From assembly GCA_965287045.1 (NCBI GenBank), contig OZ336899.1, positions 16,430,001-16,494,000 of the forward strand: DNA of 64,000 nucleotides, written 5' to 3'. Within the stretch, counting starts at the first letter, position 1. Each line of letters starts with the position of its first letter. The notes beneath the pieces were generated by a model. The model worked only from the letters and a program-made list of their open reading frames with translations, did no database searches and was not told the origin of the DNA. This DNA is from Carcharhinus amblyrhynchos. Taxonomy: Eukaryota. Shown piece after piece: positions 1 to 64,000 of this stretch. The translations under genes were made by a program, and so were the position numbers.

Positions 1-329
1 GAGCTGCCAAAAAGCGCTTAAAAAAAATTGGCAAGGTCATCTCCAAGCTTGATAAAATCTAATTACTGTGGAAGTGACTCTATCTGGTTAATCAGTTACT
101 ACTGAGTATCATAAAAGGAATTCAACATCCCTGATCACCGTGCTCAGGAACACACAAGTTCTGCTATGTGAGTCTGCTCCACTTCTGACTATAGTTTAGA
201 CAGAGAACCAAGGTCATTTCTGCTCACAGTTTCTCTCTCAGAATGAACAGTTTTATTTGACAGTCTCTCCCTACATGGAATCACACACATTGTTCTAATG
301 TAGGAAGTGCAGCACCTAATTTGAGCACA

Positions 330-680
330 ACCAGGCCCCACGAACAACAATATCATAATGACCAGGAAACCCATATTAATAATGTACATTGAGAGTTAAA
401 TATTGGCCTGCCCATCAGGGAGAACTCCCTTGCTCCTCTTCAGGATTGCACCTTGGGTCTTATACATCCAACTGAGAGGGAAAACTTGGCTCGATCAGTT
501 GAGTATTTCATCTGAAAAGCAGTACCACCCCTCCCTACCCCCAGTAGTGCTGCGCTCCCTCAGTCATGCAATAGGAGTGTCAGCCTAGATTTTGTACTCA
601 AATTTTGAGAGTGGGATTAGAAGCTGGAACTTCCTGACACAAGGTGAGAGGAATAACCATTGAGCAATAGCTGATGTGTG
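330..680 (-). mobile_element. Decayed Deu-domain SINE (SacSINE1-like)
   Basis: Reverse complement resembles the + strand copies at 14235-14455 and 52055-52395. Confidence 0.55.
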
Positions 681-796
681 AAACAGACTGGTAACAAGTG
701 GAGGATGTGCTTGATGGATGATCCATGAGTGCTTATACTGAACTGTGAATGGAGGTAAGTCCTGCTGACCTTTGAACTCAAGACTAACAGGATGAT

Positions 797-1821
797 AGTG
801 GAGTGCCCCAGGGGTCGGTGCTGGGGCCTCAGCTATTTACCATTTATATAGATGATCTGGAGGAGGGAACCGAGTGTATGGTGTCGAAATTTGCTGATGA
901 CACCAAAATTGGTGGAACGGCAAATTGTGCGGAGGGTGTGGAAAGTCTGCAGAAGGATCTAGATAGGCTGGGCGAATGGGCCAGGAACTGGCAAATGGAA
1001 TTTAATGTTGGCAAGTGTGAAGTTGTCCACTTTGGTAGGAATAATGGTAGGAAGGATTATTACTTACATGGCGAAAAACTGCAGCATGCGACGGTGCAGA
1101 GGGACCTCGGGGTCCTTGTGCATGAGTCGCAAAAACCCAGCCTGCAGGTGCAGCAGGTGGTCAGGAAGGCGAATGGGATGCTGGCCTTCATAGCGAGGGG
1201 GATTGAATATAAAAGTAGGGAGGTCTTGCTGCAACTGTACAGGGCACTGGTGAGGCCGCAGCTGGAGTACTGTGTGCAGTTTTGGTCGCCGCACTTGCGC
1301 AAAGATATTTTGGCCTTGGAGGGAGTGCAGAGGAGGTTTACTAGGCTGATACCGGAGTTGAGGGGGTTGAACTATGAGGAGAGGCTGAGTAAACTAGGCT
1401 TGTACTTGTTAGAGTTTAGAAGAATGAGGGGAGATCTCATTGAGACGTATAAGATGATGAATGGGATGGATAGGATAGAGGTGGAGAGACTCTTCCCGCT
1501 CAGAAAGGACAGTAGGACTAGAGGGCACAGCCTCAAGATAAAGGGGGGGCGGTTTAGAACAGAGTTGAAGAGGAACTTCTTCACTCATAGGGTGGAGAAT
1601 CTCTGGAATTCTCTGCCCGTTGAAGTGGTGGAGGCTGCCTTGCTAAATATATTTAAGACACGGGTTGATAGGTTTTTGATAGGCAAGGGGATTAAGGGTT
1701 ATGGGGAGAGGACGGGAATGTGGAACTGAGACACGACAGATTAGCCATGATCTTATTGAATGGTGGGGCAGGCTTGAAGGGCTAGATGGCCTACTCCTGC
1801 TCCTATTTCTTATGTTCTTAT
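797..1821 (+). mobile_element. Young 5'-truncated CR1 LINE (RT C-terminus plus 3' UTR), intronic in the SGPP gene
   Basis: Uninterrupted ORF to 1729 with GVPQGSVLGP, KFADD, FNVGKC, RPQLEYCVQFWSP, TRGH and FFTHRV..WNSLP motifs. Typical 3' tail GGCCTACTCCTGCTCCTATTTCTTATGTTCTT. Confidence 0.95.
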
Positions 1822-2479
1822 TGGGTGACCCTCAGGTTCAATGAAAACAGAAAACGCTAAATCGGAGGCTCAAACCAAAAATCATTAACGCAGTTTGGAT
1901 TTTATTTTGAGTTTCATTGGGCAACCATTTGTTGGGGTTACAGTTCATCGAATCCAGGCCCAACACTCACCTGCTCTGTGAGATTGCCTCAGGTTTTATT
2001 GTAAATGTTTTTGCTCTTGTAGTCAATCTCAAGGTGGTACATCCTCTCATTCAAATGTCACAGGCACAGTTCCTCATGAAAACCTATGTGCTTGGGTTAT
2101 AAAAAGTATTTGATAGCCTTAGGGCACTGCGGAGCAGAGAGTTTTGTTTGGAGTGACATTTTTATTTCACACAAAAAGATGCAAGGAATAGGATTAGACT
2201 GTGACATTGACTGGGGACTACTGGAGTCATACTGAACAGCCATAGTTGGAACACAGATTGCTGAATTTCTGAAGATCAATTATCGATTTGAGGTTAAACA
2301 TGGGTTCATTGTTTAAGCACTGAAGATTATATTCATGCTTAACCCATACAACTCAGCTCATTTACAGTTACTTAGGTCCAAAGTGTATTCTGAAACCACT
2401 GCTATCTTCATTAGCACTGACCTCTGAGGAGAGTGGAATCCAGAAGGCATTAAATGTAATCTGTACATAACACATACTT

Positions 2480-2590
2480 GTTGGTGTCCCAGGAGTGTCT
2501 GAGGAAGCTTTATTCTGTATCCAGCGTGTTCAGTACCTGTCCTAGGAGTGTTTGATGGGACAATATAGAGGGAGTTGTACTTTGTATCCA
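2480..2590 (-). repeat. Short degenerate copy of the ~69-bp dispersed satellite (empty target site)
   Basis: GTACCTGTCCTAGGAGTGTTTGATGGGACAATATAGAGGGAG, the same unit as at 23130-23535 and 61575-61860. Confidence 0.75.
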
Positions 2591-2634
2591 TGTAATCACT
2601 GACTTTATTTACTCTGTGCCTCTCTTTATTTCAG

Positions 2635-2724
2635 TATCCCTGTGAGCTGGGACTGCTGCTAGCTTTGGCTATTTGTACCTTGGTGTCCCTGAGCCGTATT
2701 TACACAGGGATGCATACAGTTTTG
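2635..2724 (+). CDS. SGPP2: Penultimate coding exon (90 nt) of an SGPP2-like sphingosine-1-phosphate phosphatase (PAP2 family)
   Basis: Not in the ORF track. Acceptor ctctctttatttcAG, donor GTaagt, phase 0/0. Translates [30 protein letters not shown], containing the PAP2 C3 motif SRxxxxxH as in SGPP2 ([12 protein letters not shown]). Splices in frame to the exon at 5295. Confidence 0.92.
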
Positions 2725-4569
2725 GTAAGTCAGAAATGGCAAGTGTGCCCACGTGACTGGGGGAGGGGGGAGTGAGGTGGGTGGGGGTGATGGCAAAGGT
2801 TTTCTGTAAATGGGTCTTGGCTTTATAGGGATGTGCTGTGAGTTATTCAACATATAAAAATGAGACAAAAGCAAATCCCAGAAATCTGAATGAACATGAA
2901 ATGCAGGACATGCACAACCGTTGTATTGGCATCTGTGAAGAAGGCCAGCAGATTAACATTACAGCACAGACCTTTCAGCATAGATCTGTGTTCTGTCCCA
3001 AGAAACCAGTTGGTGGAGGAAATTACTAGAGCCAATCCAGTTTCAATGAATGTATCTTCAGGTGCTCAAGTGAAACCCCAATTAACACCTCCACCTGCAC
3101 ATAATGAAACGCAATTAACAGTTTGATCACAATGAAAATTTTGGAAAAGGTCAGAAAGCACCAGGCCCTTGTTTTGATAGATTAATGGCTCTAACCTACT
3201 TATAGTGCAGATCATGTCAGGTAGAGGGAAAGGCAGTAAGGGGCTGAGAAAAGAGGGAGCCAAGCACGGCAAAGTACTCTGATTACATCCAGGGTATCAC
3301 CAAGCTGGCCATTCGACATCTGGCAGGGGTGTCAAGTGCATCTCTGACCTAATCTACAAGGAGGTTGGTGACTCCGGGAAAACATCAAAGACTTGGTGAT
3401 CTATTCCACACACGCCAAGAATGAAACGGTGGATGGCCATGGATGTGGTGTACACCAGGGACAGACTCTGTGTGGCTTCAGTGGCTGAGGATAGTTTTAA
3501 GGATTGTGATTTAAAAAAAAAAAATTTTCATCATATTGCTCAACCCCACCATTCCACTCCATCCCTCAACCCCGATTCACCTTCTCTCCAGACTCGTGTA
3601 ATGGTTATGGTACTAGGAATCCACAAGCCCTGAATTCAATTTACACCATAGCAAATTATGAGACTGAATTTGATAAACCTGACAACTTGTGCACGTTGAG
3701 GAAGGAAACCTGCCATTGTAACTAATCTGGCCTATGCATGACTCTGATCCCACATGCTTCATGGTTGGTTATTCATGCCCTCAGGGCAGTGAGTGATGGA
3801 CAATAAAAACTGGCATGTCAGCGTTGCCCACACCTCAACAGCAAATGATAAAAAGCAACAAGTGGTAATGTATTGAAGTGGCAACAAGCTAGTGGCATGC
3901 TTTTTAAAGTTAATCTTAATTCTGATAAAATGTCTGTGGTTTGTGGGCTGCAACCAGGGAATCTCAGCACCACCCTGGGGGTTGTAGGAGCTACTAAGAG
4001 CCTCAAACAGTTCATCCTCTCCATCAATTCAGTCACCCTCGGGTTTGTTGACTTACTCCAGTCAATACCAGCTCACAGTCCATATCCCCAGTGTTTATTA
4101 CTGCCAAGTATATAAACAGCTTAAAGCAGCAATGTTATAAATGTCGCCTATTCATTAAATACTTTTGCTGTTATCTTGGTCCAAGAACACACACTACTTT
4201 AGCTGCAGGACAAGCTAGGAAAAATTGAAAACTGCTTCTCAATACAGAGATAGGATTGTTAATGAATGGTTAGGAATTGTAGAGATTTCCCTGGAACCAG
4301 TGGGCCAGTAGTCGCAATACTATCTCTGTAACTGAGCCACGTGGCCAGGAAGGTCACTGGTTTGATGCCTGATCTATGCTGAGTGAGTTGGTCTCAGCCA
4401 AGGTATCTCTATATTTGCACTTCAAAATAACCTTAGAGGATAGATGTTTGGCAGGTTTCTTGTTTCACACTACCCTGTGGTAACCAGAGTTTGTGCTTGT
4501 ATGAACATGTGGTGAGGGCAAAAATCAGGCCGTGATTCCCTCCATAGTCATATTTCCGACTAGTACCAA

Positions 4570-5005
4570 AGGTGTCCCACAGATGAGGAACAGTTGAGGA
4601 CTCTGGTTCTGTACTTGTTAGACTTTAGAAGGATGAGGGGGATCTTGTTGAAACTTACAGGATAGTGCAAGGCCTGGATAGCATGGACATGGAGAAGACC
4701 ACTAGTAGGAAAAACTAGAATTGGAGAACACAACCTCAGGCTAAAGGACAATCCTTTAGAACAGAGAGGAGGAGGAATTTCTTCAGCTAGAGAGTGGTGA
4801 ATCTGTGGAACTCTTTGCCGCAGAAGGCTGTGGAAGTCGGGTCATTGAGTGTCTTTAAGTCAGGGATAGATAGGGTCTTGATTAATAAGGAGATCAGGGG
4901 TTATTGGGATAAGACAGGAGAATGGGGATGAGAAAAATATCAGTCATGATTGATTGGTGGAGCAGACTTGATGGACCGAGTGGCCTAATTCTGGTCCTGT
5001 GTAGG
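4570..5005 (+). mobile_element. Decayed CR1 3' fragment
   Basis: AGAAGGATGAGGGGGATCTTGTTGAAAC...GAGAGTGGTGAATCTGTGGAACTC...GGCCTAATTCTGGTCCT, homologous to 1420-1820. Confidence 0.85.
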
Positions 5006-5294
5006 ACAGCCCTTTGGTAAGATACTGCCCTGTGTCCTGGAACCTATATTCCAACAAGAGCAGATGTGAATAGCAAGTTCTAGAGAAGAAAGTTCTGTAT
5101 TCAGGACTGATCTCAAGATTTGAAAAAGAGTTTCCAACATTCAGTGTGAATTGGAGTCCGCCTTTTTAGACCAATTGTTCCATCTTAAATTACATTTGCT
5201 TTCTAGACTCTGAAATCACCTTGGTGCTTTGGTTAGGAATTGGTATATGATTTTCCAATCTCTGCTGGAACTAATGGCTCTTTCCCTTCCTCAG

Positions 5295-5837
5295 GATGTG
5301 TTGTGTGGAGTTGCAATCACTGCTCTGCTGGTGACTGCCTCTTACCCTTTCTGGGATGCCGTGGAGACCTTCCAGATGAAGAACCACTTTGCTCCTCTAT
5401 TAGCATTGTCCCTGCCTTTGCTGCTGTCCATCTATTACCCTGAGCTGGACCACTGGAGCACAGCACGAGGTGATACCACCAACATTGTCAGTGCTGGTGG
5501 CGGGGCGGCTTTGGCCACTTGGATCAACTATCAGTGGGAGCTGATCCCAGAGCCTGTGTCTGTTCCTCCCTATCCGCTCCCCTCACTATCCATTGGACTG
5601 ATCTACAGGATGTGTGCCAGGTTTGCCATCGGAATTATCATTGTGTTCATTGCTCGGCAGGTGATCAAGTCTGTAGCCCTGACTCTGGTCTGTAGAGTGG
5701 CAGGAGTCTCCCCCAGAGACCAGGAGGCTCGGAAGCTGCTGAGGGTGGAGGTCCCCTACAAATACATCACATACAGCTGCCTGGGAGTGGTTGGACTGGC
5801 AGGCTGCCCAGCAGTTCATCGGTATTTATCACTTTGA
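5295..5837 (+). CDS. SGPP2: Terminal coding exon of SGPP2-like phosphatase
   Basis: Acceptor tttcccttcctcAG|GAT. Translates DVLCGVAITALL...YPELDHWSTARGDTT...EARKLLRVEVPYKYITY...VHRYLSL*, matching the SGPP C-terminal membrane region (human SGPP2 DVLGGVLITALL...EVPYKFVTY...LHRFLGL). The first 22 aa of ORF 5229 are intronic. Orthologue versus paralogue is unresolved. Confidence 0.9.
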   Translation, partial: DVLCGVAITALLVTASYPFWDAVETFQMKNHFAPLLALSLPLLLSIYYPELDHWSTARGDTTNIVSAGGGAALATWINYQWELIPEPVSVPPYPLPSLSIGLIYRMCARFAIGIIIVFIARQVIKSVALTLVCRVAGVSPRDQEARKLLRVEVPYKYITYSCLGVVGLAGCPAVHRYLSL

Positions 5838-5891
5838 CTGTGTCATGGTGAGATGTCTCTTAATTCATGTGTATTTGGAAGCAGAGTATCA

Positions 5892-6330
5892 GGCACTAAA
5901 TTTTCAAGGCCCCATGGGTGTGGGAATGGATTTCTGCCCCTGGAGGTTTTCCTGGGCTAGTCTGAAAGGTGACTTAATTGGACAAGGTCTGAATGAGGGG
6001 AGATTTGGCAGCATTTTCCTGGTGGCTGTGCTCCCCGCCCCGCTCCCCCCCCCCCCAAGTAGATGGTTAACTGGAGAGGGTTAAATCCTCTGATCCACAC
6101 TGCCTTCCCCACTAAAATACTGAATGGTGTTGAGGTGCCCTCATTTCTCCATGCTGCCTCAGCACCTCCTCCCTCTCTGGCCAGGACTGCCCTGCCCGCC
6201 CTGTGGCTGGGTGGGATCCTACCCGTCCACCTGGCCAGCACAAGGAGACCAATCCAGAGGCTGCCTCCACCTTAGGACCTCCATTTCATCCCGACCTCAG
6301 AGCCCCGAAGCCTTCAGGAAAATCCTGTGG
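5892..6330. mobile_element. Probable non-autonomous DNA transposon/MITE in the SGPP 3' UTR
   Basis: GC-rich block with weak inverted ends (ACTAAATTTTCAAGG / CCTTCAGGAAAATCCTGT). An internal TTAATTGG-type motif is shared with 22280-22640 and 39400-40020. Confidence 0.35.
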
Positions 6331-6644
6331 ATTCAGCCTGAGTTTAGTCAGAAATCTGAGATGGATACTCAACTGGTGAAGTCTGTCAACCAGTTAAGCT
6401 ATAAATTCTCAAAGACTGGAATTTCCTCTTTTTGCTTGCCTGTGTAATGTGATTGTCGTTCAGCCATTCTTCTGAGGGATTTCTTGCTGCTGCATTATCT
6501 GCTAGGGTGGGGTGGGGTGGGGGAATGTTCATTGTCATTATTGAGCGTAGGACTAATTGAGGTAACTCCAGCTTCTCACCGTTCAGCTCTCTTGGAGATA
6601 GCTCATTCCTACTTGAATCAAATATACTTCCAAAGCCATAGCCT

Positions 6645-6900
6645 CTGCTACCTGGAAGGACAGGAACAGCAGATGCCTGGGAGCATCATCTGTAAGTTCC
6701 TCTCCAAGCCTCACACCATTCTGATCTCAAAATATAATCTCCAGTGCCACAGGGTCAAATTCCTGGAAATTCCTCCTTAACAGTGCTGTAACACTCCCTG
6801 CCTCAGTCCAAGAAAGCAGCTTGCTACTACCTACTCAAGGCTAATTAGAAATGGGCAATAAATAGTTGTGTTGCCGGTGACTCCCACATTCTGTGAATGA
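6645..6900 (+). mobile_element. L2-type LINE/SINE 3' tail
   Basis: GGAAGGACAGGAACAGCAGATGCCTGGG...CTCCAAGCCTCACACCAT...GGGCAATAAAT...CCCACAT; recurs at ~11900, 46560, 57780 and 59220. Confidence 0.75.
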
Positions 6901-9261
6901 ATGAAGAGATAACTGTGGATTGGATTATTTGCTCCTTATCTGGATTGCTTGCAGTCTTCTCTTTAAAAATAATTAGTGAAAGTTCCACCAAAGACCATTC
7001 GATGGGAAATGGAGCCGAAATCGTTTTGCACATAGTTATGTTTTCCATTGGAAATAAGGGGATCATTGAGAGGGGAAGTGATGAGCATTGGACTGGGGGC
7101 CATATGGGGGGACCCATACCTGGTGTCCATCTGTCAGCAACGGTGGCATTTTTTTGTCACTGGGAAGCCAAGCTCTTCTCCATCCTGATATTTAAGGGCA
7201 AAAATTAGAAATGTAGATATACTTCTCTTGAGAGCTCTAAGCTGCACCACTTCTCTGGAGGTAACCAGTGAGGACAAGAGCCACGCAACAGGAGGCTTGT
7301 GGACTTCACCTGACTGTGTGAGTGCATGTATGTGCTACAGGTTGCCATGACATCCCAAATTTGACTGAGCCAGGAGTGGTGGAACTCCTGCTCTGGTAAG
7401 TTGCCATGTCCAGTGCCATTTGAGTTTATCAGAGCTTGCACACCAATCAGAAACTGTTGGGGATGATAGACACATATCACAGTTGGGTCTATGTCATACT
7501 CTGGAGGGAGACTTGTGGACCCCCTCGAAACTTTCAGCCCATACTGTCTACAATGGATCCTATCCCAATTAGGTAACCAAGGGGAAATCAGGAATTGGAA
7601 GTTGTTTGGAGGTATGGGTTCTTACTTGGAGCTGATGGAGATTTTAAGGAGAGGTTTGTGATTAGCATCTGAAGACCAAATCTCAAGAAAATGCTGGTGC
7701 ATTCTGCTGCGTCGCAGTTATATTGGACAATGAAGTAAACAAGATGAAAATTTCATAAAGCAAAGAATATTTCTTCTTGTGTTCTATGTATGTGTCATGA
7801 GGTTAGGATTTTTAGTCAGAACCTTGGGTAATCTCAGGTCTAGGCAGGATAAATAATTAGAGAAAACACATTTAATCTGAAATAACCTAGATAAAACCAT
7901 TGAACAGATTCACATTATGTTTTAATACTGCAATATCAAGGCTCCTATTCAATCCAGGTCAAAAGTGATTATTCAGGTTCCCTTATATCGCCCCAACATT
8001 ACACTGAACGTACATTAGAATTTGACTATGAATGTCAAGTGTTTTCCCATTCACTCCTATTGTTTAGAATTGAAATAAAACACTTAAGACTCGACCAGGT
8101 GGTTATATAGTCCTGATTTTACCAGGTCTATTTTTACTCAGTTAAAACAGTCCCTTTGTTAACAAATTTCTGAGAGGAATATCTCGTGCAAAGGAATTCA
8201 GTTGCTTTGTGAAAGCTTTGCTGTCTCTACGTTTAGCTTGCTGAATCGTTGATTTAAAAAAAAATTTTCAAAAAAAATTGTAGGTTGTCTGTGTCCTTTT
8301 CAAATCTAGAGTTTACAGAAATGTGCCTGCACCAAGGCCAACATGGCTGCCTTCTCTTACACGGATCTACACTTGGTATAATTGGTATATAACCGGAGAG
8401 TTGGGAAAGAATTGCACCGTCTGACTGACTGACCAGGATTTCAGGCCATGACACTAAAACAAGCTTGCCTAATGTGCCCCCCAGAGTTAAAGTGTACCAT
8501 TGCAATCTGCTGTTATTCAACCGTCCCAATCACACAAGGATTGGTAAAAGAATATTGTGGGTTCTTTACTTGAAGATAAGACTATATACTAATGATGTTT
8601 ATGAGGAGGTTAAGTATAATGTCTGACTCCTATCGTCTGCTGCTGTAGACTAAGTACAAGTCGTGGAACTAATACGTCACATTTTGTTGAGATGGATAAT
8701 GATTGACAGCAGTTTAAAATATGCTTCCTTAAAGGTACATGTACATCATACCACAACACCTGCCATGCAGAATGTGAGATGAGCTGCTTCCCTCCTCCTG
8801 TAGTATTGCAATGCTCCTGGGCCATTTCTGTGAAGAATGAAAGAAATCCAATGCACAGTAGTGTGGAATGGCACCAACAAGAGCAAAATTGCCTTTGCTG
8901 AGAGTCATCACTATTACTGGGATGTCTCCCCTTAAAACTCATGGATACGTTGTTTGGAATAATAATTCCAGATTGGAGCATTTCCCCTGACACTATCCCA
9001 ATACTTCCAGGACTGGTATAGATTAGATTAGATACAGATGATGTTCTAGCACGCAATCCCATGGACCTACCTTGCAGACTGTGCAATCAGGCCCACAGAC
9101 TGTTGATACGCAGTCATTCTGACCATAAGATGCCTGGCGGCATACTTCTTGCTCTGAGTTGACGTTAACCATGGTGTTAAGGGGAGGTAGTACCCTCGGT
9201 GCACTAAATTGGGGAGGAGAAAATCCATATATCCTATTTCTGATTGCCCCCTTCGAATCAC

Positions 9262-10345
9262 TGGAAGACAATCTGTGGGTGGAGCCAGAGCACATTGTAG
9301 AGTGTTGAATGAATGCTTCACATCCGTCTTCATCCAAGAAAATGAGGCCGATGGTATGGAATTCAGGCAGAGAGACTGTGAGGTTCTTGACTAAATTGAC
9401 ATAAGGAAGGACAAGGTATTGGAGGTGTTGACAGCCTTAAAAGTGGATAAATCTTCAGGTCTAGATGAATTGTGCCCTAAGCTGCTGTGGGAGAGGAGGA
9501 GGAGATTGCAGGGGTTCTGACCTAAATTTTCAGTTCCTCTCCAGCCACAAGGGAGATAATAGATGACTGGAGAACAGCTAATGTAATTCTGCTACTTAAG
9601 AAGGGTTGTAGAGATAAATCAGGGAACTACAGACCAGTGAGTCTCATGTCAGTGGGAGGGAAACTATTAGAGAAACTTCTGAAGGAGAATATTTATCTCC
9701 ACTTGGAGAGGCAAAGCTTGATCAGAGATAGTCAGCATAGCTTCATCAAAGGGAAATCATACCTAACAAGTTTGATTGAATTTTTGAGGAGGTGACCAGG
9801 TGCGTAGACAAGGGTAGTACAGTTGATGTAGTTTATATGAATTCCTGCAAAGACTTTGACAATATCCCACATGGGAGATTTGGAAAGAAGGTAATTTCAC
9901 ATAGGATACAGGGTTATTTGATAAAGTGGATTCAAAATTGGTTTGGTTGAGGGAGACAGAGGATGATGACAGAAGGCAACCTGATAGAGGTGTACAAAAG
10001 TATGAGAAAGATGGACAGAGTGGATAAGAAGCAGCTATTCCCCTTCACTGAAGGGTTAATCATGAGGGGTCATAGGTTCAAGGTGAGGACAGAAGGTTTA
10101 GGGAGGATGTGAGGAAAAACCTTTCTACTCAGAAGGCAGTGATGGTCTGGAATGTGCTGCCTGGGAGGTTGTTGGGGGGGGAGGTGGGGGTTGTATCACA
10201 TCCTTTAAAAAGTATCTGCTTGAGCAGTTGGCACACCATAACATTCAGGGCTATGGGCCAAGGGCTGGCAGATGGGATTAGGTGGGAGTTCAGGTGCTTC
10301 TAATGTGTCGATGTGGGTTCGATGGGCCAAAGGGCCTCTTCTGTG
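9262..10345 (+). mobile_element. Decayed, internally deleted CR1 ORF2 fragment
   Basis: Remnants of NLWVEPE..LNECFTSVF, KSSGLD, WRTANV, NYRPVSL and DSQH. Jumps to the 3' end near 9975 and ends in GGGCCTCTTCTGTGCTGTATGA. Confidence 0.85.
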
Positions 10346-10369
10346 CTGTATGAGTCTGTGATTCCTACT

Positions 10370-10770
10370 CCATCAAGAAAGATGTAATAAGTTCCTTTCT
10401 CTCAAGGAAACTTCTCACAGAGCTCATTAAAATTGTGAAGGAGTTTAATAGGGTAGAAACAGCGATGTTTCCATTTGCAGGTGAGATTGTAACTATGGAC
10501 TATAAATATGAGAGTCATTGATAGGGAATTTCAGGAAAAGCCTTTTTACCCAGAGAATGGTGCAAACATGAAACACTTTACTACATGGAATGGTTGAGGT
10601 GAATAGCATAAGTACATTTTAAAGAACAGCTAAATAAACACATGACGGGGGAAAGATCAGAAAGATATTCTCAGAAGGTGAGTTGAAGTTGGGAGACTGG
10701 TATGGAGCATAAACACTAGTATGGGCCTGTTAGGCCAGAATGTCATGTTTCAATGCTGCAAATACTATGT
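10370..10770 (+). mobile_element. Old CR1 3' fragment
   Basis: TTTTTACCCAGAGAATGGTG and the tail GGGCCTGTTAGGCCAGAATG...TGCTGCAAATACTATG. Confidence 0.6.
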
Positions 10771-10783
10771 ACTCCAATGCATC

Positions 10784-11060
10784 TGTGTTTGTTTGGATAT
10801 CATTTTTGGTAACATGGCCCCTTTAAGGGGGTGATACTTCACGGGTCATGTGATTGGGCCAGATCCTACGGCATGGCCAAGCGGAAAGCCAAGCCACTCG
10901 AAAGTGTATCCTGGGCAGGGAGAACCTCCACTTCGAGCCAGGGAGGAGAAGACTAGACCGGTGCGAGTGTTTCTGTCACACCGTTATCTTGTATATATTT
11001 ATAATAGTTTAATAAACCCTTAATTGTTAGATCTGCACAGAATCACCTCCAATTATTACA
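10784..11060 (+). mobile_element. Probable short solo LTR (Gypsy-type)
   Basis: CCCCTTTAAGGGG near the 5' end, CpG-retaining body, AATAAA at 11011, end ...ATTACA. 5' boundary and TSD not resolved. Confidence 0.5.
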
Positions 11061-12544
11061 TCATAGAAAATGGGGGCGGGAGTAAGCCACTTGGCCGTGC
11101 AAGCTGCTCTGCCATTCAATCTGATCATGACTGATCCTCTATGACAACACCCTGGAGTTGGTCAGAAAGGGGAAGTTGCTGGGGAAAAGCTTCACAGGAA
11201 GCCATCTTTGTTCACTAGAGACTGGAACTAAAGGACTCAATCGCCAGATACTGCATTAAACCAAAGAATTCAATCAACTTTTAAGTTTGAGATGAATAAA
11301 TCAACCCTTATTAACCATGCATAAGGGGCAAATTGTAACCTGTGACTTTAGCAGCTTTATACATGTGGAATTGCAATATATTGAACTGAATTTTTGTATA
11401 AACAGAGTAGCTGTGTGTTGCTATGGCAACAAACCTCAAAATGCTACCCTTTGAAGGCTCTATCAGTAGAACAGCAAAATGCTTTGAATTTTCACACCTT
11501 AGTCCCTCAGGGAATTGGACATTGCCAGGTAAACACAGTGTGTGTAGGTGCTTGAGAAATGTTTATAAGGGCAGGTTCAGGCAGAGGTTAAAGGTAGGCT
11601 CAAGTTAGAAAAATTCCTTTGTTACTGTATTGCTACTTTTTAAACCAATGTGCTTTTCCAGGTGAGATGAGGGGTATTTGAATTGCACGTAGTCAAGCAT
11701 TCCCAGGGCAAGACTTAGTTACAGCGTAAGTACAGTACACTGTCTAGTTCTCTGGACTGCATCCCAACAATGCACCTTAGCTCCAGCCTTGGAACTCACA
11801 GCTGCATATTTGGATGTTCCTCTTGGTGAGCCATTTGTTTAAGTTTCCTACTATAGGTCCATTGCCCCTGTAAATTACAAAGACAGTCTGCTCAAACCTG
11901 ATGCCCACAACACCGAGAAGGGGCACCACCATCTGCAACTTCCTCCCTCAAGCCACACAGCATCCTCATGTGGAATTATATTACCATGGCTTCACTGTGA
12001 CGAGGGCAAAATCCTAGCACTCCATTCTTTAAAGCACTGAGAATACACCTACACCACATGAACTGCAGCACTTATCAAAGGCAATTAGGGATGAGCAATA
12101 AATGTTGGCTCAGATTTCATTTGAAAAAAGAGTCACCACCTTGTGTTGTATATTATCCCATCTTTCCACCTGCATATACAGCCAGCAGATAGAGACATTC
12201 ATTTCATCACTGGATGTGCTTTGGATCCAGAGGTACAAGATCACTGTCTATCCCAATGATCTGCCCAGTTCTATAGTGTTGGTTTCAGTTGACTGAATTC
12301 TTCCCCAGTTCATACCCCTATGTGTACCTCCAGCCCTGCCCCTGCCCCTGCCCTTACCCTGACCCACATCCTACCTCTGTCGCATGTATAATCCTGCCTT
12401 ACACCTGCCCCTTCTGTTGGTAAGCCATAGTGCCAGAGTTTAAAAATCAGCCAAGCCTTTCTGGAGGGAAGGTAGGAAACACTTCTTTAAATGAAAAGTT
12501 ATAGAAGTGTGTAACTGTCTCACTTAAAGCAGTAGCTCAATTGC

Positions 12545-12690
12545 ACACACACTCATACTCACATGGAAAAAACTTGCACATACACATACACTCACATGAA
12601 AAACATACACATGTGAAAAAACACATGTGAAAACATACACTCACATGGAAAAAAACATACACGCTCATACACTCACATGTTCACATTCAC
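12545..12690. repeat. Degenerate CA-rich simple repeat
   Basis: CATACACTCACATG-like iterations. Confidence 0.7.
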
Positions 12691-12699
12691 AAGCACTTG

Positions 12700-13155
12700 T
12701 CCAGTTACCCTCTAAATATTGTTTAAAAATTTAAACCTGGAAGCTCGACTCTGATTGGTCAAGGCATTGGCCTGAGGAATGAACCAGCGAATGGCTACCA
12801 CTTATTTTGTTTAGCTGAAAAAGGCACAATGTGTATGTCTGTTATTTCTGTCAGCAAAGAACAGGGCCTGGTGTATTAATGTATGTAGGCTTCAGTATTC
12901 ACAAATGCACCACTCTGTGAACCCGACTGACAATCTGAAATTATGTGTCAGTGCTTGGCAGTTAACTATCAGTCATCATTAAAAGGTGCAAAATCCATGG
13001 CAACACCTCTGCCAATCAGAGTGCACTTGCCAACCAATCAGCACTCTTTCCTCATATGATATAACATTGTCATTTCATCTGACATTTTCTTGTGATTTTC
13101 CTGATGAGTGCAAGATGAAGCTTTGTAAAAATATCTTCTTTATGCAATACTCAAA
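12700..13155. mobile_element. Penelope-like element remnant (GIY-YIG C-terminus on - strand, terminal repeat on + strand)
   Basis: Minus strand reads FQIVSRVHRVVHL*ILKPTYINTPGPVLC*QK, resembling the PLE endonuclease end LEAxYI..xxPxLCxQK. The + arm has CTGATGAGTGCAAGATGAAGCTT at 13101. Confidence 0.6.
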
Positions 13156-13454
13156 CACACGTTCACACATACTCACATACAGCCATTCACGTACACAAGT
13201 CAGAACCCTTACTAATTTTTCACCTCTCCATTGCAGAGGCCACTTGTAAATCAGTCATCAACATCCCATGATAGGAAACCATCAAAGACAGCAGACTCTG
13301 GCAATCCATATGCAGGGAGTTGGCCAGTTTGAATAAGCTAGGGTTATTCAAATGAAGAAGAGAAAATGGACAGAGGAAAGAAGGCCTGAATTATACCACT
13401 ACTCAAATTGTCTCTCGTGTCATGTTTTTAATTAAATATATCTTTCTAGGTTAA

Positions 13455-13830
13455 GGGTGGCTGAGTGGTACAGTGGTTAGCACTACTGTCTCGCAGAGCA
13501 AGCGTCCCGAGTTCAATTATGACCTTGGGTGGCTGGCTGTGTGGAATTTGCACGTTCTCCCCATGTCAGTGTGAGTTTCCTCCATGTGCTCCGGTTTCTT
13601 TCCATAGTCTAAAGGTGTGCAGGTTAGGGGGATTGGCCATGCTAAATTACCCCTTAGTGACCCCAGATGTGTAGGTTAGGGGGATTAATGGGTTTAATGC
13701 ATGGGGTTACGGGGATAGGTCAGGGGCCGGGCCTGGGTAAGATGCTCTGTTGGAGAGTTGGTGCAGACTCAATGGACCGAAATGGCCTCCTTCTGCACTG
13801 TAGTAATTCAATGGGGGGATTCTATGATTA
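13455..13830 (+). mobile_element. HE1-like tRNA-derived V-SINE
   Basis: A/B-box-like GTGGTACAGTGGTTAGCAC and GAGTTCAATT, V domain TTTGCACGTTCTCCCC...GCTCCGGTTTC, CR1-derived tail GGCCTCCTTCTGCACTGTAG...ATTCTATG. Confidence 0.85.
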
Positions 13831-14234
13831 GTTTACAAAGCCAATCTAAATGCTTACCATAGATCCAGCCACACTTAAAACTTAAAAAAAAATTGTGCTG
13901 AAAAATAATCTAACTGGATTTTGAGGGATTGCCCACAACATCATCACAGCTGAAATCTGCTAATTTAGCACAAACTATGTATTGAACCTGGAAATCAATA
14001 ACAGGTTCAGCAACTTGGGAAAAAAATTAGAGGAGATTTTATCCACTGTTATTGTAATGTACTTACTTCTAATTGTGCCACTATTTGTATCTGAAGGCTT
14101 TTACTGAAGCTAGTGATTGTTATCAGGTGCTTGCAATACAGACAAGATGACCCTTTTTTTCTCAATGATCTCATGAAAGAATGGACAAAATCAACTTCCT
14201 AACTTTTAAGTGCAATGATGTCTGCTACACATTG

Positions 14235-14455
14235 AGCTGTGGGAGTTATTTATGCTGTCACTCCAGTAACTGAGGGAATGTTGTACTGTTGGATGTGCTG
14301 CTTTTTCAAATGAGAGATTAAATCAAGGCCCTAAAGGTTCTCTTAGACTGAAATTAAAGTTCCTATGGCACTATTTACAGAAAAGCAAGTTCTTCCTGGT
14401 ATTCCATCCAATATTTATCCCGGAACCAACATCACTAAAATAGTTAACTGATTGT
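14235..14455 (+). mobile_element. Deu-domain SINE fragment (SacSINE1-like)
   Basis: ACTCCAGT..TGAGGGAATG...ATGGCACTATTT...CCAATATTTATCCC..AACCAACATCACTAAAA. Confidence 0.65.
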
Positions 14456-14459
14456 TCAT

Positions 14460-14998
14460 AGCACAGAAAATATGAATGCTCATGTGATACTGGAACTTAG
14501 TCCTTTGGTTGAATACTGCAGTTGTCTTGATGTACATACAGACAAGCTTGAAGTTAGAACCCAAAACACCAGGGAGAGAGAGAACCTCTAGGTACTAGCT
14601 AGCAAACCACCAGCAGCAAAATTTTCACTCTAGGAGAGCAAGAGGCCTTGCTTCCAGCTAGCCAGCAGAATTTATAACACTAGAGAGAGAAAAACACTGC
14701 TTTTCAGTCTGATGTCCAAAACACCGTTTAACTAAAACAGCAGTTAGCAGCCAAACTGAAAGTGAAACTTTGAATTCACTATGAAAAAAATGGTTGAAAA
14801 CACATGACCTGCCACCCATTCATAAATTTCAAGTCGGTGCATTAAGCCCAGATTAAAAATAAACAAAACCCCATTCAAACCACTGAAACAGCAATAAAAG
14901 GATAGACAGCCAGTGCCACAATGAAACCAAACCTTGCTTACAAACTGCAGAGAGCATGATTTAAAAAAATAATTTCTTAAAGGCATACTAACACCACA
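14460..14998 (-). mobile_element. Partial solo LTR, same family as 37117-39305
   Basis: Reverse complement starts TGTGGTGTTAGTATGCCTTTAAGAAA versus TGTGATGTTAGTGTACCTTTAAGAAA at 37117; colinear similarity over ~500 bp. Confidence 0.8.
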
Positions 14999-16290
14999 TT
15001 AGTAGCAACTTACAATGAGAGAGCCGCACAGAACAATGTTTCTGCATAACAAAAGCCATCAAGAAGGGACCAAATGTTTTCTTAGGTCCACTGATTAAAA
15101 TAATAGATATGCGCAAAGTATTCTTCAATCAAAAGTTACAGGAAATCTTCATGTTAATGGGAAATTATAAATAAAAATTGGAGTGCTGAGCATAATTCAA
15201 AAAGATTGGGGAATAAATGAATTATCTCCACTAGGCTCCCTTGTACTGAAATCAGGCAGTGAATGAAGAAACAATGGTAAGAAACATTTCATGTATAAAT
15301 GAAATGTTGCATGTAATCATCACAGACTCCCGAGCACTCACTTTAGAAGGGTTTCCACAAGGTACATTAGCTTAAAGTGCAACAGGGATGTCTATTTATC
15401 TGATCAGCTTCAAGTCCGATTACTTTTTGTGGCTGAGGGGAGCTTGGCAAAGGAAACCTGGAAATACTGCCATGTATTGATGATTCTGGAAGGGAGCCAG
15501 TGTCACAATGATGGGAGATTTGGAAGTGATTAAGCACATTTAAAAATTTTACAGATACTGCTTCATCCCCTCTGGGCTCTCATCCAGGGCCAAGCTGTCA
15601 GACAATGACACCTCCAAGACTGGCCAAGATTTCACTGCTGTAAATCCGTAAGTTAGTGTGGCCTTGTATACAACATGTGACACTGTTGGAGACAGGCACA
15701 GCTCATGGTGAGAAACATGCAGGACACTGGATTGCGGGGCCAGTCCTGTGGGTCAGTCACTGGACTTCAGGAGTAGAGTGGCGGACTGGAACTAATTGAT
15801 TTGCTCTACAGAGAGCTGGCATGAACTCAATGGGGTGAATGGCCTACTTCAGTGCCATAAATTAATTTATGAGCTTGGCATACAAGAGCCATACAGCACA
15901 ACTTCATTTATATGTTGTCTTTCATGTAATAACATGACCCAGGACACTTCACAAGAATGTTATCACACAAAATGTGACACAGAGCTGCATAAGAAGACGT
16001 TAGAACATGGAAAAGCAGGAACTGCTGTAGTATAAATTACTGTGATCGTTTAAAATTTGGCATTCTTTCATTTGTTCTGATGAGTGCAAAACAAGAAGCT
16101 TCAACCACATGTCTCTCTTTTCAATAAGATTCAAGCTGTGAACTATCAAGCAACTGTTTTTACAAAGGTGAAATGCCTGTCTGTCTGTTTGTTGGCAAAC
16201 TTCTGCAGAGGGGTCCTTGGACCAGTCTCAACAAAACTTGGTGGGATGAAGAAGGAATGATTCCTCATGTGATCCATCATGAAATATTTA

Positions 16291-17430
16291 GGCTGGGACT
16301 CTCCCAAAAAAATTTGAAGGTCCCAATGTATAGGAAAATGGGAGTAAATCCTACTGATTTTTTAGCTTGATTTCCAGAATGAATCACAACGTTCTGTACA
16401 TCACAGACCACTAGTGTGATTCCCTCTAGAAATCTAGGAGTAAGGCCTATTCCCGCCCAAGAAGTTGGCAGCACAGTGCTGAGTGGGCCATTGCGCATGT
16501 GCCGATCTGTCAGCACGGAGGTCAGTGCATGCAAAGTTGCTCTGCATTGCTGTCCTCTTGATCACTGATCAGTCCCACAATCCACTCAAATCAGGCCTAC
16601 CAACTCTCACTCCCGATCGCTGGCCTCCAAGGCATCCTTGAGCCAGTCCTGATATTGTTTCACCCCCACCCCCCGCATCCACACCCCATCCCATCCAGCC
16701 TGGTTTAATCGACCGGCTTCCCTCGCCGGACAGTCCCAACCCCTCCCCCCCCAAATCCTGATGGCCCGTCCTGACTCCCCCCCAAGACAGTTCCAACCCC
16801 CCCTCCTCCCCCACCCAGATGGCTGGCCCCGATCACCCTTGTCCTTCCATCTGCCAATAATCCCAATGCAGAATAGCAGTGGGTCCCTCCCATCCTGGCA
16901 GCAGGTCCCTCTCACTCCTACCGATGGCTCCCTCAATAGGCCCTGTCCCTCTGACCCCACCACTTTGGCATTGCCAATGCATGGTAGGCAGTGCCAAGGT
17001 GCTCCTTGGGCCGTGCCAGTTTGCACCTTGAGCAGTGCCAGAGTGCCAGGCTGGCACTGCCCAAGGGGCACCCTATCTCTTACTGCCAACCTCCCAGGGG
17101 GCTTCAATGGCCTCTCTTCTCTCCAGTGGGTCAGACTGTTCCCCGATTGTGAGGGGCAGGAGTAAACCCCGCTGGAATGAACCATACCCAGCAGGTGGGA
17201 AAATGCTAGCGGTCCCGGAGAATTCAGTCCCAGACCCGCTAATCAGATGCAAATAAAGATTTCAATCTTGAAATTAGTTTCGGCGTGGAGCTGATTATTC
17301 AGGAAAACCTGGTTCTGGAGATGTGCAGAGGCCATGATGCCCAGCAAGAAGTCCGCAAAACAGTCACCGCTGATATCTCCCAGCCCGCTGAGCTACTCAA
17401 GCAGTGCAGGGACCTGGGAGAATCACCCCC
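16291..17430. mobile_element. Non-autonomous PIF/Harbinger-type transposon (~1.14 kb)
   Basis: Imperfect TIRs GGCTGGGACTCTCCC / GGGAGAATCACCCCC with TTA on both flanks (16288-16290 and 17431-17433), the Harbinger TWA TSD. GC-rich interior without a transposase. Confidence 0.75.
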
Positions 17431-18099
17431 TTAATGTTTCAACAAACACTGAAAATACAGAGAGCAACATTGAAAATGTAGAGAACAATATGAGAGATGT
17501 TGTTTTGACATTGTTGATAAAATATTCAGAGTATTAACAAACATCGAGGAAATAGTTGTGGATGTAGATTTTGACCCTATGGATTTTAAGAGAGTGGAGA
17601 AAATCATTAGTAGAAATTGTACAGTTAAAAACTGTAAATCTAGTTAAAAAAACGTCAAGCCAAGTAAAGTAAATGAAGGTAAATACTTTGTGAAAAGGAG
17701 TTTTTTTGTTAAATAATGTTTTTGTGTGTAATATTTTGTGTGAATTTAGATGTTTATATTTCATATAAAATTGTTGCCTAATATAATTGTGAGAAAGAGG
17801 TAATGTTTGGCAAATGATGTTTGTTCAATATACAAAATGCTTCAAATAAATTACCTTATAGAAACAAAATTATTTCATAGCAACATCTTTGTGGTCTGAT
17901 TTTCAGCTTACAGTTATCTTCTTTCATCACCCTCACCCAATTCTCTCTGAAGCCTTGAGTCTTCACTGGAAGAGAAGTTTCACAGGCACCGGTTATCTCA
18001 ACAAATCACCATTCTCCTTTTGTGAACCAAGTCAATGTCAACAGTTCACTTAATCATGGCTGCTGCCACTGTTTGATCTTCAATAAATGGATTTTGTAG

Positions 18100-18340
18100 C
18101 AGGTTCATTGGTTAGCGATCTGGAGGGATCAATAGATAGTGACCTAAAGGTAACCAATCTGGAAGGTTCAAGAGGCAGTGATCTGGCGGGACCATTAGTG
18201 ACCAATCTAGAAGAGTCAATAGGCAATGATCTAGAGGGATCATTGGTGACCAATCTGGAGGAGTCTATTGACAGTGATTAGAGGGATCATTGGTGCTGAT
18301 TTGGAGGCGTCAATAGACAGTGAGCTGGAACGATCACTGT
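18100..18340. repeat. Degenerate 24-bp tandem repeat with 48-bp dimer structure
   Basis: GATCTGGAGGGATCAATAGATAGT / AATCTAGAAGAGTCAATAGGCAAT alternation, about 9-10 units. Confidence 0.75.
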
Positions 18341-18979
18341 TGCAGGTATTTCTGCAAATGCGTGAAGTCAATTAAATATCAGCAAAGGGGCTCTGGTTGG
18401 TAAACAAGCAACTGTTCCTGGCATTTTTAGATGCACATAAAACTGTAACATTTCCCTTCCGATTGGTACTCCTGGTTTGAGGGTGTTTGACTCTGAAAGA
18501 GCCTAGAATTGAATCTCAGCAATGTGTGCCATTCAGTTTGAAATTGCTGGGGATTGAAACCCCCCTAATCAGTGGTGTGCTCTTTAGGACAGAAGACTGG
18601 GGAAGAAGTAACGTTGATAAGGGAGAACTCTGTGATACGAGCATGCAATCATGAAGCCTTGTAATATTGATGTCTAAAGGTAATCTTCCTGGCCAAAAGA
18701 GGAATGTGCTCAGGGAAACCTCCGAACTTTCAGGATAATCCTGGTGCAAGATGTTTCTGAACTCTATTCTTAGAAAAATCTGCATGCAAAGATTGTATCA
18801 TATCAGACATTTTATTGTATCAGGGGTGTTTACTGGAGTAGAGAAACTCTGATCTAAAACCATCCACACGATGGCAGTCCACACACCCAATATCATGTGA
18901 TCCTGAGACACAACTGAAATTCAATCTGAGCTCATCTGGCTTTTCCTGGTCACTGTTGAATTGTCTTTGTTCAAAAGTG

Positions 18980-19225
18980 CTATATGGAGTTTGCACATTC
19001 TCCTCGTATCCATGTGGGTTTCCTCTGGGTTCTCTGGTTTCCTCCCACAGTCCAAAGATGTGTGTGTTAGGTTGACTGGCCATGCTAAATTGATCCTAGT
19101 GCCAGGGAGATTAGCAGGATAACTAAGTAGGGTTACGGGAATAGAGCCTGGGTGGGATTGTGGCTGGTGCAGACACGACGGGCCGAATGACCTCCTTCTG
19201 CACTATAGAGATTCTATGATTCTCT
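18980..19225 (+). mobile_element. 5'-truncated HE1-like V-SINE
   Basis: TGGAGTTTGCACATTCTCC...CCCACAGTCCAAAGATGTG...CCTTCTGCACT..GATTCTATGATTC. Confidence 0.85.
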
Positions 19226-19359
19226 GTGTGGACATCAACTCAGGGCAGAACTGGACTTTGATATCATGCCTCCCCAGCCAAATAGCCCATCAGCACTCAT
19301 TGCATATGTCCAATATGAACAATAGCAACAAAAGTGGGGCCTATAGTTTTCATAGACCT

Positions 19360-20785
19360 GAACCCCAGTGAGAGCCAGCATGTTCAGGAGAGGAGCTGAA
19401 CCACAGTGAGTGTCAGCACCTTCAGGAGAGGGGCTGAACCCCAGTGAGAGTCAGCACCTTCAGGAGAGGAGCTGAACCCCAGTGAGAGTCAGCACCTTCA
19501 GGAGAGGAGCTGAACCCCAGTGAGGGTCAGCACCTTCAGGAGAGGAGCTGAACCCCAGTGAGAGTCAGCACCTTCAGGAGAGGGACTGAACCCCAGTGAG
19601 AGTCAGCACCTTCAGGAGAGAGACTGAACCCCAGTGAGAGTCAGCACCTTCAGGAGAGGAGCTGAACCCCAGTGAGAGTCAGCACCTTCAGGACAGGGAC
19701 TGAACCCCAGTGAGAGTCAGCACCTTCAGGAGAGGAGCTGAACCCCAGTGAGAGTCAGCACCTTCAGGAGAGGGACTGAACCCCAGTGAGAGTCAGCACC
19801 TTCAGGAGAGGAGCTGAACCCCAGTGAGAGTCAGCACCTTCAGGAGAAGGGCTGAACCCCAGTGAGAGTCAGCACCTTCAGGAGAGGGACTGAACCCCAG
19901 TGAGAGTCAGCACCTTCAGGAGAGGGACTGAACCCCAGTGAGAGTCAGCACCTTCAGGAGAGGAGCTGAACCCCAGTGAGAGTCAGCACCTTCAGGAGAG
20001 GAGCTGAACCCCAGTGAGGGTCAGCACCTTCAGGAGAGGAGCTGAACCCCAGTGAGAGTCAGCACCTTCAGGAGAGGGACTGAACCCCAGTGAGAGTCAG
20101 CACCTTCAGGAGAGAGACTGAACCCCAGTGAGAGTCAGCACCTTCAGGAGAGGAGCTGAACCCCAGTGAGAGTCAGCACCTTCAGGACAGGGACTGAACC
20201 CCAGTGAGAGTCAGCACCTTCAGGAGAGGAGCTGAACCCCAGTGAGAGTCAGCACCTTCAGGAGAGGGACTGAACCCCAGTGAGAGTCAGCACCTTCAGG
20301 AGAGGAGCTGAACCCCAGTGAGAGTCAGCACCTTCAGGAGAAGGGCTGAACCCCAGTGAGAGTCAGCACCTTCAGGAGAGGGACTGAACCCCAGTGAGAG
20401 TCAGCACCTTCAGGAGAGGGACTGAACCCCAGTGAGAGTCAGCACCTTCAGGAGAGGAGCTGAACCCCAGTGAGAGTCAGCACCTTCAGGAGAGGGACTG
20501 AACCCCAGTGAGGGTCAGCACCTTCAGGAGAGGAGCTGAACCCCAGTGAGAGTCAGCACCTTCAGGAGAGGGACTGAACCCCAGTGAGAGTCAGCACCTT
20601 CAGGAGAGGGACTGAACCCCAGTGAGGGTCAGCACCTTCAGGAGAGGAGCTGAACCCCAATAAGAGTCAGCACCTTTAGAAGAGGAACTGAACCCCAGTG
20701 AGAGTCAGCACCTTCAGGAGAAAGACTGAGCCCCAGTGAGGGTCAGCAGGTTCAGGAGCATGGCTGGACCCCAGTGAGAGTCAAT
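19360..20785. repeat. 38-bp minisatellite, ~37 units, with a 13-unit higher-order duplication
   Basis: Unit GAACCCCAGTGAGAGTCAGCACCTTCAGGAGAGGAGCT, head-to-tail with no spacers. Confidence 0.97.
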
Positions 20786-20924
20786 ATTTTCACCCAGCTA
20801 TTGCAAGTGATAGTCTGAGATTGTAAATGTTAAACTCTTGATCAATAAAAAGGTGTAAGTAATGACAGGTTAGAAAGTTGAATCTCGATAATGAAAAAGC
20901 TTTTAGAAACAATAATCTGGAATA

Positions 20925-21185
20925 AAATATCTGCTCCTATATCTCTCATACATCGCATCTGCTCCAGTCTATAATTACTCCTATATCCCTTGTACATTTA
21001 TATCTGCTCCCATCCTGTCTTTGGCCATGTAGACATGATGGGCTGAAGGGCCTTTTTCTATGCTGTATACCTCTATGACTCTATAACTGTTCCTATATCT
21101 CTTTTATCCATATCTGCTCCTATATGTCTAGTGAATGTATATCTGCTCCAATATCGTTGATATCTCTATCATCTCCCATATCTTT
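20925..21185. repeat. Degenerate ATATCTGCTCCT repeat interrupted by a short CR1 tail
   Basis: Repeated ATATCTGCTCC motifs; CR1 tail GATGGGCTGAAGGGCCTTTTTCTATGCTGTA at ~21037-21083. Confidence 0.55.
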
Positions 21186-23129
21186 TCTGTAGGTTTTTCA
21201 GCTTAGGACTGGATTTTGTGTTCTGCCAGCCCATCAACATAGTGGCAAGAACTCTTTGAGCAGACACTCTGATTCTCGACAGTCAGTTGCCAAATGGAGT
21301 GGCATAATATAAAAGGGGAATTTCAGAGTCTCTGACCTTCTGCTTCAGAAAATAAAACTTGACATACAAGCTTATCTGGTCTCCGGGGAGAGATCTGAAG
21401 TGTGAGAAAGTCCAAAACCTGTCCTGCAATGAGTTGTGGGCCGTGCAAATTCCAAAAATCCCACAAGGAATATCGGCTGGGAGATGACATCATCACCTGG
21501 GTCTGCCAACTTGCAAATCATATTGCAAACATGGACTGCTGTCTGATTAATTCTTTGTTAAATTATATTTCTGGGATCACACACACAAAACCTTAATTCT
21601 TTTCAGGATTTTAATGAGGTCTGTACCAGCGCTTATATTTGGAGCACTTTGAAGTTGAGCCTCCGGATTAATGTACCATCTTTTTAAAAGCCTCTCTTAA
21701 AGAATGAAGCAAATCTTTTCTTTTAAGACCTTGCAAAAAGATCAAGGCAGCAATCTGCAGCTTGCTCGTCAAACTAACACTGTGCTATCTGGTAAGAGTT
21801 CAAGCAAAAATCTTCCACAACCAGCTCCTGCTGCTCCTGCCTACTAATGACCAGAGGATAAAAGTCAGAGGTGAAACCAGTCTGGCCAGTAAGGCTGAGG
21901 GTTACTCCTGCCTCCACGCTGTGTTGCTGATCATAGCTGGAGCACCAACCCTGCTTCTATTAATTCCTTCATACGCCTGGAGCGATCAGAGAGATGGGTC
22001 AGTGAGACGGATCAGTTAGGGTTCCCAATCCATAGATTGTTGCCCACTGGACAGGTAAAGAATGGATATTTCTCAGTTGGGAAGCTCCTCTCCCCATGCA
22101 GTAATTCTGACATTCGCTGCCTAGGGTCTCACAATGGGTGAGATATGTAGCCATTGTCAAGGAACTGTGTCCCTCTGTCAGTCAGGAGAGGAGAAGGCAA
22201 AACAACTAAGTGAATGACAGGCCACAAAGAAATGCTGTTTGGTGAAGTTGTGATCATTAGGTTGAGGAATATCCAAGGTCAGAATTGTGTGATCTCTGAA
22301 GGCAAGGTTGGAGGTGGAGTGGGTCCAGGGTAATTAGGCAGGATGATGGTGTACTAAAACCCTGTCACCTTCCTGCCTCTGCTAGAAATTAAGTTCTCCC
22401 ATCCACCATCTATCGAGGCCTAAAGTGACCAATTAATCCCGGTTTGAGGGCTTCATCCCACTGCCACTGGTAATAACCCAGCTTCAGGCAGACCTATCGA
22501 CATGCACCATGCATCACTGTGAAAATTGTACAACCAACTTGTCACCTCTGAGATTAATCCTCTGGGATTCACACCCCTGCCCTTGGTGCTGGCCGCTCTC
22601 CCTATGAATGCCACCCTTCACTCCTGCCCTACCTTCCACATTGCTCACATTGCCTGGGTCATTTATAATGTGGCCAAAAGGGTTATTATCAGCCTGTAAA
22701 TCCTTCCATTACACCTGAGGCAGGGGTAAGGGCAGCAGAGTTTCCTGGTCACCCAAATGGCAGAAGGCAATGGCAAACCACTACCATACATTACCCATCA
22801 ATCCAATAGAAGTTGATGGTCACCAATGCCCTCTTAGGACATAGTACTTGAACGAGACCGAGGGGCCTGACTCACTCCATGACCCTGGATCCTCAATGCC
22901 TGACCTCTGGTAGTAACTACAGCCTGCCCACTTCAAGAGCTGCCAGCGCCTGACGGGCTGTGGGCAAGATTTCTGTCTTCAGGATCCTGATTCTGGGAGA
23001 AGATCTGCCATTGCTTGTGATTTGTGGGCATTCTTGAAAAGAGGCAGATCAGATCTTTCACTGGCTCCCCAGCCAGCAGCCCAGACTCCCAGAACTCAAC
23101 AAGATTCCACCAAATAAGCACCCACTTCC

Positions 23130-23535
23130 AAAGTACAGCATGGACTTAGATACTGAGTAAAACTCCCTCTACATTGTACCCAACAAACACTCCCAGGAGA
23201 GGTAAAGAATTGGATTAGATACAGGGTAAAGCTCTCTTTACACTGTCCCAGCAAAAACTCCCAGGACAGGTACAGCATGGGGTTAGATACAGAGTGAGTC
23301 TCCCTCTGCACTGTCCCCATCAAATACTGCCAGGACATGTACAGCATGGGATTAAATACAGGGTAAAGCACCCCCTACACTGTCCCCGTCAAGCACTCCC
23401 CAGAGAGGTACAGAAAGGTGTTAGATACAGAATAAAACTCCCTCTACGCTATCCCCATCAAACACTCCCAGGACAAGTACAGCATGGGGTTAGATACAGA
23501 TTAAAACCTCCTCTACACTGTCCCCATCAAACACT
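23130..23535 (+). repeat. ~69-bp dispersed satellite array (continues 24896-25005 after the Penelope insertion)
   Basis: Unit ACACTGTCCCCATCAAACACTCCCAGGACAGGTACAGCATGGGGTTAGATACAGAGTAAAGCTCCCTCT, about 6 copies. Confidence 0.92.
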
Positions 23536-24895
23536 GTAAGAAGCCTCACAACACCAGATTAAAGTCCAACAGGTTTACTTGGTAGCGCAAGCCACAAGCT
23601 TTCAGAGCGCTGCCCCTTCATCAAGTGAGTAGGAATTCTATTCACAAACAGGGCATACAAAGATACAAACTCAATTTACAAAATAATGGTTGGAATGTGA
23701 ATCTTTACAGGTAATCAAGCTGTAAACTTACAGACAATGTGAGTGGAGAGAGGGTTAAGCGCAGGTTAAAGAGATGTGCATTGTCTCCAGCCAGGACAGT
23801 TAGTGAGATTTTGCAAGCCCAGCCAAGTCATGGGTTTAAAGATAGTACGACATGAACCCAAGATCCCAGTTGATGCTATCCTCATGTGTGCAGAACTTGG
23901 CTGACAGTCTCTGCTCAGTGACTCTGCGCTGTCGTGTGTCCTGAAGGCCACCTTGGAGAATGCTTACCTGAAGATCAGTGGATATCAGGATATGGCGCTC
24001 GACTCATCGATCGACAGTTCCAACACACCACAGCGAAAAACCGCATTGACCTCCTCAGAAGACAAACACGGGACACGGTGGACAGAATACCTTTCGACGC
24101 CAAGTACTTCCCTGGAGCGGAGAAACTACGACATCTTCCCCAGAGCCTTCAACATGTCCTCATTGAAGACGAGCACCTCGCATTGGCCATTCCCAGACCC
24201 CCATTTCTTGCCCTCAAACAACCGCACAACCTCAAACAGAACATTGTCTGCAGTAAACTACCCAGCCTTCAGGAGAACAGTGACCATGACACCACACAAC
24301 TCTGCCATAGCAACCTCTGCAAGATGTGCCGGATCATTGATATGGATGCCATCATCCCATGTGAGAACACCATCCACCAGGCACACAGTACATACACTTG
24401 CAACTCGGCTAATGTTGTCTACCTGATACGCTGCAGGAAAAGATGTTCCGAGTCATGGTACACTGGGGAGACCATGCAGACGCTATGACAATGGATGAAT
24501 GAACACCGCTCGCCAATTAACAGTGTTCTCTTCTTGTTGGAAAACACTTCAGCGGTCACGGGCATTCGGCCTCTGATCTTCAGGTAAGCATTCTCCAAGG
24601 CTGGAGACAATACACATCTCTTTAACCTGTAGTTAACCCTATTTCCACTTGTATTGTCTGTGCCTTTAAGAATTGATTACATGTAAAGACTCACATTCCA
24701 ACCATTATTTTGTAAATTGAATTTGTGTCTTTGTATGCCCTGTTTGTGAACAGAACTCCCATTCACCTGATGAAGGGGCAGCGCTCCGAAAGCTTGTGGC
24801 TTGTGCTACCAAATAAACCTGTTGGACTTTAACCTGGTGTTGTGAGACTTCTTACTGTGCTTACCCCAGTCCAACATCAGCATCTCCACATCATG
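23536..24895 (+). mobile_element. 5'-truncated and inverted Penelope-like retroelement (Neptune-type GIY-YIG endonuclease remnant)
   Basis: ORF 23934-24488 has a Cys linker CHSNLCKMC and GIY-YIG motif NVVYLIRCRKRCSESWYTGET. 23536-23980 is the reverse complement of the 3' end. 11-bp TSD CCCATCAAACA at 23523-23533 and 24896-24906. Confidence 0.9.
24764..24798 (+). ncRNA. Minimal type I hammerhead ribozyme motif in the Penelope terminal repeat
   Basis: CAC-CTGATGA-A-GGGGC(AGC)GCTCC-GAAA-GCTT-GTG. Core boxes intact, 5-bp stem II, stem I CAC/GTG, palindromic AAGCTT in place of stem III, predicted cleavage after CUU. Confidence 0.8.
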
Positions 24896-25406
24896 CCCAT
24901 CAAACAGGAGAGATACAGAATGGGGTTAGCTATAGAGTAAAGCTTCTTCTACACTGTCCCCATCAAACACTCCCAGCACAGGTACAGCATGGGGTTAGAC
25001 TCTGTAAAGTGTGATATTTACACTATCTACTCCATACTGTACCTGCCCTTTCACACAGTTCCAACAAAATTTGATATAATTACCTCCAGAAATTTACCAC
25101 GCAACATTGAAATGCCATGAGAGTGGATGTTTTAGTGATTTTTACACTAGATATTACTTGTGACCAGCATCACTGAATGTTTAATCAGTGGACTTCGCTT
25201 CCATTTTGACAGAAAGTGCAGTATGCATTTCCCATAACCTAGCTAAGTGATAAGTCCTAAAAGTCAAACCAAGACCTCTTTCTGCTGTATCCTGGCTACA
25301 GGAATCACTGCTGCTCTGTGATCTTTGGTTTGGTGGATAGATCATAGTCTCTCCTTCAGGCTATGGGTCAGACTATAAACCAACAGAACTTATTTATTGA
25401 ACATTA

Positions 25407-27377
25407 GTTGGTTAAAAGGAAAAAGGAGGCTTATGTTCGGATGAGACTTGAGGGCTCAGGTAGTGCACTAGAAAGCTTTAGATTGGCTAGGAGGGAGTTG
25501 AAGAGTGAATTAAGAAGGGCTAAAAGAGGACATGAGAAGACTTTGGCTGATAGGATTAAGGAGAATCCTAAGGCGTTCTATAGGTATGTTAAGAACAGAA
25601 GGTTGGTTAGGGCAAGATTAGGGCCAGTTACAGACAGCAGAGGGAAGTTGTGTGTGGAACTGGAAGAGATTGGTGAGGCATTGAACCAATATTTCTCTTC
25701 GGTGTTCACGCAGGGGGACATGAATGTAGCCGAGGAGAACACTGGGTTGCAGGGGTGTAAACTAGACAGTATTGCAGTTGATAAGGGGGATGTGCTGGAT
25801 ATTCTTGAGGGTTTGAAAATAGATAAGTCCCCTGGTCTGGATGGGATTTACCCTAGGATTCTCTGGGAGGCAAGAGAAGTGATTGCAGAGCCTCTGGCTC
25901 TGATCTTCAGGTCGTCGTTGGTCTCAGGTATAGTACCGGAAGATTGGAGGATAACGAATGTTGTCCCATTGTTTAAGAAGGGAAACAGAGACTTCCCCGG
26001 GAATTATAAACCGGTGAGTCTTACTTCTGTTGTGGGCAAGGTTTTAGAAAAAATTATTAGGGATAGGATTTATAGTTATTTGGAGAGTAATGAATTAATT
26101 GGAGATAGTCAGCATGGTGTTGTAGTGGGTAGGTCGTGCCTTACTAACCTTATTGAGTTTTTTGAGAAAGTGACCAAAGAGGTGGATGGGGGAAAGGCAG
26201 TTGACGTGGTATATATAGATTTTAGTAAGGTGTTTGATAAGGTTCACCATGGTAGGCTTCTGCAGAAAATGCGGATGTATGGGATTGAGGGTAATCTAGG
26301 AAATTGGATCAGGAATTGGCTAGCAGATAGGAGACAGAGGGTGGTGGTTGATGGTAAATATTCGTCATGGAGTTCAGTTACGAGTGGTGTGCCTTAGGGA
26401 TCTGTTTTGGGGCCACTGCTGTTTGTAATTTTTATTAATGATCTGGATGAGGGTATAGTTGGGTGGATTAGTAAATTTGCTGATGACACCAAAGTCGGAG
26501 GTGTGGTAGATTGTGAGGAAGGGTGTCGTAGTTTTCAGGGTGACTTAGACAGGTTGCAGAGCTGGGCCGAGAGGTGGCGGATGGAGTTTAATGCAGAGAA
26601 GTGTGAGGTAATTCACTTTGGTAGGAATAACAGATGTGTCGAGTATAGGGCTAACGGGAGGACTCTGAATAGTGTGGATGAACAGAGGGATCTAGGTGTA
26701 TGTGTACATAGATCCCTGAAAGTAGGGAATCAAGTAGATAAGGTTGTTAAGAAGGCATACGGTGTCTTGGCGTTTATTGGTAGGGGGATTGAATTTAGGA
26801 GTCGCAGCGTCATGATGCAACTGTACACAACTCTGGTGCGGCCGCACTTGGAGTATTGTGTGCAGTTCTGGTCCCCACATTATAGGAAGGATGTGGAGGC
26901 TTTGGAGAGGGTGCAGAGGAGGTTTACCAGGATGTTGCCTGGTATGGAGGGGAGGTCCTATGAGGAGAGACTGAGGGATTTGGGGTTGTTTTCGCTAGAA
27001 AAAAGGCGGCTAAGAGGGGATCTTATTGAAACATACAAGATGATTAGAGGTTTAGATAGGGTGGATAGTGATAGCCTTTTTCCTTGGATGGAGAAAGCTA
27101 GCACGAGGGGGCATGGCTTTAAATTAAGGGGGGGTAGTTATAGGACGGATGTCAGGGGTAAGTTCTTTACCCAGAGGGTGGTGAGGGATTGGAATGCCCT
27201 GCCTGCTGCAGTTGTAAATGCGCCTAGTTTGGGGGCGTTTAAGAGATCCGTGGATAGGTTTATGGATGAAAAGGGATTGGTTTAGGTTAGAGGGTCATTG
27301 CTTTTTAACTGGTTGGCGCAACATCGTGGGCCGAAGGGCCTGTTCTGCGCTGTAATGTTCTATGTTCTATGTTCTAT
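25407..27377 (+). mobile_element. Young 5'-truncated CR1 LINE, copy A (one premature stop)
   Basis: ORFs 25408-26397 and 26407-27285 are one RT frame broken by TAG at 26395 in GVP(Q>*)GS. 3' tail (CTATGTT)n. Confidence 0.96.
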
Positions 27378-27649
27378 TAAGCAGGTAAATGAAGAAATGA
27401 AGAATACTCAGTCCAAACTGGGAATGTACAGGAGTTGCAAGCTTCACAACACTAATTGAAATATTAAAAGTAACAAAGATCTTTCACTGCTCTAATGCTC
27501 ACCATAAAACTAAACAGTGCTGTTACTGCCATAGTGGCTGTGACTATTGATGAACCTCACATTAGCTTTGCACTGCTGACCACGACTGCCTGACCAATCG
27601 ACTCAAAATATAATTTCAGGAGAGAACACAGATCGGCGGGGGGAGTGGT

Positions 27650-27910
27650 GGGGAGGTTCTGTGGGGAAAATCTTTTTTATCCAGGGGGTGGTGACAGTCT
27701 GGAATGTGCTGCCTGGGAGGGTGGTAGAGGCAGGTTGCCTCACATCCTTTAAAATGTATCTGGATGAGCATTTGACACATCATAACATTTAGGGCTATGA
27801 ACCAAGTGCTGGCAGATGGGATTAGGTGGGACTTCAGGTGTTTCTAATGTGTCAGTCTGGACTTGATTGGCCAAAGGGCCTCTTCTGCACTATATGATTC
27901 TGTGATTCAA
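27650..27910 (+). mobile_element. CR1 3' fragment, same subfamily as 10090-10345
   Basis: GTCTGGAATGTGCTGCCTGGGAGG...GCTGGCAGATGGGATTAGGTGGGA...GGGCCTCTTCTG. Confidence 0.8.
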
Positions 27911-28224
27911 AGGGCATTATCTGTATCCCTCATCATTTAAGAATAATTTCTTGGTATATGGCCAAGGTCATCTGAAAGTGGTGATGGATCTTGATCTCAA
28001 ATTCCTGTGCGGTTCTGATCATTGCTGAAATGGAGTGGCTTGCTTCAGAGAGCAGTTAAAGCATCAGCCATGTTGGTGTAGTATTGGAATGCAGAGAATG
28101 CCCATTACTCACAAGGCTTTCCAATCAACAATGTTCCTGTGTTGCTTGGAATTTATTGGAATGGTTTTATTCTTCAATCTGTCGCAAATAACTTTGATGA
28201 GCTGTGAGACCAGTCCCCACTTAA

Positions 28225-28492
28225 GGTGGCACAGTGCTTAGCACTGCTGCTTCACAGCACCAGAGTCGCAATTTTGATCCCCGGCTTGGGTCACTGTGTG
28301 GACTCTGCAAACTCTCCCTGTGTCTGCGTAGGTCTCCTCCTGGTACTCCGGTTTCCTCCCACAGTTTGAAAGACATGCTAAATTCTCCCTCAGTGTATCT
28401 ATACAGGTGCCAGAGTGCAGCAAATAGGAGATTTTCACAGCAACTTCATTGCAGTGTTAATGTGAGCCTACTTGTGACACGAATAAATAAAC
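28225..28492 (+). mobile_element. V-SINE variant with a non-CR1 tail
   Basis: GGTGGCACAGTGCTTAGCACTGCTGC head, V domain, tail CAACTTCATTGCAGTGTTAATGTGAGCCTACTTGTGACAC.AATAAATAAA. Confidence 0.75.
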
Positions 28493-29039
28493 TTCATATC
28501 TATCAAGGATCAGAGTTCTGGATACACTCACCCTGGCGAGAAAGATCTTCAGTTAAATTTGCTGGTGTATAACAAGGAGACACAAGTTTGTTTAATTGAG
28601 AAAAGGTCACTTTAGGACTGATATCAGATGTTCCTCTTCACACCGAGAGTGTGATCAACATTTGGAATGAATGGCGGAGGCGAGGATTCTGGAATCATTT
28701 CAGGAATATTTGGATTGTGTAATGTGGGGAGTGTAGGATGGTTCCGGGTGGGTGAATTAACACAGGATGAATGATCTTCTTCATCTCCGGTTATCTTGCG
28801 ATCTTGCTCAGGCTGTGTAACAATGATTTTAACCCCACGTGGGTTGTAACTAGCAGGAAAGAATCCAATAAATAATTAATTATCGTGGTGGAGCTGGGGA
28901 AATTTGGTGATGAAAGGTTGAATTGGAAGGAACACCTGTCCAAATTGTGCAAGATACACCCAGTCTAGAGCAAGGGGAAGAAAGAGCAAGCGGTTTCTTA
29001 GCAGAGTTAGGACCAATGATAACTTTCCCTTTTTTCTTT

Positions 29040-29380
29040 CCTGGGCTGTGGGTGATACTGTCAAGGCAGTATTTGTTGCCTAAGCCCAATTTCCTTTGAA
29101 CTGAGTGGCTTGCTCAGCCATTTCAGGGAGCAGTTACAGGGGCTCTAAAGTACAAGTAGGCCAAACAGGATAAGAATGGTAGATTTCCTTCCCTTATGGA
29201 CACAAGGGAACCAAATAGTTTTTTTACATCAATGATAGTTTCAGGCTCATCATTAGCTGTATATTCCAGATTTATTTATTAATTGAATTTAAATTCCGCC
29301 AGCTACTGTGGTGCGATTTGACCTCAGATCCTCAAAGCACTAGGCTCTGAATTACTATTTGAGAGATATTACCACCCTGT
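29040..29380 (-). mobile_element. tRNA-headed SINE with L2-type tail
   Basis: Reverse complement matches the head at 41068-41330 and 29720-29880 (GGCGGAATTTAAATTCAATT...GGAAGGAAATCT). Confidence 0.6.
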
Positions 29381-29719
29381 CAGACAGTATATGCTGCTTA
29401 TTGACCAATCACAAAGGAAGTTGGCAGTGGGATTAGAGAAGAGGATCATGGTGGGGCTGATACATTTATGCCAAAACTGGCTTTCTTCCATTGCTCTCCT
29501 TCCTGTCCTGAAGGTGTTGAGTCCTCACCAGGGTAGTCATCACCATCCAACCTCTCTCCCATATCTAATTCTTTGTGAACAATCCTTAAAATGTCAGGCC
29601 AACTACTCAACCACAGACTGCATCACAATCGAGCCCAAATTGTGTCCTCACATTCACACTGAGCATTCACAGCTAAGCAGATTCTAAGCATTGGGAGGAA
29701 TGAGGTTACTGGAGACTGA

Positions 29720-30335
29720 TTGACAATAGTATAGTGGCTATATTACAGAACAAGTAATCCAGAAGCCTGGACTAATTAACCAGATAAAATGGCTTCAAAC
29801 TGAGAGTGAGTTCAGTTTAAAGTATCTGTTAATAAAAATCTGGTATGAGTAAAAGTGCTTCTGTATTGTTGTACGAAAGTTACCTAAGTCATAGCAGACC
29901 ATAGGCTGCTGTCAGGTTTTGGGAGAGAGAGAGATTTAACCTGAAGGTCGCCACACTTCAGGTGAGGAGCAAGGTTGAGAAGGCAGCACTTTCATGAAAA
30001 ACCTCAGCTGGTATGGGGATTGAACCCATGCTGTTGGTGTCCTTCTGTATCATGAACCAGCCATGCAGTCAACTGAGCTACCCAGCCTCACTGCTATAGA
30101 AACTCAAATGGCTCATTAATCTTCTTTACGGAAGAAGGCGGGACATCCTACAGGGCCCGGGACTATGTCTAATTTCAACCCCACAACAACAATGTTGACC
30201 TTTGAGTGGATCCTGAAAGAACTAAAATGGCCTGCAGTGGTTCTAGAAGAAAGCATATTGCCATCTTCACAAGGCAATATAGGATAGGCAAAAAATCCCC
30301 GTCTGATGAGTTTAACCCACATCTCAATAAAAACA
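29720..30335 (+). mobile_element. tRNA-headed SINE containing a nested - strand tRNA-derived SINE (~29890-30085)
   Basis: Outer: AGTAATCCAGAAGCCTGGACTAAT...GGAAGAAGG...CCCACATC. Inner, reverse complement: TAGCTCAGTTG...GGGTTCAATCCCCATACCAGCTGAGGT. Confidence 0.6.
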
Positions 30336-33300
30336 ATACACACAGGGACACCAAAGCTGTTTACCACTTTCCTAGCTAGGGGTGAGTATCCTAATTGTGC
30401 ATCATACACCTTCAACCCCCCCAACAACAATAAACCTTTACAGAATAAGTGAGGCAAACTGTTGCAAATCACTTGGAATAATTGGTATAATTTTATGACG
30501 CTCCCTTACTGACACTAGGGGAGGAGTATTTGTCACACAAAGCAATGGGTTCATGGGGATCTGAGGTTACAGGTTTATGGATATTTTAAAACTACTAGTT
30601 AAAGTCCTAGTTTAGACTGTGAGAAAAATGATGCCTAATTTTCACGTCCATTCAAACAGACAAACGAAAGCCAAATGTAAAATTTGGATTCATTTGAAGA
30701 TGGTTTTCATCTCCCACCTAAACTTGGCAGCTTCAGTGTTCAGCTGAATGTGATTAGTGGTGTAAAATCAAAGATGGTGGTAAATGGCTCTTGGTCCGAT
30801 CCATCACACTTGCTTGAGGTGAAAGGCTTTGTATGATAGACAAACAGGTCTGACAGCAATGTCTGCTCCATAATTATTACAAATAGCTAAATAATTAAAA
30901 ACAGATCTCTCTTGTTCTTCTTCTCTCTCCCAGAAAGCTGTATTCCTGTCAACTGGCAATATGCTGTCAGGCAATTAATGGATACCTCAACAGCAATAGT
31001 GAGAATTAAAATGGGGTCATCGTATTTTTTGTGTGCCCAGTCTTTGTTTCTGGGAAGTCTAAGAAATGACATTGTCTTATCCATCACTCAGGCAGTGTTG
31101 TGTTGCTTTACTTGAATTAGATATGTTTGAACAAAGCTAGGGAAACACATGCGACAGAGAGTAATAGAAGGATGTACTGACAGAGTGAGGAAAATAGAAC
31201 TGGGAGGAGGCTCCTGTGCAGCCTCAAGAACAGCATGGATTAGTTGGGCCAAATGGCTTATTTATTTTTGTGCTCTGTAATCAATGTCATTCTATTTATG
31301 TCTTTTTACCTCATCTTGGGATGGTGGCATCTTCAGTAATGCTTGCATTTATCACAAGTCTATAATTGCCCATAGAAAGTAGTGATGTAGCTAAAATAAT
31401 TGGCTTGCTGGGCCACTTCAGATGAAAGTTATCAATCAAGTTGAGGGACTGAAGTCATATATAGGCTCAGACTGGGTAAGGAAGGTAGGTTTCCTTCCAT
31501 ACAGGTATTAGTGAACCAGTTTACGTCTTTATAACAATCTAGAAACTTCATGGTCAGGTGAATGATGTCACCTACGCCTGTTAAATGGGTAAAGGTCCAT
31601 CAGTGTTTGCAAAGGTTACAATCAACAGCTCTCTGACAAGTTAATGCATATGTACCAGCTTCCGAAGTGCACTAATTTAACACAACTGATAACCCATTTT
31701 AAAATGAGTAGATAAATTGCTTTGCTCAAAATGTGCAAAAGCACCAATAGCAGCCTGGGAACACCTTGAATTTAAAGTTCCATCTTGATGCTCAAATCTA
31801 TCTATGGCCTCACTCCTTCTGATCTCTAACTTGCTCCAGCCCAAACCTCCAAGATCTCTGCTTTGTTCTTGTGGAATCCTGATTTTCTTCAGTGACTGTG
31901 ATTTTGTGTTTAGGCCCCTAAGCTCTGGAATTTTGTTCCTCGTTGCTCAAGCTTTTGATCAATATCCCTTTATGTGGCTCAGTGTTCAGTTTTCTTTGAT
32001 TATGCTCCTTCGTGTGTTTTACTATGTTAAAGGCGTTATATAAATGCATGTTGTTGTTGCTGTCCATGACTGATTTTTCCATTTACCCTCCAAACATTTG
32101 CTACAATACTAGGATCATTATATCTGTAAAGAATTTCACTCATTAATTTGTCCCTGGACAGATAATTCCAGACAATGACTGTTACCACAGGTTGCTGGAT
32201 GCATTGTGGCTTATCGCGCTCCATGGTTGTTGTACATTTCTCTGTCATGCGATTGCCCTGTCCAATCTCCTTTTGAATGTTGGTTGCTAGTGCCTGGAGA
32301 GGCCCGCAGGGGCCTCAGCAATGCCAAGGGTTTCCCACAGCAACAGCCACCGGTCTTGTCTGCCCATTGTTTCAAGGCATGGCGCTGGGAGTTCTCATGT
32401 AAAGTTAGGCATAATCAAACTGCTTGATCTAAATTGGAGGATTTGTCATGAAAAGAGAAAATAATGTTCATCCAAATTGCTACATAATCCTTGAGTTATG
32501 AAAGCAGATGTATCAGTATCCCTCAGAGAGATATGTCGTTGAGGTTTTAGTTCTAACTCTGCAGGTCACACGGGGAGGGTGGTGAATTGGGAGAGATTCT
32601 GACCTATGCATCGTTTAGAGTCTAGAGGGCAATCCAGCCCAGGCTATCTGCTGGCAGCAGGGAAGTTTGAATGGAATGAGCTCTTCATAATTACAATACA
32701 CTGCTCAGTGGGCACAACAAACCCACTCAAAACTGGCAATCTCCCTTGGACAGTCCACAGCGTGGGCTTCTCTAGGAACTGGAGGAGTGTCAGGAGCTGC
32801 ATGGGTGGGTTGGGCTTAAAGCACATTCTTGGGTAATGTAGTGGGAGCTCTCTCTGAATCTTATAGTTTTTTCTTCTTTGCATATCTAACTCCCTTTGCA
32901 AGTTGCTATTTTCTGAGGATCAGCAGGTGTTGGTCAGCAGAAGCTTTCAATTGGGTTCACACCCACGAGCAGGTTGGTACAGCATGCTAGCATACCAGCT
33001 AGAGCGAGCAGGGACACTCCCGTTTCAATTCACTTTTCTCATTGAAAATCTCAGCCATGGCTTAGTGTAGGGAATACTCTTCTCTGTTTTAGAAGACTGT
33101 GGATTCAAATCCCAGTCCAGAAACTTGAGCATCACACCTAAGCTGAAATTCCACTGTAGCACTGAGGGAGAGCTGTACTGTCAGGGCCACTTTGTGACTA
33201 GTGCAGACATAATGTTAGACAAGAGATAATGCAAGTCATGGTCACTCTTATCTCATGGGCACAGTTTGATCACTGGAATGGAAACAGAGGAAGATGAAAG

Positions 33301-34239
33301 AGGAATCTTGCAGATTTTGGGCTAATCCCAAGAAACCACCTGGTCCCTAGTGTGCTAGCAGTCTGAATCTTAGTGGGATGTCTGGGAGGACAAGATGGCT
33401 CTGTCTGACATTTTTGTTTCTTTGCATGCTGTGATGCCCTGTGTAGTGGAGTAGCCCACCCTGTATTCACTGTTTGGGCTAACATGCAGACATTGGCACC
33501 CACGCAATTGTATTTCAGTAAGATGTCAGTGCTGTGAAAGAAATGTGGGTCAGAATAAAACTCTGGGGTGGGAAGGCCCCATGTTGAACATTGCATCTCA
33601 ATACACCTGTTCTGTGTTTTAGCGCCAAGGAATGATTTAACACTCGCCGCAAAGTTGTCAGTCTTCCCTCTGCGGCGTTAAATAAAATCCTTATCCGACT
33701 GCAGCAGTTTCTTGGCAGATGCATTGCGGGTTTATGTAAAGAGAAGGAGCTGTCAGGAGGAAGCATGGCCTGTGAGAAATGGTGTGAGCTGCCAGAGGAG
33801 CTAGTGACGGGGCAGGCCTGTCAACAGCCCCATTGACAACAGCAACAGCTGAGGCTCGCTCTATGCCTGACCTCTCTGATTCAGAGGAATCAACAGTTTC
33901 TCTTAGCCAGAGCCAAGGAACTGTCAGGCGCTGCAGCCAAGAACTATTACGACAGGACAAAATAGGCCTCACCTGTTTCAGTTTGTTATTGTAAACCAGC
34001 GGAAAATCTGCACTCCCGTTCTTTTATGGGAAAAATTAAATATTAATATATTATGGATCCCTGGGGGCTGGTTGACCCTGAATACGTCATGTCCATCTTT
34101 TTTCTCAGTCAATAGTGGGTTAGTCCTCAGTTATGGGAAGGTTTGATGGCCTCTTACTGCCCCACATGTTGAGTTCACCCACATCCACCGAACCTAAGTA
34201 TCTCGATGGATATTGACTTAGAATTCAGAATTTAAGCTG

Positions 34240-34560
34240 TGATCTCCCCAAGACTGTCTGGAATTCCTGTCATTCTTCCCTGGGGCTGTGTCAGACTCCA
34301 ATCTCCCCTGGACGAGTGTCTCTGGGACTCTTGTCTCACCAGCACTGTCTGAACTCCTGTCTCTGAAAGCCTTTGAGTCTGTGGTCTCCCCTGGATTGTC
34401 TCTGGAATTCCTGTCTTATCGGTACTCCCTGAACTCCTGTCTTCCTGCCCTGTAGTTGTCTGGGTTTCTGATCTCCCCTCTCCATGTTGTCTGGGATCCT
34501 TTCTCCATAATAATGTTTGGAGTTCTTCTCTCAGGGACTGTCTAGAACTTGTGTCCCTTC
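34240..34560. repeat. Degenerate ~30-bp pyrimidine-rich tandem repeat
   Basis: Recurrent TCTCCCCTGGA(C/T)TGTCTCTGGAATTCCTGTC. Confidence 0.6.
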
Positions 34561-34569
34561 TGGAAGAAT

Positions 34570-36540
34570 AAAACAAGTAAGAGCAGGAAAGAGAGAGTAT
34601 GAGAGGAGACTGGCAGCTAACATAAAAGGGTTATAAATATAAACAGGATGGTAACAAGCAGGGTAAGGCTGATTAGGGAGAAAAGAGGGGATTTACATGG
34701 AGGGCATGGCTGAGGTACTAAATGAATACTTTGCATCTATCTCTACCAAGGAAGAAAATGCTGCCAAAGTTGTTGAAAGAGGAGATAGCTGAAACAAAGA
34801 GTCATCCAGACTCAAAATGTTATCTCTAGTTCCTCTCCACAGATGCTGTCAGACCTGCTGGGATTTTCCAGCCTTTTGATGAGTTACTGGGACTGAATCA
34901 AATGCATCTGAGAATGCTAAGGGAACAAAAAGTGGAAATTGTGGAGGTGCTGGCCACAATCTTCCAATCCTCCTCAGATATAGGGCTGTGCTACAAGACT
35001 GGAGAATTTTAAATGCTGTACCTTGCTCAAAATATGATGCAAGGAGAAGCCTAATAACTACAGGCACTCAACTTAACCTCAGCAGTGGAGAAAAGTTTTT
35101 GAAATGATAATCTGAGACAAATTTAGTCTCTTGGACAAATCTGGATTAATTAAGGAAAACCAGCAGAGTTCTGTTAATGGGAACATCCAACTTAATTTGA
35201 ATGAGTTTTTCGGTGAAGTAACAGTGACAGTTAATAAGGGTAATGTGGCTGATGTGGTGTACATGGCATCCAATAGGTGTTTAATAAAAAGCCACATAAC
35301 AGGCTTGTTGGCAAAGTTCAAACCCCTGGAATAAAAGGGCCAGTTGTGGCATGGATATGAAGTTGGCTCAGTGACAGGAAACAAAAGTAATGGTGAACGA
35401 TTGTTCTTTGGGCAGGCAGATGATACGCAGTGGCCTTCCCCAGGGATCAGTATTTGGAGCACTTCTTCTCCTGACCTATGTCAGTTACTGAGACTTAGGT
35501 GTGCCGGACACAACTTTAACATTTGTAGGTGACACCAAATTTGTATGTGTTGTGAACTGTGAAGTCCAAAGATGTGTAAGTTAGGGGGATTGGCCAGAGT
35601 AAATGTGTGGTGTTGCTTTTTTGGAGAGTCAGTGCAGTCTCAATGGGCCAAATGGCCTCCTTGTACACTGTAGTGATTCTATGGATTCTGTGGTACCCCC
35701 TTGTTGGACTTCCAAGAGAACATTGATATGTTGGTGGAATGGGTGGACAACTAGCATATGAAATGAATGCAGAGAAGAGTGAAGTGACACATTTTGGTAG
35801 GAAGAACTAGAAGAGGCAACATAAAGTAAAAGATACAAGTCTAAAAGGGATGCAAGGACAGAGAGATGTGGTATGTATGCACAAATTGTTGATGTGGCAG
35901 AACAGGTTGAGAAAGCTTAAAATAAGTATGTGGAAACCTGGGCTTTTATAGGTAGGGGTATAGAATACAAAGGCAAAGAAGTTATGATGAGCTTGGATAG
36001 AACATTGTTTCAACTTCAAATGGAATATTGTGTCCAATTCTGAGCATCCTTCTGGAAGGGTGTGGAAGCATTGGAGAAGGTGCAGCAAAGATTTCTGAGA
36101 GTACTTTTAGAGATGAGGGACCTCAGCTGCAGGGATAGACAAGAAAACTGGGTGTTCTTCTGAGAAAAGAGGAGGCTGAGAGGAGATTTAATAGAAGTTT
36201 ACAATATCACAGGGTAGGGACAGAGTTGAGAATGAAACTGTTTCCATTGGCGGATGGGTCACCAATTTAAAGTGATTGACAAAAGAAGCAGAGGCGACAT
36301 GAGGAAAAACAGTTTATATGGTGTGTGGTTAAGATTGCAAATACACTGCCTGAGGGTAATCTGGAAGCAGATTAAATCATAGCTTTCAAAAGGGAATTGA
36401 ATAATTATCTGAAGAGAAATATATTGCAGGGCTATGGGGGAAAGGCAGGGGAGAGCGACTGGCTGAGTTGCTTTCAGAGACAGCCAGAATGGGCGCAATG
36501 GTCGAATGGCCTCCTTCCGAGTTGCAAGCATTTATGATTC
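34570..36540 (+). mobile_element. Old decayed CR1 ORF2 with nested short insertions (Penelope terminus ~34795-34877, V-SINE tail ~35563-35690)
   Basis: Remnants of YERRLAANIK, LNEYFASI, LIKENQ, ADVVYM, EYCVQF and RGDLIEVY with many stops; tail GAATGGCCTCCTTC. Confidence 0.8.
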
Positions 36541-37116
36541 TGTCTGGGGCCCCTGTCTCCTCAGGACAGTTTGGAGCCCTTAAATCTCCATGACTACCTG
36601 GAGCTGCTGTGCCTCCACCCTGACTGTTTGAAGTTTGGTTTAAACCCTGCACCTGTCTCAGAAGTGGAAATGCTACCACTGGTCAAAGGCTTTTTCCGAT
36701 ACGTGGGTAACATTCGTGCCGCTTGTGGCTCAGTGAGTCAATGCACTGCTTGTGTAGTTGTGAGCCGCATGCACCAACATGGTCCAGGTTCCAACCCTGG
36801 TTTTTGTTGGGTTAGTTGTTTTCAGAAGGGGTACTGGTTGGAGTTACACAATTAGCCTCAATACCCCAGTGCTCGGGAGAATGACAAAGATAATAGGGCT
36901 TCAGTGTCTATGGTGACATCAGGGAGAAATAAAAAAACCGTTTAAGCTAAAGGCATTATGTTGGAATGTGTGAAACATTCTCCACAAAATAGATGAATCA
37001 ACAGCACAAATGGAAAATTAATGGATTTGATCCAATGGAAATTAGGGAGATGTGCTTGCAGAGGTCAAGAATGAAATATTCCAGGAAACTTAACTTTATG
37101 AGGAAATGGGCAATAT

Positions 37117-39305
37117 TGTGATGTTAGTGTACCTTTAAGAAAGGGTCTTTTTAAATCCTGTTCTCTGCTGTTGTAAGCAGACCTTTCTCAGATTGGTTTC
37201 ATTACTGCTGAATTGTCTACGAGGGGTCATTTTATTGCTACTTCAGTAGCTTAAATAGGGTCTGTTTATTTTAACTCTTGGTTGTTTTATGATCCTACAT
37301 TGTTAGGAGGATGGTTATGTGTTTTTAGACAGTTTTTTTTCCCAGTGAGTTTAAAGTTTCATCTTCTGTTTGGCTATAGTTAGAGTTGAGATTTTAGAAG
37401 AGCCAACAAGCTGAAAAGAAGTGTTTCTCTGTGTTTTATTTGGAAATTCTGCTGATTATCTGAAAGCAGGGTCTTGCCTTTCTGAAGGGGAGAATCTGCT
37501 GTTGGTGGTTTGACCAGAGTCTCTCCCAATTGCTCTGACTTTAAACTGTTCTGAGTGTTAGGAGACCTACAGCATTCATTCAAAGGACTCAAGTCCAGTA
37601 TTAAGTGAGCATTAGTCTTTGCTGGGTTAAACCTGTGGAAAGGGTCCTTTGTCTATGGGATTGGTTTGATAGGAACACATTGGATATATTTGTTAATGCT
37701 TACACATTATAATAGTTGTTTTGTTTCTTGTTTGTAATTGATAGAAGTTCTTGCTAATTTTCTTACTATATTTATTAACTATATCTGGTAGACTTGGCAG
37801 GGGGACTTCACTGGAGCATTCTGGGAGAAGTCAGCACAGCAACATCAGCTGAGAAGTGGGAAGCAGATGATCGGGTGTCAAGGAGCGCTTAAAACTTTTA
37901 ACTTAAAGGGGTAAGACATGACAGTAGAGCTCCAAGCATGGTCTATTCTTCATGCTGTATGTGGGAGGCCAGGAACATTTCCAGTGCCCAGGACCAACAT
38001 GTGTGCTGCAGCTCCTGGAAGCCTGCGTTTTGGAGCTGGAATGGTGGCTGGGGACACTATGGAGAACCCACGAGGCAGAGAGTATCATGGATAGAGTTGG
38101 CATTAATGGGTCTTCTTCTGATTGTCAGTGACTAGTAGGTTCTACAGGGATCTGTGCTAAGACCCCAACTGTTCACATTATATAGACTGATTTGGAAGAG
38201 GAAACTGAATCTATTATCTCCAAATATGCAGATGATGCAAAGTTGGGTGGGAGGGTGAGCTGTGAGGAGGATGCAGTGAAGTTTCAGCACGATTTAGACA
38301 GGCTGAGTGTGTGGGCATCTGCATGGCGGATTCAGTATAATGTGGATAAATGTGAGGTTATCCACTTTGGCAGCAATAATAGGAAGACAGATTATTACTT
38401 TGATGGGTGTAAACAGAGAGATAGGCACTCAGCGAGACCTTGGAGTCCTCGTGCATCAATCGTTGAAAGTAAGTGCGCAGATACAGCAGGCAGTAAAGAA
38501 GGCAGGTGGTATGTTGGCCTTCATAGCGAGAAAATTTGAGTGTAGGGGTAGGGATGTTTTGCTACAATTGTATCAGGTATTGATGAGGCCACATCTGGAG
38601 TATTGTGTACAGTTTTGGTGACTTTATCTGAGGAAGGATGTCCTTGCTATAGAAGGAGTGCAGCAAAGGCTCATTCCTGGGATGGCAGGTCTGTTACATG
38701 AGGACAGACTAAGTCAGTTAGGATTATATTCACTGGAGTTTAGAAGAGTGAGAGGGGATCTCATAGAAACTTGTAAAATTCTAACATGGTTAGACAGGAT
38801 AGATTCATAAAGAATGTTCCCAATCGTGGGGAGTCCAAAACTAGGAGTCATAGTTTGAGGATAAGGGATAAGCCTTTTGGAACTGAAGGGAGGATAAATT
38901 TCTTCACCCAGAGGGTGGTGAATGTGTGGAATTCACTACAGAATGTAGATGAGCCCAAAATATTGTCTGATTTCAAGAAGAAATTAAATATAGCTTTTGG
39001 GGCTAAAGGGATCAAGGGATAAGAGAGGAAGGGGGGAATGGATATTGAATTTGATGATCAAGATGAATGGTGGGGCAGGCTCGAAGGGACAAAAGGCCTA
39101 CTCCTGCTTCTAATTTCTGTGTTTCTATGTTTCTCCATTACTATATTCTTGAATAAACTTTGTTTGATAACAGCTCCCTAGTGGGTCATTCGAATCATAT
39201 CTGAAGTGAAACATATCATGCTGATCCTAGCCAAATTCAAGATGCAAAACTTTATCCAGACAGGCCCCATAAAGCACTTTAGAATTTCTGACCTGAGCCA
39301 TAACA
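37117..39305 (+). mobile_element. Solo LTR (~830 bp) interrupted by a CR1 insertion
   Basis: Begins TGTGATG and ends CATAACA (near-perfect inverted ends). 4-bp TSD ATAT at 37113-37116 and 39306-39309. AATAAA at ~39152. Confidence 0.85.
37785..39139 (+). mobile_element. Internally deleted CR1 (ORF1 N-terminus joined to RT 3' half) inserted in the LTR
   Basis: 37918-38095 reads SSCCMWEARNISSAQDQHVC / QLLEACVLELEWWLGTLW (CR1 ORF1 zinc finger and zipper). RT follows (KYADD, RPHLEYCVQFW, FFTQRVV) with a 3' tail. Flanked by ACTATAT at 37778-37784 and 39140-39146. Confidence 0.8.
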
Positions 39306-40629
39306 ATATGCAACAGCAAGACGGTGAATATCTATGATAATTAAGATTGAGATACAGACGTGGAGAGAAAGGACCTTAACTTTGAAGATCAAGGTGTAGG
39401 GTTGGCTTTAATTCAATGCAATGGGTTCTGAGCTTTCCATCAACCAGCCTGTCCCTGTCCATGCTGCAATTTCACTAGCAGTTGGTTAGTCGACTTGCCA
39501 GTGGGCCAATTTAGGCCCTTAACTGCTTAATTAATGCTTCTTAAAGGCCTCATCCCACTGCTGCCAGGATTTAATCAGTGGCAGGAAGAGCCTACACCAA
39601 GCAGCCAGCCTGCAACATTCCCAGCATGAGCTGTTGGTGGGAAGGAGAATCTCTTCTTAATGAGCACAAAGGTGCAACCACCCATACCTGGTTCCTTATT
39701 GCCCTCTGCCTTTTTACCCCAATGCCCCCACCCCCTCTTGCCAGGGCCTGCCATCTTGGCCCAGGTGGGACCCCAGATTCATCTACCAGGCTGGATCCAA
39801 TGCCACATGCTTCCTCTCAACCTTACTGCAGTACTGGCCGTGACTACCACTGGCATTGGAGAGCTGCTGGCCTCTGATTGGCTGGCATCTCTTCGAGACA
39901 GGATTTCCCATTTCCTGGAATTCCTGTCTTAACCCCATTAATGGCCAACCAGCTGTGTAAAGGGTGTGGAGCAGCTATGAAGAGCATTGGTAGGCTCTCC
40001 CTGACTTTTTCATTTGTGAGGGGCTGGGAAATGGAGCTAAAAAACAAGAGGCAGAAAACACTGGGTTGGTATAGTTTATGAACCCCAAACAGTAATTGGA
40101 GTGTCAGGCAGAATATAAATGAAGAAATTAAAGGTGTTTGTAATAAGGATTATGCAGTAGGCATAGAAGACTGGGCAAATCAAATTTGCAGTAATAGCGT
40201 GGAGGATGTGTTCATGGAATGTATACTAAATAGTTTACTAGACCAGTATGTCAAGTAACAAACTAGGAACAGTTTATTTTAAATTCGGTATTACGGAATG
40301 AGTAGAAGTTATTTAATGACCTTGTAGAAAAGGGGTCTCTAGTAAAGAGTAATCACAATGTAGTACAATTTTACACTGAGTTTGAAACTGAATTAGTTAA
40401 GTCGTAAGATTAGGGTCTTCTGACCAAAGAAGACTACATCTGATTTGGCAAAATTAGATTGGAAAACTTGAAAAATCGGATGGCAGAAAAGAAATTGCAA
40501 ATATTTAAACATTCAATTCCCAATTTAAAAAAAACACATTCCCTGAAGCAATTAAAAAACACGTACATGGAAAAATGTCTGTTCTGCGGCTAACACGAGA
40601 AGTTAAAGTTAGCACAAAAACAATACATA

Positions 40630-40726
40630 GTAAAAACAGAAAATTCTGGAAATACTCAGCAGATCAGGTAGCATCTGCGGAGAGAGAAACAAAGTTAATG
40701 TTTCAGGCCAGTGACCTTTCCATCAG
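40630..40726 (-). mobile_element. Short Penelope-type terminal fragment with a degenerate hammerhead motif
   Basis: Reverse complement CTGATGGAA-AGGTC(ACT)GGCCT-GAAA-CATT-AAC...CAGATGCT; same family as 34795-34877 and 42721-42857. Confidence 0.65.
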
Positions 40727-41879
40727 GTAGGGCTGAGATGAAGAGAAATTTCCTCACTTGAATTGTTGTAAATGTTTGGAATTTTCTACCCAAGGGGGTT
40801 ATGGATGCTCAGTCATTGACTATATTCACGACAGTCTGATAGATATTTGGGTACAAAAGGAATTTTGAAATGTGGCGATAATACAGGAAGGGTGAGTTCA
40901 GTGATGATCTTATTGAATGGTACAGCATGCAGAAAGGGCTGAATGGCCTACCGCTGCTCCAGTCTTGATGGTTTTGTTCTATAAACTTAACTAACTGTAC
41001 ATTGCTTGCTGTTTCTTCATTCTTACTGGATCAATATCCTGGAAGCCATAACCTAACAGCATTATTGGAGGCAGTGGCATAGCGCTAAAATCACAGGATG
41101 AGTAATCCAGAGAGCCATTAATAGGTTCAAATCCCATCTAGGCAGCTGGTGGAATTTCAACTCAATTAATAAATTTAAAAAGTGAGTCTCAGTTGTGTTG
41201 ACCATTGTGGATTGTCATAAAAATGACTCTGGTTCATTAAAGAAATCTCCTGTCTTCACCTCCTGCGGTCGACATGTGACTCTAGATTGAAATATGGTTG
41301 ACTCCAAATGACTTAACAAGCTGGTCAGTGTACTATACCAGTATAGAAAAATCAGGATGGAATAAAATTGGACAGACCACCCAGCATTGACCTAGGCATC
41401 AGAAATGGCAATGGGATGCCCAGCCTTTTCAACCCTGCAGTCTTCCTTACTGATATAGTCACATTCATGCAATCATACTTCACAAACGATGTCTTAGACA
41501 CCAAAACCATCCCAGCAGGACAGACCCAGCAGGGGTGGTGGCATAGTGGTATACGGTCAGAAGGAAGTTGCCATGTGAGTCCTTAACATTGACTCTGGAC
41601 CTCATGAGGTCTCATGGCTTTAGGTCAAACATGGGTAAGGAAGTGCTCATTACCACTTCCCACTTTTCCCCCACCTTCGCCAGCTGATGAATCAGTACTC
41701 CTCTATGTTGAACAGCATTTGGAGGAGGCACTGAATGTGGCAAGGGCACAGAATGTACCCTGGCTCGGGGGCTGTGGGAACTTCAATAGCTATCAGCAAG
41801 ACTGGCTCAGTAACACCACCACACCTTGAGCTGGCTGAGTCCTAAAGGACATAGGTGGGACTGTGGCAGAGAGTAAGAG

Positions 41880-42215
41880 ACCATAGATTCACTACACTGC
41901 AGAAGAAGGCCATTCAGCCCATTGAGTCTGCACTGACTCTCTGAAAGAGCATTTTATCCAGACCCATCCCCATTACCCCATCACATTTACCATCATTAAT
42001 CCACCTAACACACATCTTGGGACATTAAGGGACAATTTAGCATGGCCAATCCACCTAACCTACACACCTTTGGACTGTGGGAGGAAACCTGAGCAACCGT
42101 ATGAAACCCACGCAGACACGGGGAAAACGAGCAAACTCCACATGGTCATCCAAGGCCAGAATAAAACTCAGGTCCCTGCCGCTGTGAGGCAGCAGTGTTA
42201 ACCACTGTGCCACCC
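41880..42215 (-). mobile_element. HE1-like V-SINE nested in the L2-type LINE
   Basis: Reverse complement GGGTGGCACAGTGGTTAACACTGCTGCCTCACAGC...CCCACAGTCCAAAGGTGTG...GGCCTTCTTCTGCAGTG. Confidence 0.85.
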
Positions 42216-42720
42216 AACTGCCTCAAACAAGAGGAAAAACATACTTGACCTTGTTCTCACCAAGAGACCTGTCACATATGCATCTGTCCATGACAGTATT
42301 GGTAGCAGTGACCATCGCACAATCCTTATGCAGATTTTGTCCCATCTTCACATTGTGGATACCTTCCATCATGCCACTGTGCTAAATGGGAATTATTTCA
42401 AACAGATCTAGGAAGTCAGAACTGAGCATTCATGAGGCACTCTGGGCCATTATCAGCAGCAGAATTGTGTACAGTCACAAATTGTAACCTCATGGCCCAG
42501 CAAATCCCCACTCTACCATGGTTCATTACAACTAAAACAAGGGATCAACCCTGTTCAGAGAAGATTGCAAGAGGGTATGCCAGAAGCAAAACCTGGCAAA
42601 CCTAAAAATGAGGTGTCAATCTGGTGGAGTTACAAAACAGGATTATTTGTCTGCTAAACAGAGGAGGCAGCAAGTAATAGACAGAGCTAAGCAATTGCAC
42701 AATCAATGCATCAGATCTAA

Positions 42721-42857
42721 AGTAACAGCCAAAACCTGCAGATGCTGGAAATCTGGAAGGTAAACAAAAAATACTGGAAAAGTTCAGCAGGTCTGGCAAC
42801 ATCTCTGGAGAGAGAAACAGAGTTAACATTTTGAGTCAATTATGACTACTTTGGAAC
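42721..42857 (-). mobile_element. Short Penelope-type terminal fragment with TSD
   Basis: TGCAGATGCTGGAAATCT...CAGCAGGTCTGGCAACATCT..GAGAGAGAAACAGAGTTAAC, flanked by TCAGATCTAA / TCAAATCTAA. Confidence 0.7.
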
Positions 42858-44679
42858 TCAAATCTAAGCTCTGCAGTTCTGCCACATTCAGCCACGAATG
42901 GTGGCAGGCAATTAAACAAATCACTGGAGGAGGATGTTCCACAAATATCCCTGTCCTCAATGATGGGGGAGCCCAGCACATCAGTGCAAATGGCAAGGGT
43001 GAAGTACTTGCAACCATCTTCAGCCAAAAATGCTTAGTGGATGATCCATCTTGACCTCTTCCCAAGATTCCCAGCATCACAGATGTCAGCCTTGAGCTAA
43101 TTCCACTCACTCCACGTGATATCAAGAAACATCTGAAGGCTTTGGATACTGCAAAGGCTGTGGACTCTGGCAAAATTCCAACAATAATACTGAAAACTTG
43201 TGCTCCAGAATAAACCACACCCTTAGCCAACCTGTTCCGGTATAGCTACAATCTATCCATCATCTACCCACTAAGTGGAAAATTGCCCAGGTATATCCTG
43301 TACACAAAAAGAACAAATCCAACCCAGCCAATTATTGTTTCCATTAGACTACTTTCAATCACCACCAAAGTGATGGAAGAGGTTGTCAAAAGCACCTGTC
43401 CGGCAATGATCTGCTCACTGATGCTTAGTTTGGGTTCAGTTAAGGCCACGTTATAGACTTAGTCCAAACATGGACAAAACAGCTGAACTCCAGAGGTGAG
43501 GTGAGAGTGATTGCCCTTAACATCAAGACAACATTTGATTATAGCATCAAGGAGCCCTAGCAAAACTGGTGTCAATGGGAATCAGGGGAAACTCTCCACT
43601 GGTTGGAGTCATACCTGGCACAAAGGAAGATGTGGTTGTTAGAGATCAGTGCCAGTATATTAGTGCAGGAGTTCTTCAGGGAAATGCCCTAGGCCCAATC
43701 ATTTTCAGTTACTTCAATGGCCTTTCTTCCATCATAAAGTCAGAAGCGGGAATGTTCACTGATGATTGCAAACCATTCGCCATTCACAACTCCTCAGATA
43801 CTTAAGCAGTCCATGTCCACCTGTCAACAAGATCTGGATGACATTCAGGCCTTGACTGGTAAGTACAAAGTAACATTTGCGTCACAACAATACCAGACAA
43901 TGATCATCCCCAACAAAAGAGAATATAGTCATCTCCCCTTGACATTCCATAGCATCACAATTGCTGAATCCCCTACAATGAGCATCCTGAACTGGACCAG
44001 TTATAAAAATACTGTGGCTTTAGGAGCCGATAAGAAGCTGGGAATTCTTTGGAGAGTAAATATTTGACTGGTTGTGGACCACCTTCAGACATCACCTGCA
44101 ATCAATTGCAACACATGGATTAAAAAATGTTAATTTTCTTTATGAAACGAAGCTTGTAACCAACACCTCTCAAAATAAAAGAATATTTATTACTTCTCAG
44201 ATGAAAATTCTTTTTCCCAGATATTTTCCCAACAGATGTAGCTTACTGTTTTCTCATACATGCAATTCACTCTGGGTTATGCATGTGTAAACAACATTAG
44301 TTTAAAGGATACAGGAGATAATTCCTCACAAGATTTCTCTTTGTGAATTTATTTACCTCCCCATCTTTATATCCTGATCCTGACTCTCCAAGAGCAGTCC
44401 ACCATCTCCAAGGCTCACGTCAGCAGCGTGATAGAATACTTTCCCATTGCCTGGATGGGTGCAGCTCCAAAAACACTCAAGAAGCTTGACACCATCCAGG
44501 ACAAAGCAGCCCACTTGATTGACACCCCGTCCACCACTTCAAATGTTGACTCCATCCAGTAATGACATGCAATGGCAGCAGCGTCTCCTGTCTACAAGAT
44601 GCATTGCAGCAACTCACTAAGCCTCCTTAGACAAACCTGTGACCTCTATCATCTGGAAAGATAAGAGTTAAGAAGATCT

Positions 44680-46551
44680 TGAGTTAAGAAGGGCTAAAAG
44701 AGGACATGAGAAGACTTTGGCTGATAGGATTAAGGAGAATCCTAAGGCGTTCTATAGGTATGTCAAGAACAGAAGGTTGGTTAGGGCAAGATTAGGGCCA
44801 GTTATAGACAGCAGAGGGAAGTTATGTGTGGAACCGGAAGAGATTGGAGAGGCATTGAACCAATATTTCTCTTCGGTGTTCACGCAGGGGGACAAGAATA
44901 TAGCTGAGGAGGACACAGGGTTGCAGGGGAGTAGAATAGACAGTATTACAGTTGATAAGGAGGATGTGCTGGATATTCTTGAGGGATTGAAGATAGGTAA
45001 GTCCCCTGGTCTGGATGGGATTTACCCTAGGATTCTCTGGGAGGCAAGAGAAGTGATTGCAGTGCCTCTGGCTCTGATCTTCAGGTTGTCGTTGGCCTCT
45101 GGTATAGTACCGGAAGATTGGAGGTTAGCGAATGTTGTCCCATTGTTTAAGAAGGGGAACAGAGACTTCCCCGGGAATTATAGACCGGTGAGTCTCACTT
45201 CTGTTGTGGGCAAGGTTTTAGAAAAAATTATTAGGGATAGGATTTATAGTTATTTGGAGAGTAATGAATTGATTGGAGATAGTCAGCATGGTTTTGTAGC
45301 GGGTAGGTCGTGCCTTACTAACCTTATGAGTTTTTTGAAAAAGTGACCAAAGAGGTGGATGGGGGTAAGGCAGTTGACGTGGTATATATGGATTTTAGTA
45401 AGGCATTTGATAAGGTTCACCATGGTAGGCTTCTGCAGAAAATGCAGATGTATGGGATTGAGGGTAATCTAGGCAATTGGATCAGGAATTGGCTAGCAGA
45501 TAGGAGACAGAGGGTGGTGGTTGATGGTAAATATTTGTCATGGAGTTTGGTTACGAGTGGTGTGCCTCAGGGATCTGTTTTGGGGCCACTGCTGTTTGTA
45601 ATTTTTATTAATGATCTGGATGAGGGTATAGTTGGGTGGATTAGTAAATTTGCCGATGACACCAAAGTCGGTGGTGTGGTAGATTGTGAGGAAGGGTGTC
45701 ATAGTTTGCAGGAAGACTTGGACAGGTTGCAGAGCTGGGCTGAGAGGTGGCGGATGGAGTTTAATGCGGAGAAGTGTGAGGTAATTCACTTTGGTAGGAA
45801 TAACAGATGTGTTGAGTATAGGGCTAACGGGAGGACTTTGAATAGTGTGGATGAACAGAGGGATCTAGGTGTATGTGTACATAGATCCCTGAAAGTTGGG
45901 AATCAAGTAGATAGGGTTGTTAAGAAGGCATACGGTGTCTTGGCGTTTATTGGTAGGGGGATTGAATTTAGGAGTCGCAGCGTCATGTTGCAACTGTACA
46001 CAACTCTGGTGCGGCCGCACTTGGAGTACTGTGTGCAGTTCTGGTCCCCACATTACAGGAAGGACGTGGAGGCTTTGGAGAGGGTGCAGAGGAGGTTTAC
46101 CAGGATGTTGCCTGGTATGGAGGGGAGGTCCTATGAGGAGAGACTGAGGGATTTGGGGTTGTTTTCGCTGGAAAGAAGGCGGCTAAGAGGGGATCTTATT
46201 GAAACATATAAGATGATTAGAGGTTTAGATAGGGTGGACCGTGATAGCCTTTTTCCTCGGATGGAGAAAGCTAGCACGAGGGGGCATGGCTTTAAATTAA
46301 GGGGGGGTAGTTATAGGACGGATGTCAGGGGTAGGTTCTTTACCCAGAGGGTGGTGAGGGATTGGAATGCCCTGCCTGCTGCGGTTGTAAATGCGCCTAG
46401 TTTGGGGGCGTTTAAGAGATCCGTGGATAGGTTTATGGATGAAAAGGGATTGGTTTAGGTTAGAGGGTCATTGTTTTTTTAACTGGTTGGCGCAACATCG
46501 TGGGCCGAAGGGCCTGTTCTGCGCTGTAATGTTCTATGTTCTATGTTCTAT
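44680..46551 (+). mobile_element. Young 5'-truncated CR1 LINE, copy B (one frameshift)
   Basis: ORFs 44717-45346 and 45343-46458 are split by a 1-bp deletion (CTTATGAG versus CTTATTGAG in copy A). Nearly identical to 25407-27377; (CTATGTT)n tail. Confidence 0.96.
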
Positions 46552-48124
46552 AGAAGTAGTTGCATGGAAAAACCAACTACAAGTTCTCCCCCAAGCCACT
46601 CACCATCCTGACTTGGAATTATAATTGTGTTCCTTCACTGTTGCTGGTCAAAATCCTGGATTTACCCTCTCTAATGGCATTGTGGATGTTACAATAGGTA
46701 TGGCCATTTGCTGTTCAAGAAGGTAGCCAATTTCTCAAACCTAATTAGGGATTGGCCATAAATGCTGGCCTAGCCTGTGACACCTGTACCCTGTGAAAGC
46801 ATTCATTTAAAAATAACCGTCACCACACAGATTGCAGCAGTTCAGGGAGAAGATTTACCATCACCTTTTCAAGGGTTACGAGGGCATAAACAATAAATAC
46901 CAGCCTTGCCAACAATATCTCTTATTGATTAACTAATAATGCCTTCCAAAGTGGAAATTTACACCATCCTCTTTTTGAGTCTCCCAGAATCTTTCAGCAC
47001 AGAAAGAGGTCATTCAGCCTGTTATCCCTGTGCCAGCACCATCTAATTATGCTGCAGTGAAAAACTAGTGGAATTGTTTTTGAAGGGAATCAGTTGCAAT
47101 GTAACTAAGGAGGATTGGTGCAGATTAGATCCCACAATTAACCTGCAGTTTATGAAAAGAGTATAAACATTCATATTACAGATATATCATACGAAAAGGA
47201 GCTTTATTGAATTTTTGATCTAACTGGAATGATTTTGGTTTGACTTTTAAACCTGATAACTCGGGGAGTTCACAGAACGTCATGTGCAGAGTCTGGAGAT
47301 TCGGGATAACTAAAACCATGTGATGGACAATTATATTCCACCCGCCGCCCCTTCCCCTATCCCCCTAGGATCTTTAACTGAAACCAACTAACCCAGCTGC
47401 CTGTTGCAGTGAAGGACATTCTTGTCTCTTCTCTGTTTAACACTCTTGTGTCCCATTTTAAACAGTCTGACTTTTGTTTGATATTTAATAAGCAATGCCG
47501 ATCAAATGACTGGCATTACGTACAGCCCTGCAGTCATGCGTGCAGTTATTTTATCAATGGACGTATTTAGTTTTTAGTGATAAACAAGTGGTTAGAAGGC
47601 TTTGTTGCTTGTGAGGGTCTGACAAGGTGCTGCAGGGTATGGGCTTTGAAGACGTGCAAGGCGGAAAACAGTGAAACCGCAGTATCCTCCATTCTCCACT
47701 TGGAGTGACTACTGTAGCTGTGAGGCTTTTTTTCACACATAAGTTATATCTTTGTGAGCTCTTACCATTTCATATTTTTTCTTTTATATTTGGATTTATT
47801 GAAGTCTGAATTTATCCTTAGATTCCCACTTTGTTGTATTAATATTTGTTCTCTTTACTTCAGAAGATTTTTTTCATCTTCTGTCCTGATTAGCTTTCAT
47901 CCCAACTTATTTCTCTTTGTAATTTGTATTAACAATCCTCCTCTTGCTATTGAATTACCACTTTCTCCCCTGATTATGCCAACTCTGGCTACTCCTCCAC
48001 TATCTCTGTCAAGCAGGTAGAAAATCAGGCAGTAAGGCTGAGCAGGGTATTTGACAGTGGAGTCATCAATGTCTTCGAGCAGGACCTATGCTCACCAACA
48101 TCTACTTGCAGATAAAGTCAAGGG

Positions 48125-48600
48125 ACAGTGATTAGGAACAGGAGCCTTTACTGATTTCCCCCTCTCTCTGACCCCCAAATATTGGATATAGTGTGGAGCA
48201 GGAACCCTGACTGATTCCACCACCCCCCATCCCACACCATCCCAATCCATCTAATACAGTTCTCAGTGACAGGGATTGGGAGCAGGAACCCTGGCTGATT
48301 TTCCTTCTTCCTCTACGGTAGGGGACACTATACACAAATCAAGAGGAGGAATATTGGCTGATTTCCCCTCTCTTACTAACTGAATGGTCACTAGCCAGTA
48401 ATCAAGAACATGGATCCTGGCTGAATTCCCCTCCCTCTAACCCAGGGTCACTGGGCCGTGAGCAGGAGCAGGAATTCTGGCTGAATTCCCCTCCCTCTAA
48501 CCCAGAGTCACTGGGCCATGAGCAGGAGCAGGAATTCTGGCTGAATTCTCCTTCTTCTAACACAGGGTCACTGGGCTGTGAGCAGGAGCAGGAATAACTC
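48125..48600. repeat. Degenerate ~60-bp satellite related to the 64-bp array at 54625
   Basis: Three aligned 60-bp units CTGAATTCCCCTCCCTCTAACCCAGGGTCACTGGGCCGTGAGCAGGAGCAGGAATTCTGG plus about 5 diverged upstream monomers. Confidence 0.85.
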
Positions 48601-49204
48601 TGAATGATTTCCCAAATCCTTGTCCCAGAGATCGACTAATGCAACAAAGATTGGGAATCATCCTTTGATTTTATTTCTTAGCTTATTGCAAGCTTGCTGA
48701 GGTTGTCTGGAACTGGATTTGCCTGCTTTTGGCTGGACTTACTCATCTGTAAAATTATTAAAAATGGCAACCAGATCATTCATTGACTACAGTCAATTAC
48801 TGTCATGTACATCATTGATAAGTGTATCATTAAGTTAAATATATGAAACTTTATTTTGAAAATGAAGCTGTCTCTGTCTGTTTAAATGTAATTAATACAG
48901 TATATCCATGCTCAATAAACCATATAAATACATGAATTGCAATTTCAGAAGTAATAGGTTTTTCTGAAAAATGGTTATTCATTAAAATTAAATGTTAGTT
49001 CCTCTTTGTTAAGTAGAATAATCTGCTTTAAGATTTGGTCAGGGTTCTAACCAGGAGTCTATGAATTTCCCTATCACCATATCACACTGCCTTGATCAAG
49101 CAAAGCAAATATATTTAACACTAGGACAGAGGCCATGACTATCCTGGCCTCTGTGGTCGAGCTTGGCTTTGAGTTCAATCATCCAGGTTCCTTACTATCC
49201 TCGA

Positions 49205-49670
49205 CACTGCCTAGTGGAAATCAAGAGATGCAAAGCAGATTCACCAGGGCAATAACGGGGCTGAATTCTGAGAACAAGTTGCATGAACTTGACTTGTACT
49301 CTATTGAGTGGAGGAATAAGAGTCACCAGATTGAGGTATTTGAACTGTCAACACTAATTGGAAAGGGTAGATACAAATGAACTATCATCTTGGTGCAGGA
49401 ATCAAGAATGAGGGGGCCTTAAAATTAGAGCAACTCATTTAGGAAGGAAATCAAGAAGCATCCTTCCACACAAGGTGCAGTGGACATTTGGAACTCTCTC
49501 CCACAAAAGGTTGATGCTGACAGTTGTTCAGAGTTTTCAACGTTTTCGTTAGGTGAGAACGTCAAGGGGTATGGAGCTAAGATGGATAAATGGAATTGAG
49601 GTACAAAGTAGCCTGATGGAATTGATTGGCGCAACAGGCTTGAGAGATTGAATAACTCCCTCTTGTAGTT
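49205..49670 (+). mobile_element. Old CR1 3' fragment
   Basis: MQSRFTRAITGL, AAGAATGAGGGGGC, TTTGGAACTCTCTCCC and tail. Confidence 0.7.
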
Positions 49671-50024
49671 ATTCCCTTACACCAAGAATTATTCAACACC
49701 AAGTTCAATCGCTTGTCTGTGCTGACATTGTCCATCTCAGCCAGGTTGGCAGTCAAGGTTCAGGGCCCCAATATTAGGAAGGGGAAACAATGAAAGTGAC
49801 AGCAGTGTGTTGGGAGGTCACTGCGCGTTCCCATTTCTTAATCTTATCCAGGATCATTATGCAAAGCGCAATGACTAAGCAGAAGGTAAAGGAAAGGTGA
49901 AGTGTGTGGGGTTCAAAAGAACAGATCATGACGATGGAACTGAAATCCAGCTTTAGGTGGGGACTTCAGGACAGGAGTTGGGAACTCTAAAAAACCTAAC
50001 TACCAGTGGTGGTCCCTGCACCAG

Positions 50025-50635
50025 TTAACTATCAGTGGAGGTCACTATATCATTTAACTATCGGTGGAGATCCATGTACTGTTTAACCATCAGTGGAGTT
50101 CCCTGTACTGTTTAACCATCAGTGGAGATCCATGTACTGTTTAACTATCAGTGGAGATCCCTGTACTGTTTAACTATCAGTGGGGCTCCCTGTACTGTTT
50201 AACTATCAGTGGAGATCCCTGTACTGTTTAACTATCAGGGGGGCTCCCTGTACTGTTTAACTATCAGGGGGGCTCCCTGTACTGTTTAACTATCAGGGGG
50301 GCTCCCTGTACTGTTTAACTATCAGGGGGGCTCCCTGTACTGTTTAACTATCAGTGGAGATCCCTGTACTGTTTAGCTATCAGTGGAGTTCCCTGTACTG
50401 TTTAACTATCAGTGGAGTTCCCTGTACTGTTTAACCATCAGTGGGGCTCCCTGTATTATTTAACTATCAGTGGAGATCCCTGTACTGCTTAACTATCAGT
50501 GGGGATCCCTGTACTGTTTAACTATCAGTGGGGATCCCCGTACTGTTTAACCATCAGTGGAGATCCCTGTACTGTTTAGCTGTCAGTGGAGATCCCTGTA
50601 CTGTTTAACTATCAGTGGGGCTCCCTGTACTGTTC
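50025..50635. repeat. 29-bp minisatellite, ~21 units
   Basis: Unit CTGTACTGTTTAACTATCAGTGGAGATCC; a run of four GGGGGGCTCC variant units in the middle. Confidence 0.95.
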
Positions 50636-50816
50636 GAATTGAACCAGCAGATTTTGTCATCGCAATTACAAATCAGCACAACATTACTTCAGAAAGATTC
50701 TGGCATAAATCATTAATAGTACCTACAATATCAAAGGACAGCTAAAATCCTGGGACAGCTACAGAGTAGATTAGATGTAAAGTAAATTTCTCTCTATACT
50801 GTCCCAATCTAATACT

Positions 50817-51038
50817 GATGTGGAGATGCCAGCGTTGGACCGAGGTAAACACAGTAAGAAGTCTCACAATACGAGGTTAAAGTCCAACAGGTTTATTTGG
50901 TAGTAAAAGCCTCTAGCTTTCGGGGTTAGCCCCTTCGTTAGGTGAGCTGACTTGACGAAGGGGCTCACCTGACAAAGGGGCTAACCCCAAAACCTGTTGG
51001 ACTTTAACCTGATGTTGTGAGACTTCTTACTGTGTTTA
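50817..51038 (-). mobile_element. Short inverted Penelope-like terminal element inserted in a satellite monomer
   Basis: GATGTGGAGATGCC...GTAAGAAGTCTCACAA..AAAGTCCAACAGG and its reverse complement. 14-bp duplication CCCAATCTAATACT at 50803-50816 and 51039-51052. Confidence 0.85.
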
Positions 51039-51164
51039 CCCAATCTAATACTCCCAGGAGAGGTACAGTTTCAGTCAACTTACAACCAGAATCACCATAG
51101 AACAAGCCATTGGCTTGGCTCAAAGTGCAAGTTCCTGTGCAGTGACTGATATGTGGGTGTCCTT

Positions 51165-51390
51165 TAATATGGATTGTCCTGGTTCTCCCGGCGGTGTACT
51201 GTGCCCTACACAATTTGGCACTGCAAAGGGAAGTGAAGCTGGTCCCAGAAGAAAATATGGAGTGCCCAGCATTCTTGAAGGAGGAGGATGAAGAGGAGGA
51301 ACAGAAACATCCAGATGTGCTGCTGATGCCTAGTGCCATGGAGTTACCTGCCTATGAATCCTGGGACACTCTCATTCAGGCAATGCTTCC
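51165..51390 (+). mobile_element. PIF/Harbinger transposase C-terminal remnant
   Basis: VYCALHNLALQR followed by an acidic tract (EEDEEEE) and WDTLIQA, resembling the HARBI1-family CxxLHN motif and tail. Confidence 0.65.
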
Positions 51391-52054
51391 GCTGAGTGCA
51401 CTGTGTAACAGCACTGCACTCCTGCCATCTCAACCCTGGTGGCAGCAATTGTAACCCCACCCACCATGCCCCTCCCAACAAGCAATCTACTTACCACAAA
51501 GATACATCCACCCAGGACACCCTGAACCTCCCATTGTCATCTTAGTGTCTCCTACTATTCACCTGCAATCACCTTCTCATGATCGATGGACAATGAAACA
51601 TAATGATCCCATGGCATTGATCAAGTCACAAACTCCCATGCTTTCATTGAAATAAACATCATCTGTGAGACAATTGTCAATGTATCAGTAATTGCATCCT
51701 TTGGCGATGGCATTGTTAAACCAATCGCATTGTTAGAGATAGCTGATGATCATTGGCTTAACCGCACACTGAGTAGAAATGGACACAGCTGGGACAGTTG
51801 GTTGTGGAGAAGCAGACTGTCGCTACATTGAGCTGCTCTGAGGATAAACTTGTTTAAGGTAAAAGGCAAACTCCAGACTTTCACTATAAACTAATACTGG
51901 AATAACAGCTTTGCACTGGGTACCCAAGTGATTCCCTTTGGGTAACTATGTCCATTTCTGCATGCTCTGAAGAATAGCTACCAGCTGAGAGTTGCCTGGC
52001 ATTCACTTTGAGGCTCCTCATCTCCTCGGTGAGCTCCGGTGTCAGTTGCTTTGC

Positions 52055-52395
52055 TGGTAACACTCTTGCCACTGAGTCACAAGGTTCTAGGTACAAGTTC
52101 CATTCCAAGGTTTGAGAATAACACCTGAGGCTGAAGCTCCAGAACATTGCCTGTCCTTCAGGTGAGAAGTCCGAAAAGCCGAGGCCCCCATTGCCTCCTG
52201 GCCAACATCTATCTGGTAATCAATGTCACAAAAACAGATTGTCAGCTCATTATCAGTTAGTGGGGGCTTGTTGTGTTCAAATTGGTGTCTCCTCCATTAT
52301 AGCAGTGACTATACTTCAAAAATATACCAATTGAAAAGCGCTTTAAGAAGTCCAGAGGTCATGACAAGTGCTATATAAATACAAATCTTTCTTTC
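52055..52395 (+). mobile_element. Deu-domain SINE (SacSINE1-like)
   Basis: GGTAACACTCTTGCCACTGAGTCA head, AAAAACAGATT...CAGTGACTATACTTCAAA, tail GCTATATAAATACAAATCTTTCTTTC. Confidence 0.7.
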
Positions 52396-53804
52396 TCCAG
52401 CCCAACCTGTTTGGTGAGGCTAGCTGACCCCCTCCTTTCATCCTCTGCGAAACGTGACCGCTTCCAACATCACCTCCAGAGGGGAAGCATTGTGAAAGTG
52501 AGAGTTGTCCTACTCAATCTCCCAGTCATTCTCCACCTTTTATATGCTTCCGGTGTGAGAGTTGCAGCTGTACTTTTTAAAACTAATGTTGTCTTCATAT
52601 TTCAGACTATTCAGCCCACCCACTCCTCCTAATTGGACAGAAATCCTAGCAGCAGCTCTTCAATGTCTGATCCCTGGAAATAGAGAAATAGGAAAGCTCA
52701 TTGATCGGAGGTTCATATTCCCAATCCAGAAATGGATTCTGTCATTGCGCTGGAGACTCAGTCAATGAGATTCCACCCAATGCCTCAGGCCTTTGACCTG
52801 TCATCAGACTGGAAGCTGATCAAGCATCAGTCTGAGCTGGACTCGAACCTTTCACACAGATTGATTAGAAGAACATACTTCCATGTACACAAACACTTTT
52901 CACTAATTCACCATTGGAGTACTTTTAAGTGTAGTCACTGTTGTAATGTAGGAAACACAGCAGCTAATTTGTGCACAACAAGATCCCTCAAATTAGTCAA
53001 ATGATCAAATCCTCCTCTTATTCAAATAGCATCCTTGAGTATTTAAGGGTAACTGAACCACAGCTTCTTCTGTGATTCTACAATGGGGCTGGGTGAGGAG
53101 GCAGCTCAAGCAGACCTGAGCCAGGATGGAGACCAAACACCACACTCCCGGCATTATTCTGAACCCCACACTCCCGCTGGCTGAGCTAACCAAGAAATGG
53201 AGCAAAGTATTGAGTTGATGGGTTTTGATGTGAGAGGCGGTGGGAAAGCGGCTGGTTGTAAGTTGCAAGGTTAGTAGTAACTCCAGCCTTGTCAATCTGC
53301 TTTCTGCTGTATACAAATCAACACTGGAAACTCTTTCAATACCCCACCTGAGGGCCTAACTTCCAAACCAACAAGAGGCAATATTCTTTGCCTCCGTCCA
53401 CAATAAGGAAGGAAGCACATGATCACATAGTGTAAAGAAACGCAAGTCTGTGTGAATGATTTCTTTGTGGAGTTTGCTAGAGGCAGGACACTGACACCAT
53501 TGTGCTAGCCCCAGACAACTCATCATCTCCATACTGCCCCAGGCTCAGGGACACTCTGAACATGTGAGTGAAGTTCAAGACAGAAGTCATGTTCTGACAA
53601 CAAGTACCACCAACTAAGCAATGCAATGGTGACAGTGGCTCCAAATTGAGAGATAAATCTCTTCTCAATCCTGATCCTGAAACGTTGACTCCTTTGGAGG
53701 AGAGGAACGGGATTAGCTTCCCTGGTGAAATAGCCTGTTGACACTTTCACTCAGCTCAACAAGAACCCGCAGTTAGCTATAGTACTTCAGTGGACATAAA
53801 GACT

Positions 53805-54175
53805 GTATCCTAGCCTGAGATTGTATCCCAGTTTGCAACTGTATCCCAGCTCACGACTATGTCTCAGCATGATACTGTGCCCCAGCTTGCAACTGTATCC
53901 CAGTTTGCAACTGTATCCCAGCTCACAACTGTATCCCAGCTTGCTACTGTGTCCTAGCTTGCAACTGTATCCAACTTGCAACTATATCCCAGTTTGCGAC
54001 TGCATCCCAGCTCATGACTGCGTCCCAGCTTGCTACTGTGTCTTAGTTTGTGACTGTGTCCTAGTTTGCTACTGTACCCTAGCTTATGACTGCGTCCCAC
54101 CTGGCGACTGCATCCCACCTGGTGACTGCATCCCAGATTGCAACTGTATCTCAGTTCGAAACTGTATCCTAAACT
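53805..54175. repeat. Degenerate 18-bp minisatellite, ~20 units
   Basis: Unit CAACTGTATCCCAGTTTG with gradual drift along the array. Confidence 0.88.
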
Positions 54176-54624
54176 ATGGAGAGAGGAAAGTTGAGAGAAA
54201 TGAGCTTAGTTTCTGCTATATTCCAACTTCAGTGATTATACAGAGAGTAATTGATAAATAGGAGTAATTGCACAGAGAACAATATGGGCTCAGGGGTCCA
54301 TATATTTTCTCATGATAGCAGCACTGAGGGTTTATCGAATAATCAATCACTGTATCTGTTAGCAATAACAGCACCTAACTTTAACTTTCTCCAAACCTGT
54401 CCCTCAGGTTCTGTAAGCGCTGGGGATTGTTTTCAGCAGTTCCAAACTACCCACTAATTATTCATCTTACAAACCATTAGACTAAATTAACTGTTACCCG
54501 AGACAGTGGCTGATGGTGGGAGAGTAAAGGGGGTTGGGGGAAAAGGGAGGGGGGGGGGGCTGCTGCTGAATATGGAAAGTGCCAAAACTAATCATAAGCC
54601 TCATCTTAGTCAAATGCATTTCAT

Positions 54625-55690
54625 TGTGAATCACTGAACTGTGATCAGGAGAAGGAACCCTGCCTAATTCCCTCTCTCTCTAACCCAGTGTGAATCACTG
54701 AACTGTGATCAGGAGCAGGAACCCTGCCTGATTCCCTCTCTCTCTCTAACCCAGTGTGAATCACTGGACTATGATCAGGAGCACGAACCCTGCCTGATTC
54801 CCTCTCTCTCTAACCCAGTGTGAATCACTGGACTGTGATCAGGAGCAGGTACCCTGCCTGATTCCCTCTCTCTCTAACCCAGTGTGAATCACTGGACTAT
54901 GATCAGGAGCAGGAACCCTGCCTGATTCCCTCTCTCTCTAACCCAGTGTGAATCACTGGACTATGATCAGGAGCAGGAACCCTGCCTGATTCCCTCTCTC
55001 TCTAACCCTGTGTGAATCACTGGACTGTGATCAGGAGAAGGAACCCTGCCCGATTCCCTCTCTCTCTAACCCAGTGTGAATCACTGGACTATGATCAGGA
55101 GCAGGAACCCTGCCTGATTCCCTCTCTCTCTCTAACCCAGTGTGAATCACTGGACTGTGATCAGGAGCAGGAACCCTGCCCGATTCCCTCTCTCTCTAAC
55201 CCAGTGTGAATCACTGAACTGTGATCAGGAGCAGGAACCCTGCCTGATTCCCTCTCTCTCTAACCCAGTGTGAATCACTGGACTGTGATCAGGAGCAGGA
55301 ACCCTGCCCGATTCCCTCTCTCTCTAACCCAGTGTGAATCACTGGGCAGTGATCAGGAGCAGGAACCCTGCCTGATTCCCTCTCTCTCTAACCCAGTGTG
55401 AATCACTGGACTATGATCAGGAGCAGGAACCCTGCCTGATTCCCTCTCTCTCTAACCCAGTGTGAATCATTGGGCAGTGATCAGGAGCAGGAACCCTGCC
55501 TGATTCCCTCTCTCTCTCTAACCCAGTGTGAATCACTGGGCTGTGATCAGGAGCAGGAACCCTGCCTGATTCCCTCTCTCTGTAACCCAGTGTGAATCAT
55601 TGGGCAGTGATCAGGAGCAGGAACCCTGCCTGATTTCCTTTCTCTCTAACCCAGTGTGAATCATTGGGCAGTGATCAGGAGCAGGAATCC
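54625..55690. repeat. 64/66-bp minisatellite with an internal (CT)n, ~17 units
   Basis: Unit GTGTGAATCACTGGACTGTGATCAGGAGCAGGAACCCTGCCTGATTCC(CT)nAACCCA. Confidence 0.96.
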
Positions 55691-56429
55691 TGGTGGATTT
55701 ATCTCATCTTAAAATCAGGAGTACTGAAGCCAATTGATGAAGCGGCTGTCTGTCCACAGGCAGAGATTAAGAATCACAAATAAACATATCCTGTAAGCAA
55801 GACCACAGGAGATCACCAATGTGCTAAAATTAATTAGAAAGCTTTAACTTTATTTTTTGTGAGCCCTTTCTTTAAAGATCTCCTATTTCCTCAATGTCCC
55901 TTTGATTGAATACATCTTGTAATTTCACACCTGGGGACTGTGTCCACTGCGTAGTTGTGACGGTAAACAAATCAGAATCTCTTCCTGCCATGGAGTAGCA
56001 GAAATGCCATGTGACAAAGTGTGACAAAAGGACTATCAATCCCGTCACACCATTCAAATGGAGTTAAAGATAAAATGGCAGTTCATTGCCAATGCTGTAA
56101 ACATCTTAAATGCCACTGAATCCGTCTCACTTGAGTTTGAGATATTTACTGAGACACCACAGCCGTTAAAGTTCAAACTGCTCCACTCTCAATCTTAATT
56201 TTCCCTTTCAGCAGATCTCGTGATGAGCCTCCTCAGGGCTGCTATCTGCTTCCAATAGAGGCTCTTTCCCTCCCTGTGGAGCCTCTGATCCACTTTCTTG
56301 GGGCAGTTTTGTAGTTACTGCCTCCCTCTCCCAAAAAAGCCTATCCTAATAAATGAGCTTAGGCAATGAGTATTGGCAAGCTACTCAGCCATGGGATTAT
56401 CTTACCAAGTCAAATCTTCTTTCACTTCA

Positions 56430-57110
56430 CACATGCACACTTGCACACAGTTCCACATATAAATCTATATATCTATACATATAGACAAACACACTCATGC
56501 ACACACACATACACACACTAATATTGACACATCCTCAAACACATCTACACACATACATAAATGTAAGCTCATACAAAGATACACATACAAATGTACACAC
56601 AGATACAAAGATACATACATTCACACACATACACACATATACATACAAATATACATACAGATGCGTACACACACACAAACACACAGATACATATACAGAT
56701 ATACACATACAGACATGCAAATCTATACAGGCACACACACATACACACAAATATACACACATAAACAAACACTTATATAAATATACACTCCATAAAGATA
56801 CATACATAAATATAAACACATAGACATAGATACATTCACACACATAAAAACATACACGAATTGACACATGTATACAAATACACATATACATGCACAAACA
56901 TACACACAAATGCATAAATACATATGCACACACACACACATGCATATATATTCACACGAATATACATACCTATAAATTTATATGCACAAATATGTACACA
57001 CATGCACATATATTCACTCACACACAGATACACACATATAAACTTAAACACATACACAATTATAGACTCTCACACAGACACAAATATGTATACACATACA
57101 TCTACACAGT
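56430..57110. repeat. Degenerate (CA/TA)n low-complexity tract
   Basis: Alternating CACA/TACA/TATA; explains the His-Thr and Val-Cys ORFs. Confidence 0.92.
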
Positions 57111-58050
57111 TCAAGTATGAACAAAAGAGCTGAACTCCAGAGGTGAAGTGAGAGTGACAGCCCGTGACATAAAGACAGGATTTGACAAGTATGGCATCAG
57201 GAGCCTGAGCAAGACTGGAGTCAATGGGAATCAGGGGAAAATCCTCCGCTGGTTGGAGGAAAATGGTGTGGTTGTTGGAGGTCAATCATCTCAGTTCCAG
57301 GGCATCTCTACAGGGTAGTGTCTTAGCCCCAACCATCTTCAGCTGCTTCATCAATGACCTTCCTTCCAACATAAGGGCAGAAGTGGAAATGTTCACTGAT
57401 GATTGCACAATGTTCAACATCGTTTGTGACTCTTCAGACACTGAAGCATTCTATGCTCAAATGCAGCAAGACCTGGACATTATCTAGGATTGGGCTGACA
57501 AGCGTCAATGACCATTTCCAACAAGACAGAATCTAACTAATTCCCCTTGACATTCAATGGCATTTCCATCATTGAATCCCCCGCTATTAACATTCTGGAG
57601 GAGGACAGCTCCATCAACACTCAAGAAGCCCAACACCACCCAGGAGAGAGCAGCCCACTTGATTGGCATCCTGCCCACAAACATCCAGTCTCTCACATAG
57701 TGGCAGCAGTATGTACCATCTACAAGATGCACTGCAGGAAGTCATTGAGGTTCCTTAGATAGCATCTTCCAAACTTGCAACAATTACCATCTAGGAGGAC
57801 AAGGGCAGCAGGTACATGAAAATTCCCCTCAAAGTCACTCACCATCCTGACTTGGAAATACATTGGCTGTTGGCTGTTTCTTCCCTGTTGTTGGATCAAA
57901 ATCCCAGAACGTCCTTCCTAAAGCACTGCGAGTATATGTCTACACCACGTGGCCTGCAGCGGTTCAAGAAGGCAGCTCAACACCACTTTCTCAAGGGATG
58001 CATAATAAATGCTGGCCTAGCCAGCGATGCCCACATCCCGGTAATGAATT
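57110..58050 (+). mobile_element. Decayed L2-type LINE RT and 3' end
   Basis: QGSVLAPTIFSCFINDLPS..MFTDD, homologous to 43480-43990; tail AATAAATGCTGGCCTAGCCAGCGATGCCCACATCCC. Confidence 0.85.
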
Positions 58051-58089
58051 GCAAAATATACACAGGGAGAATTAATTATATGGAATCAC

Positions 58090-58700
58090 CAACATAGAAA
58101 TCTGCCATTCAGTCCAACCACTCTATGCTGGTAATTTTACTCCATCTGCTCCCTTCTACCTATTTCATCTCAGCCTTATAACATGTCTTTCTATTTCCTT
58201 TTATCTCATTTACTAGCCAAATTTTCTCTTGAAAGCACCTAAGCTATTTGCTTCGATCATTTCCTGTGGCACTTTTTTCGAGTTCCACATTCTAACTGCT
58301 GACTGAGAATAAACATTTCTTTTTATTTCCCAACTGAATTCATTAATATCTTTCTTATGTCTATGGCCCCTAGTTTTAGATTCTTCCACAAGTGGAAAAT
58401 TCTCTCCATTTCTACCCTGTCCAACCTCAAAGACCTTCTCTTTTCTAAAGATAAATGTTCAAGCCTGTGTAGTCTTTCTTGTCAGCCTGCATCTCAGTTT
58501 TGCCACCAGTCTTGGTCTTTTCCAATGTATCTATATCATTACTATCGTTTGGAGATCAGAACTATTCCACTAAGTGTGGCCTCACAAGGGTGAGGTTTAA
58601 CATAACTTCACTACTTTTGAATTCTATTCACCAGGAATAAATCAGTACGTTGTCAACATTTCAATTGCTTTGTTAGCCTGTGATGGTGCTTTAATGATTG
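58090..58700 (-). mobile_element. Old CR1 3' fragment
   Basis: GCCATTCAGTCCAACC..., GAGTTCCACATTCT and GCCCCTAGTTTT are reverse complements of the CR1 tail, WNS and TRG motifs. Confidence 0.6.
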
Positions 58701-61574
58701 GTTCTCCTCTATCTGGATTGTTTTGTTCTTCCTACCTCATTCAGTTTCCTATTTTCTCTTTGTTCTAAATATAGATTGGCACTGGTTGGCACAGGCTGTC
58801 ACTGAATGGCATGTGCTGATTCTGCCTAACATAGGTGCACAGACCATCATTAATTGGCATTGGGTATCATTGTCTACCATCAGCTATCATGTACAAGTGC
58901 ACACATATCATTGACTTTGTAAAGTTAGCTATGACCAGTCAATGGTAATCAATGATAGACAGTGTTGGGCAACACCAGCCCAGGCCAATCAGTGATGGCC
59001 CATGTCAGCCAGTATCAATCAATTGTAACCAGTGCCACCCAGTCAGTACAATCCGGTGCCAGCCGTTGCTAGTCTATGTCAGCCAGTGTAGAGCAATGCT
59101 GATCAGTGAAACCCAATGGCAGCCAGTGATAACCAGTGCCAACTCAATGATATGACTCAACCCATATCATTGAGTGTCAGTTAATGTTAATCTGTGTCAT
59201 TCAGTACCAGCCAGTGTTAGACCATTCCCTTCCAGTACTGTGGGTGTATCTACACAGGATGGACTGCAGCAGTTTAAGAAGAAGATTCACTATCACCTTC
59301 TCAAGGGCAAAAATGCTGGACCAACCAGTGATGTTCACACCCCATGAAAGAGTTTCAAAAAGATTCCAGTCAATGCCAGCTAGTTTCATCCACTGTCATT
59401 GATGGATGGGGGAGGAGTGGTAGGGAAGGAGGGCAGTATAGGTTAGTGTTGTGGGGGTGAGTGAGCATTCCCAACCTACCTGCCCGGAATGTTTTGGACG
59501 TGTAATGTAGGTCACTGCCTGCAGTGTTTGGAAATAAACAAGGCTGTGGGTTACAGCTCACAGCAAAGCTGGCTTGCTGGATAATTATCACATTCTTTCA
59601 ACATTCCTTTCTTTCCGCTTACACATTCTCAAAGACACAAAAGTTATCAGAGTGTCCGATTAATCCTGGAGTTCAGACTGTGAAACCATTGTGTCAGTCA
59701 CAGTGCCTGTAGCCTTCAATATGAATACATCCAAGGCCCTCCTGAACAGCCGGGGCACACTGTGGTAGGGAATGCTCGCTCACTCCACATCAAACCCCAC
59801 TGTCTCCCCACTTACTCCTTCATCAGATGAGAGCTGCCACTGACAATTTTCTTTTTCAATCAAGAATTTGACTGAAATTGCAAATATGATTATAATGACA
59901 TCCTGATCTGGTTTCTCATTCAAAAACTCTTGAGGCGACAATGATTTAATCATTTGATAATGGTCTGGTAGTGTGGGATTAAGGACGGATCATTGGCGAG
60001 GAATATCGATAGCACTGGATTCACTGATTACTGGTGCCTCGCTGGCATGTGAATGGCAATCAGCATTGAAAATTGAAGAGAGCTGCAGCAAACAGGTTGT
60101 TAAACAGCTTCTTCGTAAACTGCCAAGAAGGATGTTGTCAGACTTTTTACCAAGAAGGATGAGCACATTGCCAGTGTCATCCCACCACTGTGTAATACTA
60201 AAATTAATTTTTGGGGATAGGGGCCCTTGCCAAAAAGGCTGATATTTATTGCCCACCCCTAGTTGGATGGGACTGACATTTCTCGTAAGATGTTGAACTG
60301 AGTAAGAATGCTTTTCCAAAAGGACATTAGTTTAATGAGCACAAGTCTTAGTGTGGGAGTTTGAATTCCCTTTAATCTGCTAGCAGGATTTACCCTTTCT
60401 CCTCTTTTCAGTTTGCAGAAGTACCAAACTATTCACCATTTTTTGGTTGTCTTTGGGATGTGCACATCACTGGTGAGGAGGGTATTTTTGTCCAAATCTA
60501 GTTACCCTGGGAAAGTGGGAGTGCCCTCTATAATAATTCCAGGAACCAGCTAGAAAGGAACAGTGCTTTACTGCACAAAATAAAGTAAAACCACAAGCCT
60601 GTGGTGAACACGAACAAGTCCCCACCAGGAAAGTACAATAATGGACCCAATCAGGGGCCTGCTTTGTCGAGGGCTCAGTATACGATTTCCACCAGGTAAG
60701 GTAATTACCAATCACCAGGGAACTCGTATTCAAGGTCAAACAGTGATTCCCCACTCAAGTCCTGGAGATTATTAAACTTTGCCAACCTTCACCGGAGCAG
60801 ATTTTGAGACAACTCAGTGGTCACTTCTAAAGGCAGTTACATGTGGAATATAATTCCCAGCATTGACCTGATGGGCTGAACGGCCTGACCCTGTGTGTAG
60901 AATTGCTGTAACATGATGTAAAAGTGCTATTCACAGAACCATTGCCGATGGGATTGCTGCAGTTTAAAGATGAATCCTGGCTGTAAATTAACTCCAGTCT
61001 CTCAGCTGAAGCTGTACGATGCTGTTTGAAGCAGTAATTTATTGCCCTGGTCATACTGTGACAGAGCGGGCCTCTGAGATGGTGGGAGGACAATGCCAAT
61101 CCTCAGTAACTACATCAAATCACTCTCAGGGACCACAGTCTGGAAATTATGATGCAGCTTCAGCAGAAACTTAAGGGTCTTGTTTATAAACATCAATTCC
61201 CAAGCACAGATATAGAACTGCCATTTTTACAGCTGTTTTTAAAGCTTTGCCCTTTGAGAAACAATTTTACTGTAAACCATTTAACAGTCAGAGTCTCACA
61301 GCCACTTCAAACACATGTGTGAAGAACATTAGCAGGTGTGTGAGGAAATCTGAGTTACTCACTTACATTTATTGCACAACGTTCCAGTCTTGTTGAAGTT
61401 TCTAACAGCCCAGGCAACACATTCACTGAGTCCTGAGTCTGATTGCTTTGATTTTTGGTGACTATTGTACTAATAAAGATGAAGGATGCTTAGAGAGTGG
61501 ACTGGGACATTCTCCATTACAGGCACATATTGAGAACAGGAAGCAGATACTTTCCACACATCTTTTTTCAGAGA

Positions 61575-61860
61575 GTGCGCTGTACCTGTCTTGGGGGTGT
61601 TTGATGGGCATGATGTGGAGATGCCGGCATTGGACTGGGATAAACACAGTAAGAAGTCTTAGAACACCAGATTAAAGTCTAACTTTTAAAACTTTTAAAA
61701 GTTAAAGTTAGACTTTAACCTGGTGTTCTAAGACTTCTTACAGTGTTTGATGGGGACAGTGTAGAGGGAGCTTTACTCTGTATCTAACCCCGTGCTGTAC
61801 CTGTCCTGGGAGTGTTTGATGGGGACAGTGTAGAGGGAGCTTTACTCAGTATTTAAACCA
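61575..61860 (-). repeat. ~69-bp dispersed satellite copies flanking a Penelope hairpin
   Basis: GCTGTACCTGTCCTGGGAGTGTTTGATGGGGACAGTGTAGAGGGAGCTTTACTC. Confidence 0.9.
61609..61741 (-). mobile_element. Minimal inverted Penelope-like terminus (hairpin) in the satellite
   Basis: CATGATGTGGAGATGCC...GTAAGAAGTCTTAGAACACCAG / CTGGTGTTCTAAGACTTCTTAC. TSD GTGTTTGATGGG at 61597-61608 and 61743-61754. Confidence 0.85.
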
Positions 61861-63079
61861 GATCTAGTAAGGTTGTTGTGGAGAATGAAAAAAACCCAAC
61901 TATGAAATCTTTTAGACACTGTGCTGTTAGTTTGTATATGGAGCCATCTTGTGGTCATTATCAAAACAACACAAAGTTTTCCATTTGTGGAAATATGTCA
62001 CTGTTGTGGGATTTCTGTCTGTTCCCCACTTTTCTTTTGGATGTTGTTTACAAATGCCATCTGTACTGCAGAATATTATCAGAGCATCGTGTGTGCATGA
62101 TGCTTGAAGATTTATTCCTGGATTCTCAAAGATGCAAAAAAGAAGATAAATGAAGCAAGGAAAACAGCAGGTAATTAAAAGTAATACAAGAAATCCTGGC
62201 GGGGCGGGTGGTGGGATGGGGCCGGGGGGCGGGGGGGGGGGGGGGGGGGATGCTCCCAAAATGTTGAATTGGTGGGAAAACTATTCTAGATCACAACTGT
62301 TTTTTCAGTGCAGCTTCAGACCTGAATCTCCCCATTCTGAGTGATTCTGAGGTCCCAATCGTGAATATCAATACAAACCCAGTTGGGGTGGGGGGGGGGG
62401 GGAAAGAGAGAGAGAGAGAGGTGGTGTGTCTATTCATGCCAAAGAGCCTGAAATCAGCAGGATAAGTGGGAACCCACACATGCGCACATCGCTGGGAGAT
62501 CACTGAAAAGACCTCCCAACATCCAGATCACTGCCATCACAGACATCACTAGCCCCCACAACCTCCCCTTCCCTCCATAGATACTGCTGGTCCCCACAAC
62601 CCCAGTGACAGACATAGCTGGTCCCCTTTCCCCGTACAGACATTGCTGCCCCCACCCTGTCTCCCCCCACACACAGACATGGCTGCCTGTTCACTTCATG
62701 CTCCCATAGATCTGAATAATGCAGGCAGCCAATCCCTCCATCTTTTGAACATACTATCCTCACCTGCAGAGAACTCGCATTGTGCTGACAAACATAACCC
62801 CAGCTTGTGGCCATTCCCTCTCTTGAATGCAAGTCCTGAGTATTGCAGTCCCCACCCAGCCCCGGACACAGCAGCCTATTGAGTGGCAGCCAATCAGCAC
62901 CCTGAGGGATGAATGACACTCACTGAATACAACCTTCAAAATCTCTCACAAGCACTTGTTGCCAATGGGCCCTTGACTGGCCATACTCAATGCACCTGCA
63001 CCCCCCCCCCCCCCCCCCAGATAAGCCAGAGCTGTATATAAGCTGTGGGAATAGACACACAGCCAGTCACACCATAAAG

Positions 63080-64000
63080 ATATCTGTGTGGAAACCTGCT
63101 CCCAGATTTTTCAGAAGCCAACCAAGAGTGTCTGCTGAATTCTGTGGAGGAGAGATGTGAGTGGATCTTTCCCCTGGCCAGGTTCCTAACCCAAGGGGTG
63201 CATCTGCCATAGCATTGTGGGAGGAGGTGGTGAATGAGAGGAGCTTGACACTGTGCTCTGGCAGGCAGTGTGATTTTTAAAAAATACAACATTCATTGAG
63301 TAGCAAAAGTCAGTGAGCACACGCTTGGTATGGATCTCCAACCCTGCTTAGACACTTAAAGGGCATGCAACAAGTGAGCCTTCCCCAGGAACAGAATCTA
63401 ACTCTTTCTTCTCACCCTTCAGTGTTGACTGCTTTCCCTGAAACTGTCAGCATAGTGCCTGAGACACAGGCATGCATTGCGCACCATGCACTGCAATATG
63501 TTAATGCTTACTACCCACCTTATGTTCCCTCAGGAAAAGAACATCCACAATGCATGGAAATGACACAGACTGGTGGTGGTGTGCCTGACCTGTGGTAGCT
63601 GACTAGCATGGAGGAGTGTGCCCTGGAGCTCGCAGGGGTGATGGGCCTTCCCAATTGGTCACTGACAGCCAGGTCGGTGTACAGCATGCAAGTGAACAGA
63701 AGCGTACCCTCAACCTAGGTCTCCTCTAAGTAAGTGTGATGCAGCATGTAATGTTTTGCCTTCCTCTCCTAATGTGTATTTTTTTTTTACTGCTCTGGAC
63801 CCAGAGGAACCCGGCCCTTCAGGTGTTGCCGCTGTCCTCGCTGCTCTGGAGCAAACTGCCCACGACCCTCTGGATGATGCCTTGGAGGGAGGTACTGAGG
63901 AATCCTCCAAGGGCAGCATCACTGAAGTGGCATGGGCATGTACCACACAACCCAACAACACTGACAATGTTGAGGCTTCTAGGTCATGAACTAGCGAGGA
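63080..64000 (+). pseudogene. Decayed Harbinger Myb/SANT-like accessory ORF (NAIF1/MSANTD-like), intron-containing, running off the window end
   Basis: With frameshifts: KPAPRF/SEANQECLLNSVEERCEWIFP...WEEV...GRQC. After acceptor ctcAG (63533): EK.IHNA..TQTGGGVPDLW*LTSMEECALELAG, then an acidic segment. GC-rich sequence from ~62240 is probably the same element. Confidence 0.7.

Follow-up and report, generated by a model that had tools for sequence, protein, structure and literature searches.

Probable repeated insertion of a Neptune-type Penelope-like element at one position of a dispersed 69-bp minisatellite in a shark

Three family copies of a Penelope-like element (PLE) lie in the window, the whole 64-kb stretch of DNA analysed, namely E1 (23536-24895), E2 (50817-51038) and E3 (61609-61741), and all of them are inside a 69-bp minisatellite. 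The same 12-14 bp satellite segment is duplicated at every copy, in one orientation at two copies and in the other at the third. A target preference with base-level precision is thus supported, and on balance we favour three separate insertions at a strongly preferred, probably non-exclusive site of this dispersed minisatellite. The further proposal that in this shark lineage the Neptune element has R2-like precision, with a dimer, a 13-bp staggered cut and both ends priming cDNA, is tentative and in our judgement rather doubtful.

Three insertions in one register of the satellite

The coordinates, shared termini, orientations and junctions given in the original prediction were all reproduced. 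The features are as follows.

2501..2590, minus strand, unoccupied satellite locus, 13-bp site intact (2547-2559)
8981..9041, plus strand, decayed empty satellite locus (E 2e-6)
23133..23535, plus strand, satellite array left of E1, 5.9 units (TRF, site list)
23523..23535, plus strand, left target duplication of E1, CCCATCAAACACT, 13 bp
23536..23981, minus strand, inverted arm of E1: end of the endonuclease region and pLTR, tail absent
23982..24601, plus strand, direct part of E1: decayed ORF remnant
24767..24791, plus strand, minimal hammerhead core (CTGATGA, stem II, GAAA) in the E1 pLTR (pattern scan)
24856..24895, plus strand, tail of E1; its terminal ATG is the start codon of the element ORF
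24896-24906, plus strand, right duplication of E1, 11 bp kept, then a 6-bp deletion
to 25000, plus strand, about 1.5 more satellite units right of E1, after the right duplication
50746..50816, plus strand, decayed satellite unit on the left of E2, with the variant target at its end
50803-50816 and 51039-51052, plus strand, duplication of E2, CCCAATCTAATACT, both copies, 14/14 identical
50817..51038, minus strand, E2: direct arm 50817-~50947, short inverted arm to 51038
51039..51068, plus strand, 0.4 satellite unit right of E2, with the right duplication
61579..61608, minus strand, 0.4 satellite unit with the downstream duplication of E3
61609..61741, minus strand, E3: direct arm 75 bp, A/T-rich self-templated filler, inverted arm 34 bp
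61742-61754 and 61596-61608, minus strand, duplication copies of E3, 12/13 matching
61742..61861, minus strand, 1.7 satellite units upstream of E3

The minisatellite amounts to 939 bp in five loci, or 1.5% of the non-element window, so that the earlier statement that all family copies sit in a minor fraction of the window holds for 3/3. Three of the five loci and 3 of the 11 recognisable sites in the 64-kb window are occupied, and the array at 23133..23535 contains five empty sites plus the occupied one. Compared with the majority unit, the nearest unit upstream of E3 is identical at 68/69 bases and the unit left of E2 at 51/68. The empty site predicted at about 2545 is real (2547-2559), and the match at 8981..9041 stands against a best E of 1.3 in the reversed window as control. 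A 6-bp inverted repeat (CTGTCC/GGACAG) flanks the target site on both sides. A hairpin target was rejected, since the satellite unit folded no better than shuffles (z 0.02-0.31), which left no target motif or structure definable, and since the nicks are asymmetric about the CTGTCC/GGACAG dyad. The satellite target is A/C-rich.

Same-site insertion of the three copies was confirmed: duplications earlier measured as 11, 14 and 12 bp imply, with the lengths listed above, an underlying duplication of about 13 bp at all three, that of E2 being 12-14 bp when junction microhomologies are allowed for. E1 and E3 share the same junction type at both ends and E2 has the opposite orientation; both orientations are compatible with one pair of nick positions to within 1 nt. 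Before insertion, the E2 target already differed from the 13-mer at 3/13 positions. The match between the element's own AAACAC and the target at the inverted junction, pointed out earlier, is real, comprising 6 nt plus a target-derived T in E1 and E3; the corresponding microhomology in E2 is about 3 nt. From the inverted arms 30-40 nt of the 3' terminus are missing, as is standard for PLEs (PMC3846280). The arms of E1 pair over 264 nt at 88% complementarity plus a 31-nt match, and its inverted arm retains about 158 bp missing from the direct arm near 24600.

The chance that all 3/3 copies fall in the satellite was 3.4e-6 and that two further insertions share the register (+/-1 nt) 1.9e-3, giving a joint chance of about 6e-9, uncorrected for scanning many windows. 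As a control, 0/23 other interspersed-repeat intervals lay within 20 bp of the satellite. A genome-wide satellite share of just 10% would yield 3/3 in one per 1000 such windows, and the one-sided 95% lower bound on the share is 0.37 when the window is treated as a random draw. The sample is n=3, from a single window chosen as striking.

Identity of the element

On its sequence motifs, this shark element is assigned to the Neptune type of Penelope-like retrotransposons. The direct part of E1 encodes the post-RT region, a C-x4-CxxC linker and a GIY-YIG domain with CCHH residues, interrupted by an in-frame stop and a frameshift, and its GIY-YIG remnant shares 74-80% identity with proteins of Mustelus and Scyliorhinus. 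A pattern search found the GIY-YIG endonuclease motif in the E1 remnant and 8/12 relatives; Pfam GIY-YIG matched relative P0054 with E 8e-4, below the curated cut-off, and E1 itself had no Pfam match. The window copies are 5'-truncated and the RT domain is absent from them; it is present (PF00078) in relatives P0054, P0059-61 and P0064, which are 51-80% identical to the E1 remnant. The C-x4-CxxC linker, found in E1 and 11/12 relatives, falls within the CX2-5CxxC before the endonuclease that defines the Neptune clade (PMC8557442) and speaks against the Penelope/Poseidon clade, which has no zinc-finger-like linker; motif 4 also matches the Neptune rows of the supplement of PMC8557442 in a by-eye comparison. 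The (TA)n microsatellite bias reported for Neptune, a tendency and not a defining feature, was seen in 0/3 window copies. Linker and endonuclease motifs are nearly identical in Mustelus, Scyliorhinus and Heptranchias proteins.

Of the four window-wide pattern matches to the hammerhead, three are putative cores with a stem II of 4-5 bp, lying in both arms of E1 and in E2, and Rfam gave no hammerhead match at the gathering threshold. Stem II of E2 differs, the same stem II recurring in its rearranged second arm, and E2 is accordingly classed by sequence as a separate subfamily. An EN+ PLE is marked by an RT domain ahead of the endonuclease in one ORF, a minimal hammerhead in the pLTR, and a direct or inverted pLTR with an optional 30-40 nt tail over the ORF start; these features are seen in the window copies or, for the RT domain, in the relatives. 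That the terminal ATG is the ORF start follows from an antisense-compatibility test, which scored 14/22 residues, with a maximum of 9 at other offsets (858 tested). No further family copies were detected in the window with a pLTR DNA profile or by tblastn with four ORFs that were complete or nearly so.

Apparent independence of the insertions and rival explanations

The comparison of inversion breakpoints proposed in the original prediction revealed three different points, with arms of about 446 bp (E1), 49 bp (E2) and 34 bp (E3). The E3 arms carry three common changes absent from E1 and E2, and differ mutually at 1/35 positions but at 3-6 from the E1 and E2 arms; later hairpin repair could explain these shared changes. 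Around the three loci no outer duplications above chance were found (shared words reached 5 nt at most, against mostly 5-6 nt in random pairs). Extended flanking variants shared between copies had been named as a sign of duplication of one ancestral insertion, and the outer flanks of different loci showed no similarity at E<0.1. The tails of E1 and E3 have no shared derived change, and their identical ends are the modal ends of the family, 18/37 parsed relatives keeping the residue that the antisense of the ATG encodes. Since E2 belongs to another subfamily, the outer flanks are unrelated and the junctions are the usual ends of the family, the three insertions look independent.

It is quite unlikely, in our view, that E1 and E3 derive from one satellite-element-satellite insertion copied with the satellite, with E3 losing its centre and E2 representing a second event. 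Their junctions agree at both ends, long inverted repeats easily lose their centres, and the dispersal of the satellite in short arrays indicates that something moves it; against this stand the missing outer duplications and flank similarity, the tails without a common derived change, the modal nature of the shared ends, and the need for a separate E2 insertion at the identical site (0.015 x 0.043). The suggested co-mobilisation of a satellite-PLE composite was not borne out for the same lack of outer duplications and shared outer flanks. Passive capture, in which the host breaks or nicks the satellite site and microhomology to the element RNA primes cDNA, the endonuclease having no preference, could draw on the 6-nt (E1/E3) and roughly 3-nt (E2) microhomologies and on the inverted repeat bracketing the site. 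We consider it very unlikely, as the clean 12-14 bp duplications and fixed ends suggest enzyme-made staggered nicks, no other repeat family occupies the site in the window, and tail-satellite similarity equals that of shuffles (14 versus a mean of 15.4; 4141/5000 shuffles and 641/878 window tiles as good). Chance clustering is extremely improbable: the window was chosen after the fact, yet with a joint chance of about 6e-9 even some 30 repeat families times tens of thousands of windows (a rough estimate) would leave only about 0.01.

How exclusive the preferred site might be was judged from relatives, from other or unnamed sharks. Recognisable satellite was present in 0/40 of their parsed flanks, five of which are genuine flanks that bear the terminal peptide of the window type; the sampling is biased against junctions with the satellite. 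From 53 proteins, 13 had been dropped, for fewer than five flank residues or, in the case of P0033, because parsing missed it; P0007 and P0040 represent the element's own ORF start and not flanks. The flank score was 51 for a consensus-like satellite control, 27 and 29 for decayed controls and 28 for the top of the 40 flanks, so it misses decayed satellite flanks and the negative leans partly on eye inspection. These mixed flanks would argue against exclusive targeting, lend no support for any preference, and fit a site that is not exclusive. Near-exclusive, R2-like specificity, with the family inserting almost solely at this minisatellite site in the shark lineage, therefore appears unlikely to us: although it would accommodate 3/3 copies from at least two subfamilies, 3/11 filled sites and the lower bound of 0.37, the terminal-peptide relatives P0004, P0024, P0026, P0041 and P0045 carry other flanks, and, with near-identical motifs among the three shark genera, a sharp lineage-specific switch has no visible protein basis. 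Of the targeting inferred earlier, base-level site preference is supported.

Among 1361 candidate satellite-junction peptides in the protein database a single one was satellite-like, without an element part, and this database is therefore unable to gauge the satellite share. A full-text search with four junction and satellite motifs matched 0 papers. Bacterial and archaeal genomes, screened for stray shark DNA, gave 120 loci, all chance matches of at most 29 bp.

Proposed mechanism and known systems

In the mechanism we propose, the GIY-YIG endonuclease, aided by the zinc-finger-like linker, would introduce two nicks, on the top strand behind the T of the 13-mer and on the bottom strand ahead of the first C of that 13-mer. 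Both of the resulting 3' ends might prime cDNA, one at the tail end beside the ORF start codon and the other about 30-40 nt inward, perhaps assisted there by microhomologies of 6 nt in E1/E3 and about 3 nt in E2. The two cDNAs would be fused head to head through end-joining and filler, with orientation set by which nick uses which start site. Recognition is presumably tolerant, because the E2 target already differed at 3/13 positions. RNA-guided pairing of tail and target was considered and rejected, the best alignment on the duplicated segment scoring 14 versus 15.4 for shuffles.

The background assumption of a weak, AT-rich preference proved incomplete for a Neptune-type element, as repeat preferences are reported: Neptune, Naiad, Hydra and Chlamys PLEs favour microsatellites, PLE-X occupies a precise 28S rDNA site, and the Neptune linker has been proposed to mediate repeat bias (PMC8557442). 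PLE repeat targeting at microsatellites and 28S rDNA is thus already known, and an exact insertion site within a minisatellite of complex sequence would be new. In contrast to Neptune-1_Ac, DrerioNep1 and Neptune1_Nv (PMC8557442), the target here is no simple repeat but a fixed 13-bp part of a 69-bp unit of complex sequence, and the duplications can be read. PLE-X of Selaginella (PMC8557442), which is Chlamys-related, likewise inserts at one exact position of a multicopy repeat, but it is a plant element without a GIY-YIG domain and targets 28S rDNA. R2, Utopia and YURE non-LTR elements (PMC4640811) also use a multicopy, low-cost site, YURE weakly preferring a U2-derived satellite; they are not PLEs, have a restriction-like endonuclease and form no tail-less inverted arms.

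Craig et al. (PMC8557442) name the inverted structures and repeat bias of PLEs, which concern target choice and inverted ends, as unexplained. Microsatellite targets hide cut sites, whereas a complex fixed target hit both ways exposes both nick positions, and the system permits testing of the linker-finger hypothesis and the two-primer model on a defined substrate. Were strict specificity true, a vertebrate GIY-YIG element would join the short list of site-specific retrotransposons; R2-like precision would mean that a natural, genome-scale record exists of how PLEs prime their second strand, and a mere hot spot would still be a useful natural experiment of modest scope.

Also among the closest known systems are Poseidon_Ac of the green anole (PMC11167929) and the rotifer Penelope families (PMC3846280), which resemble the present element in having a tail bounded by two RT start sites at the ORF start, both strands cut and extended, a tail-less inverted pLTR, a pLTR hammerhead and 8-10 bp duplications; they differ in belonging to the Penelope/Poseidon clade, with no linker finger, an AT-rich preference and no fixed repeat target reported. 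In the anole element, cleavage and extension affect both strands, with RT starting at two sites that bound the tail. This protein, the one full-length PLE that has been purified, cuts AT-rich DNA (ATT), and its start site is non-homologous (PMC11167929). Its AT-rich cutting contrasts with the A/C-rich satellite target here.

The satellite site and its three insertions

Scanned with a nucleotide profile built from the terminal repeat (pLTR), the window yielded six arms, a direct and an inverted one for each of three 5'-truncated Penelope-like element (PLE) copies, and no further copy below E 0.66. Their coordinates agree with the original prediction:

23536-24895, E1
50817-51038, E2, inverted relative to E1 and E3 in satellite orientation
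61609-61741, E3

ORF remnants were confined to E1, as revealed by tblastn of the window with four relatives, and by both searches every copy of the family in the window (3/3) lies in the dispersed 69-bp satellite, as had been claimed. The unit profile placed this satellite at five loci, 939 bp altogether and 1.5% of the window once elements are set aside. Elements occupy three of these loci and 3 of the 11 sites that could be recognised. Read in satellite orientation, E1 and E3 start directly after the 13-mer CCCATCAAACACT and stop directly before its second copy, and the E2 boundaries coincide with theirs to within 1 nt despite its opposite orientation; junction comparison thus bore out the identical E1/E3 junctions and reversed E2 first proposed. 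In the window, all 23 intervals of other interspersed repeats are more than 20 bp away from the satellite. The chance of finding all three copies in the satellite is 3.4e-6 and that of the shared register 1.9e-3, making chance clustering extremely improbable. The satellite site is a real, non-chance hot spot for the element.

The arrays after E2 (51052-51068) and E3 (61579-61596) both end ~0.4 unit beyond the duplication, either on GGTACAG or immediately past it, and the long array begins at GTACAG (window 23133); these limits may indicate where the satellite prefers to end as it disperses. Of the six frames of the unit, one is stop-free, giving a 23-residue repeat (106 open codons at 23219-23536, for example), and the remaining five are closed.

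Element identity and a proposed two-primer model

Twelve of 350 candidate proteins matched the 168-residue E1 remnant, and several of them have an RT domain. Identity was 74-80% for named proteins of Mustelus asterias and Scyliorhinus torazame and 69-70% for two from Heptranchias, which marks the window as shark DNA. E1 and 11 of the 12 relatives possess a C-x4-CxxC linker ahead of a GIY-YIG domain that has two cysteines inside it, a linker type that the accessible part of PMC8557442 gives as a mark of Neptune and Nematis elements; by eye, RT motif 4 of the relatives agrees with the Neptune rows of its supplement. E1 and E2 each carry a minimal hammerhead core in their terminal repeat, as described for fish Neptune elements (PMC4209133, available portion). 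The element ORF starts at the ATG terminating E1 and E3: two relatives that continue past this ATG fit a full-length protein N-terminus in antisense at 14/22 residues, whereas none of 858 other offsets exceeded 9. The inversion itself is ordinary, since an inverted repeat without the 30-40 nt tail plus a short duplication is standard PLE structure (PMC3846280, accessible text).

All three elements show ~13-bp duplications with fixed boundaries in both orientations, filler sequence at their centres and the anticipated microhomology at the inverted junction (6 nt in E1 and E3, ~3 nt in E2). Two nicks 13 bp apart would leave two 3' ends, both of which could prime cDNA, starting at the tail end in one case and 30-40 nt further in for the other, and the two cDNAs would be joined head to head. 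This two-primer model resembles L1 twin priming. It also matches the anole Poseidon protein, which cleaves and extends both strands, is a predicted dimer and uses two start sites bounding the tail; however, that protein prefers ATT and requires no homology, which counts against the model for the window elements (PMC11167929, accessible text). RNA-guided target recognition was rejected, tail-satellite similarity being no better than shuffles, and a hairpin target was unsupported by folding of the satellite unit. In E1 and E2 RNA (24755-24895 and 50817-50950), GUUGGAC pairs with GUCCAAC of the tail in a stem-loop enclosing the inner start site; whole-region folding around this stem was not significant (z -0.9 and -1.5, respectively), and a private change of E3 lies inside it.

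Independence and degree of site preference

Insertion of E2 was independent, as indicated by its opposite orientation, its other hammerhead stem II and a target already altered by three changes, which predate insertion and are carried by both duplication copies. E1 and E3 share both junctions, as expected if one composite had been duplicated with the satellite, but their inverted arms differ in length (~446 vs ~34 bp), satisfying the expectation of independent inversion breakpoints, three changes common to both E3 arms occur in neither E1 nor E2, and no derived change common to the E1 and E3 tails was found. The 3' end of E1 and E3 is widespread in the family, the residue read from the ATG in antisense being kept in 18 of 37 parsed relatives. 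Neither an outer duplication above chance around the elements nor similarity between outer flanks of different loci was detected, against the proposed co-mobilised satellite-PLE composite. As later hairpin repair could have homogenised the E3 arms, shared ancestry of E1 and E3 is unlikely rather than refuted; composite duplication is judged improbable, and passive capture somewhat more so.

We lean towards independent insertions at a preferred satellite site. Near-exclusive specificity would account for 3/3 window copies, yet it is rather unlikely given the relatives, gathered from protein sets by antisense translation of the element terminus (23 matches among 24 candidates in one search and 44 representatives in another, 53 distinct proteins). 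Parsing left 40 with a flank of 5 residues or more, and in none of them was the flank recognisable as the 69-bp satellite. CR1-like RT is among their flanks, as are other repeats and two different tandem repeats, and five genuine flanks belong to proteins with the terminal peptide of the window copies. Such mixed flanks argue, as a weak test, against exclusive targeting across sharks: satellite-junction ORFs are ~33 residues long or absent in frame, most matches carry no species assignment, flanks of decayed satellite escape the score (controls at 27 and 29 vs a top score of 28 among relatives), and a satellite-frame peptide search returned 1 protein among 1361 candidates. Three of three in one selected window fits strict targeting or a 10% share alike, the latter yielding 3/3 once per 1000 three-copy windows. 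A strictly site-specific endonuclease-bearing element is doubtful.

Repeat targeting by PLEs is already published, and a precise minisatellite site would be a variant of it: in the accessible text of PMC8557442, Neptune, Naiad and Hydra are listed with (TA)n, Chlamys with (CA)n and (C)n, and PLE-X, which lacks the endonuclease, with a precise 28S rDNA site. YURE non-LTR elements show a weak satellite preference (PMC4640811, available part). Neither a shark PLE in the 69-bp minisatellite nor this minisatellite as such was the subject of any paper found by our literature search, outside whose scope lay Repbase, subscription journals and bioRxiv supplements, sources that may bear on the point. 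The insertion is not described in the accessible portions of PMC10620051, PMC12602865, PMC6155905, bioRxiv 10.1101/2025.06.08.657570 or 10.64898/2026.07.22.740005.

Other repeats among relatives and in the window

One relative protein (P0053) carries a pair of element ends separated by 72 nt, with an apparent 40-nt repeat between them, and another (P0026) follows a 63-nt tandem repeat; no tandem-repeat enrichment is claimed, because 2/40 flanks approximates the tandem-repeat share of the window. Two further relatives (P0008 and P0020) are inserted at the same position of a CR1-like RT sequence, a pattern that either another hot spot or a single ancestral insertion could explain; similar empty RT copies occur at window 26300-26380 and 45470-45555. 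Of the interspersed pairs in the window, the two CR1-like LINE copies at 25506-27377 and 44680-46551 (96% identity over 1873 bp) are the youngest. The element is absent from the other window minisatellites, of which the 60-bp and 64-bp arrays are related, and another interspersed repeat family has no fragment near the satellite:

19358-20783, minisatellite, 38-bp unit
48417-48595, minisatellite, 60-bp unit
49997-50634, minisatellite, 29-bp unit
53802-54169, minisatellite, 18-bp unit
54625-55692, minisatellite, 64-bp unit
34809-34877, 40634-40698 and 42762-42837, three short fragments of the other interspersed family

An exon-like stretch at 2632-2724, presumably from a lipid phosphate phosphatase gene, matched PAP2 weakly (E 0.003, below cut-off), and the empty satellite site lies ~40 bp upstream of it.
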